IMG/VR virus record: IMGVR_UViG_3300030330_002885
Coordinates: 1-64,000 of that record
DNA: 64,000 bases
Reading direction: 5' to 3' (one strand)
Source of the DNA: a virus
Taxonomy: Duplodnaviria > Caudoviricetes
In this document: piece after piece, positions 1 to 64,000 of the stretch
Layout of the letters: each line of letters begins with the position of its first letter
Numbering within the stretch: position 1 is the stretch's first letter
Notes under the pieces: model-generated
What the model was told of the DNA's origin: nothing
Databases searched by the model: none
What the model saw: only the letters and a program-made list of their open reading frames with translations
Made by a program: the position numbers and the translations under genes

Positions 1-72
1 TAAAAATAAAAAAACGCGCAAGTGCCAAAAAAATTCCAGCCCAATTTTTGAATATTAAAGGAGTAATAAATT

Positions 73-462
73 ATGACTTGGAAAGATATAGTGAAAATTA
101 GCGATTATGAGAAAGAGGTTGCAGAAGAATTTGCACCGGAAGAAATGAAACATTTTAATGAACTAAATAAAGTAATAGAATTTATGGAAGGGCCAGCATT
201 AGATACTTTAAGTGATATCTATATTGGAATGAACGAAAGATATATTTCAGGAAAATATGAGGAGTATGGCAAGAATGCAAAAAAACAGTATAAACAAGAT
301 AGAGAAAGAGCAAAGGCTACTGAAAGTGCGTTAGTTGGTTTCATAAAGGATTTGAAAAAATTAAGAAGTTTAGGTAGGTCGGATGAAAGAAATAAAGTTC
401 AAATTAAAACAACTCAAGGAGAAAGAAGTAAACAAAGAAAAGAACTTTTTGGTAGTGAATAA
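73..462 (+). CDS. Hypothetical protein with W-tag leader (MTWKDIVK); N-terminal paralog of 3823..4134
   Basis: ORF preceded by an AAGGAG RBS; the segment EKEVAEEFAPEEMK matches ERELAEEYAPEEMSK of 3823. Confidence 0.8.
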   Translation: MTWKDIVKISDYEKEVAEEFAPEEMKHFNELNKVIEFMEGPALDTLSDIYIGMNERYISGKYEEYGKNAKKQYKQDRERAKATESALVGFIKDLKKLRSLGRSDERNKVQIKTTQGERSKQRKELFGSE

Positions 463-464
463 AA

Positions 465-806
465 ATGACTTGGGAAAATATCGTCAAACGAAAAAAAGAA
501 TACTCAGAAGCACAACGTATGCTTACTGAGTTTTTTAATATTCCATTAAGTGAATTAAATAATCTTAATATTCCACCAAATTTAACTGCTGTATTGAGGT
601 TAGACTCTAATTTAGAAACAATTGATGAAGACAAATTTACTTTATTAATGATGTTATCCGAAGAAGGTAGGTATCAAGAAGTAGTAGATGTATTATCGAA
701 TTTCTTAAGTGCCGCTAGAGCAGAAAGAAGAAAAATCTATCAACAAACTAGCCCTAAGGCCATAGAATGGAGAAGAAAATATAATGAAAGTAGACGGAAA
801 AAATAG
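465..806 (+). CDS. Hypothetical protein with W-tag leader (MTWENIVK)
   Basis: Tightly packed ORF in the tagged array. Confidence 0.8.
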   Translation: MTWENIVKRKKEYSEAQRMLTEFFNIPLSELNNLNIPPNLTAVLRLDSNLETIDEDKFTLLMMLSEEGRYQEVVDVLSNFLSAARAERRKIYQQTSPKAIEWRRKYNESRRKK

Positions 807-817
807 GAAGGGGTAAA

Positions 818-1126
818 ATGAGTTGGATTGATATATTAAAAAATATGGATTCGGCTTTAGATAGAGTAAGAAATAAACCAAGAGAATTTAGGTGGATAGT
901 AGAAGGCTATAATAGACCATTAATTATACATTATATTAACGACCCCTCCGTTATTAAAATATTAAGAGAAAACGAATCCGATGTAAACCAAATGAATAAT
1001 TTGGAATTAAAGAACTTTTTAGAAAAAGATTTAGGAATAGAACCATCTCAAGAAGTATTAGATAATATGGCAAACCGATGGGGTTTAGAACAAGTTGGAC
1101 AAATTACTTGGAGGTATGAAAGATGA
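818..1126 (+). CDS. Hypothetical protein with W-tag leader (MSWIDILK)
   Basis: ORF with GGAAGGGG RBS; ATGA overlap with next gene. Confidence 0.8.
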   Translation: MSWIDILKNMDSALDRVRNKPREFRWIVEGYNRPLIIHYINDPSVIKILRENESDVNQMNNLELKNFLEKDLGIEPSQEVLDNMANRWGLEQVGQITWRYER

Positions 1127-1662
1127 CTTGGAAAGATATATTAAAAAAAGATGATTTCAATACAAGATACAGTGAAATGGCATTCGACAAATATAAGGAG
1201 ATGTTAGAGTCGGGAAAAGATATTGTAATGTGGCCCGATGAGTATGAAAAACATTCTTGGATGTTAATGAGGGATTTTATGAAATTCCTAGAGCATAGGG
1301 AGTTCTTAAGATTAACAAAAGAAGGAATAGAAGTTAAAGAACCATTCTATGTAAAAGATGAAAAAGAAGATGAGAATATGTGGGAGTTCTTAAAAAGCGG
1401 TGATATATTAATAAAAGGTATAAGTTATCCTTTTGCTAGTTATAGTTTGGCAATAGACAAACGCAGGACTATAGACGGAACAGAAAGTGAATGGGATGGT
1501 CATATTGTACACGATGAACTATCTTTTAGAGATATAAAACAGGTAATACATCATTTCTTTACTAATCATCCTAATGAAAAGAAAAAATATATAAATTCAA
1601 TAACCGATAATGAGATTAGGGCTGATATGGCTGAGAGATTTTTTGCGGAGAAGTTAAAATGA
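1123..1662 (+). CDS. Hypothetical protein with W-tag leader (MTWKDILK)
   Basis: ORF with GGAGGT RBS; coupled to both neighbours. Confidence 0.8.
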   Translation: MTWKDILKKDDFNTRYSEMAFDKYKEMLESGKDIVMWPDEYEKHSWMLMRDFMKFLEHREFLRLTKEGIEVKEPFYVKDEKEDENMWEFLKSGDILIKGISYPFASYSLAIDKRRTIDGTESEWDGHIVHDELSFRDIKQVIHHFFTNHPNEKKKYINSITDNEIRADMAERFFAEKLK

Positions 1663-1853
1663 CTTGGAAAGATATAATTAAAAGTTTTGAATGGTATTCA
1701 GAAAAAGGTTTTGAAAAGGCTAAAGAATTTAAAAACGAAGAAGAAGCACAACGTATGGCTGATAAATTAAATAGAGAATTACCTAAAGGAAGAAATAAAT
1801 GGAAGGTTGTTACTTTGTTTAGAAATCCGATGTTAAGAAGGAAGTATGATTAA
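1659..1853 (+). CDS. Small hypothetical protein with W-tag leader (MTWKDIIK)
   Basis: ORF with ATGA overlap; shares a 16-bp segment (EAQRM) with 465..806. Confidence 0.75.
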   Translation: MTWKDIIKSFEWYSEKGFEKAKEFKNEEEAQRMADKLNRELPKGRNKWKVVTLFRNPMLRRKYD

Positions 1854-1854
1854 A

Positions 1855-2112
1855 ATGACTTGGGAAGATATATTAAAGAAACCCGCTAAAGGAAAAAGGT
1901 TTTCTAAAAAGGTTGGTAATAGGACTGTTTCTTATGGACAGGCTGGTAAAGCAAAAGACGGTAAAGATAGAATAAGACCCGGAAGTAAAAAAGGAGATGC
2001 CTATTGTGCAAGGTCAAATAAAATTAAAGGTAATTGGAGAAAAGACCCAAATAGCCCAAACAGATTAAGTAGAAAGAAATGGAAGTGTCGTGGTAATAAA
2101 TCAATGAGATGA
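1855..2112 (+). CDS. Small basic Cys-containing protein with W-tag leader (MTWEDILK)
   Basis: Start moved to the tag Met; AYCARS...DPNSPNRLSRKKWKC resembles small basic proteins of marine phages (recalled, not searched). Confidence 0.75.
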   Translation: MTWEDILKKPAKGKRFSKKVGNRTVSYGQAGKAKDGKDRIRPGSKKGDAYCARSNKIKGNWRKDPNSPNRLSRKKWKCRGNKSMR

Positions 2113-2117
2113 TTAAA

Positions 2118-2315
2118 ATGGATTGGAAAAAAGTAATAAAAGAAATGTCGGATGACGACTTAAAAGAACAATATGATGAACTGTTAGATGAAATTTATGG
2201 AGAAGTTAAATTAGGTAATCTTACCTTTTCTCCATCTAGAATAATTAGGGAATTAGACCCTATAGCATATAGAACAGGATTAAGCGAATATGAGGATTCT
2301 TTAAGAGATGAGTAA
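2118..2315 (+). CDS. Small acidic protein with W-tag leader (MDWKKVIK)
   Basis: Start moved to the tag Met; YDELLDE...PS...DPIAYRTG pattern typical of small phage proteins. Confidence 0.75.
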   Translation: MDWKKVIKEMSDDDLKEQYDELLDEIYGEVKLGNLTFSPSRIIRELDPIAYRTGLSEYEDSLRDE

Positions 2316-2316
2316 T

Positions 2317-2703
2317 ATGAGTTGGAAGGACATATTAAAAGAAAGTCTTGGCCCTGTTACTGAATATCATGGAACTTTAGATTTAAATAGAGTTCTAAAG
2401 TTTGGTATTAATGGTAGTTCGCCACAGTCAAGAAGTAAAAGATATGTTCCTGTTAAATTAAGAGAAGCAGATAAAATAACATATACTGCTAAAGATTTAA
2501 ATGCGGTTATTGAGTTTATTAAAAGGAGAGCAAAACAAACTAAAACAAAGTTAAAAGATTGCGGGGTTGTTGGAGTTATGGGAACAACACTACCACCTGC
2601 AATTGAACATGATGACGGAATGTTAGGAGTTCCTTCTTATGTTAGAGAAGGCGGAATACCAAGAAAATATTTAGTTGATATGCAGGTGGAATTTGAAGAA
2701 TGA
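2317..2703 (+). CDS. Putative ADP-ribosyltransferase/Tpt1-like fold protein with W-tag leader (MSWKDILK)
   Basis: YHGT...VLKFGI, a TYTA strand and C-terminal GGIPRKYL resemble ART-superfamily motifs. Confidence 0.5.
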   Translation: MSWKDILKESLGPVTEYHGTLDLNRVLKFGINGSSPQSRSKRYVPVKLREADKITYTAKDLNAVIEFIKRRAKQTKTKLKDCGVVGVMGTTLPPAIEHDDGMLGVPSYVREGGIPRKYLVDMQVEFEE

Positions 2704-2939
2704 ATTGGTTTGGTATAGTTAAAGGTAAACGATATAAAAAAGGCAATGTAAGTAGAAAGCACAATAAAAATAAAAAAAGAAAGAAAGCCTTAAAAATCTG
2801 TCCAACTCCCAACAAAAAGAAATATCAGAATCATGGTCATGCACTTAGAAGAGCAAGAGAAATTATGGAAAAAACAGGAAATAGAACTTTAAGAGTGTAT
2901 AGATGTGGCGACCATTATCACATCACAAAGAGGGATTAA
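2700..2939 (+). CDS. Basic zinc-finger-like protein with W-tag leader (MNWFGIVK)
   Basis: CPTPNKKKY...RVYRCGDHYHIT Cys/His pattern. Confidence 0.65.
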   Translation: MNWFGIVKGKRYKKGNVSRKHNKNKKRKKALKICPTPNKKKYQNHGHALRRAREIMEKTGNRTLRVYRCGDHYHITKRD

Positions 2940-2940
2940 G

Positions 2941-3114
2941 ATGAATTGGTTTAATACAATTAAAGGTCAAAAAAAGTTACCAAAAGAATTAACCGAAGGT
3001 GCTACCGAGAGTAAGATTACTGCTGATAAATGGTTTAAAGAAAATCAAGCAAAAACAAAACCAACAGATAATACTAAAGGAACTAGACAAACTAAATTAG
3101 GTGAAGAAGAATGA
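2941..3114 (+). CDS. Small protein with W-tag leader (MNWFNTIK)
   Basis: ATG at 2941 after a GAGGGA RBS; the upstream GTG extension is unlikely. Confidence 0.7.
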   Translation: MNWFNTIKGQKKLPKELTEGATESKITADKWFKENQAKTKPTDNTKGTRQTKLGEEE

Positions 3115-3818
3115 GTTGGTTTAATATCCTAAAAGGGAGGTCTGTCGAATTTACTAATGGCTTTATTATGCTTTATGACCCTAGAGAGATTAGTGCTGAA
3201 AAAGCGATTGAGAAACATTATCCATTTAATATAACAGGTGGAAATCATTACGATATCAATACTTGGATTCCAATAGACGTTAAGGATGCTAATGGTTCTA
3301 GTTCTGCACCCTCAATAAATAACCATATATCCGCTATTGAGAAAAAACTAGGGAAATCATTGCCTAAAGACATGAGGGAACGAATGTTAGAGAGTGAAGA
3401 TATTGTAGATTTTATGCAAAAAATGTATGACCAACAAATAGGATTTATTTACATTGCTCCGACTTCATCTTGGAGAGAAAAAGTACCTTTTCATTTTGCA
3501 CAAATTGGTTATGAACAAGGAAATGGATTCAAGAATATGATAAATGCAGTTCCCATACCGGAAGACTATTGGCACTATGATAGTGCTATGAATAATAAAA
3601 GTGGAGTAGTAGTTTCAGGTGGAAAATTAAGTGAGTTTCATCAAAGTGGCTCAAGCAAGATGACTCAAGCATTGCGTGAATTAGATGGGGAAAGACCGGA
3701 AATAGGGCGTTGGAGAGAAGTTGAAGGTAATATTGCCAATCATAGGCAAGGTTCTCCTCAAGATATTGCAGTTGTAATGGAAAAAGTCATTGCTAGAAAA
3801 TTAGATAAGGATTGGTGA
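3111..3818 (+). CDS. Hypothetical protein with W-tag leader (MSWFNILK)
   Basis: 235-aa ORF with GGTGA RBS. Confidence 0.8.
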   Translation: MSWFNILKGRSVEFTNGFIMLYDPREISAEKAIEKHYPFNITGGNHYDINTWIPIDVKDANGSSSAPSINNHISAIEKKLGKSLPKDMRERMLESEDIVDFMQKMYDQQIGFIYIAPTSSWREKVPFHFAQIGYEQGNGFKNMINAVPIPEDYWHYDSAMNNKSGVVVSGGKLSEFHQSGSSKMTQALRELDGERPEIGRWREVEGNIANHRQGSPQDIAVVMEKVIARKLDKDW

Positions 3819-3822
3819 AAAG

Positions 3823-4134
3823 ATGAGTTGGGAAGATATAATTAAAGTGTCTAACTTAGAAAGAGAGTTAGCGGAAGAATATGCTCCTGAAGAAATGTCT
3901 AAATTTAAAGATACATTAAGCAAACTTAATCAATTGTCTAAAGAACTTAACCGAATAGTAAAGAAAGTAATTATTGAAGAAAACAATTTACAGGCTATTC
4001 AAGACTTTGAGGAATTTGCTGGCCCAATGGGTTCAGAAGAAAATGATAAAAGATTAACTAAAATGAAAGAGTTAGCATTAGAATACCAAAAGCAAATAAT
4101 CGCTTTGGAAGAAAAATTAAAAAGGGGTGGATAA
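3823..4134 (+). CDS. Coiled-coil protein with W-tag leader (MSWEDIIK); paralog of 73..462
   Basis: GGTGA RBS; shared ~26-aa N-terminus. Confidence 0.8.
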   Translation: MSWEDIIKVSNLERELAEEYAPEEMSKFKDTLSKLNQLSKELNRIVKKVIIEENNLQAIQDFEEFAGPMGSEENDKRLTKMKELALEYQKQIIALEEKLKRGG

Positions 4135-4485
4135 ATGACTTGGTTTGATAATGTTCAAAAGAAAAGAAATCCAAATAGATGGACTACTTTACAGGTTGGC
4201 CCAATATTAAGAGAATCTTTAGAAGAATGGCATAACACTATAAAAATAGGAGATGATTATAATATTCAAGAAATTAAAGAAGAAGTAAAGGATGACCTTT
4301 ATCAAAGAATGGTTAAACATAAAGGAAAAGATTTACCAGAAAGAAGCACAAAAAGATATCTGAAAAATTTTGATAAAAAAGGAGATGTTAAATTCGATAG
4401 AATTATTAGAGCATTTTTAAATAAAAATAATTATAGAGAATATTCAAGGTCTTATGAAAAAGACCGCTATGAAAAGATGGGGTGA
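4135..4485 (+). CDS. Hypothetical protein with W-tag variant (MTWFDNVQK)
   Basis: ORF abutting the previous stop; GGGGTGG RBS. Confidence 0.75.
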   Translation: MTWFDNVQKKRNPNRWTTLQVGPILRESLEEWHNTIKIGDDYNIQEIKEEVKDDLYQRMVKHKGKDLPERSTKRYLKNFDKKGDVKFDRIIRAFLNKNNYREYSRSYEKDRYEKMG

Positions 4486-4490
4486 ATAAG

Positions 4491-4844
4491 ATGTGGTTTG
4501 AAGAAGTCAAGAAAAAGAAAGATGCTTGTTACCATAAAGTAAAATCAAGATATAAAGAGTGGCCTTCTGCTTATGCTTCTGGCGCATTAGTTCAATGTAG
4601 AAAGGTAGGGGCAAAGAATTGGGGAAATTCTGTAAAGAAAGGACAATTTGATTTAGAAGAAAAAGAAGGATTACGTGGTTGGTTTAAGAGAAATAAAGGA
4701 AAAGGTTGGGTTTCATGCCAATCTTGTGAAGACGATAAAAAAGGCACAAAACCATGTGGAAGAACTGATGCTTCTAAAGGAACTAAACAAAGATGTAGGC
4801 CAAATTGTTCTGCGTGTAAAAATTACAAAAGAAGGAGGGGTTGA
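4491..4844 (+). CDS. Basic Cys-rich protein with W-tag variant (MWFEEVKK)
   Basis: DACYHKVKSRY.WPSAYASGALV.CRKVGA.NWG and GLRGWFK segments resemble small marine-phage proteins (recalled, not searched). Confidence 0.75.
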   Translation: MWFEEVKKKKDACYHKVKSRYKEWPSAYASGALVQCRKVGAKNWGNSVKKGQFDLEEKEGLRGWFKRNKGKGWVSCQSCEDDKKGTKPCGRTDASKGTKQRCRPNCSACKNYKRRRG

Positions 4845-4999
4845 AAATAACTTGGTGGGATATTATTAAAGAGGGTGGCCCTGTAGCATTTGGTGGACAC
4901 GGAACAGGAAATCAATCAGCGTTATTCAATATTAAATATGGAGGTAAAAAGAATGGTAAAAAAAGACACAAGAAAAAACCAAAGAGTAGGGAAGATTAA
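4841..4999 (+). CDS. Unlisted 52-aa basic protein with W-tag (MKITWWDIIKEGG...)
   Basis: Translated by hand: TTG start after GGAGGGG, overlapping the previous stop; TAA at 4997-4999. Confidence 0.65.
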   Translation: MKITWWDIIKEGGPVAFGGHGTGNQSALFNIKYGGKKNGKKRHKKKPKSRED

Positions 5000-6152
5000 T
5001 GGTCATACTATTACTCAAACATTAGATTTTTCTGATGTTACTAAAGATTACAAAAAGTGGAAAGAAGATTGTAAAAGTATGACCGGGTCTGAAATGGGTG
5101 TTAAAAATATTGGTAATTTATTACAAGCCGTTAAAAATCATGGCGTTCCAGAAATGCAAAGGCCAGAATCTTCATTAACTTTTAAACCAATGGAAAATGG
5201 AAAAGATATTATTAATTTCTTAGATAAACAATTAGACCCAAATACTTCAGAAATAGTTGATGCTGAAGTAGATATGGAACTAACAGACATATTAGAAAGA
5301 TTAGAACAGATGGAAAAATCTGGAGCAAATCCTAGAAATATTGTTTTTAATGTTCCTGATATGTCTGCAGTAGACCCCGATACTGCAGTATATGATGAAG
5401 AAGAAGATGTAACAACAGTTTATGGACATTATCGTACAGAAGATTATGTTGAATATAGAAACTTAAAAGCAAGAGTTAAAGATAATGATAAATATAGAGA
5501 AACAATATCACCTAATACGTCTTATTATGATACAGAAAAAAATCAAGCAAAACCACCACTTTGGCAAGCATTTTATTCCGGTGATGGTGAAACAGGAGAT
5601 GATATAAAGAAAGGATTAGTTGTAATTTTAAAATCAACTAAAAAGAAATTAGACGATGGAGAGTTAGCCGTTGAAGTTACTTTAAGGGGTGTTCCAAGAG
5701 GCGGTCTTGCTAATGATATAATGAACAGTTTACCGCAAGTAAGAGATTTCTTTAATAACGCAGTATCTAATCCTAAAAATGCACAATTTGTAAATCAAAA
5801 AACAGGGAACTTTAGAGATGATTTTGTTCAAAGGTTATTACAAAATAGACTTAGTTTTACAGTTCAACCTAAAAGTATTGAAGGAAAGGCAATAGAAAGG
5901 TTATTTGGTTTAGATGAAGAATCATTAGATGAAGAAGCACCATTAGGTGATGTTAAAGGATATACATTAAACATAACTAGAACTATGGTTAAGAACTTAG
6001 CAATGGAAACAGGTAAATGTAGGAGAAGGTCGGCTAAAGGGCCAATTTACTTAACGGAATTTACACAAGAAACTCCAAAGAAAACTTCAAAGAAAACTAA
6101 AGACAAGAAAGGATTAAAGAAATCTTGGAATGAAATATTAAAGGTGAATTAA
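4953..6152 (+). CDS. Hypothetical protein with C-terminal W-tag (KKSWNEILKVN)
   Basis: ATG at 4953 after a GGAGGT RBS, in frame with listed ORF 4890. Confidence 0.8.
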   Translation: MVKKDTRKNQRVGKINGHTITQTLDFSDVTKDYKKWKEDCKSMTGSEMGVKNIGNLLQAVKNHGVPEMQRPESSLTFKPMENGKDIINFLDKQLDPNTSEIVDAEVDMELTDILERLEQMEKSGANPRNIVFNVPDMSAVDPDTAVYDEEEDVTTVYGHYRTEDYVEYRNLKARVKDNDKYRETISPNTSYYDTEKNQAKPPLWQAFYSGDGETGDDIKKGLVVILKSTKKKLDDGELAVEVTLRGVPRGGLANDIMNSLPQVRDFFNNAVSNPKNAQFVNQKTGNFRDDFVQRLLQNRLSFTVQPKSIEGKAIERLFGLDEESLDEEAPLGDVKGYTLNITRTMVKNLAMETGKCRRRSAKGPIYLTEFTQETPKKTSKKTKDKKGLKKSWNEILKVN

Positions 6153-6809
6153 ATGGTAACTAGAAGAAGATGTAAACTTTGTATGGATGATGAAAGAGAT
6201 ACTTTAGAAACTCAATTAGAAACTTTAGAAATATCTCCTGATATGTTAGATAAACAAAAGGGCTGGTCAAGTGGAACTACTGCTAAACATTTAAGAAATC
6301 ATATGGGAGATTATTATGATTCATCTAATCCTCAATGTAAAATTTGTACATCTGAAATAAGAACTATGTTAGAAGAAAATTTATCAACAGGAAAGATAAC
6401 TCCTAATGCAGTTGCAGGTATGCTTGAATGTTCGGAATCACAAGTAAAGAGGCACATGACTAAACATCTTCAGCCCTTAGTTCAGAAGTCTGCCGCAACC
6501 CTAATAGCCAAAAAAGAAATAGACGAAATAGAAACCCTATCGAAAAATATCTCAAGGCTTGAAATTAAAATAGATGAGTTATTCGACCAAGATGAAATGA
6601 ATCCAAAATACATAGATAGTTTAACAAAATTAGCAAAAGAAGTTAGAGAGAGTCTTAGATATTTAATGGAGTTCAAAGGAAAACTTGTTCATAAAAGACA
6701 AGATACAATTATTGTTGCACAAATGCAAATTGTTCAAGAGGTATTAGCACAAAATCATCCTGAAGTTTGGTTAGATGTTAGAAGCAAGATGGAGGAGAAA
6801 TTACAATGA
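6153..6809 (+). CDS. Twin CxxC/HxxxH zinc-HTH repeat protein with coiled-coil tail; candidate terminase small subunit or DNA-binding protein
   Basis: CKLC...HLRNH and CKIC...HMTKH repeats with an HTH-like segment; GGTGA RBS. Confidence 0.5.
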   Translation: MVTRRRCKLCMDDERDTLETQLETLEISPDMLDKQKGWSSGTTAKHLRNHMGDYYDSSNPQCKICTSEIRTMLEENLSTGKITPNAVAGMLECSESQVKRHMTKHLQPLVQKSAATLIAKKEIDEIETLSKNISRLEIKIDELFDQDEMNPKYIDSLTKLAKEVRESLRYLMEFKGKLVHKRQDTIIVAQMQIVQEVLAQNHPEVWLDVRSKMEEKLQ

Positions 6810-7075
6810 ATTGGGAAGATATTGTTAAAAAGAAACGATATCCTACAACTGCTCAAAAGAAAAATAAAAATTGGAATAATCTCAGTGATGATGAAAGACT
6901 TGATGTTGAAATAGGTAGAAAAAGTAAAGGATTTCTAACTAGAGATAGAAAAAGGAGAGAGCAAGAAATAGAGGAAGCAAAAATTTGCTCTAAATGTGGT
7001 AAAAAGGATAATCCATACAGGGCTAAGTTTTGTATAAAATGCGGTAATAAAATGCAGGAATGGTGGAAAAGTTGA
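6806..7075 (+). CDS. Zinc-ribbon protein with W-tag leader (MNWEDIVK)
   Basis: CSKCG...AKFCIKCG. Confidence 0.75.
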   Translation: MNWEDIVKKKRYPTTAQKKNKNWNNLSDDERLDVEIGRKSKGFLTRDRKRREQEIEEAKICSKCGKKDNPYRAKFCIKCGNKMQEWWKS

Positions 7076-7196
7076 GTATAGGATATGCTTGGTATTGGAG
7101 TACAGAATTGAGAAGTGATAATATGAAAACAAGACCGGAATCAACTTGTAGAATGTTTATGACGTTTTTAGACGAATTGTTTAAGGAGATGGATGA

Positions 7197-7523
7197 ATGA
7201 GTAAAATTGTTAAGATGAGAGATTATTCGATGGACTATATAAATATCATTGAAGACCTAAGAGATATGGGCTTTGATGAAATGGTATCAGATTTAGAAAG
7301 AAATCCGCCAGAAAAAGAAGCAAATAAACTTACTTTAGTTCCTTTGGTTGATAGACTTTTAGAAGCGCAAGAAGATACAAATTCAATGTCGGTAGCACTA
7401 CATACACTTCCTTCGTTAATAAATCCACAGAAAAGAGAAAGATTGGGTAATTTAATTAAATTACTTAAAGATGGTAGAGATAAATCTTCACAAACTTGGT
7501 GGAATAAATTACAAAGGGATTAA
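7197..7523 (+). CDS. Hypothetical protein with possible C-terminal tag (TWWNKLQ)
   Basis: ORF with AAGGAG RBS. Confidence 0.7.
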   Translation: MSKIVKMRDYSMDYINIIEDLRDMGFDEMVSDLERNPPEKEANKLTLVPLVDRLLEAQEDTNSMSVALHTLPSLINPQKRERLGNLIKLLKDGRDKSSQTWWNKLQRD

Positions 7524-7524
7524 G

Positions 7525-9489
7525 ATGTGGTTTGAAACATTAAAATCTAAGTCGCCACTTAGCATAGTGGATAACTTAGAATTGAATTTATTTTCTGGCG
7601 CAGTAGATAATATCATAGACCATTACGAAAAAGATACAACAAACATTGTTGCTATGCGTAATAAAGCAAAGGATATATCAGAAGGTAATATTTCTCCAGA
7701 ACTTAAAGCAAAAACTAATGAGATGGTTCAAGCAGGTGCTAAACTTTATGAATTTTTAATTGAAAAAGAAAAGGAAAAAAGAGCCAGACCACAAAAGGAT
7801 AAATCTGTAACTAACATATTAGAAAAAATAGTTAATGAATCAGATGAAGAAGCATTAATTAATTATGTTGGAGCAGGATATAAAAGTTGGAGAGGAACAT
7901 TAAGAGAAGAAAAAAAGAACGCACTACTTCAAAAGAAAGACGAAATCATTTCTAAATTTATAACAAATAAAAAATTATTTGGTGTAAATTTAACAGACTA
8001 TTCAAGAACAATAACAAAAGAAATCACAGATGAGCAACGTGAAAAATTAAATTCTTATCTTTCTTCTAAAGAATTAAAAGTCGAAGGAGAAAAGATAGTA
8101 TATCCTGAAGCAATGGAATATGAGTCCTTTAAAAATATTGATTCATATTTAGCAGGTATGATAACAAATCGAGATAAAGAAGATTTAGATAACATACCTC
8201 CAATATTTTATTTAGAAACTAGCAAAGAAGGAAAGGCAATCAAATCTTATTTGTTAAAATTATATAATTTAGATATTGAAGATAGTACAATTGATAGACT
8301 ACCCAAAGACATTCAAAAGTATAAACCAAACATTAATAATAATTTAGATGTTACTCGATATCTTACTATTATTGCTGGCGACCAATATAAAAAATCAAAT
8401 AAGTTTGTTCCTATTCCAACAATTAAAAGCGGAACTGCTACTACTGTAGCAAGAGATAAATTATTGACTGTTAGAGGAACATCAATGCTTCATCCAACAT
8501 TAAGAGCATTATTAGGAAGTAGTAGATTAGATATATCTACCATTTTACAGATTGGACAAGAACAACAAAAGGTTAGATTTTTGCCTGTTAGTTTGAGAAT
8601 GTTAATGGAAGGCCAAATAGAAAAACCAGATGTAATTGATGATAAAGACCTTGAAAACTTAATAGATGAATACAATGATTCTACAGACTATAGTAGATTT
8701 ATTAATTCGGCCCAAAAAGAATATTCTAAACAAATACGCCAATTAATAGATTATTATTCTACACCAATACCTACATTTACTGAAAAAGAAAAAGAATTAA
8801 TTTCAAGTTTTGTTTCAGAAGGTTTCGATGAAAATGAAGTCGAGCCAGAAGAAACAATACAAAGTGCTTTAGAAGAATTTTACCAAAAAGAAATTGATGG
8901 TGAAACTATAAGAGATAAAATAATACCAATATTAGAAAAGGTAGATATTGATAATATTTTTGTTGATGCAAGAGGTAAATTAAAATTTAAACCCATTAAA
9001 GGAGTTAATACTGCAGAACAAACTGAATTTGTTAATTTATTCAGAAATCTAAGAATGAAAGAAGAAGAAGTTAAAATAGAAATTTCAGAACAAGAAGAAA
9101 TAGATGAATTATTAGAACTTAAAAAATTAAAAACAAATTATGTTCCTGAATATAATGAAATTAATTTAGCAAATATATTTTATTATTTGTATTATATTGA
9201 TATGCTTTATGCGAAAACAGGCTTTAAAAGACAATTGATTTCTTATTGGAGAACACCATTAGATGATGATGGTGAGTTTTCTGATGAAGAAAAAGAAAAT
9301 TTACAAAATATAATTAACTATGCAAAAGAAAATTATGTAGCAATTATGGATTCAATGAAAGAACCGATTGCAAATAAAATTCAAGATATTTTAGATAATC
9401 CTGTAGATTATCAAAAACTAATTACTTCTGGAAGGGGTGTAAATATTATTCAAAACCTTAGAAAGAATCAATTGATTGTGGAGGAATAA
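7525..9489 (+). CDS. Large helical protein with W-tag leader (MWFETLKS); candidate internal virion protein
   Basis: ATG at 7525 just after the previous stop, in frame with listed ORF 7471. Confidence 0.75.
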   Translation: MWFETLKSKSPLSIVDNLELNLFSGAVDNIIDHYEKDTTNIVAMRNKAKDISEGNISPELKAKTNEMVQAGAKLYEFLIEKEKEKRARPQKDKSVTNILEKIVNESDEEALINYVGAGYKSWRGTLREEKKNALLQKKDEIISKFITNKKLFGVNLTDYSRTITKEITDEQREKLNSYLSSKELKVEGEKIVYPEAMEYESFKNIDSYLAGMITNRDKEDLDNIPPIFYLETSKEGKAIKSYLLKLYNLDIEDSTIDRLPKDIQKYKPNINNNLDVTRYLTIIAGDQYKKSNKFVPIPTIKSGTATTVARDKLLTVRGTSMLHPTLRALLGSSRLDISTILQIGQEQQKVRFLPVSLRMLMEGQIEKPDVIDDKDLENLIDEYNDSTDYSRFINSAQKEYSKQIRQLIDYYSTPIPTFTEKEKELISSFVSEGFDENEVEPEETIQSALEEFYQKEIDGETIRDKIIPILEKVDIDNIFVDARGKLKFKPIKGVNTAEQTEFVNLFRNLRMKEEEVKIEISEQEEIDELLELKKLKTNYVPEYNEINLANIFYYLYYIDMLYAKTGFKRQLISYWRTPLDDDGEFSDEEKENLQNIINYAKENYVAIMDSMKEPIANKIQDILDNPVDYQKLITSGRGVNIIQNLRKNQLIVEE

Positions 9490-9491
9490 AT

Positions 9492-11870
9492 ATGGTAAAT
9501 GCAGAAGATGTTAAAGACTATATCCGTAATGCAAATGCCTTTAGAAGAAATAAAGGTTATGATACAAAACAATATGAAGAATTTAAACAAGACATTAATG
9601 AACTTGAATTTGACGAATCTCATATTCTATCCTTACATCTAACAAGTTTTAAAGAAGATAGAAATATTGCTAATAGAATAAAAAGTATATTAGAAAATAG
9701 AGGATTTTCAGAAGAATATATTAATGCATACTTAACGACATTAAAGGGAAAACTCGGTCAGCAAATGTCTGATTCAGAAGTTCTAAAACAATTAGAATTA
9801 ATATTATATGATGATAGCAAATTAAAAATAAGCACGTTAAAAAATAAACTGAACATTGATAAGATAGAAATATCAGAAAGTGTTTATAACCAAAAGGATA
9901 TTTTTAATGATATAATAGAAACTATAAAAAATAATCGCCCTGACCTCGATTCAGGATTAACTTCTATATTAACTAAGTTAAATCTTAGTGAAGAAGATAG
10001 AATAGGAATACCTTTTAATGAAGGTGATATAGTAGGTTTATATAATCCTAAATTGAATAGTGATAGACGTGCTTTATACAATTACTATCAAGAACATCAT
10101 AAATTATTTGATGTATTAAAAGAAAATATTAAAGATGTTCTTAAAAATTGGGAAGCCGTTGAAGAAGATATTTCAAGAAAAGATACTGCATTTAAAGAAA
10201 CGTCAGAAGGAAAATATGAATTAACTCAAAGATTTACAGATTTGGATAAAGAACTAGAAAAATTATTAAATTTGTATGAAAAAATGGATGGTATGAATTG
10301 GATAGTTCCTGTATCAAATATTAATGTAAAATCCTTTGATACTAAAAATAAAGCCTATGATACCTTTGTTACTGCTATGCAAGATGTTTTTGGTGCAATT
10401 GAAGATGATGTTCTTGAAGTTTATGATGATGATTCAATGTATTATGAAAGAACAGAAAGCCAAACTGATGAGTTTTTAGAGAGGGTTAATTCAGAAGATT
10501 TAAAGAGAATAGAAAGTTTAGACCCACTATATGTTTTAGCAAATAAAGGAAATGTTATCACAAATAGACAATCAAGAGAAACATGGAATGAACTACGAGA
10601 AGAGTTTAATAAATTAAAAGAAAGATTTTCTAGAATAGATAGTACCGATTTGAATATATTAGAAGAAATTATAGAAGAACATGGAGAAATAAGAGAACAA
10701 GTATCTGATTTTAGAAGAACCAAATATTTTATTCCTTTAACTGAAAGAACATCTAATTTAATAAATGAAACACAAAGAACAAAAGTAGATTTTGGTGCTA
10801 TTGAAGAATTTCATTATGAATTAATTGATGTGATTGATAATATTTTAGAAGGAGATACTAAAACTTCTCTTGGTATTAAAACAGACCCATCTCAAACTGC
10901 GGGTGGTGCAGACGCAACACAATTAACTGATAAACAAAAACCATTTGCTACTCAATATACTGCACTATCAATAGGTTCTAAAGGAGAAAGAAGAGAAATA
11001 GGACAATTTATTGAATCTTTTACCGAACTATTTGCAACTGCTGAAAAATATTATTTAGAACCTGTGAGTAAAGGTGTGATGACTTTCAGAAAAAAGCCTA
11101 GATTTTTAACAGAAGAAAAATTAAAGGTGTTTTCTATTCATGGAACGGATAAAGTTACTAGAGAACTAATGGAGATGTATATTGAAAGAAATATGTCTTT
11201 AATTACTGCTAGCCAACTACAAACAATTAATGAATATAGAGAAACAAGAATGGATGCACAAGACATAACTTTAACCAATTTAATTGATATTACAGAAGAG
11301 TTATTAAATATATTAGATGACTTTTTCCCAGATTCTATTGAAGAAGATAAGATTTTCTTTGCTAAAGAAATTAAAAGAGTTGCAGAAAGAAATACTGATA
11401 TAACAATCCAAGATGAAACTTTAGATGGAGATAAAATATTAGATTTAGCAGAAAAAGATTCAAGAGGAACAAGTTATAATAAATTAATTACATATTTATT
11501 TGCATTTAGGTATCAATTTAATAAAAACATTTACTTAAAAGACGAATACAAAAAATTTCAAGAATTACATAGAGAGTATAGAGAAAAAATAGAACTGTCG
11601 GAATATAAAAATAAAATATTAGATGCACATGATGAAATAAGAAAAATGATGCATAAACCAATATATTATAGTAACAGTAAAATAGACTCTTATGATTCAA
11701 TAAATAAAACAATTGATATTATGAAATCAGAATATGATAAAGATATTAATGCTACTGATATAACAGGAATAACAGAAGAATTAGATAGTTTCTCATCTAT
11801 TGCTAAAAAATATGGAGTTACCGAAGATATGGTTTATCACATTAAAGCAATGTATAGACCGTTGATTTGA
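9492..11870 (+). CDS. Large acidic helical protein with possible C-terminal HTH
   Basis: 792-aa ORF; FSSIAKKYGVTEDMVYHIK is HTH-like. Confidence 0.75.
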   Translation: MVNAEDVKDYIRNANAFRRNKGYDTKQYEEFKQDINELEFDESHILSLHLTSFKEDRNIANRIKSILENRGFSEEYINAYLTTLKGKLGQQMSDSEVLKQLELILYDDSKLKISTLKNKLNIDKIEISESVYNQKDIFNDIIETIKNNRPDLDSGLTSILTKLNLSEEDRIGIPFNEGDIVGLYNPKLNSDRRALYNYYQEHHKLFDVLKENIKDVLKNWEAVEEDISRKDTAFKETSEGKYELTQRFTDLDKELEKLLNLYEKMDGMNWIVPVSNINVKSFDTKNKAYDTFVTAMQDVFGAIEDDVLEVYDDDSMYYERTESQTDEFLERVNSEDLKRIESLDPLYVLANKGNVITNRQSRETWNELREEFNKLKERFSRIDSTDLNILEEIIEEHGEIREQVSDFRRTKYFIPLTERTSNLINETQRTKVDFGAIEEFHYELIDVIDNILEGDTKTSLGIKTDPSQTAGGADATQLTDKQKPFATQYTALSIGSKGERREIGQFIESFTELFATAEKYYLEPVSKGVMTFRKKPRFLTEEKLKVFSIHGTDKVTRELMEMYIERNMSLITASQLQTINEYRETRMDAQDITLTNLIDITEELLNILDDFFPDSIEEDKIFFAKEIKRVAERNTDITIQDETLDGDKILDLAEKDSRGTSYNKLITYLFAFRYQFNKNIYLKDEYKKFQELHREYREKIELSEYKNKILDAHDEIRKMMHKPIYYSNSKIDSYDSINKTIDIMKSEYDKDINATDITGITEELDSFSSIAKKYGVTEDMVYHIKAMYRPLI

Positions 11871-11930
11871 AATGTGCGATTATTGGGAAATAATGTTAGA
11901 AGAATACGAAAAGTTATTTGAGGAGAAAAA

Positions 11931-12593
11931 ATGACTTGGTTTTCAATTGTTAAAAATAGGTTATTAGTAAAACCTAAAACACAATTAAGAGTTCAAGATA
12001 TTAAAGAAATAGATGATGACGAACCGTGTAAAAAGAAATTACGGGAGTATTATGATTATAGTCTTGAACAGGCAAGAACTTATGGTATAAAAAATGATGC
12101 TGAAGTTCAATCTATTTATAATGACTATGATTTAACAATTGATGACGGTTCGACAAGTGATAAAGCAATAAGTAAACATAATAAAAAGTTTGCATCACTT
12201 ATCGTATATGATTATGGTTCAGTACTCATTGATTCGGAAGAATTTTCAAAAATGCCAGAAAGGGTAGCCTGTAGAATGTTAGACTTAATAGATAGCGAAG
12301 AGGATTATTATGAAGAAATAGATGGTTATTTTTTGAGTGTGTCTTTTGGAGAAGATGAAGAAGATGATTCTATTACTGATGATACATTAATTTGGCAAAG
12401 TATAGGATTTCGACTTGAAATTGCTATTGATAGTAGCCACCAAACAGTTTATGATTTAGCGGGGGGAGCATTTCTACATATTACCACAAAAGATGAAACT
12501 ATAGATTTTGAAAAAGATATGTCTGCACGTGATTTTTATAATGATATCTTTGAATTTCTTACAAATAAACTAGAACCAAAAAATTGGAAGTGA
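11931..12593 (+). CDS. Tandem paralog 1 of the KPKTQLR/DDEPCKK family, W-tag
   Basis: Three conserved blocks shared with the next three genes. Confidence 0.85.
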   Translation: MTWFSIVKNRLLVKPKTQLRVQDIKEIDDDEPCKKKLREYYDYSLEQARTYGIKNDAEVQSIYNDYDLTIDDGSTSDKAISKHNKKFASLIVYDYGSVLIDSEEFSKMPERVACRMLDLIDSEEDYYEEIDGYFLSVSFGEDEEDDSITDDTLIWQSIGFRLEIAIDSSHQTVYDLAGGAFLHITTKDETIDFEKDMSARDFYNDIFEFLTNKLEPKNWK

Positions 12594-12597
12594 TAGA

Positions 12598-13278
12598 GTG
12601 TGGTTTTCTATAATTAAGAGTAAATTACTTGTTAAACCAAAAACTCAGTTGCGGGTTCAAGATAATAAAGAAGTGGAAGATGATGAACCTTGTAAAAAAA
12701 GATTAAAGGAGTATATTGATTTTTTCCAAAAACAACAAAAAAATTATGATGTTATTGAAGACCCCGAAGTAAAAAATGTTATAGAAGAATATAAATTAAA
12801 ACCTTTAAAGGAAGAAGCAGACTATACTCCTTTATACTATTCTTATTATAAAGACTCCGATAGAGAATTTAAACGAAACCTGTTAGAAAATAATGATTTT
12901 TTCGTTTCAAGACTTCTGATTATTTATGATTATGATATTAAAGAAGATTTATGGGAAAATTTACCAGAACGTGTAGCCTGTGAAGTGCTAGATATAATAG
13001 ATAGTCAAACAGAATCATCAGTATATAGTGATGTGGGCCCTTATTCAATTACAGTTGTTTATAGGAATAAACCTAATAGAGTTCAATGGGATATTACTAT
13101 TTCAATTGATGATAGAAATGTTATTTATTTTGAGTTGTATCAGGTTGTTAGAATTACTGCATTTGAAGAAATTTACAATGATAAAAGAAAAACTAACTTA
13201 GAGGCAAGCCTACCGTTTATTGGTAAAATAAAAGATGTTTTTAATAATAAGGCAGACCCCAAAAATTGGAGGAATTAA
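12598..13278 (+). CDS. Tandem paralog 2 of the KPKTQLR/DDEPCKK family, W-tag
   Basis: GTG start; same blocks. Confidence 0.85.
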   Translation: MWFSIIKSKLLVKPKTQLRVQDNKEVEDDEPCKKRLKEYIDFFQKQQKNYDVIEDPEVKNVIEEYKLKPLKEEADYTPLYYSYYKDSDREFKRNLLENNDFFVSRLLIIYDYDIKEDLWENLPERVACEVLDIIDSQTESSVYSDVGPYSITVVYRNKPNRVQWDITISIDDRNVIYFELYQVVRITAFEEIYNDKRKTNLEASLPFIGKIKDVFNNKADPKNWRN

Positions 13279-13279
13279 A

Positions 13280-13894
13280 ATGTGGTTTAAAATCCTTAAG
13301 AATAGGCTTTTAATTAAACCCAAGACGCAGTTAAGAGTCCAAGATAATCCAATAACTGATGATGATGAACCTTGTAAAAAGAAATTAAAAGAATATCAAG
13401 AATATATGGAATTTATGAAAAAAAATTATAAAGCATCAAAAGATAAAAAGTTATTGAAACTTCTTGTGGGTCTAGGAGGAATTATATTTAGAAGAGCCAC
13501 AGGTTATGCTTTAGTATCTTATGCTAGATGGAATGAAGGAGAAATAAGACAAAATCATATTAATGTATTATTAGACCCGGAACAGTTTGAAAAAATACCA
13601 GAAAGGGTGGCTTGTAAAGCATTAGATTTGTTAGAAAGTAATAAAATTAATCCCAGCGTAAATATAGATAGATATACAATCAGTCATATATGGTCTTATA
13701 GAATAGGTAAGGATACATTTTATGCGGTAAATCTTTTAGAAATTAGATATGATGAAAAAAAGATATTTGAGATAGGAAAGGTAGCCAATCTAGACCCTAA
13801 AATAATTGATACAAGAGGTATTGCGTCAAAGTTTAATCGTGCTGATTTAGAAGATTTTATGGATAGAGTAAAAGTAAAAAATTGGAGAAATTAA
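13280..13894 (+). CDS. Tandem paralog 3 of the KPKTQLR/DDEPCKK family, W-tag
   Basis: ATG at 13280 after GGAGG; same blocks. Confidence 0.85.
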   Translation: MWFKILKNRLLIKPKTQLRVQDNPITDDDEPCKKKLKEYQEYMEFMKKNYKASKDKKLLKLLVGLGGIIFRRATGYALVSYARWNEGEIRQNHINVLLDPEQFEKIPERVACKALDLLESNKINPSVNIDRYTISHIWSYRIGKDTFYAVNLLEIRYDEKKIFEIGKVANLDPKIIDTRGIASKFNRADLEDFMDRVKVKNWRN

Positions 13895-13895
13895 G

Positions 13896-14546
13896 ATGTG
13901 GTTTAATATTCTTAAAAATAAATTACTTACTAAGCCTAAGACTCAGTTAAGAATCAAAGATGTTAAAGATATAGAAGATGACGAGCCTTGTAAAAAGAAA
14001 CTAGAAGAGTATAATAATTATTTTATAAAACAAAGGGATAACCATAATATACAAAACGATACTGAAATAACAAATATTTATAATAAGCATGGTTTAACAA
14101 ATCTTGAGGTAACTTCTTTTGATGATGGATTAACAATCGCTAGACATAATAATAGATTTAAAGGAGTAACTTCACTTTATTATATGACTGATAACCTTGA
14201 TAAAGATTTTTTAGAAATACCAGAAAAAGTAGCCTGTAGATTTTTAGATTTAATAGAAAGTGTGGCTGGTCGTCATAGTGAAGAAATGGATGGTTATAAA
14301 ATGTATTTAGAAAACATGATAGGAGAAAGAGAGCCGTTAGGAGATGATGTTTGGATTTGGGAATACCATAATTTTACTGCATACATTGCAAAAGCAGGGA
14401 GGTACGTTTATAGAATAGCCTTAAGTGGAACAATAATGGTTGAGGAAATAGATGTACTTTTAACAAATGATAGAGAAGCAACTAATTTTTATAATGATAT
14501 GTCGAATATAATAATGGATAAAATAGACTCAAAAAATTGGAAGTGA
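13896..14546 (+). CDS. Tandem paralog 4 of the KPKTQLR/DDEPCKK family, W-tag
   Basis: Same blocks; ends DSKNWK. Confidence 0.85.
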   Translation: MWFNILKNKLLTKPKTQLRIKDVKDIEDDEPCKKKLEEYNNYFIKQRDNHNIQNDTEITNIYNKHGLTNLEVTSFDDGLTIARHNNRFKGVTSLYYMTDNLDKDFLEIPEKVACRFLDLIESVAGRHSEEMDGYKMYLENMIGEREPLGDDVWIWEYHNFTAYIAKAGRYVYRIALSGTIMVEEIDVLLTNDREATNFYNDMSNIIMDKIDSKNWK

Positions 14547-14550
14547 TAAA

Positions 14551-15276
14551 ATGGATTTAAGAGATATAATTGTCGGAACAAAATATGAAAAAATATTACA
14601 AAATATGGAAGCAGGAAAAGGATTATTTGAATCTGCTAGATTTTTAGTAAATGAATCAATAGAACAAATAAAAAATAAAGTAACTGAAATGGATAGGGAA
14701 ATGTCTGATAAAGATATTAGTAATTCAATAGAACCAATTTTATCAAGTCCTATAGTATTTTCATTAAAAGAAGCAAAAGAAATTGGTGATGAATTAGAAG
14801 ATGAAATGGTAGATATTCCACCATATGACCCCAATGAAACAGATTTAAGTCAAGAATTATTAGATTTCTTAGAAAGTACGGGTACTATGCAAAGCATGAT
14901 ACAAGAATTTAAAACTGAAGTAATCGAAAATTTAAAAGATAAAATGGGTGAATTGGGTTGGTCTGAAGGTGATGAAGTTAGAGAATTTGTAAATAAACTT
15001 GCAGAAACTAAAGAACTTAAAAATTATTTAGGTCATTGTGTGTTTGCGGCATTAACTCATTTAGCAAAGGAACAAGCATTTAATTTGGGTGGTATGGAAG
15101 AAGGGCCAGATGAAGAAGCAGATGAAAAAGTTAGAATACAGAATGAAAAGGAAGAAAGAGAAATGGCGGAATTTGAAGAAAATTTTAATCCCAATAATAT
15201 GGAAGATTGGCAACAATATTTAAGGGATGAGTACAAATCGGCAGATTGGAAGCGAGTATTAAGGGGAGTAAAATAA
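14551..15276 (+). CDS. Acidic protein with C-terminal tag-like end (KSADWKRVLRGVK)
   Basis: 241-aa ORF. Confidence 0.75.
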   Translation: MDLRDIIVGTKYEKILQNMEAGKGLFESARFLVNESIEQIKNKVTEMDREMSDKDISNSIEPILSSPIVFSLKEAKEIGDELEDEMVDIPPYDPNETDLSQELLDFLESTGTMQSMIQEFKTEVIENLKDKMGELGWSEGDEVREFVNKLAETKELKNYLGHCVFAALTHLAKEQAFNLGGMEEGPDEEADEKVRIQNEKEEREMAEFEENFNPNNMEDWQQYLRDEYKSADWKRVLRGVK

Positions 15277-15277
15277 T

Positions 15278-15532
15278 ATGAAACAATTTATAATTAGAAA
15301 ATTAATCTCTTTTATGGGTAGAGTATATGTTTTATTAGATACACAATTAACACATGAAACAAGCCCAATTTTAGATTTAGAAATAGATGAAGATTTTAGA
15401 AACATGAGTAGAAGAGAATTATGCGCTCATGTAGAAAAAAGATTTAATTTAGAAACAGATGCATTTTGGGAATTAGAATCAACACAAAAAATTAGATATT
15501 GTTGCCAACAAGCAAGAAACATGAGGAAATAG
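15278..15532 (+). CDS. Hypothetical protein
   Basis: ORF with GGGGAG RBS. Confidence 0.7.
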   Translation: MKQFIIRKLISFMGRVYVLLDTQLTHETSPILDLEIDEDFRNMSRRELCAHVEKRFNLETDAFWELESTQKIRYCCQQARNMRK

Positions 15533-15533
15533 A

Positions 15534-16430
15534 ATGAGAGGAATTAGAGAGAAAGTTCATCCTGTTCCTGCAGGAGATACTTTTGAAAACAATGGTGAAA
15601 CATTTACTGTTGTTGGCCCTCTTTCTGAACCTGAGTTTATTAGATTAGCAAATAGATGGCCCAATGCTAATAGATTACCTAGAAATAGACCAGAATCACC
15701 ATTTACTTTTTTTGGTGATGAAAATTATATTTGGGTAATCGTTGATGAATTTGGATATGTTGTTTCTAAAGTTGGAATAGTAGTATTAGATGATGTTATT
15801 GGAGATGCAGGTGCATATACTGTTGGAGGTTATGCAAGCCACCCAGAAAAATACGGTGATGATGCTAATTATACAAATAGAGGTTTTAACACTAAATTAG
15901 ACGAATACAGAATGCCTTTTGTTAAAGAACTTGCAACCGCCCGACAATTACCAATTGTATATGATTTATCAAATGATACAAAAAATAGACTAACAAAATA
16001 TCGTAATTTAGGTTTTGAAGTAAAAAGTAGTAATGATGAAAAACACCCTTTGTTGCCAGAAAAACATTTTGAAAAATTAAAATCAAGAAATAGAACTTAT
16101 GCTATTTATATTCCTAATACTTTAGAAGATGATGCAATGAGAAAGGCTTGGAGTATTATTAAAAAATCAACATATGAAGTATATGTGTATGATATTAAGT
16201 GGGATGCTACGGAGTCTGATAAAGAAAGAATGCCCTTACCAAATAACGGAATTTATTATATTCCTAGCACCACTGATTTAAATGATGATGAAGAAGTTTT
16301 AGATGCAATTAATGATTCAGTTGAAGACGCTCATGGTTTTGTTATGATGAATTTTAATTATGATATTAACGACCCAAACGAAAAAAGAGAGTTTGATAGT
16401 AAAACTAAGGAGATATACAAAAATGTCTGA
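15534..16430 (+). CDS. Putative GNAT acetyltransferase, followed by an internal W-tag and a small acidic domain
   Basis: YTNRGFNTKL (motif A-like) and KYRNLGFEV (motif B-like); then RKAWSIIKKS. Confidence 0.5.
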   Translation: MRGIREKVHPVPAGDTFENNGETFTVVGPLSEPEFIRLANRWPNANRLPRNRPESPFTFFGDENYIWVIVDEFGYVVSKVGIVVLDDVIGDAGAYTVGGYASHPEKYGDDANYTNRGFNTKLDEYRMPFVKELATARQLPIVYDLSNDTKNRLTKYRNLGFEVKSSNDEKHPLLPEKHFEKLKSRNRTYAIYIPNTLEDDAMRKAWSIIKKSTYEVYVYDIKWDATESDKERMPLPNNGIYYIPSTTDLNDDEEVLDAINDSVEDAHGFVMMNFNYDINDPNEKREFDSKTKEIYKNV

Positions 16431-17862
16431 AATAGAAGAATTAGATTTTATGTCTTCTATGGACATGGAACTTTCTAAAACATCTTTCCCTTATTTCTTT
16501 CAAAACGTTTTAGGTATGATGTACCCAGATTATATGCAAGAATGGTTAGAAACAATGCAACGTACAGATAGAACTGTAATTGTTTGTAGTCGTGACCACG
16601 GCAAATCAGTATTTATGCATAGTTGGGTAGTTTGGAATTTAATATTTCAAGAACCACCTTATCAAATGCTTTACATTTCTTCTAACCAAAAACAGACATT
16701 AGTTCACATGAGAGAAATAGATAGATATTTTAATTTACCACCACTTAAAAAATATAAACCAACAAGAGGTTGGGCTATTGGTAATATTACATTAACAAAT
16801 GGTAACTCAATTCTTGAAAGGTCAGTAGGTTCTCAGATTCGTGGTTTACACCCCCAAGAAATTATTATTGACGACCCTCTAAAAGAATTTAGTTTAGCGG
16901 GAATTAATAGAGTAACAGATTGGTTCTTTGGAGATATGATACCGACTCTACATCATACTGCTAATTTAAGAATGATTGGAACACCATTTACTTACACAGA
17001 CATATTTTCACAATTAGAAGAAAATCCGGCTTATACTGTTAGAAAATATCCATGTTTAAATTCATTAAACGAACCACTATGGCCCGCTCGTTGGGATTAT
17101 GATGCACTAATGCAAAGAAAAGCAGAAATTGGTTCATTAAAATTTACAAGAGAATATTTGTGTATTCCAATATCTACAGGAACTTCTTTGTTTTCTCCCG
17201 AACATTTAGAAAATTCTAAACATAAAGATTTAATTCTTAGGTTAGGTAATAGAAAAGATAAAGGGTATAAATACTATGTTGGAGTAGACCCCGCTATTTC
17301 TACTGATGGAGATTATAATGTAATTATGGTTTTAGAAGTTGATGACGAAAAAAATAAATCTATTGTTCATGTAGATAGAGCAAAGAATGTTCAGTTTAGA
17401 GAAAACATAGAAAAGTTAAGACTTATTGGTAAAATATTTCAACCGGAAGCAGTATTATATGAAACTAATACTTTTGCTAAAGCATTTACTCAAGAATTAA
17501 GAAGTGTTACAGATATGAATATTAAGGACTTTAATACGACAAGACGTAAAAAGCAAGAAATAATATTAAATCTACAAATGAATTTTGAAAACAAAAAGAT
17601 ACATTTGCCGTATGGAGATAATAATAGTAAAAGGATGAGCGGGATGTTAATTGAAGAATTATCTATGTTTTCCATTACCGACACAGGAAAGTTTGAAGGC
17701 GTAGGCGCACACGATGATTTAGTGATGGCCCTAGCCTTAGCAAATGCGGCTACTCAAACGCCTTCTGAGTCCTTTATGCTACTTGACGATATGGAGATAT
17801 TTGATGCGCCAGAAACGCCTCTATTGAACAATTATTCGGGTATGATAGGATTAAATTTTTAG
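16423..17862 (+). CDS. terL: Terminase large subunit
   Basis: Walker A SRDHGKS, Walker B IIIDDP, motif III IGTP, nuclease VGVDPA and HDDLVMALALA; ATG at 16423 after AAGGAG. Confidence 0.95.
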   Translation: MSEIEELDFMSSMDMELSKTSFPYFFQNVLGMMYPDYMQEWLETMQRTDRTVIVCSRDHGKSVFMHSWVVWNLIFQEPPYQMLYISSNQKQTLVHMREIDRYFNLPPLKKYKPTRGWAIGNITLTNGNSILERSVGSQIRGLHPQEIIIDDPLKEFSLAGINRVTDWFFGDMIPTLHHTANLRMIGTPFTYTDIFSQLEENPAYTVRKYPCLNSLNEPLWPARWDYDALMQRKAEIGSLKFTREYLCIPISTGTSLFSPEHLENSKHKDLILRLGNRKDKGYKYYVGVDPAISTDGDYNVIMVLEVDDEKNKSIVHVDRAKNVQFRENIEKLRLIGKIFQPEAVLYETNTFAKAFTQELRSVTDMNIKDFNTTRRKKQEIILNLQMNFENKKIHLPYGDNNSKRMSGMLIEELSMFSITDTGKFEGVGAHDDLVMALALANAATQTPSESFMLLDDMEIFDAPETPLLNNYSGMIGLNF

Positions 17863-17867
17863 GTTAG

Positions 17868-19262
17868 GTGAACAAGATGACTAAATCACAAGAACTAGAA
17901 GAAAAAAGAGGTAAACTACAGAATAAACTTAATACTTTAGATGAAGTATTACCACAAGTAAAAGAAGTAGAAGACAAACTTCAACAGATAGAAACAAAGG
18001 ATAATAGAGAAGAAACAGAAGGAGTAATCAAATGGCTACAGGCACAACCATTAAGAGGCCATAGTGAATTAGTCAAAAAATATGCTAAAGATAATAATAT
18101 AAACTTAACAGAAGCAGATAAAATTCTCGATATTAAAATAAATAAATATGAAATAGAAGGTAAAGGAATACCGGACTTAATTAAAGATATGAGAAAATAC
18201 AGAAGAACTTTAAAGGGAGATAGTAAATTAGATTTTACTAAAGCAATTGATGATGTTATTGATGGTTATACAGATTATTTAAATAAATCAATTGATAAAA
18301 TTTATTGGGTTAGTAAATATCAACCTGTTCTTAAGGAAATGAATTGTAAACCTAAAGACCTTGAGAAATTAAATAAAATAAAAGACGAAGATACACGAAG
18401 GACAGTTGTAGATTGTTTATGTAAATATTGGGAAGATAAACAAGAAATAAAAGAATTATCAATTAATAAAGATTATGCTATATTATATAAGAGTATGGCT
18501 AATTCAAGAAAACAATTTAAAAAGATATTAAAAGATAGGTCTGTAACATTAACTCCAAAACAAGAAATTAAAAAATCTATTATTGATATGGTTTGTGAAA
18601 ATCCGGGAATATCAGCAAGAGAATTACATGAAGGTTTGCCTGATAAATTACACAAAAAATCTTCTACACACATTATAGCAAAGTTAGCCAAAGAAGAAAA
18701 TATAACTCATGTTGATGGTGCATACTATAAAATAAATGATGATATTAAGAAAAATATCTGGGCTTATACTGCGGCATTTATTGATTCAGATGGATATATA
18801 ACAATGGATAAAAATTATAATCCTAGAGTTGGTTTAATAGCAACAGGAGATAGAGGTAAGGCTTTCATGTTAGAAATGCATAAATCATTGGGTTGTGGTA
18901 GATTACACTTAGACCAAAAATCACCACAAGATACACGGCCCGTAAATAGGCTTAATTTTTATTCACAAGATGATGTTAGAAAACTATTAGTAAAATGTCT
19001 TCCTCATTTTAGAATGAAAAAATCAAATGCAGAATTATTATTAGAATTAATTAGAATAAAAAAAGGATTCAAGAAACAAGATTGGTATAAGGAAAGAGTT
19101 GAGGAAATATACAAATTAATGAAGTGGGAGAACCACAAGGATAATAAGAACTACGACTTTAGCCAATACGGGATAGACCCAACAACAGTTGCAAAATTAC
19201 ATGGTAATAATAAGACATCTGTAATGGATGAGTTAGAAAACATTGGAACAGTAGTGGAGTGA
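17868..19262 (+). CDS. LAGLIDADG-domain protein with long N-terminal helical region and winged HTH
   Basis: WAYTAAFIDSDGYI helix and downstream LAGLIDADG-type strands; IIDMVCENPGISARELH is wHTH-like. Confidence 0.8.
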   Translation: MNKMTKSQELEEKRGKLQNKLNTLDEVLPQVKEVEDKLQQIETKDNREETEGVIKWLQAQPLRGHSELVKKYAKDNNINLTEADKILDIKINKYEIEGKGIPDLIKDMRKYRRTLKGDSKLDFTKAIDDVIDGYTDYLNKSIDKIYWVSKYQPVLKEMNCKPKDLEKLNKIKDEDTRRTVVDCLCKYWEDKQEIKELSINKDYAILYKSMANSRKQFKKILKDRSVTLTPKQEIKKSIIDMVCENPGISARELHEGLPDKLHKKSSTHIIAKLAKEENITHVDGAYYKINDDIKKNIWAYTAAFIDSDGYITMDKNYNPRVGLIATGDRGKAFMLEMHKSLGCGRLHLDQKSPQDTRPVNRLNFYSQDDVRKLLVKCLPHFRMKKSNAELLLELIRIKKGFKKQDWYKERVEEIYKLMKWENHKDNKNYDFSQYGIDPTTVAKLHGNNKTSVMDELENIGTVVE

Positions 19263-19266
19263 TAAA

Positions 19267-20904
19267 ATGGCTGAAAGAAGAACATTTAGTATTACTAACT
19301 TGTTTAGGCGTAGTACACCTACACCTAAAGATAGAACGGTATTTAATCCGGGTATTCAAGAGAAAGATACAAGTTATATGATAACTTCGCCCGTATTATA
19401 TCATATAGCCCAACAATCTGTAATTGTTAGAAGTTGCACAACACAGTTAAAAAATGAGATATTTAGAAGAGGTTATGTTTGGGAAGAATCTTTTGCTATG
19501 AAATGTGCAAAATGTGGAAATGAACATAGTTCTCCCGTAATTCAGTGTTCAGATTGTAAAAGTACAGATTTAATTAAACCAAGAAAAGAACAACTTAAAT
19601 ATGCAGAAAAATTCTTAAAGGGATATGTAAATAGTTCTGAGCAACTATTTATAGATGTTTTAAAAGAATTAGAAGATGATTTGAATATCATGGATGATGC
19701 ATATATTATTTTAGTTAAAGAATATTATTTAGATAATACGGGAACTATTAGAATGCATAAAATAAATGAAGTCTTTAGAGGCGACCCTGTAACAATGCAT
19801 CTTTATACTGATGATAACGGAGAAAAAGGAAATACGGGTTTTACTTGTATTAAACATAGAGATGTAATTTCTGATAATCCTGTAGGACATTGTGAATTAT
19901 GCGGTGATGACCTTCATCCTATTCATTATGTGAATAGAGCAAACGGAAAAGAACAATATTATTTAGAAGGAGAAGTATTACACTTTAGTAAATATTCACC
20001 TAGTAGATTATACGGTCTTTCTCCTGTCTTAACTTTATGGAATCATATTACTACATTGCTTGCAATGGAAAATTATGTAAATTCTTCATATGCTAAAGCA
20101 AGAATGCCGAGAGGATTATTAGCAGTTCAAACAAGAAACGTAGATTCTATGAAATCCTTTTGGCGTGGTGTTAAAGAAAAGATGGAACAAGACCCACACT
20201 TCATACCTGTTATGGGAATTGAAGCAGAAAATGGTAAAGGTTCTATTGAATGGATTAAATTCTTAGATAGTCTTAAGGAAATGGATTATATTGCAGTTAA
20301 GGATGACTTAAGAGATAGAATATGTGGTTTCTATGGAGTTAGTAAAGTATTCATGGCAGATAATTCTGCTAGTGGTGGATTAAATAATGAAGGTATGCAA
20401 ATACTTGTTACTAATCGTGCAGTAGAAATGGCTCAGACTATTTGGAATAATTATGTATTTCCGTTTATTACAGAAGAATTTGGAATTACAGATTGGCGAC
20501 TTAAACTTCCACCTTCTGAAGAAGAAGATGAATTGGCTAAATTAAGACTTAGAGAAATAGAAGTGCAAATTGCCGCATCAATTAAAAATCTAGGCTTTGA
20601 AGTAGAAATGGATGATAAAGGAAGATTCACATATAAAAAGGAACAACCTATGGAACAACAAAATAAAGATTCTGATAAACCCATAGATAAAGACCCATTC
20701 GCAGGTACAAATATTGATGCTTCACAATTAGGACAATTACAGGAACAAGCGTTAAGTGGCGAAACAAGTAAGCCCCAAGAGAACCCCGCTACCACAAGAA
20801 ATAAACCATCATCCAGCACAGGGCCGGATAAGAGGTTTAGTGGTTTACCCGCAGAAGCAGGTAATAAGAATGTAGATAAAAGAACTGAAAGAAGAGTTGG
20901 TTAA
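19267..20904 (+). CDS. Portal protein with zinc-ribbon insertions
   Basis: EVLHF...LYGLSPV, ARMPRGLL and ICGFYGVS portal motifs; position after terL; CxxC pairs. Confidence 0.9.
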   Translation: MAERRTFSITNLFRRSTPTPKDRTVFNPGIQEKDTSYMITSPVLYHIAQQSVIVRSCTTQLKNEIFRRGYVWEESFAMKCAKCGNEHSSPVIQCSDCKSTDLIKPRKEQLKYAEKFLKGYVNSSEQLFIDVLKELEDDLNIMDDAYIILVKEYYLDNTGTIRMHKINEVFRGDPVTMHLYTDDNGEKGNTGFTCIKHRDVISDNPVGHCELCGDDLHPIHYVNRANGKEQYYLEGEVLHFSKYSPSRLYGLSPVLTLWNHITTLLAMENYVNSSYAKARMPRGLLAVQTRNVDSMKSFWRGVKEKMEQDPHFIPVMGIEAENGKGSIEWIKFLDSLKEMDYIAVKDDLRDRICGFYGVSKVFMADNSASGGLNNEGMQILVTNRAVEMAQTIWNNYVFPFITEEFGITDWRLKLPPSEEEDELAKLRLREIEVQIAASIKNLGFEVEMDDKGRFTYKKEQPMEQQNKDSDKPIDKDPFAGTNIDASQLGQLQEQALSGETSKPQENPATTRNKPSSSTGPDKRFSGLPAEAGNKNVDKRTERRVG

Positions 20905-20905
20905 T

Positions 20906-21121
20906 ATGACTAAAGACAAAACAGTAAGAGAACTCCAAAGGGAGTTAAAAATTGCAAAGAATAAAGAATGGAATGAAAGAAAAATTTCTTCTAATAAAAA
21001 CTTAGATTACATAGGGCCAGACCCAACATCTGTAAAGAAGGATATACCGGATATGGCAGATATTCCTGATTATGTAGGATTGCCTAAGAAGAAGAAAAGA
21101 ATGACTGAAAATAAGTGGTAA
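20906..21121 (+). CDS. Small hypothetical protein
   Basis: ORF directly after portal. Confidence 0.65.
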   Translation: MTKDKTVRELQRELKIAKNKEWNERKISSNKNLDYIGPDPTSVKKDIPDMADIPDYVGLPKKKKRMTENKW

Positions 21122-21122
21122 T

Positions 21123-23459
21123 ATGAATTTCTTTGACTTGCTCAAAAGAGAGCAAACTATCATCGAGAAAGCACCTTCTAGTGGAACATTTAAAAATTTA
21201 TTATTTGCAGAATTAGATAAAAAATCTAACAAAATAGGTAGCAGTACAGTATTAAGGCATAAATTTATGCGGAACAATTCTAGAGATACAAGTTATAATT
21301 TTCAAGTAGATTTGGTTAAAGAAACAATTAATAATGCATTGAAGAATAAAGAAGATGCTTTGTTAAATCAAAATTATAAAACAAATAGGAGAGGAGGTAA
21401 GACCTTTCCCTCTAAAAAAGAAAGAGTCAATCTTGTAGATGAAATAGGCTCAATTCAAGAAAAAACCTTAATGGAAGAAGAACTTACTATTCAATATGCA
21501 AAGTCCGAAAATAAAGATGATGCTAAATTATATTTTGATTTAGTTAAACCATTTTTAACTGAGCAACAAAAATCTGCTTATGAATCAAATTTTGAACGTA
21601 GCCCAATGTCTGTCGTAAATAGTGCGTTGAAATTTATTAATTCTATGAGCGTTCAGAATGAAATTTTGTTAAAAGGCAGTGAAGCAGGAATTAATTTATT
21701 AAAACAAGATATTGATACGGAGAAAAAGTCATTAGAAATTATCGAAGATATTATAAAGGATTTAAATAAAAAAAGAATGACTAAAAAGAATAAAGAAGAA
21801 CTATTAGGTAAAGATATAGAAAAGGTATCGAGCCAAGAAAAAATAAGTGAGTTATCAAAAACTTTAGAAGACAGTAAAAATAAACTTACTGAACTTAAGA
21901 ATGAAAAGAAACAAATTGATAAAATTTATAAAACTCTTGATGCCCAAGATAAAGAAATTGAATTTATAAAAACAAAATGGTCTGATATACCTGATAATAT
22001 AATTTCTAAAGATAGAAAAGATAAAATTAATGAAGTCGAAAAAAGAGTAAAGAAAATAGAACAAGAAATTGATAAATTACCTGATAATAAAGTATTAGAA
22101 ATAAATCAAAAATTAGAACGTAAAAATCAATTAGTTAATTTTTATCTAACTCAAAAATATAAAATTCAAAAAGAATATACTTATAGAGGTCAAAATTATA
22201 ATACCAAAGAAGAAGCATTAAGAGCGGCATCAGATGTAATTTATGGTTATATCCCTCTAGGAATCACTGATAGAAAATACAAAGATGTTCCAACAATGGG
22301 TGGTGAGTTATCTGTAAAAACAACAGGAAATCAATCAATATTAATAGATGGTTTGCAAGAATTAGACTTTAATCAGAAAATGAAAACTGTAGTTATTAAT
22401 ATAATTAGAAATGATATAGTTCCCACCAATAAACAGAAACTACCTCAACCGGAAAAAACCAAAGATAAACAAACAGAAATAATGTTAAACATATTAGAAA
22501 AATTAGATGCAAATCAAACTATTACTCCTGCGCTTATTAGAAAGGCTAAGAAAGCAAAGATATTTAAAAATAAGTATTTAATTAAATTAACAGATGGTGG
22601 AAAAACTTTGATTCCAAGAATAAGAAATTACTTATATCAACCTAGAGAAGTTAAGGGTAAAATAGTACAGGGAGAATTTGATACAACTTCATTATATGAT
22701 GAATTTGAAGATTTAGTTCGACAAAATACTAATCTAAGAGAATTACCTTCTGCTCGTAAAATTAGGAGCACTGCAAAAGCAATTCGTGGAGATAAATATA
22801 TTAAAAGCGTGTCTTCACTAGTTAAAGATATTATAGATAATAAATATGTAGTACCAGATGAAAATATAATTATGAGGCATATAGAAAATATAGATAATAA
22901 ATTATTAGAAGTAATTGAAAAATGGAATACTTTAATAGAACCTTTAGTAGAAGTATCTAACGAAAGAATGCTAACATTAACAGGTATTGATAATAAGGTT
23001 ACAGAAACTTTCCAAAACCAAGAAGAAGATAGAGATGAAATGTTAGAAGCAGAAGAACTGAGAGGTAAAATGCTTGAAAGAATTTCTAAAGAAATAAGAA
23101 GAACCTATGAAATAATAGACATGACTTTAAGAGCATTTAGACTATCCCTTCCAATATTAGAAGAATCAATTGACCAAGATATTTCACCATCATACACTGA
23201 AACTATAAATACTTTTATAACAAGATACCAAACAATATTAAGCACAAGAACAAGAGAGTTTAACGATATTGAAAAAGATTACGAAACTATTTCTAACTTG
23301 ATTCCTAGATTTGAAGAAATTTCACAAATACAAGAAATTACAAATGTAGATTATAGAAATCCAAAGGCGATAGAAGATTTAAAGGTAATACCTACATTAT
23401 TAGAAGGTGATGTTGAAGCAAACATTCGTGAAAGATTTAAGGGAGGAGAAGAAGAATGA
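21123..23459 (+). CDS. Large coiled-coil protein with Phe variant of the tag (MNFFDLLK)
   Basis: 778-aa ORF rich in K/E heptads. Confidence 0.75.
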   Translation: MNFFDLLKREQTIIEKAPSSGTFKNLLFAELDKKSNKIGSSTVLRHKFMRNNSRDTSYNFQVDLVKETINNALKNKEDALLNQNYKTNRRGGKTFPSKKERVNLVDEIGSIQEKTLMEEELTIQYAKSENKDDAKLYFDLVKPFLTEQQKSAYESNFERSPMSVVNSALKFINSMSVQNEILLKGSEAGINLLKQDIDTEKKSLEIIEDIIKDLNKKRMTKKNKEELLGKDIEKVSSQEKISELSKTLEDSKNKLTELKNEKKQIDKIYKTLDAQDKEIEFIKTKWSDIPDNIISKDRKDKINEVEKRVKKIEQEIDKLPDNKVLEINQKLERKNQLVNFYLTQKYKIQKEYTYRGQNYNTKEEALRAASDVIYGYIPLGITDRKYKDVPTMGGELSVKTTGNQSILIDGLQELDFNQKMKTVVINIIRNDIVPTNKQKLPQPEKTKDKQTEIMLNILEKLDANQTITPALIRKAKKAKIFKNKYLIKLTDGGKTLIPRIRNYLYQPREVKGKIVQGEFDTTSLYDEFEDLVRQNTNLRELPSARKIRSTAKAIRGDKYIKSVSSLVKDIIDNKYVVPDENIIMRHIENIDNKLLEVIEKWNTLIEPLVEVSNERMLTLTGIDNKVTETFQNQEEDRDEMLEAEELRGKMLERISKEIRRTYEIIDMTLRAFRLSLPILEESIDQDISPSYTETINTFITRYQTILSTRTREFNDIEKDYETISNLIPRFEEISQIQEITNVDYRNPKAIEDLKVIPTLLEGDVEANIRERFKGGEEE

Positions 23460-23779
23460 CTTGGGAAAATATATTATTAAAAGAGTATTCGCCTATTATG
23501 GAGAAAACAAATAGCAAAGTAAAGAAAAGAATTAAAAAGAAATTACAAATTTCTAAACCATCAGAATATATGGGCCAAGACTTTACTAAACTTTCAGATT
23601 TATTAGATGAGTTAGATAAAATTAATGTTGAAAAATCTGATAAAAAACAATTACAAAAACTAAAGGATAAAAATTTATCATTAGTTTCAAAGTCAGCAAA
23701 ATTAAGAAAAGACTATGAAAAATTATATAGAGAATTGAGAGATATGATATATCCAAAAAACAAAGGTGATTTAGAATGA
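23456..23779 (+). CDS. Coiled-coil protein with W-tag leader (MTWENILLK)
   Basis: First 17 nt identical to the start of ORF 465; GGAGG RBS. Confidence 0.8.
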   Translation: MTWENILLKEYSPIMEKTNSKVKKRIKKKLQISKPSEYMGQDFTKLSDLLDELDKINVEKSDKKQLQKLKDKNLSLVSKSAKLRKDYEKLYRELRDMIYPKNKGDLE

Positions 23780-24054
23780 ATTGGAAAGATGAAATGAAAA
23801 AACAAGCAGACTGTAAGGTAACAGTTTGTGATGCCATTAATTGTATGTATAATGCTAATAAGCGTTGTACTTTAGATGAAATAACAATTAACTCAAACGG
23901 TAAATGTGATTATTTTGTAGTTAGAAAGGACAACAAAATGCCCGAACCCAAATATGTTAATTTTACACCAAAAACAGTTGATAGATTAAAGAGAACTGTT
24001 AGGGAAAATCCAACTCAAGGAATAAATGAAGAATTAAATCGAAGAAGAAGGTGA
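23776..24054 (+). CDS. Cys-rich DUF1540-like protein with W-tag variant (MNWKDEMKK)
   Basis: CDAINCMYNANKRCTLDEITI...C pattern. Confidence 0.65.
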   Translation: MNWKDEMKKQADCKVTVCDAINCMYNANKRCTLDEITINSNGKCDYFVVRKDNKMPEPKYVNFTPKTVDRLKRTVRENPTQGINEELNRRRR

Positions 24055-24058
24055 TTGA

Positions 24059-24289
24059 ATGACCGAAGAAAGTGAAATGTTAATGCTCTTAAAAGAGTTA
24101 GTGGACAAGGTTAAGAAACTTGAAAGTGCAGTGTATAATGATGATAACATATTAATGAAATCAGGATTTGTTGTCGTTGATACTCCAAAGCCTAGTATAG
24201 AATCTACATCAGTGGGTTCAGATAATATATCTAAGATGGATTGGAATGAAATAAATGATATGGTTTCAAAAATGGAAGGTGGATTTTAA
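24059..24289 (+). CDS. Small protein resembling the scaffold C-terminus
   Basis: Ends MDWNEINDMVSK, compared with LSWGELHNIVNE at the end of the protease/scaffold. Confidence 0.65.
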   Translation: MTEESEMLMLLKELVDKVKKLESAVYNDDNILMKSGFVVVDTPKPSIESTSVGSDNISKMDWNEINDMVSKMEGGF

Positions 24290-24502
24290 ATGCCAGAAAA
24301 AGTAACTAAAGAAGAAAAGTTAGCAGAATTAACAATTAAGGCCGCAAAGAAGGCAATTGAGATTCTGAATGAAGAACAAGTGCCTATGAAAGAATCGGGT
24401 GTAGATATAGATGGTGAAGATGTAAAACTAAAAAGGCCTAAGAAAAAACCATCAGAAGAAAAGATTGAAAATCCTGAGGGCATTAGAGAAACAGTTGGTT
24501 AA
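24290..24502 (+). CDS. Small charged hypothetical protein
   Basis: ORF abutting the previous stop; GGTGG RBS. Confidence 0.7.
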   Translation: MPEKVTKEEKLAELTIKAAKKAIEILNEEQVPMKESGVDIDGEDVKLKRPKKKPSEEKIENPEGIRETVG

Positions 24503-24504
24503 AG

Positions 24505-27018
24505 ATGCCCACTTCTGGACTCTTTGATAAGGATAAAGGTGAGCATTTAGCGAAGCGTATCTTAGATTTTTATGAAGATATAAGATATAATTATTTATCT
24601 GCAAAAGAAGACCCAAAGAAATATGGACAAAATTGGAAAAAGGCAATAAATAAAATAAGAAATGAATATGATGATTTAGATGATTTTGCTAGAGAACTTA
24701 AGAAATATGTAGATGAAGATTTAATTCATAGTGATTCTGTTTTAAATGTTGAATCTGTTGATGCAAATAAATTATTTAAAACAATTAAAGAGTTTAGATT
24801 TAAATCTAAAGAATTAAATGACCCTTTTTCACAACAGTTAGGTGATAGAGTAATTGAAGTATTATTAGATGATGAAAGCACATATGCTAAATTTATTCAT
24901 TATGCTTTACGTTCACATGAATACCCTATTAGAAATAAATCGTGGGAAACTCATAATATAGAACCGGACACTATTACTGAAGGTGCAAAAGGTTTAGATT
25001 TAAAACCGTCTGATATACCATTATATATTATAGAACATTATGGTGATGATTCTACTGCCGATAAAAAGAGAATAAAATCAAAATACAAAGGTGCGTTATC
25101 TTTACTTAAAAAAGTATATTTAGAAGATAATGATATTGATAGTTGGAATAAACTATTAGACTTAGATATATCTAAAGAAGATACTGAAAAGTCAGAAATT
25201 GAATTTATCGTACCTAACAAACCAATGTATAGAATATTTGAAGTAAAAGATATTGAATCCTTGAAGGGTTTTACAGGAGAATGGTTAGTTCAAGAAAAAT
25301 ATGATGGGATTAGAATACAGATTCATAAAGATAAGGAATCAGTTAAAATATTTTCATATAATCAAAAAGACATTACTAATAAATGTAAAGAAGCAGTAAA
25401 AGAATTAAAGAAGAAAAAATATGGAGATATGATTCTTGATGCAGAATTAATACTGTATGATAATGATGAACCTTTACATAGAGCAGATACTATTGCTCAT
25501 CTTTTTAAGGATAAATATGAAGATGCAACATTGAAAGTTAAAGTATTCGATATAATGAATCACGAAAGTAAGTCTTTATTAGATACTCCATTAAGAGAAA
25601 GAATTAATATTTTATGGTATCAATTTACACAACATTCATCAGATGCAGTTTCATTCCCAAGTAAAAAGAATACAAGATTAGCAGATTCATTAAGTGAAAT
25701 AGAAAAATATTCTAAAGATATAATGGAATCTAAAACTTCAGAAGGTGTAGTAATTAAAGACCTTGAATCAACATATTACATTGGTACTAAAAAGAATCCA
25801 AAATGGATTAAACTGAAAAGGTTTGTTGATTTGGATTTGATTGTTTTAAATAAAAATAAAACTAAATCTAATTTATACTCTTATGTTTTGGGTGTCGGCC
25901 CTCTTTCTGCAGAAGATAGTAGAAATTATAATACTACAGATTTAGAGGGTAAAGAATATCTAAAAGTTGGGAAGGCTCTTAATACTAAAGAAAATGTAGA
26001 AATAGGTTCAATAGTTAGAGTAAAGGTTGATGAAGTTAGAAAAGTTAAAGATGGTTTTAGTTTATATTCCGCTAAAGTAATCGAAATACCAGAAGTAGAT
26101 GCATCAGATAAATTAATAACTTTAGAATTATTATCACAAGAAGGTAGAAAGACTCTCAAATATAATGTAGAAAATGCACTTAAAAAATTCTATGTTAGTG
26201 ATGGTGTTCATGGAAAAAGTGAAATTTTATTAAAATCAGATTATGATGGATATACTATTTATGGATTTAAGGGCGATGACTTAATGAATAAAAATGCAAT
26301 ATCTGATTTGGATTCTTTAAAACAAGAATTAGAAGATATACATAAAACAAAATCTTCTGATGCAAGAATAGCGATAAGAAAATTCTTAAAAGAAGAAGAC
26401 CCCGAAGATAAGAATGGTGTTCATATTGATGAAATTTTTAAGTTTTGCGTAGATAAGATACCGGAACTCACAGAAGAATTATGGGAAAATAATAAAAGAA
26501 AATTAAGGAATTGGTTAAACGACCAACATGATTTTATGCAATTAGCAAATAATAAATTTACATCTAGTAATTCTTTAATAAAAGAAGAAGAAGATAGTAA
26601 AAAGGGAACTTTTAAATTATATAAAAGAAAAGATGAAAATTTAGATTTAATTATTACTTATAAAGGTAAAGAATTAATATGGACAATTGATATAGATAAG
26701 GAAAAGGACATTTTTAACTTATTCGGCAAAGCAAATAAATATCCAGCAGAAATAGCAAGAAATAGTAATGTTGAGGATATTGTTGATAAAGGAGAAATTT
26801 TAATCGGTGTTCAAAAACATGGATATCACGAATATAAATTATTAGGTGATAAATTTGAAACTAGATTACATTTCCGTGTAGTTCCGGTTGATGAACAGAA
26901 TAAATGGTTAGCATGGACAGGTTATAAACAAACTATGTTAGATGATGAAGAAGACGAAGGTTTATGGGATATTTATAATGATAGGCATAAAAAATTAACC
27001 ATGAAATTTTCTAATTAG
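24505..27018 (+). CDS. lig: ATP-dependent DNA ligase with N- and C-terminal extensions
   Basis: Motif I EKYDG, III ILDAE, IIIa VFDIM, IV EGVVIK, V WIKLK, then an OB fold. Confidence 0.92.
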   Translation: MPTSGLFDKDKGEHLAKRILDFYEDIRYNYLSAKEDPKKYGQNWKKAINKIRNEYDDLDDFARELKKYVDEDLIHSDSVLNVESVDANKLFKTIKEFRFKSKELNDPFSQQLGDRVIEVLLDDESTYAKFIHYALRSHEYPIRNKSWETHNIEPDTITEGAKGLDLKPSDIPLYIIEHYGDDSTADKKRIKSKYKGALSLLKKVYLEDNDIDSWNKLLDLDISKEDTEKSEIEFIVPNKPMYRIFEVKDIESLKGFTGEWLVQEKYDGIRIQIHKDKESVKIFSYNQKDITNKCKEAVKELKKKKYGDMILDAELILYDNDEPLHRADTIAHLFKDKYEDATLKVKVFDIMNHESKSLLDTPLRERINILWYQFTQHSSDAVSFPSKKNTRLADSLSEIEKYSKDIMESKTSEGVVIKDLESTYYIGTKKNPKWIKLKRFVDLDLIVLNKNKTKSNLYSYVLGVGPLSAEDSRNYNTTDLEGKEYLKVGKALNTKENVEIGSIVRVKVDEVRKVKDGFSLYSAKVIEIPEVDASDKLITLELLSQEGRKTLKYNVENALKKFYVSDGVHGKSEILLKSDYDGYTIYGFKGDDLMNKNAISDLDSLKQELEDIHKTKSSDARIAIRKFLKEEDPEDKNGVHIDEIFKFCVDKIPELTEELWENNKRKLRNWLNDQHDFMQLANNKFTSSNSLIKEEEDSKKGTFKLYKRKDENLDLIITYKGKELIWTIDIDKEKDIFNLFGKANKYPAEIARNSNVEDIVDKGEILIGVQKHGYHEYKLLGDKFETRLHFRVVPVDEQNKWLAWTGYKQTMLDDEEDEGLWDIYNDRHKKLTMKFSN

Positions 27019-27025
27019 CGTGTAG

Positions 27026-27033
27026 TATAAATA
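27026..27033 (+). promoter_or_regulatory. TATA box (TATAAATA), likely promoter for the protease-capsid transcript
   Basis: Ends about 24 nt upstream of ATG 27057, consistent with an archaeal leaderless or short-leader transcript. Confidence 0.55.
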
Positions 27034-27056
27034 GTCATCAAGGAAAGTGTCGAATA

Positions 27057-28292
27057 ATGCAACCCCTACTGTTAAAGTCAGACTCAGAATATGAGTTTAA
27101 TATTCTGAAATCTGATGATTTAGTCATAGGTGGATATGCTTCAATTGAGATTGTTGATAAACAAAATGATTTAATTACATTAAAGGCTTTAGAAGAAGCA
27201 GTAAACAAATATATGTCTGAAAAGAAATATAGAAATGTAATGTCTAATCATTCAAATGTACAGGTTGGAGAAGTTATTGAAAAATATCGAGATAAATCTG
27301 GAAATTTACATCAAACAAAGGTTGATGATGTTGGCTTCTATGTTGTAATCAAATTGAGAGATGATATAGAAAAGGCCAAAGAAGTGTCGAGAGGAATAAG
27401 AAAGGGAAACCTGCGTTCATTTAGTATAGGTGGACAAGCACTTTCAAAAGTCAAAAAGACAAATGATACTCTTGGCGAGTATAATGAAATAAATAAATTG
27501 GAACTCCATGAAATCACTATTTGCGAGAAGGGGATTAATCCTGAAGCAAAATTTGATATTCTAAAGGAGGATAGGGAAATGACCGAAAAATTGGAAAAAG
27601 CCTTAGAAGAACTGAATGACTTGATGAAACAAGTTAATGAATTGCGAAAGGAGGGTGAAGACCCTGAAATGGATAAAGGTGATTATGGAGGTAAAGAACC
27701 TGAGGAAGAAATTGCTATGGGCGATTATGCTTCTATGGACACAGATGAAGAAGAAAAGGCAGATATGGATGATGAAGAATCCGAAAAAGCCGATTACGAT
27801 ATGGAAGAAAAAATGATTGATGGGCCATCTGGCCCTGTAGAAGATGGAGGCGCAGGTTCTACTTCAAGTGGAAAGCCTCATGTTCAGAATGGACAATTCG
27901 GAACATTAAAAGTACCATCTTCTATTAGTAAAGAATGGACTAATGATGAATTTAACACATTAGACCTTTCTGCTGAAAATGTGGAGAAAGCCTATGAAGC
28001 ATACAAAGCAGAACAATTAGAGAAGATGGCTTATGATTCTCTAAAGACACAATTTGCTGAAAGATTTGCTACAGAACAATCTGTTAGAAAGTCTGAAGTA
28101 GAGCGTAATGAGTATAATGCAATGGATGAAGTAAATTCTTTGAGAGAAGAATTTGCTACATTAAGAAAGAGTTTGACTGAACAACAAGAAACAATTGTTA
28201 AGTCTGCTACTGTCGCATTACCTGAGGTAGATGTATCAGAACTATCTTGGGGCGAATTACACAACATAGTTAATGAATACGAGGTTGAGTAA
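27057..28292 (+). CDS. HK97-type prohead protease fused to an acidic scaffold domain
   Basis: GYAS...VDKQNDLI, His in MSNH, Ser in LRSFSIGG, LHEITICEKGINPEA; coiled-coil C-terminal half; directly upstream of the capsid gene. Confidence 0.9.
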   Translation: MQPLLLKSDSEYEFNILKSDDLVIGGYASIEIVDKQNDLITLKALEEAVNKYMSEKKYRNVMSNHSNVQVGEVIEKYRDKSGNLHQTKVDDVGFYVVIKLRDDIEKAKEVSRGIRKGNLRSFSIGGQALSKVKKTNDTLGEYNEINKLELHEITICEKGINPEAKFDILKEDREMTEKLEKALEELNDLMKQVNELRKEGEDPEMDKGDYGGKEPEEEIAMGDYASMDTDEEEKADMDDEESEKADYDMEEKMIDGPSGPVEDGGAGSTSSGKPHVQNGQFGTLKVPSSISKEWTNDEFNTLDLSAENVEKAYEAYKAEQLEKMAYDSLKTQFAERFATEQSVRKSEVERNEYNAMDEVNSLREEFATLRKSLTEQQETIVKSATVALPEVDVSELSWGELHNIVNEYEVE

Positions 28293-28293
28293 A

Positions 28294-29634
28294 ATGGGTT
28301 ATATTAAAACAATGAAAGATTTAGAGGCATCAACTTACGGTGTTAAGGCGGGTGCTGGAAATGCGGTATTAAAGAGTGCAGGTGTTGTAGGTGGATTACA
28401 TTCCGCTCACGATGCTTCAACATCGGTTATGTCTGGTGCAACGGGTTTATCTGCTCTCTATAATAAGATTTATGGACAAAAAGTATGGTCTATGCTAAAT
28501 CAAGAAGCAAATGCTTTAGCAGTTTTAGCAAAGCGACCTTATGCTTCTAGCGGTTGGAGAGTTCTAAAGGCTAGGGCTGAAGGTGGTAGTGGTTCTACAT
28601 TTGATGTTGGTGGTTCAGGCGTAGGTACAACACGTGGAACTGCAACTCCAAGAGCCGATTTAATCGGTGGTGTTGCTGAAAACGCATCATTAGGAACAGG
28701 TAATGATATTCCGGCTATTACGCCAGAATATACTACCTTATTCACAAGTCCTAAGACTGTTGCTCATTTGTTTGAGTTTTCAGAATTAGCACTTGAGATG
28801 GCTAAGATTGACGATGGCGTAGGTGATTTAAGGTCTTTAATTCGTGAAGACATGGGTAAACATCACGCCGAAGTTCAAAATAAGATGCTACTAATGCCTC
28901 TTGAAAAGTATGATGAGTCAAATACTCTAACTAACTTAGGCAGAAACTATACTTCACTAATGAAGATTGTTTCTTCATATGCTGAATTGATTGCAATGCG
29001 TGATAGCAGTAATCTTTTAGCAACAACAAGCGGTTCGTTACCAGATACAATAACACAATTATTTGGTGATAATAGCCGTGATTCTGGCGCATCTTTCTTA
29101 GATGCAGAAGTGGATTATGGAAGTGCTTATACTGCGGCAGGTTGTCGTGTATTAACACTAACTATCTTAAATGATATGCTACGAAGAATTAGAGAGAATG
29201 GTGGAAGTCCAAAGGTTCTTTTGACCGGATATGATACTATTCAGCATATTGGTGATTTACTTCAAGCCCAAGAAAGATTTATGGATAGAAAAGAGGTAAT
29301 TCCTACACATAATGGAGTTCGTGGTGTAAAGGGTGCAGAAGTTGGATTTAGAGTTGCAACATACTTTGATATTCCAATTATTCCATGTAAAGATATGCCT
29401 AAAACTTCCCATTCGGGTGCAACTAATACATTAAGCGATATTCTGGTATTAGATACAGACCATCTTTGGATGAGTGTTATGAAACCAACACAATACTTTG
29501 AAGACGGTATTGATAACGGAAACCCATTTGGTGTAGGTACACTTGGTAATCAAGCAATGTATAGAACTATTGCTGAAACAGGTTGTTCCTTCTTTAAGGG
29601 GCAAGGTAAGATTACTAACCTAAAGAGCGCATGA
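28294..29634 (+). CDS. Major capsid protein (HK97 fold)
   Basis: Position after protease; ~446 aa; PKTVAHLFEFSE, GFRVATYFDIPII and DILVLDTDHL patterns. Confidence 0.88.
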   Translation: MGYIKTMKDLEASTYGVKAGAGNAVLKSAGVVGGLHSAHDASTSVMSGATGLSALYNKIYGQKVWSMLNQEANALAVLAKRPYASSGWRVLKARAEGGSGSTFDVGGSGVGTTRGTATPRADLIGGVAENASLGTGNDIPAITPEYTTLFTSPKTVAHLFEFSELALEMAKIDDGVGDLRSLIREDMGKHHAEVQNKMLLMPLEKYDESNTLTNLGRNYTSLMKIVSSYAELIAMRDSSNLLATTSGSLPDTITQLFGDNSRDSGASFLDAEVDYGSAYTAAGCRVLTLTILNDMLRRIRENGGSPKVLLTGYDTIQHIGDLLQAQERFMDRKEVIPTHNGVRGVKGAEVGFRVATYFDIPIIPCKDMPKTSHSGATNTLSDILVLDTDHLWMSVMKPTQYFEDGIDNGNPFGVGTLGNQAMYRTIAETGCSFFKGQGKITNLKSA

Positions 29635-29646
29635 AGGTGATTAAGA

Positions 29647-30000
29647 ATGGCATTGGCTTATACAGTAACATTACTTGAAGACCACAAGGGTATGACTACC
29701 CCTAAGTCTGTTGGTGATGAATATGTTGTAGATGCTTTGGTTGATGTTACATCTATTGTAGCGGCAGGTTCTGTAATACCTGCTTCTGCATTTGGATTGT
29801 CTTCAATTCATTGTGCTTGCATTACCGGATATGATAACGCTAATGGCGTTATGCCGCAAATAGAATGTTCTGCCGCAGGACTTTATGAAAGCAACACTGA
29901 AGTTGCTCTCATGTTTACTGCATTAGATGGAACAAATGCTACATTGGCTAATGATGCTAATGGCGGTTCAGTTAGAATGCGTGTTTGGGGTAATTTGTGA
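29647..30000 (+). CDS. Probable capsid decoration/cement protein
   Basis: Small beta-rich protein directly after the capsid gene; GGTGA RBS. Confidence 0.55.
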   Translation: MALAYTVTLLEDHKGMTTPKSVGDEYVVDALVDVTSIVAAGSVIPASAFGLSSIHCACITGYDNANGVMPQIECSAAGLYESNTEVALMFTALDGTNATLANDANGGSVRMRVWGNL

Positions 30001-30012
30001 AATTGTAATAAT

Positions 30013-30060
30013 GTGTAGTAATACTCCCCTTCTGTATTAACAGGAGGGGGTATTACTCAC
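30013..30060 (+). terminator. Strong stem-loop after the capsid genes (terminator or mRNA-stability element)
   Basis: AGTAATACTCCCCTTCTGT pairs with ACAGGAGGGGGTATTACT, including G-U pairs. Confidence 0.6.
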
Positions 30061-30075
30061 TATAATGGTGATAAT

Positions 30076-30447
30076 ATGGCTAATATTAGATTAAAACATT
30101 CAAACGAACCTGTAATACATTCGTGTGCAGGTCGAGATTATACTATCTCTTATGATAAAGATTGCGATATGCCCGCTAATTTGGCAATTGGTTATGTCGG
30201 TGTTGAAAATTATACTGTTACCTTTACTCCTAAAGATAAACAAACAGTAGAAGAAGCACCCGATTCATTAATAGATGTTCTAAAGAAAGAATTTAAAATA
30301 GAAGGTTCTAAAGAAGATTTAATTAAGAAAATGTTTCCATTGAAACAAAAAAAGAAAATAATAAAGAAAGAAATTAAACCCAAAAAGGCTGAAGTAGTCA
30401 AGCCGAAGCCTAAGGTTGATAAGGAAGTTCTTTCTACTACTGAATAA
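30076..30447 (+). CDS. Hypothetical protein with Lys-rich C-terminus
   Basis: ORF with GGTGA RBS. Confidence 0.75.
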   Translation: MANIRLKHSNEPVIHSCAGRDYTISYDKDCDMPANLAIGYVGVENYTVTFTPKDKQTVEEAPDSLIDVLKKEFKIEGSKEDLIKKMFPLKQKKKIIKKEIKPKKAEVVKPKPKVDKEVLSTTE

Positions 30448-30454
30448 CTGAGGT

Positions 30455-30757
30455 ATGCAAATGGTTAGTTGTAATTCAAGTGGAGTATTAACTGCATCAA
30501 AAGTAGTTTCAAGTGGTAGAACAAGGATAGCGTCTGTGCGAGTTATGGGGAACAGTTCAACAACAGGCGATATTAAAGTTTATGATTCATCAACCGCAAC
30601 AACATCTGGTAAAAAAGAAATTACTAGAATGTTTGTTGGCGGAACATCACAAAATGGTGCAAATAATTTTGAATTTGATATGCATGGGGTAATTGCCGCA
30701 GAAGGAGTTTATGTTGTAGTAACAGGAACAATTGCATATTCGGTTGAATATTATTGA
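30455..30757 (+). CDS. Small beta-rich putative virion protein
   Basis: S/T/G/V-rich ORF in the head region. Confidence 0.6.
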   Translation: MQMVSCNSSGVLTASKVVSSGRTRIASVRVMGNSSTTGDIKVYDSSTATTSGKKEITRMFVGGTSQNGANNFEFDMHGVIAAEGVYVVVTGTIAYSVEYY

Positions 30758-30765
30758 GGGATTTT

Positions 30766-31170
30766 ATGCCAGCATTAGAAAAAGACACAAAATTAGTAAT
30801 GACTATTTTATTTGTAGGTGCGATAAGTGGAACGAATGTATATTTCTATTCTAAATATGGATTTATGATTGGTTTTAATGATTACGCTGATGCGTTAGTA
30901 TTTGGTTTACTAACGATTGGTGGTATTTTAGTTATGAAGGCGGTATTTGATTTAGCCTTAAACGACAGAATAGAAATGATTCTTTTAGATAGAAGAATAG
31001 CCGGATATTGGGCAAAAAAACAAAGAGATGAACAACAAAGAGAAAAAATTCTTACATCTCTTAATCAAAACAATCAAACAAATTATGTCCAACCACCTCC
31101 ATCTTATATCCAACAACCACAGGAAGAAGCAAGGGGGGTTTCTCCTTCTTTCTTAGCGAAATTGGAGTAG
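30766..31170 (+). CDS. Membrane protein (2 predicted TM helices, coiled coil, Q/P-rich tail)
   Basis: LVMTILFVGAISGTNVYFY and ALVFGLLTIGGILVMKAVF hydrophobic runs. Confidence 0.75.
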   Translation: MPALEKDTKLVMTILFVGAISGTNVYFYSKYGFMIGFNDYADALVFGLLTIGGILVMKAVFDLALNDRIEMILLDRRIAGYWAKKQRDEQQREKILTSLNQNNQTNYVQPPPSYIQQPQEEARGVSPSFLAKLE

Positions 31171-31175
31171 ATTAA

Positions 31176-31403
31176 ATGTTAGATGCTTTAACCTTTGGTT
31201 TTGATGAATCTACTTTAGCATATGATTTGCAAAGAGCACATTCAGCAGATATTTGGTTTTTAAGAGCAAGATTTTATTTTTGGGCTACAGTTTGTAGTGT
31301 TGTGTCCTTTTTTATAGGACACGGTATAAGTTTATTTGGATATAACTTATACGCTGGTGCATGGAATGGAACGGTTAATTTATGGAATCATTTGTTGGGT
31401 TAG
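31176..31403 (+). CDS. Small single-pass membrane protein
   Basis: FYFWATVCSVVSFFIGHGISLFG hydrophobic run. Confidence 0.75.
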   Translation: MLDALTFGFDESTLAYDLQRAHSADIWFLRARFYFWATVCSVVSFFIGHGISLFGYNLYAGAWNGTVNLWNHLLG

Positions 31404-31406
31404 TTT

Positions 31407-32075
31407 ATGTCTTTAATGACGGGCTTTGTTATATTGATGGCTGAACAAGTTAGTTTATTTTGGAAAAAAGTTCATGCAATACCATTTGGAGTATATGGGG
31501 CAACTCAAGTAGGTAAAACAACAATGCATCATCAATTAAGAACAAGAGGCGAAGTACCGGATATTAAAGATAGAACTGTTGGTAGAAATAGGGCAACAAG
31601 AAAAACTATTAAAATAGATGGCGACCAACATACAATTAAAACATCAGATATCGGAGGTGAAACATTATATTGGGGTGAATGGCTACAAGACATGAAAACT
31701 AGGAAAACTAAATACATTATTTTTATGATTGATGATAGACATATGGATAAACACTATGATATTGAGCAACAATTATGTTGGACTTTTTTAGTTGATGCTA
31801 TATGTTCTCCTTATTGGGATTCTATTAATAAAAGACAAAAAAAGAAAAAACATGATTATCCTGTAGCAGTAGGAATTTGGGCAAATAAATTTGATTTATG
31901 GAAAGATAGATACCCTTATGATGATATACAAAAACACCCTATATTTGATGCATTTAAAGACGGTATGACTAAATTAAATGATAGAGGAATACCATGTTTT
32001 AAATATATAGTAAGTGCAAAGTCTGATTCAGAAATGGTTTATAGAGGAATAACAACGATGATTAACGATTATTAA
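31407..32075 (+). CDS. Ras-superfamily small GTPase, Arf/Sar1-like
   Basis: G1 GATQVGKT, G2 candidate RTVG, G3 DIGG, G4 NKFD, G5 SAK; hydrophobic N-terminal helix. Confidence 0.85.
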   Translation: MSLMTGFVILMAEQVSLFWKKVHAIPFGVYGATQVGKTTMHHQLRTRGEVPDIKDRTVGRNRATRKTIKIDGDQHTIKTSDIGGETLYWGEWLQDMKTRKTKYIIFMIDDRHMDKHYDIEQQLCWTFLVDAICSPYWDSINKRQKKKKHDYPVAVGIWANKFDLWKDRYPYDDIQKHPIFDAFKDGMTKLNDRGIPCFKYIVSAKSDSEMVYRGITTMINDY

Positions 32076-32146
32076 GGTGATTAAATGAACTTAACACAAA
32101 TAGATGAAGTTAATTCTTCAATTGGATATATATGGAGGTATGAATA

Positions 32147-32827
32147 ATGACTATTCAATACAATCCTCCTTCATTAATTGGTGCTACAAATGCTACTGTA
32201 GCAAATCCTTTTTTACCACCAATTAAATTTGCAAGAGCGGCTGGCCCTGTTATTACACATGATTACATTAGTAGTAAGCCTAAAAAACAGGTTAAAGAAA
32301 TGATTAAAATTCTTTGGCCTGAAAGAAAGAAATTTTTAGGTATAAAATATGGATATAAATTTAATACTAAAGATAGATGTGTTGTTTGTGGAACACATAA
32401 AGTATGGGATGCTTCTGACCCAATGAGGCCAACAATACCTTTACATAAAGTTAGAAAGGGTTATCCGATGAGAGGAACATATTGTGATAAACATTCAGCA
32501 TTACATCGCCAATACGAAATGTTAGAGCAACAAATAATTGCTGATGAACACGGTTTAGAATTTAGTTCATATATTCCTAAACCCAAAGTGCCTAAAATGT
32601 TACAATCTGGGCCGCTAACTTCATTAAGGCAATCCGATATTGAGTCATTAGCGACATTGGGGTGGGGCATTAAACCCCCAACCATGATTAATGAAACAAA
32701 AGAAGATGAATTATTTAGACTAACAATAGAGAGTCAAACTTTGAATAAAAGAATTTTACAACTTTTAACTGAAGAAACTAAAATTAAAACTATTGAAGAA
32801 CCAATATTAGAAAAAGAAGGTGAATAG
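32147..32827 (+). CDS. Zinc-finger (CxxC...CxxH) protein
   Basis: CVVCG...YCDKH; GGAGGT RBS. Confidence 0.7.
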   Translation: MTIQYNPPSLIGATNATVANPFLPPIKFARAAGPVITHDYISSKPKKQVKEMIKILWPERKKFLGIKYGYKFNTKDRCVVCGTHKVWDASDPMRPTIPLHKVRKGYPMRGTYCDKHSALHRQYEMLEQQIIADEHGLEFSSYIPKPKVPKMLQSGPLTSLRQSDIESLATLGWGIKPPTMINETKEDELFRLTIESQTLNKRILQLLTEETKIKTIEEPILEKEGE

Positions 32828-32828
32828 A

Positions 32829-33548
32829 ATGGGTTTATTAGGAACAAGTAATAAAAACTTATCACAACAAATAACTGCACAGGGTCAATCTGACTTCAAG
32901 GTAATGAATAATCTTTTAACATTACAAGAAAATCATGTAGAAGAATTTTTTACTTATCACGGTGAAATGTTTTTAACTGCATTTGAACAATTATTAGAAG
33001 ATGTTGTTGAAAGAGTAGTAAGTAGACAATTGATTCAATTAAAATTTAATTCTAATCCAACGGGTGATTTAGAAGTTCATCCAGATTCAATAAGAGAATT
33101 TGAACAAATAACTGCGGCAAATATTCAATTAGATTTACAAAATTTATTAGCATCAGCATTAAATACAGAAGTTATTATGCAAAGAAAAATGGCTAAACAA
33201 CAATATTTAGAATCACAAGGATTCCAAACAAATCAAGTAGGCGCACAACAACCACAATTACCACAAGGTCAAATGCCTCAAGGTCAAGTAAATGCAGGTG
33301 GATTAAATCCTTCACAGATAAGTGGCGGTAATCCAATTGTTCAAGCAAATAACGTAATGATGCAACAACAACAAGCATTTAACAATCCATCGGGTTATCC
33401 GGTTGCACCTAATGGTTATGATACAATGGGTAATCCTTATTGGATAGACCCAAATACAGGACAACCAAGTTATACACCGCCCGGTTCAGGTTTAGGTATT
33501 AGTAATTTAATTCAAAAAGGTGCGGCATGGGCCGCTTGGTTGGCTTAA
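32829..33548 (+). CDS. Helical protein with Q/P/G low-complexity region and amphipathic C-terminus
   Basis: ATG at 32829 after GGTGA; ends ISNLIQKGAAWAAWLA. Confidence 0.75.
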   Translation: MGLLGTSNKNLSQQITAQGQSDFKVMNNLLTLQENHVEEFFTYHGEMFLTAFEQLLEDVVERVVSRQLIQLKFNSNPTGDLEVHPDSIREFEQITAANIQLDLQNLLASALNTEVIMQRKMAKQQYLESQGFQTNQVGAQQPQLPQGQMPQGQVNAGGLNPSQISGGNPIVQANNVMMQQQQAFNNPSGYPVAPNGYDTMGNPYWIDPNTGQPSYTPPGSGLGISNLIQKGAAWAAWLA

Positions 33549-33556
33549 GTGATTAA

Positions 33557-34264
33557 ATGACTGTAATAATTCCTAATACTAAGATTACCTATAGAGGTAA
33601 AAATATATCATTAGGAGAAGAAATGCAATTAGAGGCAGGTCAAGAAAACAACAAAAACAATCCATTATTTAAATTAATGTTAAAAATGTTGATTGCACCC
33701 GTTTCTCTAAAGCAAAACGTGAATGTAGAAAAACACTCTAAAATATATCTTAATGCTGATAAAATGGAATTAGTAGCAAAAGAAAATAGTGGTATTAGAT
33801 TCAATAAAAAAACATATCAGAAATTTATTGATTCAGCGTGGAATTTACTTTCAGAAATATCTATTAAAGATTTTTTAGAAGAAATTTTATCTAAACAGTA
33901 TCATGGAATAATTACTGAAGATGATAAAAGTAAAGAAGGTAGAGCAATAAACACGTTCAAAGAAATTAAAAGCGATTTAACTCAACCCAACATTACCTTA
34001 AACCAATATGTTCAACGTAATGAGTTTGTATCAGAAGTAGCATTCACTTCTGGTAATGTTAATACAGGGTTGTTGTGGGAATCTGCTTCAAATAATAAAC
34101 CATATTCTGTTGCATTACAAAAAATAATTAATAATGTTGATGATTATTCTAAAATAGATGTAATTAAAACTAATAATGCAGTTAATTCAATAACTATAGA
34201 CTTAGAAATAGGTAAATTAATGAAAGAAATGTTTGAAGAGGCAGGACTTGAAAAATATTATTGA
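33557..34264 (+). CDS. Hypothetical protein
   Basis: 235-aa ORF. Confidence 0.7.
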   Translation: MTVIIPNTKITYRGKNISLGEEMQLEAGQENNKNNPLFKLMLKMLIAPVSLKQNVNVEKHSKIYLNADKMELVAKENSGIRFNKKTYQKFIDSAWNLLSEISIKDFLEEILSKQYHGIITEDDKSKEGRAINTFKEIKSDLTQPNITLNQYVQRNEFVSEVAFTSGNVNTGLLWESASNNKPYSVALQKIINNVDDYSKIDVIKTNNAVNSITIDLEIGKLMKEMFEEAGLEKYY

Positions 34265-34273
34265 GGTATTGTT

Positions 34274-35341
34274 ATGAATTTTGATGCAATATTAAGACCT
34301 AATCAAAAGCCTGTTAATATTGCTAATAGAGATATATCCTTTAAACAACAATCTGAATTAAATTCAGATGAACAAGAAATACTAGATGAAATTGAAACAA
34401 TTTATAAGTATAGAAATATTGATGTGCCCGAAGATTTTATTTCTTCTAAATTATCAGATGAATTTGATGAGAAAGAACTTGAAGAAAAAATAGAAGAATA
34501 TAAACAAATAGAATTTGAAGAACTAGAAAGATTAAAATTACTTTTTTATTTTAGGTTATATGATTTAGGTAGAATAGGACAAAATAGGTTAGAAGAACAT
34601 TTAATTCAGAAAAAAAGACTCCCGAAAATTTCTTATCTTAAAAAACATAAAGAATTTATTACTAAGTATTTTACATCGGAAAACGAACCGAGCGAAGCCG
34701 CACTATTATTATATCAAGAGTATAGATTAAAGGATATTGAAGATTCTGCACCTAAAGTAGAAAGAAAAATAGGAACAATTGTTCATGCTACTGATGATTC
34801 TTCATATGATGAATCTGTTTTAAATAACAATAATTTTATTGAAAGTGAAAAAGACATTAAATTTGATATTACACAATTAATAGATTTAAGCATACAATTT
34901 AAAGAAAAACTATATTATTCTTTAACACCTGTTAATAAAGTTAATAATATAGAAGTAGATATTTCACCATTAATACCGATACCAAAGAAAGAATATGAAA
35001 AGGAAATTGAAAGGACTAAGGATGGAACATATAGTTCAGAAGAGATTAAAAATGTTTTAAGAGTATATGGAGTATATGAACTGAATAGTATTGATGTGTC
35101 TGAATCAGGTAAAAGAGATATAGGTGCGATGCATAAAGAGGTTTCATCTTGGGCAATTGATATGGGTGGTACAGGTATAGGTGGTAAACCGCTTAGTGGT
35201 AAAGAAAAAAGAAGTAAATTTTCAATGCCAAAAAGACAACGTAAAGGTGTAGTTAAAGATTATGTTAAAAATGACCATTTAGCATTTCATTATTATCTAA
35301 GAGGACAATTCAATAAATTAAAGAGAATATTAGGAAAGTGA
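34274..35341 (+). CDS. Hypothetical protein
   Basis: 355-aa ORF with GAGGT RBS. Confidence 0.7.
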   Translation: MNFDAILRPNQKPVNIANRDISFKQQSELNSDEQEILDEIETIYKYRNIDVPEDFISSKLSDEFDEKELEEKIEEYKQIEFEELERLKLLFYFRLYDLGRIGQNRLEEHLIQKKRLPKISYLKKHKEFITKYFTSENEPSEAALLLYQEYRLKDIEDSAPKVERKIGTIVHATDDSSYDESVLNNNNFIESEKDIKFDITQLIDLSIQFKEKLYYSLTPVNKVNNIEVDISPLIPIPKKEYEKEIERTKDGTYSSEEIKNVLRVYGVYELNSIDVSESGKRDIGAMHKEVSSWAIDMGGTGIGGKPLSGKEKRSKFSMPKRQRKGVVKDYVKNDHLAFHYYLRGQFNKLKRILGK

Positions 35342-35345
35342 TACA

Positions 35346-36455
35346 ATGACGATTAAATCAGATAGTGATTATGTAGCAGGTGCATTAGCAAATTATACAT
35401 CAGGTATAGGTTATTATACATCTCATACAGAAGTTTCTGATTTATTACAAGTAGGGGCTTTTACAAATTCATCTACTCCAAGTATTGCTACTGTTGGTAA
35501 AATAATAAAAAGGGTCGAAGGAAGAATTGATGAAAGTATTAAATTAAGTTACAGGCCTGAAATCATAGAAAAAGAAACTCATAACTTTGATGCTTGGCAA
35601 TTACAATCTTATCCCCTAACTTATTGGAAAGACTATGTTGGTTTCATTCAATTAAATAGTACTAAAATACAAAAAATAATTAGATTAGAAGTTTATAAAG
35701 GTGATGCTTATGAAGACCTTGCTTCAGCAATGGTTGAATATACACCCCCTGCAGATGCAGTTAATGGGGCATTTACTATAACTTTAGGAGTAGGTAGTGA
35801 TGCAGATACAGGTTATAGATTCGTATTAACAAAAGGACAAGCAAATGGTTTTTATGATTTGTTTGGTCAAGAAACAACAGTTAAACAAATTTGTGATGCT
35901 ATAAATGAAAAATATCCCGCCGATACTGCAAGATTTACAGGAGAAACATCAATTAAAGAGATAACAGATGCACCTAATGGTGGTGGAGTAACAAGAAATA
36001 TATCTGATTTCTTTTATGCTTCTCCTAGCCATAATGGAACTTCTGTTAAAATATCGTCTTTGCTTCCTAAAGATGCAGGTACTATTTGTACGATAACTGC
36101 TACACATGGAACAACCACTTCTTCTTCTTTTGATGATAAAGAAAACTATGGTAGAAGGGAAGATTTTTGGACTTTAGACGGAGAAGGAAAAATATTCTTT
36201 AGACAAGATTATCCATATTTAATGCCTCATTCAGTTAAAGTAACTTATATTCGTGGTTCAAAGAGAGTTCCTGCAAGTATTCACGAAGCCGCCACAAAAA
36301 TGGTTGCCGCTGAAATATTAGTACATGATGATAATACAATATTAATTAATGAAACAGGTGCAAATATTGACTTAAAGACTAAACATGATATATTAATGCA
36401 GGAAGCAAAAGCAATCATTGACGGTAAAAAACAACTAATACATTTTATTGATTAG
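35346..36455 (+). CDS. Head-tail adaptor (neck) protein with insertion
   Basis: VKVTYIRG...VPASIHEAATKMVAAEIL C-terminal pattern; position in the gene order. Confidence 0.65.
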   Translation: MTIKSDSDYVAGALANYTSGIGYYTSHTEVSDLLQVGAFTNSSTPSIATVGKIIKRVEGRIDESIKLSYRPEIIEKETHNFDAWQLQSYPLTYWKDYVGFIQLNSTKIQKIIRLEVYKGDAYEDLASAMVEYTPPADAVNGAFTITLGVGSDADTGYRFVLTKGQANGFYDLFGQETTVKQICDAINEKYPADTARFTGETSIKEITDAPNGGGVTRNISDFFYASPSHNGTSVKISSLLPKDAGTICTITATHGTTTSSSFDDKENYGRREDFWTLDGEGKIFFRQDYPYLMPHSVKVTYIRGSKRVPASIHEAATKMVAAEILVHDDNTILINETGANIDLKTKHDILMQEAKAIIDGKKQLIHFID

Positions 36456-36463
36456 GTGATATT

Positions 36464-36670
36464 GTGTTAGAAAGTAGCATAATGATAAAACAAAGAGAAG
36501 AAATTATTAGGCTTAAAATAGAAGCATGGGAAGTTATGTTGAATAGTCCATATAGAGATTATGTATTTAGTCCTGAAAAATTAAAAGAAGATATTACTAA
36601 TGATTTTTATACAAAACTTTTTGCAACGATGGCTAAAGAAAGAAATGAAGCATTTAGGTTGGGTAAATAA
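36464..36670 (+). CDS. Small hypothetical (neck region) protein
   Basis: GTG start with GGTGA RBS. Confidence 0.6.
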   Translation: MLESSIMIKQREEIIRLKIEAWEVMLNSPYRDYVFSPEKLKEDITNDFYTKLFATMAKERNEAFRLGK

Positions 36671-37218
36671 TGGATGAAGTGACTTTTATTATTCGTCTAT
36701 TAAATGATAATTGGTCAAATGTTGCTACTAACAATAAAGCGGGAGAAGCACAACATAGAGTAGTACCGACTTTTATTGATATTAGAAGTTTAGAGCCGGG
36801 AAAAGGAAGAAGATATGATGCAGACCAAAATGCAGTTATTGTTGTATTTGAGGAAGGTAGTTCATTAACACACCCCACTATTGATAAATCAGTTAGAAAT
36901 GAAGAATATAATTTTACACTACATCTTAGAGTTTTACATCAGAAAGATTGGGCTGACCTAACATATTCAAGGACTAGACTACAAAGTTTATATCAGATTG
37001 CTCGTTTCATTATAGAGAGGAACGCCCTTCGACCTAAGGTTTATTCAAATGGTAATCCAGCAATAGACTATTCAGACGATTCAAGTAATACAGGAACTAT
37101 TGAAGATAGCGCAGAATTAATTGAAATAACAGGCAGAAGTGAAGCAAACGACAGAAATAAAAGACTTTTAGGATATAAAATGTCCGTTAAATTAAATAGA
37201 TTTGGAAGAAATGTTTAG
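36670..37218 (+). CDS. Putative tail terminator/completion protein
   Basis: Size and position directly before the tail tube gene. Confidence 0.5.
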   Translation: MDEVTFIIRLLNDNWSNVATNNKAGEAQHRVVPTFIDIRSLEPGKGRRYDADQNAVIVVFEEGSSLTHPTIDKSVRNEEYNFTLHLRVLHQKDWADLTYSRTRLQSLYQIARFIIERNALRPKVYSNGNPAIDYSDDSSNTGTIEDSAELIEITGRSEANDRNKRLLGYKMSVKLNRFGRNV

Positions 37219-37226
37219 GTGATTAG

Positions 37227-38684
37227 ATGAGTAATGAAATATATGTAGGGGCAGGAACGCAAGTAACATTAGTGCCGGAAAGTGATATTTATTTGGGTTC
37301 TGGTGCAACTGAAAGTAGTAAGGTGGTAACACATAATAATTCGGGTATAAAACTTGTAAATGGTTTATATGTAGGTTGTAGGCTTAAATTAGAAGACACG
37401 TCAAATACTATTGAATATCATACTATTACTGCAAATACAGATACTACTTTAACTATTGAAGCAACAACAAGTCTTACAGGTAATCTTTCAGCAACAATTT
37501 TACAATTTGGCGCACCTGTACCTGCCGCACAAATATCATCTAAAGAAACTTTATTATCTGATAATTGGTTAGGTCTTGTTAATACATTTACACCATTTAC
37601 TGTAGATGCTGAAATGAAACAGTTAAACTTAGCAGTATCGGGAACAAGAAACTTTTCACACCAATTCAAAGGTGCTGAAACAGTTAGTGGTGGTTCTTTA
37701 GATATTTCACTAAACAACGGAACATGGCTTTACTATGCATTAGGAACAAAAACATTCAGTGCAACACAACAATTGAATAGTGGTAATACTGCAGTAACAC
37801 TAGCATTAAGTCAAGAGAACGGAAAGGTATATTATGATGATACCAACAAAACATTTCATAGATATACAGATAATCTGTTAAATCCTGAAACTAGCACTAC
37901 TGATACAAATATGAAGAAAATGATTGAAAATGGAGATGTAGAATATACATTTTCAGAATCAAATGGAGATGACTTACCTTCTTTCGCTTTAGATGTAAGT
38001 TATAATAAAGCATCTAATACTGATTTAGTTGTAGATTCTACTGATGGAACAGATATGTATTCAAGAGTATTCACAGGATGCCAAGTAAATACATTTACAA
38101 TGTCTTTTGAAGAAAGCCAAGAGTTAAAATGTTCAATGGACTTAGTTAGTAGAAGGGCTTTTGATTCACCCGTTGCTTATGCACCACATAGAAAGATTCA
38201 AGGTGTTGGTGGAACTACTACATTATTTAATTATAATGCAAATGATAACATTCCATATATGTTTTCTGACGGTACAATAACATTATTCGGTCAAAACTAT
38301 GCTAGAGTTAAATCAGGTACATTAACTATAAACAATAATATTACACCACAAAGATTTGTGGGTAATACAAGCCGTGAAATAATGTCTGCTCATGTTCCGG
38401 GCCAAAGAACATATGAACTGTCTTTATCGTTATTAATTACAGATACTAAATTATGGTCTGAATTACGACAACAGGATGAATATAATGACGATAACGGAAC
38501 TATTAAGTTAAGATTTGAAAAAGATTCTAATGACTATATAGAAATAGAATTAGATGACTACATTATTCAATCTTTAGAAGTTCCATTTCCAGATGATAAA
38601 GGCCCAATCGAAGTGAGCGCAACAATTTCTGCTCGCAAACTTACCTCTTGTAAATATAAGGGTAAATGGATTATTATAGGGTAA
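37227..38684 (+). CDS. Major tail tube protein
   Basis: LPSFALD, FTGCQVNTFTMSF, SGTLTINNN and GQRTYELSLS tube-like motifs; followed by chaperone and tape measure; no sheath gene seen. Confidence 0.75.
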   Translation: MSNEIYVGAGTQVTLVPESDIYLGSGATESSKVVTHNNSGIKLVNGLYVGCRLKLEDTSNTIEYHTITANTDTTLTIEATTSLTGNLSATILQFGAPVPAAQISSKETLLSDNWLGLVNTFTPFTVDAEMKQLNLAVSGTRNFSHQFKGAETVSGGSLDISLNNGTWLYYALGTKTFSATQQLNSGNTAVTLALSQENGKVYYDDTNKTFHRYTDNLLNPETSTTDTNMKKMIENGDVEYTFSESNGDDLPSFALDVSYNKASNTDLVVDSTDGTDMYSRVFTGCQVNTFTMSFEESQELKCSMDLVSRRAFDSPVAYAPHRKIQGVGGTTTLFNYNANDNIPYMFSDGTITLFGQNYARVKSGTLTINNNITPQRFVGNTSREIMSAHVPGQRTYELSLSLLITDTKLWSELRQQDEYNDDNGTIKLRFEKDSNDYIEIELDDYIIQSLEVPFPDDKGPIEVSATISARKLTSCKYKGKWIIIG

Positions 38685-38902
38685 TATTCATTGAAAAGAG
38701 TATTTGTACAAATATGATTTTTTTATTGCATGGGGGTGGATTATTTCAAGGGCCAATTCTATGAATAGGGGGGTATTGAAGCGTATGGTATATGAAAAAA
38801 CGACCATCCTAAGGCCTTAGAAAAAAAACAAAATGCTTCAAATATCAGATTCCACCAACACACGTTTGTTTGTTTGTTGGTTTGATGTTAGGTGGAATAT
38901 AA

Positions 38903-39271
38903 ATGGAAAAGAATGTTGTAAGCGACAAAAATTTATTATTTGCGAAGGTTAATACAGAATGCTATTTTCTTAAAATTAGCCCCGATTCAGATGAACACTT
39001 GAAGGTGTGGATAAAAGAACCCACATGGCTTCAAGTAGAACAGGCGTTATCCAGCGTTATGGATATTAATACGTCTTCTCAGTCAATGGACTTAGACCTA
39101 AATAAGATGTATAGGTTTATGGTCGAAAATTTCGTGGAAAAGACTGAACCACAATTAACAACCATTGAGTTGTTAAGATTAAACCCCTATGTTGGTGCTC
39201 AACTTAAAGAGGTATTACCTAATCCCTTTGATGATTTCTTAGGGGATGATATGGGAAATCAAGAGATGTAA
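38903..39271 (+). CDS. Tail assembly chaperone (gpG-like)
   Basis: Lies between tube and tape measure; slippery site near its 3' end. Confidence 0.75.
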   Translation: MEKNVVSDKNLLFAKVNTECYFLKISPDSDEHLKVWIKEPTWLQVEQALSSVMDINTSSQSMDLDLNKMYRFMVENFVEKTEPQLTTIELLRLNPYVGAQLKEVLPNPFDDFLGDDMGNQEM

Positions 39272-39474
39272 AGAAAGCATTACAAGGACAACAAGTAAGC
39301 CCTAATATAGCAATGGACATAATGTTATATACATATTGTGATTTATTTAAAATTAATCCGGTTGATGCAAAGAATACTCCTATTGAATTAATGGTTAAAA
39401 TGTTAGCAATACATGGTCAAGTAAAAACATTAGAAATGGAAGAACTTGATAAGGTAAAAAGGCAGGTGAAGTAA
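39253..39474 (+). other. -1 programmed frameshift site G GGA AAT (39253-39259) and gpGT-like extension
   Basis: X XXY YYZ heptamer in frame; the -1 frame stays open for 73 codons to TAA 39472-39474. Confidence 0.8.
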
Positions 39475-39475
39475 T

Positions 39476-40951
39476 TTGGCTGATGATGATTTAAAAAATG
39501 TTAAAACAACTAATGCTTTAACTGCGGCAATAAAAGATTTAGGTGAGGCTAATGAAGGTTTAATTGCTGGATTTGGAGAAATAACAAAAAGTAAATATTG
39601 GACTGTTATTAGTAGGTTTGCTTCAGGAACGCAGTTTTGGAAATTACAGAATTACATTAGAGCATTAGGTAACATATCGCAAATATATACTGAAAGATTA
39701 AATAAACAAAGAAAGGCGATTATAGAAGGGTTAGAAAGTAATATCAGATTAGCAGACTCTTACGCAAAATTAAAAGATGAAATAAAAGATTTGGAAAGAA
39801 ATCCAGCACAAAATAGAATATATAAAATGATTTTAGATACCGGAGTTGGGCATAAAAAGGCGTTAGAAGCCGCTAAAGAATATTATAGAGGCACTAAAAA
39901 AGAAATGAAAGATTTAATAGATTTTAGAAATAAAAAACTTAAAAAAGCAATTACAAAAAAGGCAAAAACTTTTTTTGGTGGCGAAGAAGGTATTTTAAAA
40001 TTAGGTAAAAGATATAAAGAACAGGTGGCTGATATAGAAGCAAAAGCAGGGCCAGAAGGAAGATTTGCCGCAAGAATGAATTTTTTAGGTAGAGAGTTAG
40101 GTGGTAGGGGATTCGGAACTACATTTGAAAAAGGCAAAGATGTATTTTTAGGCAAAAAAAAGATGTGGAATGTTGAGAAAAATAAATGGGTAAGGCCCGG
40201 ATTTAAGGCTCAAGCAAAAAAAGGAATTGAAAAAGTAAAAGAAAAATTATTTTCAGGAGCATTTAAAATATGGAACAAAATCAGTGCATTTTTTACAATC
40301 GGGGCAGTTGTTTTAGGTAAGGCAATAGTGTATTTTGCTTTATTTTTAGTAGCAATAACAATAGTAGTTGGTATTATTAGAAAATTATGGCCGTTCTTAA
40401 AAGAGGCATTTGATAAAAATAAAAAATTCTTTGAAAAGGCTTGGGGGTATTTAAGTGCAATATTATATGACTTTTATCAAATATTCAAAGCCGTTTGGGA
40501 TGGAGAGTTCTTAAAGGTATTAGATATTTACTTTACTGAATTATTACCAAATATATTTATGTTCTTAGGAAATTTAGTATGGGGTCTAGGAAAAGTATTA
40601 ATTGGTTTAGTTAAAGCAGGATTTAATGCAGTAATAGATTATATTGTAGCGAAACTTTTTACATTTAAACCTGACCTTTCATTTATTCCGGGCCTTCATA
40701 CGGGTGGATTAATTAAAAAAGGTGGATTAGCGGTTGTTGGAGAAAGAGGGCCAGAATTAGTTAATTTACCAACAGGTGCAAGAGTTCATTCTAATGCACA
40801 ATCTCAGGCTATGATGGGCCAAACAATAAATATTCATGTAAATGGTAGAGTTGGTGCTACTGATGCTGAGATTAAGGATATAGCAAATAAACTATCAGCA
40901 GAAATGAATAGAAGAATGAACAGAACTAATAGGTCGGTGAGTGCGTTTTGA
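39476..40951 (+). CDS. Tape measure protein (short, 491 aa)
   Basis: Helical with aromatic periodicity and a hydrophobic segment; C-terminal GGLAVVGERGPELV; position after the chaperone. Confidence 0.8.
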   Translation: MADDDLKNVKTTNALTAAIKDLGEANEGLIAGFGEITKSKYWTVISRFASGTQFWKLQNYIRALGNISQIYTERLNKQRKAIIEGLESNIRLADSYAKLKDEIKDLERNPAQNRIYKMILDTGVGHKKALEAAKEYYRGTKKEMKDLIDFRNKKLKKAITKKAKTFFGGEEGILKLGKRYKEQVADIEAKAGPEGRFAARMNFLGRELGGRGFGTTFEKGKDVFLGKKKMWNVEKNKWVRPGFKAQAKKGIEKVKEKLFSGAFKIWNKISAFFTIGAVVLGKAIVYFALFLVAITIVVGIIRKLWPFLKEAFDKNKKFFEKAWGYLSAILYDFYQIFKAVWDGEFLKVLDIYFTELLPNIFMFLGNLVWGLGKVLIGLVKAGFNAVIDYIVAKLFTFKPDLSFIPGLHTGGLIKKGGLAVVGERGPELVNLPTGARVHSNAQSQAMMGQTINIHVNGRVGATDAEIKDIANKLSAEMNRRMNRTNRSVSAF

Positions 40952-41652
40952 CGGTAGCAGATAATATTAATGTATTTCTTGAATTAGCAAGAAGGAGAGA
41001 TTCTTTGCCGGACAGTCCTAGTCTTGTAAATAGAATACCACTGTATGTTACTGATATAACATTAAGCATATCTAAAATGACTCCAAATTTACCAATTCCA
41101 TTCTCAGGTGCAGTTAGAGGAGAATCTACAAATGTTGCCTTTGATATGGGATTAGCAAGTAAAACAATTTCAATGTCCGGTTTATTATTAGAACAAACCA
41201 TATCAAAAAGTAAAACATCTGCATCTGATAAAGATAATAGAAAATTTACTTCTTTTGAATTAGCACAATTAATACATTCATATGTAGATTCAAGTTCGTT
41301 TCAAAAAGACCAAAGTTTAGATAAAATAATTATACTTTATCCTAGTAGAATAGGAAATGATTTTAATAATAGAGCAGGTTATGATGATAATACTACTATT
41401 GATAATTTACCCAAAACAAGTTGGCATTGGAAAAATAGATTCTATGATAATGATTTTACTGCATTATCTGGTAATACCGAATCAAGTCCGGGAAATTATT
41501 TTGATGCAGTAACAAGGAATGATGAAATGATAGGAACACAAGGATTTATTAGAAGTTTCTCGACAACAATTAGTGGTACAGAATTTCCACATTTAAACTT
41601 CCAATTAGAGTTTGAAGAAGCAGTAGTAATTAATGATAATATGTTTGACTAG
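40948..41652 (+). CDS. Putative distal tail (Dit-like) protein
   Basis: Directly after tape measure; DMGLASKTISMSG and FQLEFEE strands. Confidence 0.55.
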   Translation: MTVADNINVFLELARRRDSLPDSPSLVNRIPLYVTDITLSISKMTPNLPIPFSGAVRGESTNVAFDMGLASKTISMSGLLLEQTISKSKTSASDKDNRKFTSFELAQLIHSYVDSSSFQKDQSLDKIIILYPSRIGNDFNNRAGYDDNTTIDNLPKTSWHWKNRFYDNDFTALSGNTESSPGNYFDAVTRNDEMIGTQGFIRSFSTTISGTEFPHLNFQLEFEEAVVINDNMFD

Positions 41653-41660
41653 GTGAGTTA

Positions 41661-42638
41661 ATGGCTAATGTATATTTAGGAAATTCTAAAGCATTAGTTT
41701 TCCCTGTAATGTCTGATGGTTATTTAAAAATACCATATGCAGATAGCAACATCTCTACATCAAAAGGAAATCTTTGGAATTTATCCGAAGGTTTTGTTAT
41801 TGAAGCATTAATAACACCATATGATGTAAATGGTAATGCTACGGATGAAGTATTAACTTCTACAAAAACAGTACCAATAGGAACAACAAATTCAACACAA
41901 AGCGGAAGTTATTTTAGTACAAATAGATATTCACATAAAATGATGTTATTTTATAATACTAAATTTCAATTATATTTAGAAAATACTACGGTTCATAATA
42001 AAAATCAACCTGCAGAATACAGAATAGGTGTAGGTATAGACGGATTAGATTCAGATATTACTACTCCAACATTGATAAGACCTGTTAATACATTATATGG
42101 ATATTATGATGAAAATGGTTATTATAATGATATGTCCACATCTTTAACATTATTACAGGCTGATTCAACAGTTAGTGGAAATACAATAACATTAACTTCT
42201 AGCAATGTTTCAAAACTTGCAACGGGTTCTGAAATATTTAATGCGAATGGTGTTAGTTTAGGCACTGTAACAATTGCGTCTTCAACAACAATTACTGTTG
42301 CAGATGCATCTAATCATACTGCAAAAATATATGTTTCGCAACCAAAAGAAGCATTTTATGTAGAACAAATATATAAAATAACTTGTGTATATCATTATGG
42401 TGGTTCTATACAAATAATGTTGAATAACCAAGAAATCGGAAGATATGATGCACCCGCTTCATTTTCATTCAATGCAAGTGATTGCTTTATTGGTAAAGAC
42501 GGCACTAACAAAAATACTCAATTTATGGGAGAATTATATGAAATTGCATTATATAAAGGAAGTAAAGCATCTCCAACATTAGTTACATTAACTCCTAGTT
42601 ATAGTAGTATTATGTTTTATTATAGGTTTGGTGATTAA
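41661..42638 (+). CDS. Tail protein with LamG/ConA-like domain
   Basis: FVIEALITP...FIGKDG...FMGELYEIALY. Confidence 0.6.
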   Translation: MANVYLGNSKALVFPVMSDGYLKIPYADSNISTSKGNLWNLSEGFVIEALITPYDVNGNATDEVLTSTKTVPIGTTNSTQSGSYFSTNRYSHKMMLFYNTKFQLYLENTTVHNKNQPAEYRIGVGIDGLDSDITTPTLIRPVNTLYGYYDENGYYNDMSTSLTLLQADSTVSGNTITLTSSNVSKLATGSEIFNANGVSLGTVTIASSTTITVADASNHTAKIYVSQPKEAFYVEQIYKITCVYHYGGSIQIMLNNQEIGRYDAPASFSFNASDCFIGKDGTNKNTQFMGELYEIALYKGSKASPTLVTLTPSYSSIMFYYRFGD

Positions 42639-45600
42639 ATGAGCGGTAAAATGACTTTTCCTCTTAATGCTGGAGAAGATGAAACTACATTTACTGAAAC
42701 TTATACTACTAAATCTAGCACTAATGCTAAATCTAAAGCATATAAAAATGTATCAGTAAATCCACTTCTTAAGACAAATGGATTAGAAGATGAAACAAAT
42801 AATTTACCTTCTGTTGGTTCTAATTCTGCACCCGTTGTATCAATGTTATTTTTTGAAATAAGAAACGGGCCACACGCACAAGATATGCCGACTAATCAAA
42901 AACCAACATCTAATATTCAAAATAGATTATTTCCAACTTCAAGTAATATAAGTGATGTTGGAACTAATAAAGAAAACACCCCATCATATAAAGTAAAAAT
43001 TTATGATTCGCAATTAACTCATGGTGTTACAAATAAACCCGCTACATATCACGCTTCTTCAGATACACCTAATAGTAATATAGGATTAGATATAAAAAAT
43101 AGAGATTATTTTATTATATTAAATCCTAATATTCAAGAAGATGATACCACATCAGTAAGACCCCATTTTGCTAAAATAACTAGATTGTCTTCTTTTGATA
43201 GTTTTGGTGATGGTGTAGAATTTACCCCTAAATATAAAGGGGATATTCCTAAAGGAACAGAATTTGAAATCTATAAAGGGCCATTAAAAACAGAAACAGA
43301 TGTTGTTGCAGTTAGTTATGGTCTTCGTGGAGATACTTCTGCTTCTACAGATAAATTCGATAAAATATGTATCGTGAATAGGCCAACATTTTATTTCTAT
43401 AATGATAGATTAGAAGAAGATGACCAACTAAATTATAATGAAAAATATACTATTACAATAACAAGACATTGGGGAACATTTACTTTTAATCTAACTGATA
43501 CTGTTGGTGAATTATCTCAATATGAACAAGGTAGTTTAGCAGGAGGTAAATATTTTCAGTTAGCAGATGGCGATTATGATAAATTAACCGAAGGTATGTC
43601 TTTAATTAAATCTGATGGTACTTATTTAGGTAATATAGAATCTGGTAGCACAGACGGTACAACAGGTAAATTAGCGTTAGATTATTATAGGCCTAGTGGA
43701 ACATTAAATAGCGGTGGTGGAACAGATACTACAGATATAGCAGTTAAAGTAGGAACTACTATTCAAAGTGTGGTGTTTAAAACAGAAAGAAGATATGATA
43801 ATACTATTCAGAATTTAGGAAGGAGTAAATTAGATGTTTTGTTAGTAGATAATAATTTAACAACTGATGAAACTGATAGTGGAGAAACTTTTAATCCTAT
43901 ATTTTGGCATAAAGCATTTCCTAACATGAAAAGAAGTTCAACAGATAGCACTACAACTACAACAAGTTTAGATGGAACATTAAATGGCCCATCTAAATAT
44001 TTAAGATTTGTAAACGCATCATTGAAGAACGACAAAATACCAATGGCTTTAGAAACTTCAGTAAATAGTCCTAGAAATAAGATGTCCAAATATGCTGAAT
44101 TAATTAGTATTGATAATGCTGGTATTCAGCATTTAAAGTACAAATTAGATTCTAAAATGGTCGTTAGAAATGGTATATTTTCAGATTCAATTAAATTTAG
44201 AAAATTGCCCAACACTGTAACAACTAATTCTAATACATTAGAATTTAACAATAATACAAGTGTTAATACAGATAATAAATCAGATTATGATTATTCTGCT
44301 ATATTAGGCGCAGATTCAATTGTTCTAATAGGAGAGTATTATTATAGAGTATCTTCTATTACTTCAAAAACTAATGAAACTAAGCAATCATTTCAAGTTA
44401 GCCATAAAAAGAAAAAATCAGAAAATACTTGGACTAGCGATACTACTCCACCAACAGTAACAAATGCAGATATTCATATTAGTCATTATAGCAATAATAA
44501 ATTTAACTTAGGCTTCTCATCTGATACAGAAGTAATAACTTCACAGAATAATAGATTAACATTAGAAGAACATACAATTGATAAAGATAATTCAAAAATG
44601 CATAACATGAGAATTAGTATGAATGCATTTACTAACCATGAAACATTAATTGATTATGGGGATAAAAATTTACAATACGTTTCAATATTAGAACCTAATA
44701 GAACTTATTATCAGGATTCTCCTAAACATAGAATGTTTTACTATGGTGGTGGCTACACAATACATGAAGAAGTATTTAACGGTCTAGTAGATACTTTGGA
44801 TAATTATAATGAAAATGGACTGATGGGTTTTAGATTAACAGGTAGAGATAAAACAGCAAATCTAATCACTAATACTGTAAATAAAAATCTTAACTTTAGT
44901 GATGATATAGTATATTCTACACTTGTTCCATCTTTAGATTTAAGCAATACATTTACTGTTTACGGCGCATTTGGTAAAGAAGGTGGTTCAACATTAAGAG
45001 TTGATGGAAATAAAACAGGTTCTTTAGTTAAATATGTATTATTATTTGATGAAAATTATGAATTTATTGGAGAGGTTGATACGAGTATTTATGTAACATC
45101 AACACCTGCTCACACCGTTATAACTTTAAGAAATTATATTACTAAAGATGTTGCAGATAATTCTTCTGTTTATTATTACAATCCATTAAATTCATCTTCT
45201 AGATATTTAGCAGGTGCAAAGGCCATAGGAGTAAATAGTTTAGAATCGGAATATCCAACAGACTTTACACATACATCTGAAAAAGGATTAGTATTTAATA
45301 ATGGTATGAATTTTACTTATGCATCAAATTCCTTTTCGTATGCTGATTTAAAATTTACTTCTAATGATGGTAATTATTTAGAAGATGGTAGTTTAGGATA
45401 TAACATATACAAACCAAAAGGATTAGAAAAAACAATAACTTCTGGCGGAACTGTTGCAGATTTAACAAGTCAAAATGATAACTTTTTATTAAAATTAGCA
45501 AAAGAAAATGAAGATTATGTTACAGAAATAAATAAAGATATATCATCAAGCCTTTATCTTCATGTAGTAGATACAGTTAAGATAGCAGAAGGAGTTAATA

Positions 45601-48600
45601 TAATAACTCTTGCACCTAATTTTCCTGTTTTATTAGGAATAACAGATAAAAATCTTAATGATACTAGATATGCTCCTAGTGGTAGTCATTTGTATAATAG
45701 TAGTATGTATTTTGTTAATTCAAATGCTCCAATTGGAGGCTATATGCACAGATTACAAAACAGATTTAAGACAATATATGCGCCCACTGAAACGTATAAA
45801 TTTACTGATTTTCAAAGATTTAAACACAATACTATAATTCCACCATATGATAGTGCAGATGCTTTTGGACAAGATGCTGCTACTAGCGTATATAGAACAG
45901 GTAATAGACCACATAAAATAACAGGTTATACAAGTGGTGGAAAGGTTTTAGGAAATGGATATGTTTCTCTAACTAATGTTATAAAAGATACTGATTGGTG
46001 GAAAGACTCAGAAAATAAAGATAACTTAACAGAAGATAGAGATACATATTCAGATGATTTAAATGAGAATGACTTAAATCAATTATTAAATAATGATTAT
46101 AGAGCAAGACCGTTCTATTTATATGCTACAGGAGATATATTACCGGATTCTTTCTTGCGCCACAATAGTTTAGGATTTAGTAGTAATACAAATTCTTTAG
46201 ATAACTTTGGGTTAATGTTTGAATCAAATGGAACAGAAGGTTCAGATATTTCACACAGTTGGTCTGGTAAAACAAAAGCAGTTGTTAAAAGAGATTCTAA
46301 TTATGAATTAAGCGAAATTTCTTCTTCAACAATTAGTAATCCTACCTTAATTAGAAGGTGGGGAATAATTAGATTAGTCGAAGCAACCTTTGATTGGCAC
46401 TTTAATTCTGTTGATTTTGAAGCGTTAAAAGATGAAGGTTTACCAAGATTAGATATTGGAAGTTATATTAAATATGTAATAAGTGGAGGTTCTGTTACTA
46501 CAAGTAGTTTTGGTTTACGTTCACAAATTGGTAATAATATAGATGATTTAAAATTATTTTCTGGATTTACTAATACAAACGATAATGTAATGGCTGATAA
46601 AGGAATTGATTTACCTGAAGTGAAAATAGTTAGACCGAATTTACTAATACAAGATAGAGATGGAGATAAAGCATATGCTTATGCACAATTATCTGGTAAT
46701 GGTGGATATAGACCACAAAATATTATTCTTCCTATAATCAGTGAAGTTTCAGAAGCAGGAACAGGTAATTTTGTTAATTCAGCATTTCATGTAGAAGATA
46801 TAACGGGAACAACAGGATTAGATACAATAAGAAAACATTATTCTAAAGTGTTATATGCTTTATGTAAGCCTTTTGATAATAACCATGATTCTGCACCTGC
46901 TCATTATTTTAAAATGGATTGGCCGTCTAAAGATATATATGATAATTGTACTGCATTATTTAAAAATTTAAAGGGTTCTACAGATGATAGTAATAAACCA
47001 ATGAAACTCACAAGTGCTAGATTAGATGAATTTTCATATAGCCAACCATATACAAATCTTTCAAATTTATTGGATGGCGACCAACATAGCCAAAATATAC
47101 AAGTATTAAAGGGTACTAATTATCCTGCCAATGTGGATTCAATTAGTGGTTCTGGTGTAGCATTTAATGTAGCATTGATTGGCGCAAGAACTAAAAATTA
47201 TATATTTGAGGCATTAAAAACAGAACCCACTGCGGCTAATCATAATGCAGTTTCTTCAAATAATAAAGGCGAAATGTATTCAGGTCAAATGGTAATTAAA
47301 CCGCAATTTAATATTACTGCGGACTTAGCAGTTAATACAGATTTATCTTTTACAATGGATAGTAATTCACGCCACCATTGGTTAAATTTTGTTCCTAATT
47401 TAGAAGGGTATTATATTGTTTCAAATAAATTAAATGCGGGTTCTGGTTCAGGAACGGCTTATTTACCTACCTTTGAAGACCCCACTAATATAACTGAATA
47501 TTCTGCAAAAGGAATGCCCCTCTATATTGGAAAAATAATTGAGCATACTATAAATAGTTCAGGAACAGAAAAAATACATAAATTAAAATTTGATACTGCA
47601 ATAGATGTTAGTGAGCATGGTCAATATTTTAGATTAATGAGAATATCAGATACAACATTTGAACAAACCCCCGATTATATAGAAATAAATGTAATGCAAG
47701 ATTTAGGACTTAAATATGATAAAGTGCCAGATAATTTTAGAACCGGAACAACATCAGATAAAGACCACTATAATGAAGGTCTTTATTCAATGTATATGTT
47801 ATTAAATATAGATGAAAATGATTCTGCTTTAAGCACTAATTATATAGAAAGAAGAACAATATCTGATGCGGCTTCAATATTACCTGTAAGCAATGGAGAA
47901 GAAATAGATTGTTATATTACTGATGGTATAAATTCACAAAGAAAATCATTAACAGTAACATTAACCAATGAAACTTCTACATCTGCGCCTCAATTAAAAT
48001 TTGAATATGATGGAACATTAACAGGTAATGGTTGTGTTTCTTTTGGAAAAACGTTTGCAGTAACAATACCAACTGCATTAAAAACAGAACCAACACATTG
48101 TTATTTAGGAACTACATTTAGTATTGGAAGTGTGGTAGAAAATGAAATAGAAACTATTGCTAAAGATTCTAATTTAGATGTAGATATAGAACAAAGCCTA
48201 AAACAATATACAGGGTTAGTTGTAGATAGTGTTAGTAGTAATGTAATTACATTATTAAATAGTCCAACCGATGTAGAAGTAGATGATGTAATATATAATC
48301 AATCAGGATATTTAATTGGAAAGATAACTGCTAAATCTACTTCCAGCCCATTTACAATAACAATTGGTGGGGGAATACATTATTCTCCATTACAATATGA
48401 TGAAATAACTAAAAGAAATAAAAAGACTATGGTTTCATTAGCAAACTTTAGTGATGTAGAATCATTAAATGCAATAAACTATTTAGCAAGTAAAAAACAA
48501 TTAGATTATCAGATTAAAAATAACCAAATAAAATTCAGAAATTTGGAAGATTCATATGGACTTAGACGATATGATATTAGTTATAAATCTAATAATAGGC

Positions 48601-49247
48601 TAATGAGCGTTAGTGGAAATACAAGTATGTTTGATAGAGCAACAAAAGTTATTGTAATAGGCGATAGGGTTAAAGCGGAAATCGCCATGCCTACAGATGG
48701 GGCGCAGAATACATTAAGATACATAGATACTTCTATTAAAAATATAAATGATGCAAAAATAAAAGCAAATCAATTAATGGTATTACACTCTCAAGATATA
48801 AGAAAAATAACTTTAAAATTACAAAAAGAAGGTTTAGAACTATTAGAGGCAGGAGATATACTAACATTAGATTTCCCTAACCATAATATACCGAGAGATG
48901 ATTACATAGTCTTTGATATACAAAATGTATTATCAGGAACATCGGAAATAACTGTTGGAACATTTGATAGAACTATTGCAGAAAGATTAGCAGAATTAGA
49001 TGCGGAAAATAAAAATGCTAACATTACAAACTTTTCAACAAATTCAGTAACTTCATCGGTAGGTAATTTCTTAACTGATTCATTTAAGATAAGAAACCAA
49101 AGTATAAAATATACAATTAGCACAGATACATTAGCGGGTGGAACAACAATCGGATTTGGTAATACTATAGGTTTTAGTGGTCAAATAGGATTAGGTTCTA
49201 CAACATCAAGCATTACGACAACATATGAAAGTGAGAGGGATTTATAG
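42639..49247 (+). CDS. Very large tail-tip/hub protein (2202 aa)
   Basis: Beta-rich; C-terminal hub-like segment ATKVIVIGD...LEAGDILTLD; position. Confidence 0.65.
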   Translation: MSGKMTFPLNAGEDETTFTETYTTKSSTNAKSKAYKNVSVNPLLKTNGLEDETNNLPSVGSNSAPVVSMLFFEIRNGPHAQDMPTNQKPTSNIQNRLFPTSSNISDVGTNKENTPSYKVKIYDSQLTHGVTNKPATYHASSDTPNSNIGLDIKNRDYFIILNPNIQEDDTTSVRPHFAKITRLSSFDSFGDGVEFTPKYKGDIPKGTEFEIYKGPLKTETDVVAVSYGLRGDTSASTDKFDKICIVNRPTFYFYNDRLEEDDQLNYNEKYTITITRHWGTFTFNLTDTVGELSQYEQGSLAGGKYFQLADGDYDKLTEGMSLIKSDGTYLGNIESGSTDGTTGKLALDYYRPSGTLNSGGGTDTTDIAVKVGTTIQSVVFKTERRYDNTIQNLGRSKLDVLLVDNNLTTDETDSGETFNPIFWHKAFPNMKRSSTDSTTTTTSLDGTLNGPSKYLRFVNASLKNDKIPMALETSVNSPRNKMSKYAELISIDNAGIQHLKYKLDSKMVVRNGIFSDSIKFRKLPNTVTTNSNTLEFNNNTSVNTDNKSDYDYSAILGADSIVLIGEYYYRVSSITSKTNETKQSFQVSHKKKKSENTWTSDTTPPTVTNADIHISHYSNNKFNLGFSSDTEVITSQNNRLTLEEHTIDKDNSKMHNMRISMNAFTNHETLIDYGDKNLQYVSILEPNRTYYQDSPKHRMFYYGGGYTIHEEVFNGLVDTLDNYNENGLMGFRLTGRDKTANLITNTVNKNLNFSDDIVYSTLVPSLDLSNTFTVYGAFGKEGGSTLRVDGNKTGSLVKYVLLFDENYEFIGEVDTSIYVTSTPAHTVITLRNYITKDVADNSSVYYYNPLNSSSRYLAGAKAIGVNSLESEYPTDFTHTSEKGLVFNNGMNFTYASNSFSYADLKFTSNDGNYLEDGSLGYNIYKPKGLEKTITSGGTVADLTSQNDNFLLKLAKENEDYVTEINKDISSSLYLHVVDTVKIAEGVNIITLAPNFPVLLGITDKNLNDTRYAPSGSHLYNSSMYFVNSNAPIGGYMHRLQNRFKTIYAPTETYKFTDFQRFKHNTIIPPYDSADAFGQDAATSVYRTGNRPHKITGYTSGGKVLGNGYVSLTNVIKDTDWWKDSENKDNLTEDRDTYSDDLNENDLNQLLNNDYRARPFYLYATGDILPDSFLRHNSLGFSSNTNSLDNFGLMFESNGTEGSDISHSWSGKTKAVVKRDSNYELSEISSSTISNPTLIRRWGIIRLVEATFDWHFNSVDFEALKDEGLPRLDIGSYIKYVISGGSVTTSSFGLRSQIGNNIDDLKLFSGFTNTNDNVMADKGIDLPEVKIVRPNLLIQDRDGDKAYAYAQLSGNGGYRPQNIILPIISEVSEAGTGNFVNSAFHVEDITGTTGLDTIRKHYSKVLYALCKPFDNNHDSAPAHYFKMDWPSKDIYDNCTALFKNLKGSTDDSNKPMKLTSARLDEFSYSQPYTNLSNLLDGDQHSQNIQVLKGTNYPANVDSISGSGVAFNVALIGARTKNYIFEALKTEPTAANHNAVSSNNKGEMYSGQMVIKPQFNITADLAVNTDLSFTMDSNSRHHWLNFVPNLEGYYIVSNKLNAGSGSGTAYLPTFEDPTNITEYSAKGMPLYIGKIIEHTINSSGTEKIHKLKFDTAIDVSEHGQYFRLMRISDTTFEQTPDYIEINVMQDLGLKYDKVPDNFRTGTTSDKDHYNEGLYSMYMLLNIDENDSALSTNYIERRTISDAASILPVSNGEEIDCYITDGINSQRKSLTVTLTNETSTSAPQLKFEYDGTLTGNGCVSFGKTFAVTIPTALKTEPTHCYLGTTFSIGSVVENEIETIAKDSNLDVDIEQSLKQYTGLVVDSVSSNVITLLNSPTDVEVDDVIYNQSGYLIGKITAKSTSSPFTITIGGGIHYSPLQYDEITKRNKKTMVSLANFSDVESLNAINYLASKKQLDYQIKNNQIKFRNLEDSYGLRRYDISYKSNNRLMSVSGNTSMFDRATKVIVIGDRVKAEIAMPTDGAQNTLRYIDTSIKNINDAKIKANQLMVLHSQDIRKITLKLQKEGLELLEAGDILTLDFPNHNIPRDDYIVFDIQNVLSGTSEITVGTFDRTIAERLAELDAENKNANITNFSTNSVTSSVGNFLTDSFKIRNQSIKYTISTDTLAGGTTIGFGNTIGFSGQIGLGSTTSSITTTYESERDL

Positions 49248-49595
49248 ATGATAACAAATAGTGCAAAAAATGATATTGCTACTAATTATGTAGCAGTAAA
49301 TTATACAAAGATAAAGATAGGAGATGGTGCAGATTCTACTTCTGCATCACAAACTAAATTAGACCATGCAGTTGGTAGCGTTAAAACTGTAACACCATCA
49401 GTTGTAGGTTCTACATTAATTTATGAAGTTGATTTCTTAGGTTCAGAAATACCCACTTCTGGAGTAACAGAACTTGGTATATTTCATAAAGACCATATAG
49501 ATACCAAAATGTTAAGCCGAGTAACATTTACAAGCACAGGCGTTGTAGCGGCAAGTGATACGGTTAGTTTTACAATTAGAATAGAGGTGAATTGA
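49248..49595 (+). CDS. Small baseplate/fibre-attachment protein
   Basis: MITNSAK...IKIGDG...TELGIF...MLSRVTF pattern. Confidence 0.6.
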   Translation: MITNSAKNDIATNYVAVNYTKIKIGDGADSTSASQTKLDHAVGSVKTVTPSVVGSTLIYEVDFLGSEIPTSGVTELGIFHKDHIDTKMLSRVTFTSTGVVAASDTVSFTIRIEVN

Positions 49596-49596
49596 A

Positions 49597-52500
49597 TTGA
49601 CTACAATAGAGAATACAGGTTTTATTAGCACATTAGCGGCAGACCCGCAAGACCCAATAGATGATGCTACCGATTCAATACATTCAGCAATTATTTTATC
49701 ATTAAGTGCGGCTACAGGTGAAAACCGACCTATTAGCGGATTTGATATACAACAAATAGGAACAGGCACACATACAAGATATGATGTTACTGCAGGTAAA
49801 GTACTAAGAAATGGTAAATTAATATCTGTTTCTTCTGATAATTTAACTACAGATGGAACAACAGGAGTAGCCCATACGGGTTCAGGTGCTAAAGATTGGT
49901 ATGGAGTAATTGTTGTTTGTGATGGAACAGAAAGTGGAGAAAGTGCTAATACTCTTAAATGGAGATATGAAAGATTCCGAAGTGGAGGTTTAACTTCAGG
50001 TAAAGATGAAACTGCTAATGCTACTGTTGCCGCAATTAAAGATGGAGATATACCTATTGCAGTAGTAAAATATGAAGCGGGTTCAAATAATAATGTAGTA
50101 AATAGACATATGCAATTTTTAGGTTATAAACAAGCAATAAGAGAATTTTCTGCAATAAATTCTAATGCAGAAACAATGAGAATAAATGCTGATGGAACTT
50201 TAACAAAGGGTTCAGCAACAATTACATTACCTTCTTCAACAGGAACATTAGCCTTACAAAATGAAAACACTACAGGAACTGCAGGTGGATTATCTGCAAC
50301 ATTAGCCGTAAGTAGTGGTGGAACAGGTGCTACTGCTTTTACAGATAAATCTGTAATTATATCTCAAGATACCGGAACTGATACTTTATCTTCAGTTGCT
50401 ATGACTACAAACGGTCAATTATTAATTGGTGGAACAGATGGCCCTGCAGTTGCTACTTTAGGTTCTTCTGGTGCAACTACTATAACAAATGGTAATGGCA
50501 CAATTAGCATTTCTTCGACTGATACTCAATTAACTAATGCTCAAGTTACGGGAATGGCCTTAACTAATTTAGATGTTTCAACAGGGGCAGATATTAGTGC
50601 AACAGATACAATACTTGGCGCATTAGGTAAAATAGAAAATAGAGTAAGGTTAAATGATGATAAAGTAACTAATACTGATGTTGATGTTTCTATTGCCAAT
50701 TTAAAGTCTAAACTTAATTCTGATTTTGCAGGAGATTTCACAATAGGAAATCAAACTGATGATACTGCTACATTTACAGGTCATCTTTCTGTTGGAGGAA
50801 ATTTGACTGTAACAGGAACTACAACTACTGTAAATACTCAAACTATTAATGCTCAAAATGCTATTGTATTTGAAGGTGCAACTGCTGATGCTAATGAAAC
50901 TACATTAACTATTACAGACCCAACGGCTGATAGAACAATTACATTACCCGATGCTGATGGAACAATTGCATTAGCGGGTGGTAATGTTGCATCGGCTGAT
51001 ACAGTAGATGCTACTTTAGATAATACAAATACAGCATATAATCTTTTATTCGCATCAACTCCTTCTACTAGCGGCGACCCTGTAGCATTAAAATATGATA
51101 CAACAGTAACATATAATCCTAGCACTAATAACTTGTATAGTGGTAGTTTACAATCTCAAACTAGCATAACTGCAGGTTCTTCAATAACTACAGGAGGTCA
51201 TCTTAGAGCAGAAACAAGAGTTCTTTCTGGTAATACTACATCAGGGTTAATTGGTTCATATTTTAGTGGTAATCTTAATAATGGTAGCGGAGGACAAGGT
51301 TCAGCAGTAACAAGAAATCCTATATTTGAAGGATATGGAAGTAGATATGCAGAATCAAGATTAATTATTGATAGTGCTATTGAAAGCAGTTATTCGGATG
51401 ATGCTGACCAACATGGTGTAGGTGGTGTATATTCAATAGAAACACAACACGCACAACATAGAGCAGGTTTGGTTATTAACCATGATGATGATACAAATAA
51501 TAATAACAATGATTATGTTTGGGCAATAGGTAAACAATTTAATTCAAGTGGTGTAGGAACAGATAGTTTCACAATTGGAATTGTTAATGATAAAACTTAT
51601 GAGGATTCCTTTTTAACTAATACTAATGCAAATGCCTTCCGTAGTGAAAATGCCGCATTAACAATTGATTCAAGTAAAAATGTTAGTTTAGCAAACGGAA
51701 TATCTTTAGGAACATCAAGTTCAACAACCGCAGGTACATTAAGATATAATAGTAATACTGTTCAATTTTATAATGGTTCTGCATGGACTACTTTAGATAG
51801 CGCAGGTGGTGAAGTAAATCAAAATGCCTTTAGTAATGTAGTTGTTGGTTCAGATACAATAGCGGCAGATGCGAAAACAGATACATTAACGCTAACTGCC
51901 GGAACTAATATAACATTAAGTGCGAACACTTCAACAGATACAGTAACAATTAATGCGTCTGATACTTCATTTGATGTTGATGGATTATCTCCAGAATCAG
52001 GATTAGATAGAGCAAATGATTCTATTCCTTTTTATGATGATAACGTATCAACAAATAAGAAAATTACATTACAACAATTAATGGCTCAAGTTTTAGAAGC
52101 GGATATTCCTGATTTATCTGCAAGTAAAATAACAAGTGGTTCATTTGCTACTGCAAGAATACCAACATTAGCACAATCTAAGGTAACAAACCTTGCTACT
52201 GATTTAGCATCTAAAGTTCCAACAACAAGAACAATTGCAGGTCGAGCATTATCAAATGACTTATTAGTTAGAGTTAATACTTCAACAGGTAAATTAGAAG
52301 TTAATGATGGTTCTAACACAACAACAATTCAAGACACTGCAGGAACTCCTGTTGATGTTATCTTTGATAATAGAAAAACAGAATATGATGAGATTCAAGA
52401 TGCTAATAACACTAAACCTGCAGATAACGCAACAGTAGGTGCTAGATTAGGAACTAATTTAAAGGCGGCAGATGGTTCAACGACATTAGGAGATGCTGAT

Positions 52501-54228
52501 GTTAAGAATGCTAATATTGCTTCAACTCATGTTGTAGGTAGTGGTAAACTATTTGCTTCAACATTACCTGAAGATGGTGCTACAACAGGAAAACTCTTTT
52601 TCCAAGCAGGAGTTCCAACTGCTAAAACAGTGGGTGATTTGTGGTTTGATTCTGATGATAGCAATAGAATGTATATTGCGGCTTCTGCAACTGCTAATGA
52701 AATAACATCGGGAGAATGGGAGTCAATTGGTTTCCCTGCCGGAGAAGCAGGGGCTACTGCTAATGCTACAGAAGATATACAAGATATTATCGGTGCAATG
52801 GTTAGTGGTAATACTGAAACAAATATTTCTGTAACATATGATGATACTAACGGTAAATTAAATTTTGTTTCAACAGATACAAACACAAATCAATTAACTA
52901 CATTTAATGTTAGTGTAGATACAAATAGTAATTCTACAACAATTGCTCATGGAGAAACATTAACATTTACAGGCGGAACAGGAATATCAACTGAAACAAC
53001 TGCTGATGGAACTATTACCTTTACTAATGATAGTCCTGACCAAACTGTTGCTTTAACTGCTAGTTCTAATGTAACAATTACAGGTACTTATCCTAACTTT
53101 ACAATTGCAGCAACAGACACTAATACAACTTATTCTGCGGCTTCAGGTGGTGGTCTTTCATTAAGCGGAACTGCATTCAGTATTGATGACCCAATTAATC
53201 TGAGTCAATTAACAGAATCAACAGATGCTACAGATGATAAAATATTACTTTGGGATGAATCGGCTTCTAGTTGGAAATATATGACTTTAGATGATTTACA
53301 AGATGCAATAGATACTACTGCAACAGGTGGTGCAGGTGAGGCCTTTAAAACAATTTCAGTTAGTGGTCAATCTGATGTTGTTGCAGATTTAGCCGCAGAT
53401 ACATTAACTTTAGCCGCAGGTTCAAATGTTACTATTACAACAGATGCTAGTAATGATACCATTACATTTGCTTCAACAGACACAAATACACAATTAAGCA
53501 CAGAAGAAGTGCAAGATATTGTGGGGGCTATGTTTGCATCTAATACTGAAACTAGAATTAGCGCAACATATCAAGACGGTGATGGAACTATTGATTTAGT
53601 TGTAGATGATATGACGGCTAATACTAACTATTATCTAACAGGATTAGCGTTATCATCAGGAACATTAACTGCTACTGTTAGTGGTGCATCTAATCCAACA
53701 GTTGATTTATCTGGCCTTTATACTGCTGGAACAGGTATTGATTTATCTTCAACTACATTAAGTGTTGATGTATCAGACTTCATGGCTAATGGTTCTGATA
53801 ATAGAATAATAACTGCAACGGGTACAGACGCTATGAATGCAGAAGCAAACTTAACATTTGATGGTTCTACTTTAGCAGTAACAGGACATTTAGATGCAAC
53901 TACTAAATCATTCGTTATTCCTCATCCTACAAAAGAAAATATGACTTTGCGGCATGGTTCTCTTGAAGGGCCGGAATATGGTGTTTATCATAGAGGAAGG
54001 TTAATAGAGGAATCCGTAATAGAACTTCCTGACTATTGGTTAGGTCTTGTTGATGATAATACTATTAGTGTTCAACTAACACCTAATGGTAGTTTTCAAA
54101 TGTTATATGTGGAAAAAATAGAAGATAATAAAGTCTATGTAATAAATGAAGCAGATGAAGGGATTGATTGTTTCTATATTATACATGGTGAAAGAAAGGA
54201 TATTGGAAAAATGGAGGTTGAATACTGA
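49597..54228 (+). CDS. Tail fibre/adhesin 1 (1543 aa, modular repeats)
   Basis: T/S/G/D-rich repeats; GNLTVTGTTTTVN; C-terminal KSFVIPHP...LRHGSLEGPE...LPDYW domain typical of marine phage fibres. Confidence 0.8.
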   Translation: MTTIENTGFISTLAADPQDPIDDATDSIHSAIILSLSAATGENRPISGFDIQQIGTGTHTRYDVTAGKVLRNGKLISVSSDNLTTDGTTGVAHTGSGAKDWYGVIVVCDGTESGESANTLKWRYERFRSGGLTSGKDETANATVAAIKDGDIPIAVVKYEAGSNNNVVNRHMQFLGYKQAIREFSAINSNAETMRINADGTLTKGSATITLPSSTGTLALQNENTTGTAGGLSATLAVSSGGTGATAFTDKSVIISQDTGTDTLSSVAMTTNGQLLIGGTDGPAVATLGSSGATTITNGNGTISISSTDTQLTNAQVTGMALTNLDVSTGADISATDTILGALGKIENRVRLNDDKVTNTDVDVSIANLKSKLNSDFAGDFTIGNQTDDTATFTGHLSVGGNLTVTGTTTTVNTQTINAQNAIVFEGATADANETTLTITDPTADRTITLPDADGTIALAGGNVASADTVDATLDNTNTAYNLLFASTPSTSGDPVALKYDTTVTYNPSTNNLYSGSLQSQTSITAGSSITTGGHLRAETRVLSGNTTSGLIGSYFSGNLNNGSGGQGSAVTRNPIFEGYGSRYAESRLIIDSAIESSYSDDADQHGVGGVYSIETQHAQHRAGLVINHDDDTNNNNNDYVWAIGKQFNSSGVGTDSFTIGIVNDKTYEDSFLTNTNANAFRSENAALTIDSSKNVSLANGISLGTSSSTTAGTLRYNSNTVQFYNGSAWTTLDSAGGEVNQNAFSNVVVGSDTIAADAKTDTLTLTAGTNITLSANTSTDTVTINASDTSFDVDGLSPESGLDRANDSIPFYDDNVSTNKKITLQQLMAQVLEADIPDLSASKITSGSFATARIPTLAQSKVTNLATDLASKVPTTRTIAGRALSNDLLVRVNTSTGKLEVNDGSNTTTIQDTAGTPVDVIFDNRKTEYDEIQDANNTKPADNATVGARLGTNLKAADGSTTLGDADVKNANIASTHVVGSGKLFASTLPEDGATTGKLFFQAGVPTAKTVGDLWFDSDDSNRMYIAASATANEITSGEWESIGFPAGEAGATANATEDIQDIIGAMVSGNTETNISVTYDDTNGKLNFVSTDTNTNQLTTFNVSVDTNSNSTTIAHGETLTFTGGTGISTETTADGTITFTNDSPDQTVALTASSNVTITGTYPNFTIAATDTNTTYSAASGGGLSLSGTAFSIDDPINLSQLTESTDATDDKILLWDESASSWKYMTLDDLQDAIDTTATGGAGEAFKTISVSGQSDVVADLAADTLTLAAGSNVTITTDASNDTITFASTDTNTQLSTEEVQDIVGAMFASNTETRISATYQDGDGTIDLVVDDMTANTNYYLTGLALSSGTLTATVSGASNPTVDLSGLYTAGTGIDLSSTTLSVDVSDFMANGSDNRIITATGTDAMNAEANLTFDGSTLAVTGHLDATTKSFVIPHPTKENMTLRHGSLEGPEYGVYHRGRLIEESVIELPDYWLGLVDDNTISVQLTPNGSFQMLYVEKIEDNKVYVINEADEGIDCFYIIHGERKDIGKMEVEY

Positions 54229-57200
54229 TGGCTAATTCAGATAAAGATATTAAAATAACACCAAACACAGGTAGTGCAAACTTACCTAAGATAGAATTTA
54301 CAGGACAAGATAATGCGACAAAAACATTATCTGTTGCTAATTCTGGCGCACTATCTTTTGATGGTGATTTAACTGTAACAGGTGATTTTACTGTTAGCGG
54401 CTCGACAACAAGTGTAAATACTGAAACTATAACAATAGATGATAACATTATTGTTTTAAATAATAATCAAACGGGAACTCCTTCTGAAAATGCAGGTATA
54501 GAAGTTGAAAGAGGCGATTCTACTAATACAGTTCTTAGATGGAATGAAACTACAGATAGATGGCAATTTACTAATGATGGAACTAACTATCACAATATTC
54601 CAACTTCTTCTGAATATACAGATAATGATGGAGATATTACAAGTGTTAATATATCAGCAGGAACAGGAATATCTGTTAGTCAATCAAACACAGGTAGTGG
54701 TGATTATACTGCAACAATAACAAATAGCGCACCAAATGTAGCATTTGCAGTAGGTGATATTACAGGTGCTACTGCTTTAACAAGCGGTTTAGCCTCAACT
54801 GATGAATTAGTCTTAAGTGATGGTGGAGTATTAAAAAGAATGGATATTTCAGTAATAGAAAACTATATGCAGAATAATCTTACATTTACTACTAATACTG
54901 ATACTCAACTAACACAAGAACAAGTAGAAGATTATGTAGCGGGAGTAATAACCGCAGGAACAAATGTTACTGCTACTTACGATGATTCAGCAGGAACATT
55001 AACAATTGCTTCAACAGACACTAATACACAATTAAGTGATTCACAGGTAGAAACTGCTTATAATACTCAGGTAAGTCAAGTAAGTTCTGCAGAAAGAACA
55101 AATGGAACTGCAACAGGAATTAGAAGATATGCTCCTGCTGATATTAAAAGCATGATTGATACTCACCAATCAGATACAGTTTATACTCACCCAACACATG
55201 ATGGAGATGATATCAGTATTGATACAGGTGCTTTAACGGGTGCAACAGTTATATCAGATTTAGACTTTAATGTTACTACTGATACATTAGGTCATGTTAC
55301 AGATGCAAATGCTACAGTTTCTACTAGAAATTTAACATTAGCAAATTTAGGTTTTACAGGAGATTCAGATGCTACTGATGACCAAACCGCTAGTGAGATT
55401 ACTGCATTATTAAATGATGTAGCGTCTTATTCTTTAGGAACTGCCGATACAGGAACTATAACAGTAAATCATGATTTAACTGTAACAGGAGATTTAATTG
55501 TAAGTGGAGATACTGTTACATTAAATACAGCAACTTTAGATGTAGAAGATGTTACTATTAGAGTTGCTAAAGATGCTAGTACACTTTCTGCTACAGATGG
55601 GGCGGGTATAGAGTTTGGTGCAGATTCTTCTAAACCTACATTAACTTGGGATAATACAAATACTAGATTAACTACTAACAAAGCGTTTCATTCAAGTGGT
55701 GGTTTTATTGGTTCTATTACAGGAGATGTTACAGGAACTGCTAGTAATGCTTCTGCTATTGATGATGGTGCAGTGAGTACGGCGGCTAAATTAGCAAGCA
55801 ATGTTGTAACAGAAGCAAAAATAAATTCAAATGCAGTAACTAATACTAAAATAGCAGCAGGAGCAGTTGATACAAATGAATTAGCGGCTGATGCTGTAGA
55901 AGAAGCCAAGATAGCAAATAGCGCAGTAACAGGTGCTAAAATAAGTGCTTTTGCTATTGCTGATAAATCTTTATCAAGTATTTTATATCAAACTGCAGGT
56001 GAAACAGGAAATATATTAGTAAATAGTAATAATGGTTTTCCAGACGAAGGTGTTGTTTCTTTAGAAGACGAACTAATAAGATATAAAGGAATTAATGGTG
56101 ATGGTAGAACTTTAAACAATTGTACAAGAGGATATAGAGGAACTACTGCGACAGGTCATACTGCAAATGGTTCATTAACTGTTACTCTTTTAGCAGGTAA
56201 AGAAGTTACATTAGGAGGAACTAAAAAGGTAGAAGTAATACCGTTTGTAGGAAGCGATGGAACAAATGCTTCTGAAACAGGATTAGTTCCTGCTACTGCG
56301 GCAGGTGATAATAATAAATATTTAAGAGGAGATGGTTCTTGGCAAACAATAAGTTCTGGAACAACCCCAAATGATTCAACAGTTACATTAACTGCTGGAA
56401 ATGGTTTAACAGGTGGGGGTACATTTACAACCGACCAATCAAGCAATTCTTCAGTTTCTTTTGCAGTTGGAGTTGATGATTCATCCATTGAAATAAATTC
56501 TGATGCTTTAAGAGTAAAAGCAAGTGGTATTACAAATGCAATGTTAGGAGGTTCTATTGCTAACGCTAAACTTGCTAATTCAGCAATTACTGTTGATGGA
56601 ACTTCCGTTTCATTGGGTGGTTCTGTAACAACAACAAATACTAACCAATTAACCACATTTACTTTAACAGGAGATTCGGGAACAAATCAAACTATTGCTC
56701 ATGGTAATACATTAGATATTGCAGGTGGAACAGGAATATCTACAACAGTAGGTGATACTGATACAGTAACAGTTGCTATTGATGCCGCCCAAACAGGGAT
56801 TACATCTTTATTAGCAACAGATATAAAAATTGGTGAAGATGACCAAACAAAGATTGATTTTGAAGATGCTGATACTATTAACTTTTATGCTGGTAATGAA
56901 AAACAATTAATTCTTACTGATGGGGCATTAACAACAACTTCAACTTTTTCAATTGATACAGCAAGTGCTGGAGGCTCAATTAGAATAAAAAATGGTGGTA
57001 ATGAAGTAGGCAGACTTATGCAGTATGGATTTCAAGCGATTGATGGAACTGCCACAAACCCTTCAATTATGTTCTTAAATAGTTATCAAACAGGTTTGTA
57101 TAGAGCCGCCGCAAATCAAATAGGATTTACTATAAATGGAACAGGGCAGGTAATAATCAAAGATGGGGTAATAGAACCTGTTACTGATAACGATGTAGAT

Positions 57201-58376
57201 TTAGGTTCATCAAGCCTTGAATTTAAAGATGGATATTTTGATGGAACATTACATTGTGATGTATTAGACTTAGCGGGAACTGAATATACTTCAATTGGCG
57301 GTGCTTCTGTATTAAGTGAATTAACAGATGTAACAATGGATGCTACTAACTTTACTGATTCACTTCTAATTCAAATCAATAGTGATGGTTCTGCACCAAC
57401 AACAGGAACATTAAATTCTGCATCAGATAACATAGGTATAGGAAAAGATGTTTTTGCCGCATTAACTTCCGGCCATAGTAGTGTAGTATTAGGCGCAGAA
57501 GCGGGTAAATCGCTTACTTCAGGGCATGAATCAGTATTAATAGGCCATAATGCAGGTAAATTACTTACTTATGCTTCGGACAATGTAGCAATAGGGGCTT
57601 ATGCTTTAGATGCTGCTACTTCCGGTGGTTCAAATGTAGCAGTAGGATATTACGCATTATCAAGTGTAACAGGTAGCAATTCCAATGTAGCCATAGGTTA
57701 TAATGCGGGTAAAACCGTAAGTAATCAAACAAATAACACTTTAGTTGGTAGAAGTGCAGGTCAAGACCTTAATTCCGCTAATAACGTAATTATCGGCTCA
57801 ATGGCCGGAGATGGTATTTCAAGCGGCGGTAATCAGACTTTAATTGGGTATTCCGCAGGTGGTGGATTAACCACAGGTTCGGACAATATAACAATAGGTT
57901 ATTATGCGGGTAGCACTTTAACAACAGGTAGCGGAAATGTCGTAATAGGCAGAAGCACCCCCGATTCTAATACAGGTGATAATCAACTTATAATTAGTAA
58001 TTCTAAACAAACATCATTTGGCGGTAGGACATGGATTCTCGGTAATGATGATTCACAAGTTAATTCAAAGGTAAATGTAATAGCCGTTAGTAGCAATACA
58101 ACATTAACTAATGTAGGTGAGGGTGTAATAGCACAAAGCGGTGCAGTTATCTATTGGACAGGTGGAACATTAACTTTACCTTATAATGCAACTGTGGGAA
58201 CACAATACACTATAATTAATAATACAGGTAGTGCCGCTAAACCTGATTTAAACTCTAATGGTGATTTCTTAAATGGAACACATGGTAATATAGATGATAA
58301 AGATTCTAGAACTTATATTTGTGTAGCATCAGGAAATACAAGTGGTGGTAGTCCTGATTGGTGGGGTATAGGTTGA
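54228..58376 (+). CDS. Tail fibre/adhesin 2 (1382 aa) with YadA-head-like repeats
   Basis: GIEVERG module, AVTxAKI pentad repeats, 14-aa N[VT]x[IV]GxxAG repeats near the C-terminus. Confidence 0.8.
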   Translation: MANSDKDIKITPNTGSANLPKIEFTGQDNATKTLSVANSGALSFDGDLTVTGDFTVSGSTTSVNTETITIDDNIIVLNNNQTGTPSENAGIEVERGDSTNTVLRWNETTDRWQFTNDGTNYHNIPTSSEYTDNDGDITSVNISAGTGISVSQSNTGSGDYTATITNSAPNVAFAVGDITGATALTSGLASTDELVLSDGGVLKRMDISVIENYMQNNLTFTTNTDTQLTQEQVEDYVAGVITAGTNVTATYDDSAGTLTIASTDTNTQLSDSQVETAYNTQVSQVSSAERTNGTATGIRRYAPADIKSMIDTHQSDTVYTHPTHDGDDISIDTGALTGATVISDLDFNVTTDTLGHVTDANATVSTRNLTLANLGFTGDSDATDDQTASEITALLNDVASYSLGTADTGTITVNHDLTVTGDLIVSGDTVTLNTATLDVEDVTIRVAKDASTLSATDGAGIEFGADSSKPTLTWDNTNTRLTTNKAFHSSGGFIGSITGDVTGTASNASAIDDGAVSTAAKLASNVVTEAKINSNAVTNTKIAAGAVDTNELAADAVEEAKIANSAVTGAKISAFAIADKSLSSILYQTAGETGNILVNSNNGFPDEGVVSLEDELIRYKGINGDGRTLNNCTRGYRGTTATGHTANGSLTVTLLAGKEVTLGGTKKVEVIPFVGSDGTNASETGLVPATAAGDNNKYLRGDGSWQTISSGTTPNDSTVTLTAGNGLTGGGTFTTDQSSNSSVSFAVGVDDSSIEINSDALRVKASGITNAMLGGSIANAKLANSAITVDGTSVSLGGSVTTTNTNQLTTFTLTGDSGTNQTIAHGNTLDIAGGTGISTTVGDTDTVTVAIDAAQTGITSLLATDIKIGEDDQTKIDFEDADTINFYAGNEKQLILTDGALTTTSTFSIDTASAGGSIRIKNGGNEVGRLMQYGFQAIDGTATNPSIMFLNSYQTGLYRAAANQIGFTINGTGQVIIKDGVIEPVTDNDVDLGSSSLEFKDGYFDGTLHCDVLDLAGTEYTSIGGASVLSELTDVTMDATNFTDSLLIQINSDGSAPTTGTLNSASDNIGIGKDVFAALTSGHSSVVLGAEAGKSLTSGHESVLIGHNAGKLLTYASDNVAIGAYALDAATSGGSNVAVGYYALSSVTGSNSNVAIGYNAGKTVSNQTNNTLVGRSAGQDLNSANNVIIGSMAGDGISSGGNQTLIGYSAGGGLTTGSDNITIGYYAGSTLTTGSGNVVIGRSTPDSNTGDNQLIISNSKQTSFGGRTWILGNDDSQVNSKVNVIAVSSNTTLTNVGEGVIAQSGAVIYWTGGTLTLPYNATVGTQYTIINNTGSAAKPDLNSNGDFLNGTHGNIDDKDSRTYICVASGNTSGGSPDWWGIG

Positions 58377-58380
58377 TAAT

Positions 58381-58962
58381 ATGACTCCTATTAATTTAGG
58401 TCTTATAGGAACGGTTGCTCAAGCAGGGCAAGGTTCTGTTGCCGTACCAACAGGTGTTAGTATTGCAGAAGCCGCAAGTAGTGGACAAAATAATTCATTT
58501 AAAGTTGCTGATGAAGGGCCAGATGTAATGACTGTTGATTATTCTGATTGGTCAAGTGCAACAAGTGAATCTTTTGGAACGCAATATGAAAGAGAAGTTA
58601 GCGCAGGTGATTTAGGAGATTTTAACAGTATAGGATATATTAGATTAACTCCTTTTGCTTATTTACGAGCAACAGGGGCTACATCTTTTTCATGGTCTAA
58701 TGGAGTATATTCACACAATTTTAGTTCTGGTAGTGCTCATCCAACTGCTTCTGTTGGTGGTAATAGTAATAATAGTCAAGATGCAACAGGTAGTGGTGGA
58801 ATGGGTATTTATTTCCAAATAACTCCGGGTTCTGGTAGAGGTGGTGGTTATAATTGGCCTTCAGACGGAAATTATGTTATTTTCAAATTAACAGGAACTG
58901 CTACTAATTCAGGTGGCGATACAGAAGTAGATTTATACTTAAAGTATTCATTTACGGAGTGA
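58381..58962 (+). CDS. Fibre-associated beta-rich protein
   Basis: G/S-rich ORF after the fibres. Confidence 0.6.
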   Translation: MTPINLGLIGTVAQAGQGSVAVPTGVSIAEAASSGQNNSFKVADEGPDVMTVDYSDWSSATSESFGTQYEREVSAGDLGDFNSIGYIRLTPFAYLRATGATSFSWSNGVYSHNFSSGSAHPTASVGGNSNNSQDATGSGGMGIYFQITPGSGRGGGYNWPSDGNYVIFKLTGTATNSGGDTEVDLYLKYSFTE

Positions 58963-58966
58963 TATT

Positions 58967-59509
58967 ATGAAAATAGATATTAGTATTCCTGCTGGTATAT
59001 CGGGTGATTTTGAAATCGCTCACTATACTAAAGATACAACTGATAATAGATGGCCTCTATATTTACTTCACACGAATGAATCTTATGATAACTATACTGT
59101 ATTATTAAAGGAAGGTTGTGATATGCCGATAATGCAAGATTCAGAAGCAGAATATAACGACCATCAATGGTTATGGGATAATGCAGAAGGAGATATATTA
59201 ATCGGTGGATTAGGTATTGGATTAGTTAACCATGTTTTATTAAATAATTCAAACATTACATCAATTACTATCATTGAAAAGTATCAAGATGTAATAGATT
59301 TAGTTTGGGAACATTGCGCTAAAGATGAAAGATTTAATTTAATTCACGCAGATATAGAAACATGGGAAATACCCAATGATAGTCAATGGGATATTGGCTT
59401 CTTTGATACATGGCTCACAGATAATGATTGGTCTTTAGACGAATACAAAAATAATATGATAAATAAATACTCTCCACATATTACACAAATGAATGGGTGG
59501 GGATGGTAA
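58967..59509 (+). CDS. Class I SAM-dependent methyltransferase/spermidine-synthase-like protein
   Basis: ILIGGLGIG, ITIIEK, LIHADI, WDIGFFDTW. Confidence 0.75.
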   Translation: MKIDISIPAGISGDFEIAHYTKDTTDNRWPLYLLHTNESYDNYTVLLKEGCDMPIMQDSEAEYNDHQWLWDNAEGDILIGGLGIGLVNHVLLNNSNITSITIIEKYQDVIDLVWEHCAKDERFNLIHADIETWEIPNDSQWDIGFFDTWLTDNDWSLDEYKNNMINKYSPHITQMNGWGW

Positions 59510-59518
59510 GGTGATAAA

Positions 59519-59815
59519 ATGGCTTTAGAATTAGATTACGAACATGAACTAGGATTTATGATGAATGGAATGTATGCAAAAATAACAAGAATATCTATAG
59601 AAAACGAAAATAATAGCGAAGGTACTACAGTAAATTATACTGTAGGATATTATAAAAATGAAACCGCTAGACAAGAAGGAGAAAATCCTTTTCACGGTAT
59701 AAGTTTTTCAATGCCTTTAAATATAGATAATGCAAAAACTCAATATAATCTATTGAAACAATGTTATCTTCATTTGAAAACACAAGAAGGTTTTACTGAT
59801 GCAACCGACAGTTGA
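59519..59815 (+). CDS. Fibre-associated small protein
   Basis: QCYLHLKTQEGF.DA.D ending typical of genes next to phage fibres; GGTGA RBS. Confidence 0.6.
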   Translation: MALELDYEHELGFMMNGMYAKITRISIENENNSEGTTVNYTVGYYKNETARQEGENPFHGISFSMPLNIDNAKTQYNLLKQCYLHLKTQEGFTDATDS

Positions 59816-59912
59816 AGGCATTTGCATTTTTTGTTGGGCATATAGACGCATAGAATATTGTAGATTAAATGGAGTCTTTTGTACTGTTTGCGGTAATTAT
59901 CAAAAATGTTAA
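59799..59912 (+). CDS. Unlisted 37-aa zinc-finger microprotein
   Basis: Translated by hand: MQPTVEGICIFCWAYRRIEYCRLNGVFCTVCGNYQKC, two CxxC motifs. Confidence 0.5.
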   Translation: MQPTVEGICIFCWAYRRIEYCRLNGVFCTVCGNYQKC

Positions 59913-60185
59913 TCTATCGGGTCGAGAATATATAAACTCAGAAATTACATGGCCGAAAAAATTCAACCCATCACATCAGGTCTGAGGCCGATTAACATTG
60001 AGGGTTATTCGATAGACTAAGACCAAATCCAACGGCCTTAGGATGGCTCTATTTGGGTAAAAATCGGGTGCTGAGAATACCCCAACACGGCTCTATGGCA
60101 GGGATAAATCTAAAATAATTTATTCCAAAATAAATGCTAATTTAAGTATTTGAAAACCTAAATTAATTTAAAAAACGACTTTTAG

Positions 60186-60201
60186 AAATTTTGCAAAATT
60201 T
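60186..60201. repeat. 16-bp perfect palindrome at the convergent strand switch
   Basis: AAATTTTGCAAAATTT just beyond the stop of the last minus-strand gene. Confidence 0.5.
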
Positions 60202-60202
60202 T

Positions 60203-60361
60203 TTAGTAGGCCTCCGCCAAAGGCATTTTTTCAGACCATAGAGCATTACATTCTCTACATTCCCATATTTTTAGCCTTTGGGGAGAACCCACATAAAAAC
60301 CTATTATTCTTTTAGGTATGGTGTCCATACCACACGATTTACAATTTTCTCTAAGGCTCAC
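60203..60361 (-). CDS. Unlisted 52-aa zinc-ribbon protein
   Basis: Translated by hand: MSLRENCKSCG...IWECRECNALWSE; GTG start after GAGG. Confidence 0.7.
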   Translation of the reverse strand: MSLRENCKSCGMDTIPKRIIGFYVGSPQRLKIWECRECNALWSEKMPLAEAY

Positions 60362-60506
60362 GTCTATATTCCTCACTATTAATTAATGATTCCATATATT
60401 CTTCTATTGTTTGGTTAGAAACTCTATCACCGCTAAATGCGGCAAAGAATAGAAGACATACAGTTAATACAAAAACAACCCAGAAAATAATCTCTATTGG
60501 ACTCAT
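60351..60506 (-). CDS. Unlisted 51-aa single-TM protein
   Basis: Translated by hand: MSPIEIIFWVVFVLTVCLLFFAAFSG...; GAGGTGA RBS. Confidence 0.7.
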   Translation of the reverse strand: MSPIEIIFWVVFVLTVCLLFFAAFSGDRVSNQTIEEYMESLINSEEYRREP

Positions 60507-61103
60507 TTACCAAATCACCTCAATTTCTTTTTCTAATTCTTCATCTAATGAAAAACCCTTTACAATTCCATTATCTACCCCATGTTTCCACAAGTCATAA
60601 ACTAACTCACAATCCTTTAAACAATATTTTGCTACTTCTGAGTATTTTCCATCTTTCCAAAGAATAGGTGCTTCTTCACTAGAATATAACTTTGAATTAT
60701 CCAAAGTCCAAGTAGCAAGATTATTTAAAGAATATCTTTGACCTGTAGATTTTGTAACTTCTTTGCTAGTATCAATGTATTGTTTTTTACTAATATATTT
60801 ATTGATACAATATATATCTAAAGCATCTCTTAGAACAGGCAAATCAAATGCTTGTATGTTATGACCTAAAAGAAAAGTTCCTTTTTCTAAGTGGTCATCT
60901 AAATCATATTTAAGTTCTGATATAGGTTTTACACTAACATTAGATTTCTTTAATTCATCTACTGCTTTATCAATATAAATTGTTCCTTTATCTCCATCCC
61001 ATGTGCATACAGTAGATACCTTAAACATATGAGTATTATCCCAACCCCCAATTTCATGGGAGTAGTTTTTTGTTTCAATATCAATAGCCAATGTATTGTT
61101 CAT
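60507..61103 (-). CDS. DEDD 3'-5' exonuclease (RNase H-like)
   Basis: ExoI AIDIET, ExoII GHNIQAFDLPVL, ExoIII YCLKD. Confidence 0.88.
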   Translation of the reverse strand: MNNTLAIDIETKNYSHEIGGWDNTHMFKVSTVCTWDGDKGTIYIDKAVDELKKSNVSVKPISELKYDLDDHLEKGTFLLGHNIQAFDLPVLRDALDIYCINKYISKKQYIDTSKEVTKSTGQRYSLNNLATWTLDNSKLYSSEEAPILWKDGKYSEVAKYCLKDCELVYDLWKHGVDNGIVKGFSLDEELEKEIEVIW

Positions 61104-61108
61104 ATATT

Positions 61109-61186
61109 TCACCCAAAGAGAAAAGAAAAAGGAAAGACAATGGCGGCAATTACCATAGCAATTACACCTATTAAATCCTTAATCAT
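61109..61186 (-). CDS. Unlisted 25-aa hydrophobic micropeptide
   Basis: MIKDLIGVIAMVIAAIVFPFSFLFG fills the gap between neighbours; GGTGA upstream. Confidence 0.5.
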   Translation of the reverse strand: MIKDLIGVIAMVIAAIVFPFSFLFG

Positions 61187-61415
61187 CTTCTTCACCGCCC
61201 CATAGTTTAGATATTGTTTCTTTTTGACTCTTCTCAGGGTCAGGCATCTTAATATCTATTTCACGCTTTAAGAACGCTACAAGATGTTCACCATTTCCAA
61301 CTGCGATAATTGTGGCTAATTGCCAACCTTCATTTCCGTTAGTGTTTAGATTTTCTTCAACAACCTTAGGGCCATTCTTTACATCAAACACAATGTACTT
61401 ATGTTCATATTTCAT
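61179..61415 (-). CDS. DUF4177-like protein
   Basis: YEHKYIV...LNTNGNEGWQLATI...FLKR. Confidence 0.7.
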   Translation of the reverse strand: MKYEHKYIVFDVKNGPKVVEENLNTNGNEGWQLATIIAVGNGEHLVAFLKREIDIKMPDPEKSQKETISKLWGGEEDD

Positions 61416-62872
61416 TCTATATCCTCCGATAATCTTACATATACTGTTCTATTAATTTTTTCTACATCAAAATATTCTTCGACCTTTGCGAACCATTTGT
61501 AAATAGTAGATTCTGATTTTTTCGTCTTTTCTCTAACTTTTTGTAACAGTTCGTTTTTATTTACCCATCCTTCATCATTCTTCTTTGATTCACGATAAAC
61601 TGTTTTAAAGATTCCAATATTAGCCTTATCAGCAATACTCGCTCTCTCCGCCCTAAGGCTTTCGTCTAACCAAGTTACCAAACTCTTATAACATTGACGA
61701 ATTAAAGAAGATGCTTGAAGCACATTATTTTGCGTAACTATAAATCTTTTATTTTTATCAGTTATACTTGGTGCTTCTGCGATACAACACAATATAGATA
61801 GTTTCTGAATATGTTTCAAAATACGATTGATAAAACTACCCATCACATCAAAAACTTCTGGCCGACTATCAATAATATATCTCTCCATTAATTCACATTC
61901 TCTTTCTAATGCATCATTAGCATTAGGTGAAAATCTAATTACTTTAAGTGGGTCATTATCTACTTCTTCATACCGTTCTTTTACAGTTTCATAAATTGTT
62001 ACAAAGTTTTTAGCATAGTTTAATTTAGGTTGTTCTAACTCCCCAATCTTTCCCCAATCTTGAATTAATCTTCTTCTCATTAATTTTTGTTGCCATTGAG
62101 GAACTTCATGGATATATATTAACATTCTTTGTAAAACACCCTTTTCTGATATTACTTGAGTAAGTAATTTAGGAATATATGTAGATGCATATACAGACCT
62201 TTTACAATGGCATACTATTATTTCTCCCTCTTTGAGTTTCTTTGTTATTACCCACGTTTCTCCCCAAAGAGTATTCATAAAAGTATTCAAATAAACTACT
62301 GCTTGTTCTTTATGTTGAGATTGTTTAAATACGCCAGAATATTCAAATTCATCCCACATAGCAAGCCCATGACCTTCTAATTCACCATCAATCTGAACTT
62401 TAACATCTACAGTTCTAACATTTCCATCATCATCTTCAATAGATTGTCTTTCATTAGCAATGCTACCTATTAAAGCGGCATCTGTATATTCAACTACATC
62501 AAAAATATTAAATTCTGTTCCATGTTTGTTGTTTAAAGTTTCATTTAATAGTTTTAATATAGGTTTAACCCAATTAGTTAAGGTTGATTTACCTGTTCCT
62601 GAGGTTTGCATCCATAAAAAGTGTAATCTAGTATCATCTATATTCATATTACTCGGTATCGCTACCAAATCCTTACATAGTTGCCCTAAAATACAGAAAA
62701 AAGCAAAAGCGGCGGGAACATCATTATAATTTGATGCTTTTGTTGCATCATCAACCCACTTTTCAACAATTGCGGGCAATTTTAATTCTTTTGCTACTAA
62801 AACTTCATCAGTTTCTAAATTTTCATAAAACAATTGGTCTTCGTATTCTTCACGATTTATATTATTACTCAT
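61412..62872 (-). CDS. MCM-like AAA+ ATPase/putative replicative helicase with C-terminal winged helix
   Basis: Walker A SGTGKS, Walker B MWDEFE, Arg finger GVLQRM, lid helices. Confidence 0.7.
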   Translation of the reverse strand: MSNNINREEYEDQLFYENLETDEVLVAKELKLPAIVEKWVDDATKASNYNDVPAAFAFFCILGQLCKDLVAIPSNMNIDDTRLHFLWMQTSGTGKSTLTNWVKPILKLLNETLNNKHGTEFNIFDVVEYTDAALIGSIANERQSIEDDDGNVRTVDVKVQIDGELEGHGLAMWDEFEYSGVFKQSQHKEQAVVYLNTFMNTLWGETWVITKKLKEGEIIVCHCKRSVYASTYIPKLLTQVISEKGVLQRMLIYIHEVPQWQQKLMRRRLIQDWGKIGELEQPKLNYAKNFVTIYETVKERYEEVDNDPLKVIRFSPNANDALERECELMERYIIDSRPEVFDVMGSFINRILKHIQKLSILCCIAEAPSITDKNKRFIVTQNNVLQASSLIRQCYKSLVTWLDESLRAERASIADKANIGIFKTVYRESKKNDEGWVNKNELLQKVREKTKKSESTIYKWFAKVEEYFDVEKINRTVYVRLSEDIE

Positions 62873-63546
62873 ACTATCACTTTATTTTCACTATTTAATG
62901 TATCTATAATTCTTTTTGCAATTGTTGGCCCAATACCATCAATATTACACAATTCATTAACATTAGATTCCCCAATCTCCATTAACGACCCATATTCATT
63001 GATTAGTTTTTTGGCCTTATCATTACTAACTCCTTTAATGGTAGATAACATATCTATTCTTAAATCATCAGTAGTTATTCTTTTAAGTAAAGAAGGTTGT
63101 ATAACCTTTCTCTCTATTGGGCGCATTTTACATAAAGTAGTTAAAACTTGCGCCGCTTTCTTCGGGCTTTCAAACCATAAAACTCTACAATCGGTGTCTA
63201 ATAGTATTTTACCTATACCACCCATGAATTTATTGTAAAGCAATCTATTGTCTATATTCATCCCAACATATTTTTTATATTCCATTGCTTCTGCTAAAGA
63301 GCCATGAATTATAATAAAATTATGTTCATAGTGTCTATCCATGTTATCAATTTGATTCCAAATTCTTTTACTAATTATTGATTGTAAAAAATCAATAGAA
63401 GATTTTGCCTCAAAACACATATCTGAAAATACATAATCTCCAATTTCTAGCCACTGTTTTTCTGTCTTTATCATTAACCTGTGCGATTCTGATTTAATAT
63501 ACTCATACAATTCTGAATTTTCTCTACTATCAATTATTAGTTTCAT
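62869..63546 (-). CDS. ERCC4/XPF-family structure-specific nuclease with (HhH)2
   Basis: IIDSRE, GDYVF, FEAKS..DF, HhH motifs IKGVS and IDGIGP; start placed at MKLIIDSRE. Confidence 0.88.
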   Translation of the reverse strand: MKLIIDSRENSELYEYIKSESHRLMIKTEKQWLEIGDYVFSDMCFEAKSSIDFLQSIISKRIWNQIDNMDRHYEHNFIIIHGSLAEAMEYKKYVGMNIDNRLLYNKFMGGIGKILLDTDCRVLWFESPKKAAQVLTTLCKMRPIERKVIQPSLLKRITTDDLRIDMLSTIKGVSNDKAKKLINEYGSLMEIGESNVNELCNIDGIGPTIAKRIIDTLNSENKVIV

Positions 63547-63643
63547 GTATTCATCACCAACCATACTCCTTCTAAAATAGCATCCCATTCCCAATGATAA
63601 TCACATAAAGGGAATATAAGAAATAATCTACAATCTAGATTAT

Positions 63644-64000
63644 TCATTCACTATACCTCCAACACTTACCAATACAATACCCCTGCGGTATTAATTTACC
63701 TTTACATGAAGGTGCATGATAACCACCATTAACTGCAAACCTAACGTGTTTTTCAGTTACAGATTTATCCCAATCCATCCACACTTCATCATTAGATGCA
63801 ATAGTTTCTAACTCCTTCATAATTATTTGTATTATTTCTTCTTGTTTTTCTACTGTTATTTCTCTTTCACCCATTGATAATATATCTCTATACCATTGAA
63901 CAAGATAAACTCTAGCAAAATGGCCCGGATTTTCTACCATAATAGAATTATACAAACAAGGTATAATAGGTAAATCGCCGGGAGATTTAGGGCTTTCTAT
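63644..64000 (-). CDS. Primase large-subunit (PriL)-like Fe-S domain, truncated by the window edge
   Basis: IIPCL...GHFARVYL...YHAPSC...GYCIGKC; frame open to 64000. Confidence 0.75.
   Translation of the reverse strand: MESPKSPGDLPIIPCLYNSIMVENPGHFARVYLVQWYRDILSMGEREITVEKQEEIIQIIMKELETIASNDEVWMDWDKSVTEKHVRFAVNGGYHAPSCKGKLIPQGYCIGKCWRYSE

Follow-up and report, generated by a model that had tools for sequence, protein, structure and literature searches.

A Trp-based terminal motif on hypervariable accessory proteins and on two conserved head-module proteins of a magrovirus-like genome suggests a procapsid-docking helix

A short motif, M-[S/T/N/D]-W-x-[D/E/S/N]-[I/V]-[L/I/V]-K, opens 23 + strand ORFs (positions 73-24054) in the window, i.e., the whole 64-kb stretch of DNA analyzed here. 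Our main new result is that a variant, M-[S/D]-W-x-[D/E]-I-[H/N], ends two conserved proteins of the head module, namely an S78 protease-scaffold fusion and a 76-aa protein. The interpretation that we favor, giving it slightly better than even chances, is that the motif serves as a procapsid-docking helix, loading hypervariable cargo in a manner resembling that of the T4 capsid targeting sequence (CTS).

Results

The window lies in a magrovirus-like genome

The window covers the leftmost 64 kb of a genome of 92,994 bp (93 kb). TerL, portal, S78 protease, HK97 capsid protein and tail genes were all recognized in the tagged-gene locus and genome (Pfam, PHROGs); the genome also encodes a split PolB, RFC and ligase, and its closest isolates by protease are Haloarcula viruses. 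Magroviruses are tailed viruses assigned to Marine Group II / Poseidoniales, with genomes of ~90-100 kb, a halovirus-related caudoviral head module and a replication module comprising PolB, RFC and an ATP-dependent ligase (PMC5434244). The genome agrees with this description in its size, its halovirus-related head module and its own PolB, RFC and ligase, the match being to the published description. The virus is tailed, of archaeal type, and abundant in the sea.

A variant of the motif ends conserved head-module proteins

The protease-scaffold (27057..28292, +), in which an S78 prohead protease is joined to a C-terminal half that is helical and scaffold-like, matches Pfam Peptidase_S78 and the PHROG head maturation protease, and its gene lies directly upstream of the HK97-fold capsid gene. 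It ends in the W-helix LSWGELHNIV (28242..28271, +; alignment and AF2). A tail of the form M/L-S-W-x-[D/E]-[I/L]-[H/N] ends every ortholog, with S397, W398 and H402 invariant across 30 aligned orthologs, and the AF2 model presents a helical hairpin followed by a terminal helix (398-410) that starts at W398. Similarly, the 76-aa head-module protein (24059-24289) ends in MDWNEINDMV (24236..24265, +), and M-[D/S/E]-W-x-[D/E/Q]-I ends this protein in 75/75 orthologs, from 75 related loci. By chance, [ML][STND]W.[DE][ILV] should occur 1.4 times in 126,486 residues; away from N-termini, its matches are chiefly these two tails. Covariation between the two C-terminal helices was also seen, a figure that carries no correction for phylogeny.

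A third family with a C-terminal copy is a 420-aa protein (ORF 4890-6152) that has no N-terminal tag and ends in SWNEILK followed by VN and the stop codon (6123..6143, +). The copy is kept in five genomes (SWNEILKVN, SWREMIAW, DWRTVMKVVV, DWRSIMKVNA and SWSEMLWRD), with only 2-4 residues beyond the motif. These conserved C-terminal copies suggest that the putative docking peptide can be used at either end of a protein, and that cleavage would not be needed for its function. Since the scaffold and 76-aa tails end in H/N-x where the cargo tag has L-K, a receptor common to these helices and the tag is something that we infer.

Tagged ORFs of the window

All 23 starts listed in the initial annotation carry the motif, six of them (4135, 4491, 4841, 12598, 23456 and 23776) as loose variants. 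At the nucleotide level, ATG-NNN-TGG-N6-RTH-NTN-AAR has 13 matches, on the + strand only, vs 0.09 ± 0.29 expected from 100 dinucleotide shuffles. The tagged genes, all on the + strand, sit among SD-led, overlapping genes that run into terminase, portal and protease.

The series starts with ORFs of 129 aa (73..462, MTWKDIVK; no family in Pfam or PHROGs), 113 aa (465..806, MTWENIVK), 102 aa (818..1126, MSWIDILK), 179 aa (1123..1662, MTWKDILK), 64 aa (1659..1853, MTWKDIIK) and 85 aa (1855..2112, MTWEDILK, then a basic Cys domain). These are followed by ORFs of 65 aa (2118..2315, MDWKKVIK; 80% identical to a homolog in G002) and 128 aa (2317..2703, MSWKDILK), the latter previously labeled 'ART-like', for which Pfam and PHROGs offered no match and no support. 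Further ORFs encode a strongly basic protein of 79 aa (2700..2939, MNWFGIVK) and proteins of 57 aa (2941..3114, MNWFNTIK), 235 aa (3111..3818, MSWFNILK; sole match SUKH-1, sub-threshold) and 103 aa (3823..4134, MSWEDIIK; first 18 aa similar to ORF 73). Loose variants open the 116-aa ORF 4135..4485 (MTWFDNVQK) and the 117-aa ORF 4491..4844 (MWFEEVK, then a DUF5872-like domain), and in the 52-aa ORF 4841..4999, which has a TTG start and belongs to a conserved small family also found in G001 and G010, the tag lies three residues in (KITWWDIIK).

Downstream lie an 89-aa ORF (6806..7075, MNWEDIVK, then a zinc ribbon), a 654-aa ORF (7525..9489, MWFETLK) and four paralogs at 11931..12593 (MTWFSIVK), 12598..13278 (GTG start, (M)WFSIIK), 13280..13894 (MWFKILK) and 13896..14546 (MWFNILK). 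ORFs of 107 aa (23456..23779, MTWENILLK, the Lys shifted by one) and 92 aa (23776..24054, MNWKDEMK, then DUF1540) complete the set. A Phe-for-Trp version, MNFFDLLK, opens one further ORF, of 778 aa, directly after the portal (21123..23459, +); relatives' proteins at this position open with MSFMDVLK and have no detectable similarity elsewhere. Within ORF 15534-16430, an internal tag-like AWSIIKK (16146..16166, +) is followed by STYEVYVY, which matches the N-terminus of a tagged protein in the relative L015, and thus looks like a fused cassette.

When the first 10 residues were trimmed, BLASTP links remained only among the four paralogs at 11931-14546 and between ORFs 73 and 3823, so the window holds about 19 independent tagged families, not 23. 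The earlier statement that the parts downstream of the tag are unrelated accordingly stands for most of the proteins and fails for these paralogs and this pair. Two of the downstream domains also occur tag-free in bacterial marine phages, which argues that the tag is modular. Roseobacter phage CRP-7 (gp65) and cyanomyovirus fusion proteins have the ORF 1855 domain without the tag, and the ORF 4491 domain has homologs in 370 phage records. In CRP-7 the two domains make up three small genes that immediately precede terminase; the cyanomyovirus versions are parts of larger fusion proteins, of which one is annotated 'structural protein' (cyanophage S-B68). This homology to parts of a cyanomyovirus protein annotated as structural, together with the two head-module tails, ties the tag to head assembly, as initially proposed.

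Tagged genes keep to the structural arm and turn over rapidly

Across relatives, we identified 836 distinct tagged ORFs in 381 sequence families, with 15-25 tagged genes per genome. The structural strand bears 347 of 350 unique tags, at sites upstream of terminase or between portal and protease. The replication arm (33 kb, minus strand, of the 92,994-bp genome) has no tagged ORF, and the claim that tail and replication genes are tag-free proved true here and in three complete relatives. One small tagged ORF directly 3' of the capsid genes in G002 is a near-exception.

Genomes with TerL and portal at 74-86% identity had almost no homologs of the tagged genes of G000, an extreme turnover that fits proteins meeting the host. 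The 654-aa protein is the one tagged family present in most relatives, at about 25% identity, and its AF2 model shows the tag (residues 2-9) as a helix of its own, set off by a Pro-rich linker. Structure comparison linked the protein to none of the known internal or ejection proteins, and the ESM Atlas gave weak leads, one to T7 gp15 and one to a crAss cargo protein. HVTV-1, the closest cultured relative by protease, has no such tags, so no experimental system offers results that could be carried over.

These distributions bear on a rather unlikely alternative, though the strongest of those considered, according to which the helix docks to a hub outside the capsid (for example a host factor, a chaperone, a membrane, or a viral compartment for replication or assembly). 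The tagged proteins would in that case act inside the cell, as host-takeover or anti-defence effectors, and never be packaged, and the scaffold and 76-aa copies would bring head assembly to the same place. The tagged genes resemble early host-takeover genes in their small size, hypervariability and lack of known families; W-x-x-hydrophobic peptides are a common kind of short linear motif; 38% of the tagged proteins are acidic; and no tagged protein has a fold match to known virion proteins. An outside hub would nevertheless leave unexplained why the tags keep to the structural strand, among genes leading into terminase, portal and protease, and why the replication arm is free of them. Moreover, the exact coding pattern occurs at chance level in 185,579 prokaryote genomes, with zero matches in Poseidoniales, and hence there is no sign of host-motif mimicry. 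Finally, the motif occupies the extreme C-terminus of the protease-scaffold, which is where Duda et al. 2013, a study cited in PMC12749128, are said to have placed the capsid-binding element of HK97-type proteases and phage scaffolds.

A proposed docking helix and a candidate cleavage site

In the procapsid-docking interpretation, the motif would form a short N-capped amphipathic helix, with Ser, Thr, Asn or Asp as the cap, Trp, Ile/Val and Leu/Ile/Val on one face and Lys last, and would act as a portable peptide by which proteins dock on the procapsid as it assembles. The C-terminal helices of the protease-scaffold and the 76-aa protein presumably bind the inner capsid shell or the scaffold core. 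Accessory proteins, a large and rapidly replaced set carrying the helix at the N-terminus on a flexible linker, would be taken into the prohead along with the scaffold, and the S78 protease would cut after the Lys and release them from their anchor, after which the freed cargo would remain alongside the DNA and pass into the host upon infection. The capsid-targeting reading of the initial annotation is upheld in part, in that the tag is a protein-level signal, belongs to the structural arm and is linked to head assembly; procapsid binding, cleavage, packaging and injection are steps that we infer. Acidic proteins make up 38% of the tagged set, whereas the T4 internal proteins are basic.

As for the cleavage step, the N-arm of the HK97-fold capsid protein (28294-29634) contains a candidate maturation site, A-V-L-K/S (28363..28377, +), whose [L/I]-K-[S/A/G] core, of the L-L-K-[S/A] type, is kept in 53/53 orthologs. 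Lys is present in 91% of 743 tags, and most of the others have it shifted by one; judged from these sequences, the near-invariant Lys of the tag may be the P1 residue for the S78 protease. Conservation ends abruptly past this Lys, the next residue being unconstrained, which is unusual for a tight protease site.

The same residues could be accounted for if the helix were an exosite for the prohead protease, its substrates being activated, inactivated or destroyed at head maturation without having to remain in the virion or reach the host. This we consider improbable. The near-invariant Lys, the L-L-K-[S/A] of the capsid protein and the presence of the helix on the protease itself and on a neighboring head protein all speak for it. 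Yet cleavage at a C-terminal tag with 2-4 residues after it would yield a trivial product, and it is hard to explain why hundreds of variable families would be kept only for degradation. It also overlaps largely with procapsid docking, the inside of the prohead being where these proteases work.

The constraint acts on the peptide

The sequence logo of the tag reads M-S-W-x-D-I-L-K, with Trp and Lys nearly invariant. Its hydrophobic positions alternate among Ile, Val and Leu, and synonymous codons vary (all six for Leu, all three for Ile, and AAA/AAG at 60/40 for Lys). Because of this variation, and because the motif recurs at C-termini that lack a start codon, the sequences indicate that the constraint acts on the peptide, in agreement with the original view of the tag as a protein-level signal on unrelated proteins.

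It is accordingly very improbable that the conservation is one of nucleic acid, be it a favored initiation region or a homology block for cassette swaps by recombination, with no role for the peptide. Such a reading draws on the bias of codon 2 toward A-N-T (Ser is AGT in 96% of cases), the Shine-Dalgarno-like GGAGG at -12 to -8 before tagged starts, the 18 identical bases common to the tags at 73, 1123 and 1659, and the extreme turnover of cassettes. However, the codon-2 bias reflects a purine-at-+4 preference that untagged genes have as well, and purely nucleotide-level conservation, named at the outset as a refuting outcome, is at odds with the free codon usage, the nearly invariant Trp and Lys and the C-terminal copies. 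Recombination may well take place at the tag, but it would follow from the sharing of the sequence, not explain it.

Least probable of all is a membrane-binding or export-related helix targeting proteins to the envelope of the host or to the outside of the cell: the predicted amphipathic helix does have Trp and Lys, residues favoring the membrane interface, but at eight residues, with three hydrophobic positions, the tag is too short for a signal peptide or stable membrane anchor, no hydrophobic stretch or signal-peptidase motif lies 3' of the tag, and the same helix ends the protease-scaffold, which is active inside a membrane-less capsid.

Discussion

Comparison with known systems

The T4 CTS, found on IPI-III and Alt, is an N-terminal peptide that targets its proteins to the core of the prohead and has a prohead-protease site at its end (PMC3012670, PMC7411985). 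As in T4, a short N-terminal peptide is found here on otherwise unrelated, highly diverse proteins near head genes (23 ORFs in the window, 836 in relatives), and the tagged genes occupy plastic loci. The two peptides have no sequence similarity, the tag ending in Lys and the T4 peptide in (L/I)-x-Glu, and the proteases differ as well (S78, HK97-type, here; gp21-type in T4). In addition, whereas T4 has a handful of such proteins, there are 15-25 tagged genes per genome here, in at least 381 families; the motif is also found at C-termini and on the scaffold-protease itself; and the host is presumably archaeal, the function of the tag being putative.

In the giant phages phiKZ and SPN3US, many different internal head proteins have a short motif in common at which the prohead protease cuts them, and they are ejected into the host (PMC7411985, PMC5694885). 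Their propeptides, however, are of varying length and have in common only the tripeptide at which they are cut, with no counterpart of the eight-residue helix, and both the protease family and the cleavage residue (Glu there) differ.

Encapsulin cargo-loading peptides are likewise short, terminal, usable at either end and borne by unrelated cargo, and they dock on the interior of an HK97-fold shell; here, the capsid protein as receptor is putative. The motif described here is based on Trp, whereas the encapsulin consensus is rich in Gly, Ser and Leu, and encapsulin cargo sets, unlike those found here, are small and enzymatic. Encapsulins also lack DNA, protease, scaffold, portal and terminase, whereas this locus has terminase, portal, protease and tail genes.

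Lastly, the W-helix at the extreme C-terminus of the S78 protease-scaffold, adjoining the capsid gene, resembles the HK97 protease encapsidation tail and the coat-binding helix of P22 gp8. In those systems the signal is reportedly private to the protease or scaffold, whereas here a variant of the W-motif is common to hundreds of accessory proteins.

A magrovirus-like genome with a gene-dense structural arm

Few viruses of surface-ocean archaea are as abundant as the magrovirus-like ones, most of whose genes have no known function. The whole IMG/VR record comprises 92,994 bases, of which the window covers bases 1-64000, and is rated 99% complete (CheckV). Its + strand arm, spanning 1 to about 59,800, is gene-dense with many small ORFs. 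It encodes the terminase large subunit (16360-17862), the portal (19267-20904) and, between these two, a conserved HNH-like protein (17868-19262). Further along are genes for a ligase-like protein of 837 aa (24505-27018), for an S78 prohead protease that is extended at length at its C-terminus (27057-28292; hereafter, the protease-scaffold) and for an HK97-fold capsid protein (28294-29634); the arm also has very large fibre genes and one for a tail tube-like protein. The minus-strand arm (60-93 kb) encodes a split family-B DNA polymerase, RFC, a three-domain ATP-dependent ligase, a ThiF-family protein and ribonucleotide reductase. This architecture is the same as that of the magroviruses, as judged by their published description (PMC5434244). 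Among isolates, tailed viruses of Haloarcula come closest in their protease (~31% identity), and a related portal was found on at least 209 IMG/VR contigs, the best 80 of which are 71-79% identical, in addition to one identical copy. No tRNA was found in the window, and a scan of it for bacterial-type promoters and terminators gave background levels.

The virus carries two genes of the ATP-dependent ligase type, one in the window (24505-27018) and one in the replication arm (genome 76425-78005; L231:12425-14005). The latter is a canonical three-domain ligase; in the former, which lies between portal and protease in the head module and is kept in three relatives (51-62% identity), the adenylation domain alone is recognisable. 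A ThiF/E1-like protein of the replication arm (genome 80450-81016; L231:16450-17016) is likewise kept in relatives. The HNH-like gene (464 aa), located between terminase and portal, was present in three of three complete relatives (56-57% identity), and has the behaviour of a permanent packaging-module component, not of a mobile homing endonuclease.

A short N-terminal motif shared along the structural arm

The initial annotation had assigned a common leader to at least 23 proteins, and all 23 starts that it listed (73-24054, + strand) were found to carry M-x-W-x-x-hydrophobic-hydrophobic-K or a near variant, with a Phe variant at 21123. This motif is hereafter called the tag; its strict form, written as a degenerate DNA pattern, matched the window 13 times, exclusively on the + strand, versus 0.09 matches expected from shuffles. 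Moreover, none of the 57 ORFs called on the minus strand was tagged, in line with the annotation's claim that replication genes lack the leader. When the first ten residues were removed, BLASTP joined only four tandem paralogs (11931-14546) and the pair 73/3823, and the window thus holds about 19 independent tagged families.

Pooling this genome with three complete relatives and 80 portal loci gave 350 unique tags, and 347 of these tags lie on the structural strand. Their logo reads M-[S 46%, T 15%, N, D]-W-[F/E/Q/K]-[D/E/S/N]-[I/V/T]-[L/I/V]-K and conservation ends there, the residue following the Lys being unconstrained. In a search not demanding the Lys, it was kept in 91% of 743 tags, and in most of the others it stood one position later. 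From the Trp/Ile/Leu spacing (i, i+3, i+4), the N-cap residue and the acidic N3, we infer a capped two-turn amphipathic helix. In the AF2 model of a 654-aa tagged protein (7525..9489), the tag is predicted, with low confidence, as a separate helix (residues 2-9) preceding a Pro-rich linker.

In IMG/VR, matches to the coding pattern are frequent (at least 120 stretches); seven of seven inspected contigs with matches bore further tags, and all five that were searched for the protease belonged to this virus kind. One related genome without a protease match (G010) proved to be an incomplete genome of this same kind. The record IMGVR_UViG_3300021958_000021 (loci L272 and L274; 184,733 bases, rated 100% complete) bears tags and two protease-scaffold copies 91 kb apart, both 57-59% identical to the query. 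We rejected this 184.7-kb record as a separate lineage since, having two protease copies, it probably represents two related genomes joined in assembly. Scanning 185,579 prokaryote genomes yielded 36 scattered single matches, none in Poseidoniales; as this is close to the ~26 expected by chance (a rough estimate), the scan gave no host signal. The tag was also absent from HVTV-1 (a haloarchaeal virus, the closest cultured relative by protease), Roseobacter phage CRP-7 and cyanophage S-B68. It is not mentioned in the full texts of the magrovirus papers PMC5434244 and PMC11706807, or in what further literature searches returned, and the motif appears undescribed, lineage-wide and easy to test.

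Tagged proteins turn over rapidly and match few known families

Across 2.8 Mb of related DNA, we counted 836 distinct tagged ORFs (median 109 aa; 42% basic, 38% acidic) falling into 381 BLAST families. Searches of all tagged ORFs of the window against Pfam and PHROGs, and of 148 family representatives against Pfam, recognised almost no families, the sole exceptions being DUF5872-like, DUF1540 and zinc ribbon; the 'ART-like' label previously given to one of the window's tagged ORFs found no support in either database. Nearly all tagged genes of this genome were without a homolog in the three complete relatives, which share 74-86% identity with it in terminase and portal and 64-79% in the capsid protein. 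An untagged 218-aa neighbour is 62-76% identical to the same three relatives.

Two sequence details of the region were recorded. Three tags (73-96, 1123-1146 and 1659-1682) have 18 identical bases in common (ATGACTTGGAAAGATATA), and short direct repeats of this sort could mediate cassette gain or loss in the hypervariable block. An ORF at 15534-16430 (298 aa) fills an apparent 830-base gap before the terminase and overlaps its annotated start by 70 bases; the terminase start probably lies further downstream, near MSEIEELDF, and the last third of the ORF looks like a once-separate tagged cassette, fused in frame.

The 654-aa protein is the sole widespread tagged protein, with ~25% identity between relatives. 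A full profile search returned 41 clusters among 1.84 billion representatives, all of its own family, and a word-based homolog search returned no match besides itself. Its AF2 model (pLDDT 77) had no significant match in the PDB, and in BFVD it matched itself, one 23%-identical protein and three more distant ones, all unnamed. T7 gp15 and crAss cargo protein 2 had come up as weak leads in the ESM Atlas and were not confirmed.

Domains of two further tagged proteins could be traced outside the lineage. ORF 4491 (named by its start) consists of the tag, a DUF5872-like domain and a second Cys-rich domain, and ORF 1855 of the tag and another basic Cys domain. In CRP-7, each of these three small domains, all basic and Cys-containing, is encoded by a small untagged gene of its own (gp65, gp64 and gp63) directly 5' of the terminase (L230 2940-3586); in cyanophage S-H35 (L229 562-2007) the same three form one 481-aa protein adjoining the small terminase subunit, and a fusion with these domains in the cyanomyovirus S-B68 is annotated 'structural protein, T4-like GC0119'. 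The set, encoded by separate tagged genes in this archaeal-type virus, is thus common to viruses of both host domains and, as judged from sequence, belongs elsewhere to virion-associated or terminase-adjacent genes. Given that the homologs in CRP-7 and the cyanomyoviruses are untagged, the tag is an add-on specific to this archaeal-virus lineage.

Variants of the motif at C-termini, including that of the protease-scaffold

The motif recurs at the opposite end of certain untagged proteins. A 420-aa ORF (4890-6152) ends ...KKSWNEILKVN, and its orthologs end SWREMIAW, DWRTVMKVVV, DWRSIMKVNA and SWSEMLWRD. All orthologs of the protease-scaffold bear M/L-S-W-x-[D/E]-[I/L]-[H/N]-x-hydrophobic ~12 residues before the stop, with S397, W398 and H402 invariant, and a conserved 76-aa protein of the head module (24059-24289) ends K-M-D-W-N-E-I-N-D-M-V, a tail kept in 75 of 75 orthologs. 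In 126,486 residues from four genomes, 1.4 matches to [ML][STND]W.[DE][ILV] would be expected, and the non-N-terminal matches to this pattern are chiefly these C-terminal tails. Between the protease-scaffold and the 76-aa protein, the C-terminal helices covary across loci: 4.98 of 11 positions are identical, versus 4.42 in shuffled pairings, and none of 5000 shuffles reached the observed value in this test, which ignores shared ancestry.

AF2 models the C-terminal half of the protease-scaffold as a hairpin of helices (residues 306-384, with pLDDT values mostly of 64-85), followed by a terminal helix from W398; if the model holds, scaffolding proteins typically look like this. The protease half was modelled poorly (pLDDT about 30), and PDB sequence searches with the protease-scaffold gave a spurious match only. 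Two invariant F-x-I-L-K blocks of the protease (27096-27110 and 27552-27566; residues 14-18 and 166-170) resemble the tag core and lie near the two ends of the S78 domain. They were considered as self-cleavage sites; however, the Pfam S78 match (residues 21-177) includes the second and begins just after the first, so that both may simply be strands of the fold, and they carry no weight as evidence here. At its N-terminus, the capsid protein reads M-G/S-G-Y-I-K-T-M-K (28300-28317), a sequence that is kept in orthologs and loosely fits the tag pattern aromatic-x-x-T-hydrophobic-K; it may be a degenerate copy of the same putative docking element, or chance.

A candidate docking helix for the assembling procapsid

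A prohead protease must be brought into the shell and a scaffold must bind the coat, usually via their C-terminal ends, and the HK97 capsid protein is cut after a Lys by its protease. The simplest account of our observations is that the tag would be a docking helix for the assembling procapsid: the C-terminus of the protease-scaffold bears a variant of the motif opening hundreds of accessory proteins encoded by the same operon-like arm, and accessory proteins carrying such a helix on a flexible linker would co-assemble into the procapsid. The near-invariant tag Lys may mark release by the S78 protease, as suggested by this residue together with the invariant L-L-K-[S/A] of the capsid N-arm. 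We lean towards this reading, with the helix working like the T4 capsid targeting sequence. The initial annotation's observation is thus confirmed and extended and its interpretation partly supported: the tie to head assembly now has sequence evidence behind it, and cleavage and delivery would be putative further steps. A broader version, which we hold more tentatively, is that in this abundant lineage of marine archaeal tailed viruses one eight-residue tryptophan helix, borrowed from or shared with the scaffold-protease, serves as a universal label loading 15-25 proteins per genome, from hundreds of fast-turnover families, into the capsid for co-injection.

The docking-helix reading has its weak points. 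Many candidate cargo proteins are acidic, and structural searches (654-aa model; PDB, BFVD) matched none of the tagged proteins to a known internal one. Further weak points are that cargo and scaffold helices differ at their last two positions and that the residue after the Lys is free to vary. Among the rival readings, the helix might dock onto a hub outside the capsid, which we deem unlikely; that the tag is a protease exosite, with cargo not retained, seems less probable still.

A nucleotide or translation signal is a yet more doubtful reading. A Shine-Dalgarno-like GGAGG lies 8-12 bases 5' of tagged starts, and Ser at codon 2 is AGT in 96% of cases, the sole nucleotide-level oddity; since untagged genes likewise favour a +4 purine and AGY codons for serine, this bias is a general start-context effect. 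Synonymous codons vary elsewhere and the peptide is what is conserved, contrary to purely nucleotide-level conservation, which the initial annotation had named as an adverse case: at the Leu position six of six codons occur, their use being more even than in the genome as a whole, Ile uses three of three, and Lys is split 60/40 between AAA and AAG. Least credible of all is a membrane helix.

Implications and comparison with known systems

Were the broader version true, it would amount to capsid-based effector delivery on a scale undescribed for any virus of prokaryotes, and the tag would offer an easy way of getting foreign proteins into HK97-fold capsids. One label would bring hundreds of dark-matter families, along with a fifth of the genome, into a capsid-travelling class, and would point to the site of virus-host conflict in an uncultured system. 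The tag is readily searchable and usable now for annotating related genomes, and the label would yield a hypothesis directly testable with just the capsid protein, the protease-scaffold and a reporter fused to the tag as recombinant parts.

The way of working proposed for the tag is similar to that of the T4 capsid targeting sequence, and would carry this principle over to archaeal viruses and S78 proteases. However, sequence, cleavage residue and protease family all differ between the two, and the tag therefore stands outside the T4 capsid targeting family.

Follow-up and report, generated by a model that had tools for sequence, protein, structure and literature searches.

A five-gene cassette around a divergent Arf-like small GTPase in a magrovirus-type tailed virus, with a possible role at the host membrane

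Gene content of the cassette and its genome

A cassette of five open reading frames (ORFs) was found in the window, that is, the whole 64,000-nucleotide stretch of DNA analysed here (positions 1 to 64,000 of IMG/VR record IMGVR_UViG_3300030330_002885). All five ORFs are on the plus strand, at the positions given to them in a preliminary description of this DNA. They sit between MCP and the neck and tail genes, in agreement with that description, which had placed the cluster between capsid and neck genes. The ORFs are closely spaced: neighbours are 3-72 nt apart or overlap slightly, and this packing suggests that the five genes may form an operon. No published description of this cassette was found in the literature. 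The genes are as follows.

30766..31170, plus strand: gene 1, small membrane protein with two predicted transmembrane (TM) segments; 138 aa counted from TTG 30754
31176..31403, plus strand: gene 2, single-TM protein; 75 aa
31407..32075, plus strand: gene 3, divergent Arf-like small GTPase; 222 aa, starting 3 nt past the gene 2 stop
32147..32827, plus strand: gene 4, soluble zinc protein; 226 aa, CCCH site C78-x2-C81...C113-x2-H116
32820..33548, plus strand: gene 5, Q-rich protein; 242 aa, its GTG start overlapping the gene 4 stop

The source genome is that of a tailed virus, has 92,994 bp (~93 kb) and is 99% complete. The structural genes are in the order TerL, portal, ligase, protease, MCP; PolB is on the opposite strand, and an ERCC4 nuclease is also present. 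The features of a magrovirus were thus found: a tailed genome of ~65-100 kb, a DNA ligase within the structural module and a replication block of archaeal type that includes PolB. By comparison with the published description, this plan fits that of the magroviruses (order Magrovirales), which belong to the most abundant viruses in the surface ocean (PMC5434244). Judging from the magrovirus-like plan, the hosts are probably marine group II archaea.

The ORF of gene 1 is open from the TTG at 30754, with the ATG at 30766 as the first codon of the family consensus (MPALE.DTKL). Hydropathy analysis placed its TM segments at about residues 14-32 and 43-70; they are followed by a charged helix, a variable Q/N/P-rich tail and a conserved PSFL..E at the end. 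Gene 1 was present in 77 of the 80 related loci, always immediately upstream, and gave no Pfam or PHROG match. In gene 2, the TM segment is at residues 37-55 by hydropathy, preceded by a conserved N-terminal segment (GFDESTLAYDLQRAHSAD.WFLRARF), and the C-terminus is Trp-rich; this gene was present in 79 of the 80 loci. The hydropathy results agree with the two-TM and one-TM proteins that had been proposed upstream of the GTPase. Small TM proteins are generic.

Gene 4 has seven residues that are invariant in the alignment (C78, G82, W87, T111, Y112, C113 and H116). No Pfam family, ArfGap and OapC included, matched it at E<=1, and a profile search of the PDB gave nothing better than E 0.38. An ArfGAP finger was considered and rejected, given the lack of a Pfam match and the spacing C-x2-C-x31-C-x2-H, the spacing in the ArfGAP finger being CxxC-x16-CxxC. 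No ArfGAP or Sec7 homologue was seen. Gene 5 encodes a helical N-terminal half and a Q/G/P/N-rich low-complexity middle, with a conserved PYWIDP.TGQP.YTPP motif and a conserved hydrophobic tail (KGAAWA.WLA); it was present in 69 of the 80 loci. The zinc and Q-rich proteins that had been described downstream were therefore seen, with the CCCH site in the one and the conserved KGAAWAxWLA tail in the other, so that all four neighbours of the GTPase are as described.

The GTPase and its closest relatives

The features of the gene 3 product are listed below.

31410..31472, plus strand: N-terminal hydrophobic helix, residues 2-22 (AF2 helix); G6, F7, I9 and E13 invariant
31497..31520, plus strand: G1/P-loop, G31-A-T-Q-V-G-K-T38; G31, G36, K37 and T38 invariant
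31572..31583, plus strand: G2/switch I candidate, R56-T57-V-G59 (compare P-T-I-G of Arf)
31647..31682, plus strand: G3/switch II, D81-I-G-G84-E-T-L-Y-W-G-E-W92, the DxGG[E/Q/H] plus Trp signature of Arf/Sar/G-alpha
31806..31865, plus strand: insertion of ~20 residues (134-153) between helix 3 and strand 5, with polybasic KRQKKKKHD
31884..31895, plus strand: G4, N160-K-F-D163, guanine specificity; N160 and K161 invariant in all alignments, D163 invariant or near-invariant
32013..32021, plus strand: G5, S203-A-K205; invariant in group 1

All of G1-G5 are invariant in a 20-sequence family alignment. Even when 28 superfamily sequences with 18-33% identity are aligned, G1, G3 and G4 do not vary. 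Thus, the G1, G3, G4 and G5 boxes and the candidate G2 Thr that had been read from the sequence are present and invariant in the family. T39 follows G1, giving GKTT as in Arf/Sar. In switch I, R56, T57 and G59 are invariant in group 1; across the three groups of the virus-only alignment, T57 remains invariant and R56 nearly so. In switch II, D81, G84 and W92 are invariant across virus groups, and position 85 is E, Q or H depending on the family member. The Arf-like details pointed out earlier, namely GKTT, DxGG[EQ] followed by the invariant W92, and an N-terminal helix of 21 residues, are therefore real.

The N-terminal helix has a mean hydrophobicity of 0.36-0.72 and a low hydrophobic moment (0.13-0.29); residues 2-12 are uniformly hydrophobic and residues 13-22 mixed. 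Its hydrophobic character thus stood, and the helix looks more uniformly hydrophobic than it does amphipathic. Residues 2-22 are a candidate membrane anchor or a candidate switchable helix of the Arf type; because the helix is not clearly amphipathic, it could be a fixed anchor instead of a switchable one. The insertion was modelled as a beta-hairpin (AF2 strands 136-139 and 142-145) and is missing from the aligned Arf proteins. It is K-rich in group 1 and R/K-rich in group 2, and might bind acidic lipids.

The AF2 model of the GTPase (pLDDT 90.2, pTM 0.86) has a small-GTPase fold. Foldseek gave at least 500 matches at E<=0.001, the best listed being small GTPases and G-alpha at E~1e-9. In VIA-align, ranks 1-41 were all Arf/Arl, Asgard ArfR or SRbeta; the best match was Arf6 (Z 18.9, rmsd 2.3 A, 161 aligned residues, 23% identity), and Rab first appeared at rank 42 (Z 17.0). 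As judged from the model, Arf leads Rab by a modest structural margin of only ~2 Z units. When a virus-only profile was compared with solved chains, the best match was GerdArfR1-GDP (PDB 8OUN; E 1.2e-9), ~1000-fold better than Rab33B (1.6e-6), with KRas at 2e-4. This alignment spans the N-terminal amphipathic helix of full-length GerdArfR1, which is aligned to the viral helix 2-22.

No Pfam or NCBIfam model matched the GTPase of the window above threshold. Sub-threshold Pfam scores were 19.6 bits for MMR_HSR1, 18.5 for Roc and 14.6 for SRPRB, and Pfam Arf (PF00025, gathering score 22.3) gave no match at E<=1. Five distant superfamily members scored above the Arf value of 22.3 bits (P0178, 36.5; P0197, 32.1; P0156, 27.2; P0190, 26.8; P0198, 25.5), and the nearest named Atlas clusters carry Arf. 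With the motifs in order and a G-domain fold, the protein is very probably a functional small GTPase, in which GTP binding and switching would be expected. The helix directly before strand 1, the switch II signature with GKTT, and the closest solved structures and sequences make membership close to the Arf clade likely. Because every Pfam threshold failed, we call it Arf-like rather than a certified Arf. The preliminary proposal of a virus-encoded small GTPase of the Arf/Sar type is thus supported by fold, profile and motifs.

The viral GTPase has the same fold as the Arf/ArfR proteins (GerdArfR1 8OUN/8OUM, HodArfR1 8OUK, Arf6, Arf1, Arl1, Arl3 and Arl8), which matched it with Z 17.5-18.9 and rmsd 2.3-2.6 A over ~160 residues at 20-25% identity. 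The helix before strand 1, GKTT, T-x-G in switch I, DxGG[Q/E/H] then Trp, and NKxD are common to both. In contrast to Arf, the viral N-helix is longer, more uniformly hydrophobic and without the Gly2 for myristoylation, the ~20-residue polybasic insertion precedes strand 5, position 85 is often Glu instead of the catalytic Gln, and the gene belongs to a tailed virus, where it shares a cassette with genes for membrane proteins.

Conservation and origin of the cassette

The gene order (two-TM protein, one-TM protein, GTPase, zinc protein, Q-rich protein) is retained across the related group 1 loci, and the same five-gene order was found in group 2, a sister virus group. Between the two groups, the MCPs are 45% identical and the GTPases 32%. 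By hhalign, the group 1 and group 2 GTPases matched with 99.9% probability, and the zinc proteins at the same position are homologous (95.2%, E 2.6e-8, 115 columns). The other three genes matched weakly, but their best matches were on the diagonal: gene 1 and its positional counterpart with P 0.028 over 75 columns; gene 2 and its counterpart, which has a similar N-terminal motif (DDATEATLRAMHTQNTLD.YYERG), with P 0.008 over 57 columns; and gene 5 and the Q/P-rich protein at the same position with P 0.007 over 85 columns.

The cassette of group 1 is downstream of MCP. That of group 2 is upstream of both TerL (by 7-8 kb) and MCP (by ~21-24 kb). From these two placements, we conclude that the cassette moved as a unit. 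The preliminary description had named conservation of the neighbourhood as a check on its reading; the neighbourhood is conserved, and even shifts as a unit between virus groups. A third virus group has a looser version of the cassette. At locus L168, the cassette is directly upstream of candidate head genes and of a protein with a threshold-level DUF2213 match, which we read as a protease-scaffold.

The dN/dS ratios were 0.05-0.11 for all five genes in both groups (gene 1, 0.05; gene 2, 0.11; gene 4, 0.09; gene 5, 0.10). All five cassette genes are under strong purifying selection. The GTPase had 347 homologues at E<=0.01, and 207 IMG/VR loci carry the family; with the low dN/dS, the observation of the cassette is far above chance.

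The position of the cassette bears on whether it serves virion assembly. As a membrane-anchored platform, it would tether or license procapsid initiation, packaging or head-tail joining, with the GTP cycle as a checkpoint; T4, whose proheads are initiated on the inner membrane, offers a loose analogy. In all three groups, the cassette is among morphogenesis genes or adjoins them (between MCP and the neck and tail genes in the window, just upstream of the terminase block in group 2 and next to the candidate head genes at L168), which fits assembly as well as egress. Within group 1, the GTPase is also conserved about as well as MCP or more (median identity 76% vs 66%). However, the GTPase diverges faster than MCP between the groups, and the cassette stays intact while its structural neighbours change, which speaks against its being tied to any one structural protein. 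Moreover, we know of no virus of the HK97 type that needs a small GTPase for assembly. An assembly platform is thus rather unlikely in our estimation.

When 1.84 billion representatives were searched with the GTPase, only 80 matches were obtained at E<=0.001, mostly fragments of the same GTPase family; ~15 were full-length distant relatives, too few to include the ArvA family. Of 185,579 GTDB species genomes, a single MAG, labelled Maricaulis, contained the GTPase; it was on two contigs, one of which carries an 83% identical GTPase. This MAG is probably mis-binned. As there is no close cellular homologue, the GTPase is not a recent capture from a host. Capture of host GTPases by viruses does occur, as with the mimivirus Rab (PDB 5XC5), which was among the VIA-align matches, and a captured protein without a dedicated viral role could stand beside unrelated small ORFs by chance. 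Such a lone capture among ordinary host GTPases, raised in the preliminary description against its own reading, disagrees with the few cellular matches, with the confinement to one MAG, with the retention of the cassette across groups whose MCPs have diverged to less than half identity, and with the low dN/dS. This explanation is very improbable and is effectively already refuted.

Known systems and the proposed mechanism

Arf-like GTPases were once thought to be specific to eukaryotes and are now known in Asgard archaea and, as ArvA, in Euryarchaeota. Asgard ArfRs attach to membranes via the N-terminal helix (bioRxiv 10.1101/2024.02.28.582541). The ArvA-ArvB-ArvC operon is found in Haloferax volcanii and other Euryarchaeota/DPANN, and in Haloferax the Arf-like ArvA, acting with a Zn-ribbon protein, causes vesicles to bud (PMC10927574). 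By its description, ArvA shares with the viral GTPase the Arf-like character, the archaeal context, an N-terminal hydrophobic helix and a zinc-binding protein encoded adjacent; for both, MMR_HSR1 is the best Pfam model and Arf is nearest by profile methods. Membrane budding has been demonstrated for ArvA, and ArvABC offers the best functional analogy for the viral cassette. In contrast to the viral cassette, the arv operon is without the two TM proteins and the Q-rich protein. In the 93-kb genome, ArvB (DUF2073, PF09846) was not matched in six frames, with a positive Haloferax control, and ArvC (DUF2072 Zn-ribbon, PF09845) was not matched either, again with a positive control. The viral zinc protein matched neither ArvB nor ArvC in Pfam, and because both are absent, the viral cassette is not the ArvABC system.

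SRbeta, an Arf-clade GTPase with an N-terminal hydrophobic anchor, was another close structural match (2FH5_B, Z 17.6), and SRPRB recurred as a sub-threshold Pfam match in 14 of 28 family members. Identity with SRbeta was rejected: SRPRB (PF09439) scored 14.6 bits against a threshold of 25, no SRalpha/SRX-like partner was found, and the context is viral and late. Both systems would suit a takeover of the host membrane unrelated to release, such as vesicle budding, secretion, SRbeta-like protein insertion or surface remodelling for superinfection exclusion: SRbeta by its anchor, and ArvA in that vesiculation driven by it exists in Euryarchaeota. The ArvA-rich phyla named in PMC10927574 do not include the phylum of marine group II, so that, speculatively, the virus might supply the function. 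The cassette, however, is strongly purified by selection and lies in a late block, and the two partners of ArvA are absent. Genes for exclusion or takeover are usually early, variable and dispensable. We consider takeover of this kind improbable.

There are fairly good grounds to place the action of the cassette at a membrane, because 2 + 1 TM segments are encoded upstream and the GTPase has a hydrophobic N-helix; membrane binding would follow from these features. Since the cassette is embedded among late morphogenetic genes, a membrane task at the end of infection is deemed most likely, late expression being assumed from position. We propose that the five genes form a cassette that acts at the membrane, carried by a tailed virus of the magrovirus type and built on a highly divergent GTPase of the Arf type, which may work as a GTP/GDP switch. 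When active, the GTPase would be located at the host membrane, on the cytoplasmic side, anchored by its hydrophobic N-helix and possibly assisted by the polybasic hairpin. Its partners at this site would be the small integral membrane proteins from genes 1 and 2, and the CCCH zinc protein and the Q-rich protein may be its soluble regulator and effector. Late in infection, the cassette would reshape or breach the host membrane, fixing the time or place of virion release. Several steps of this chain are presumed: that the GTPase switches between nucleotides and binds membranes, that the five proteins contact one another, that expression is late and that the cassette serves egress. The chain with its release role is put forward tentatively. 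Egress is the leading reading of the role of the cassette, held with still more reserve. The fuller proposal is that the virus has a eukaryote-like machine of its own for remodelling membranes, in which the Arf-type GTPase, from a lineage independent of eukaryotes, works with both membrane proteins, the zinc protein as regulator and the Q-rich protein as scaffold to bend or rupture the host membrane and release virions; it is somewhat doubtful.

How tailed viruses of archaea leave hosts without a murein wall is an open question in the field. If true, this would be the first mechanism of egress to be described for Caudoviricetes of archaea that lack a murein wall, and an Arf-like switch lineage would have evolved in viruses independently of eukaryotes. 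As the cassette is conserved, selected and mobile, with an Arf-like switch and membrane partners, it yields a concrete five-protein hypothesis, one open to testing without culturing the host.

Holin lysis cassettes resemble the viral cassette in that small two-TM and one-TM proteins are encoded together among the late genes of a tailed virus. The products of genes 1 and 2 are compatible with holins in size and TM count, yet neither matched a Pfam or PHROG holin. Among the ORFs scanned in the window, no holin, endolysin or spanin family was matched in Pfam or PHROG; the earlier statement that the window has no recognisable holin or endolysin holds as far as these ORFs are concerned. In contrast to lysis cassettes, the viral cassette is thus without such a match, and its presumed host is without a murein wall. 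To our knowledge, no lysis cassette contains a small GTPase.

The viral GTPase extends Arf-like GTPases to viruses of prokaryotes, which bears on the evolution and spread of membrane-trafficking switches. The mimivirus Rab is also a virus-encoded GTPase of the Ras superfamily and matched the model with Z 17.0. Whereas giant-virus Rabs are recognisable eukaryotic captures in viruses of eukaryotes, the viral Arf-like GTPase forms an isolated, deeply divergent lineage in viruses of prokaryotes, with a gene cassette of its own.

The five-gene cassette and its conservation between virus groups

ORF calling in the window showed a cassette of five co-directional genes, with spacers of 3-72 nt or short overlaps between them.

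30754-33548, + strand: cassette of five co-directional ORFs (ORF calling)
ATG at 30766 as conserved start, + strand: gene 1, 138-aa protein (ORF calling)
Between genes 1 and 3, + strand: gene 2, 75-aa protein
31407-32075, + strand: gene 3, 222-aa GTPase
3′ of the GTPase gene, + strand: gene 4, 226-aa protein
Last of the cassette, to 33548, + strand: gene 5, 242-aa protein

On the 5′ side of the cassette lie a Peptidase_S78 protease-scaffold fusion, the major capsid protein (MCP; SU10_MCP and PHROG major head protein) and three small ORFs. On the 3′ side, five ORFs of no known function are followed by the tail tube protein (Phage_tube_2). By hydropathy, gene 1 encodes two transmembrane (TM) segments, gene 2 encodes one, and genes 4 and 5 encode none; the N-terminal helix of the GTPase was borderline TM-like. 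The gene 4 product possesses an invariant Cys/His site (C78, C81, C113 and H116), and the gene 5 product is helical in its N-terminal half, Q/G/P-rich in the middle and ends in a hydrophobic tail that is conserved. Thus, the two-TM and one-TM proteins upstream of the GTPase and the zinc-finger and Q-rich proteins downstream of it, which the preliminary description had reported, were all recovered.

The gene 4 product matched no known family, including ArfGAP and ArvC, in Pfam and in the PDB profile search, and the ESM Atlas and PDB profile searches gave no usable match for this zinc protein. In the gene 5 product, residues 201-221 (window 33420-33485; PYWIDP.TGQP.YTPP) weakly resemble the second half of a WW domain. 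A WW domain was rejected since the Pfam E value was only 0.41 and the segment, conserved in group 1 (the virus group of the window), is absent from group 2 (its sister group). A PPxY late domain in the tail of the gene 1 product (PPPSY) was also dropped, because the motif varies across the family.

In the full-length group 1 loci shown, the order was protease, MCP, small ORFs and then genes 1 to 5, and each cassette gene was present in 69-80 of the 80 loci. The median identity was 76% for the GTPase versus 66% for MCP; the GTPase is about as conserved as MCP or more. The group 2 GTPase (P0133 type), found at 127 further IMG/VR loci, is about 32% identical to that of the window. The group 2 genomes are about 100-118 kb, and their MCP and TerL are 44-46% and 36-37% identical to those of the window, respectively. 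These genomes also carry five genes in the same order, which encode a two-TM protein (~190 aa), a one-TM protein (~82 aa), the GTPase (~240 aa), a Cys/His protein (~294 aa) and a Q/P-rich protein (~205 aa). In the profile-profile comparison of groups 1 and 2, the GTPases (99.9%) and the zinc proteins (95.2%, E 2.6e-8) were homologous. The two-TM, one-TM and Q-rich pairs gave weak signals (P 0.007-0.03), each best or near-best on the diagonal, and the one-TM proteins have a recognisable N-terminal motif in common. The dN/dS values of all five genes were 0.05-0.11 in both groups.

The window cassette lies downstream of MCP, unlike that of group 2, which follows a giant ORF of ~2000 aa, with TerL located 7-8 kb and MCP about 21-24 kb downstream. 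Since the genomic positions differ, the five genes have moved as one block. Conservation of the neighbourhood, named as a check in the preliminary description, thus holds in both groups despite the relocation. The movement as one block is strong evidence that the predicted products function together.

In one group 2 locus (L114, a 102,931-bp record), the ORF directly upstream of the cassette (40-6108; 2022 aa, no Pfam match) has several Cys/His clusters as well as short peptides repeated in tandem (LDVGDINIGEEKPT). In a third, more distant type (L168; GTPases P0186 and P0199), a GTPase with a TM helix has a multi-TM protein and a zinc-ribbon protein rich in Q, Y and P as its flanking neighbours. 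The cluster of L168 is located directly upstream of candidate head genes and of an ORF with a threshold-level DUF2213 match, which we take to be a protein of the protease-scaffold type.

Metatranscriptome contigs from two studies were near-identical to the protease/MCP region, gene 1, the 3′ end of gene 4 and gene 5, and not to the GTPase gene. Since RNA libraries may contain DNA, these contigs give no conclusion on expression. A sigma-70 promoter and terminator scan gave fewer promoter-like sites than shuffled sequences, and such a scan is not meaningful for an archaeal host.

The GTPase lineage and its Arf-like affinity

The window GTPase has 347 homologues at E<=0.01. GTPases of its type occur at 207 IMG/VR loci, which derive from marine metagenomes, Tara among them, and in many cases lie on 90-100 kb contigs. 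Among 20 aligned sequences (62-82% identity), G31..GKT38, R56-T57-x-G59, D81-x-G-G84, N160-K-x-D163 and S203-A-K205 were invariant, which bears out the G1, G3, G4 and G5 boxes and the candidate G2 Thr of the preliminary description. G1, G3 and G4 were still invariant among 28 sequences down to 18-33% identity. Alone, the window GTPase scored below every curated threshold (MMR_HSR1 19.6, Roc 18.5, SRPRB 14.6 and TIGR00231 20.8 bits).

When 1.84 billion representative proteins were searched with a profile, only 80 matched at E<=0.001, mostly fragments of the same family, with about 15 full-length distant relatives. This small number speaks against a recent lone capture of a host GTPase, which had been raised beforehand; the GTPase is an isolated lineage. 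Among 185,579 prokaryotic species, each represented by one genome, the GTPase was found only on two contigs of one metagenome-assembled genome (MAG) labelled Maricaulis. These contigs (NZMJ01000101.1 and NZMJ01000024.1; Maricaulis sp. IN14) encode GTPases 83% and 64% identical to that of the window, and are almost certainly viral contigs mis-binned into the alphaproteobacterial MAG. The GTPases of groups 1, 2 and 3 had no tblastn match in GenBank phage and archaeal-virus records, and the search for related loci with alignment A4 or the relative P0130 found none.

Several distant relatives are on contigs too short to show the gene context. The relative P0136 (264 aa, with a Cys-rich insertion; Logan SRR31155651, 10,957 bp contig) is encoded with Tad2-like and Acb5 anti-defence proteins and a phage integrase, and has no small TM genes directly upstream. 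Thus, the family is also present in another kind of mobile element. The most distant relatives (L166, 283-1652, and the P0178 contig) pass the Pfam Arf threshold, and each is followed by a ~216-aa protein without a family match. As L166 also carries a ROK-kinase-like gene, the two contigs look cellular; the GTPase and its partner may be a conserved two-gene pair.

AlphaFold2 modelling was performed on P0001, which differs from the window GTPase by one P-loop residue (V35E). With close homologues only, pLDDT was 61.6 and residues 33-86 were below 50; when distant relatives were added, pLDDT was 90.2 and pTM 0.86. In the model, a helix at the N-terminus (residues 2-22) precedes a canonical G domain, to which a beta-hairpin at 136-145 is added. 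This insertion between helix 3 and strand 5 (window 31806-31865) carries a polybasic run (KRQKKKKHD); it is basic in groups 1 and 2 and absent from the aligned Arf proteins.

By Foldseek, the model matched small GTPases from every family (E~1e-9). After VIA-align re-ranking, rows 1-41 were Arf6, Arl3, Arl1, Arf1, Arl6, Arl2, Arl8, SRbeta and Asgard Arf-related (ArfR) proteins (Z 18.9-17.0, rmsd about 2.4 A, 20-25% identity), and the first Rab appeared at rank 42 (Z 17.0). Against the PDB, the virus-only profile of the three groups (A7) matched best full-length GerdArfR1-GDP (8OUN; E 1.2e-9), with the N-terminal helix within the alignment, followed by Rab33B (1.6e-6), GerdArfR1-GTP (3.5e-6), Arl8 (1.3e-4) and KRas (2e-4). 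Another profile (A6) ranked Arf first as well, and was set aside in favour of A7 because cellular bridging sequences of Arf-like type are among its members. Asgard ArfR proteins attach to membranes with their N-terminal helix and undergo the Arf interswitch toggle (bioRxiv 10.1101/2024.02.28.582541). The Pfam Arf threshold was passed by five distant superfamily members, and Arf is also the family carried by the closest named ESM Atlas clusters. The GTPase also has motifs of the Arf/Sar/G-alpha type: GKTT, T-x-G in switch I, and DxGG[E/Q/H] followed by an invariant Trp. On the basis of the fold ranking, the A7 profile, the bridging members, the Atlas clusters and these motifs, the viral GTPase is therefore called Arf-like and closest to Asgard ArfR, with a modest margin over Rab and below Pfam membership. 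The Arf-like character first noticed in the motifs is thus upheld.

Proposed role of the cassette

Haloferax needs ArvA, an Arf-like GTPase whose N-terminal helix is hydrophobic, to form extracellular vesicles; ArvB (DUF2073) and ArvC, a Zn-ribbon protein and proposed GAP, are encoded alongside it (PMC10927574). ArvA is the nearest functional precedent for the viral GTPase. The Pfam models of ArvB and ArvC had no match in the virus genome, and the Haloferax control was positive. As both are missing from the virus, the cassette is not the ArvABC system; by analogy, it may work in a similar manner.

That the predicted viral Arf-type switch acts with the viral membrane proteins at the host membrane is well supported. 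As to the purpose, membrane-anchored assembly ranks second and seems rather unlikely, and some other takeover of the host membrane, ranked third, is less probable still. Control of virion release ranks first, as a tentative preference. Release is favoured on indirect grounds: the cassette lies in the late block and is not tied to any one structural neighbour, it encodes two small holin-sized membrane proteins, Arf-like GTPases have precedent for deforming archaeal membranes, and no other lysis function was recognised among the scanned ORFs. The five cassette proteins and the ten proteins encoded immediately around them had no match to a holin, endolysin or ArfGAP family.

The papers that we consulted on magroviruses, Poseidoniales viruses and archaeal Caudoviricetes do not mention a GTPase. 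A full-text search for magroviruses or marine group II viruses with GTPase gave nothing, and a broader search for archaeal viruses with Arf gave no work on marine group II viruses.

Virus genome and probable host

The source record is 92,994 bp and was judged 99% complete. The genes run in the order TerL, a 464-aa ORF without assignment, portal, ATP-dependent DNA ligase, protease and MCP, and the opposite strand encodes a family-B DNA polymerase and an ERCC4 nuclease. Magroviruses are viruses assigned to marine group II archaea, and the ligase within the structural module and the archaeal-type replication block fit their published genome plan (PMC5434244). From this plan, we infer a magrovirus with a marine group II host.

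The polymerase match (G000:C1:67297-68493, minus strand, outside the window) contains 12 stop codons. These stops could reflect a change of frame within the match, or a split or interrupted gene such as has been reported in certain magrovirus groups. The ligase domain occupies only residues 251-438 of an 837-aa protein (window 24505-27018), whose large N- and C-terminal extensions have no family match. Its location between portal and protease corresponds to the ligase in the structural module as described for magrovirus groups A and B. In the product of window 27057-28292, Peptidase_S78 (residues 21-177) is joined to a long C-terminal half, acidic and coiled-coil in character, which matches a PHROG head scaffolding family. 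It looks like a protease-scaffold fusion, encoded directly 5′ of MCP with a 20-nt overlap.
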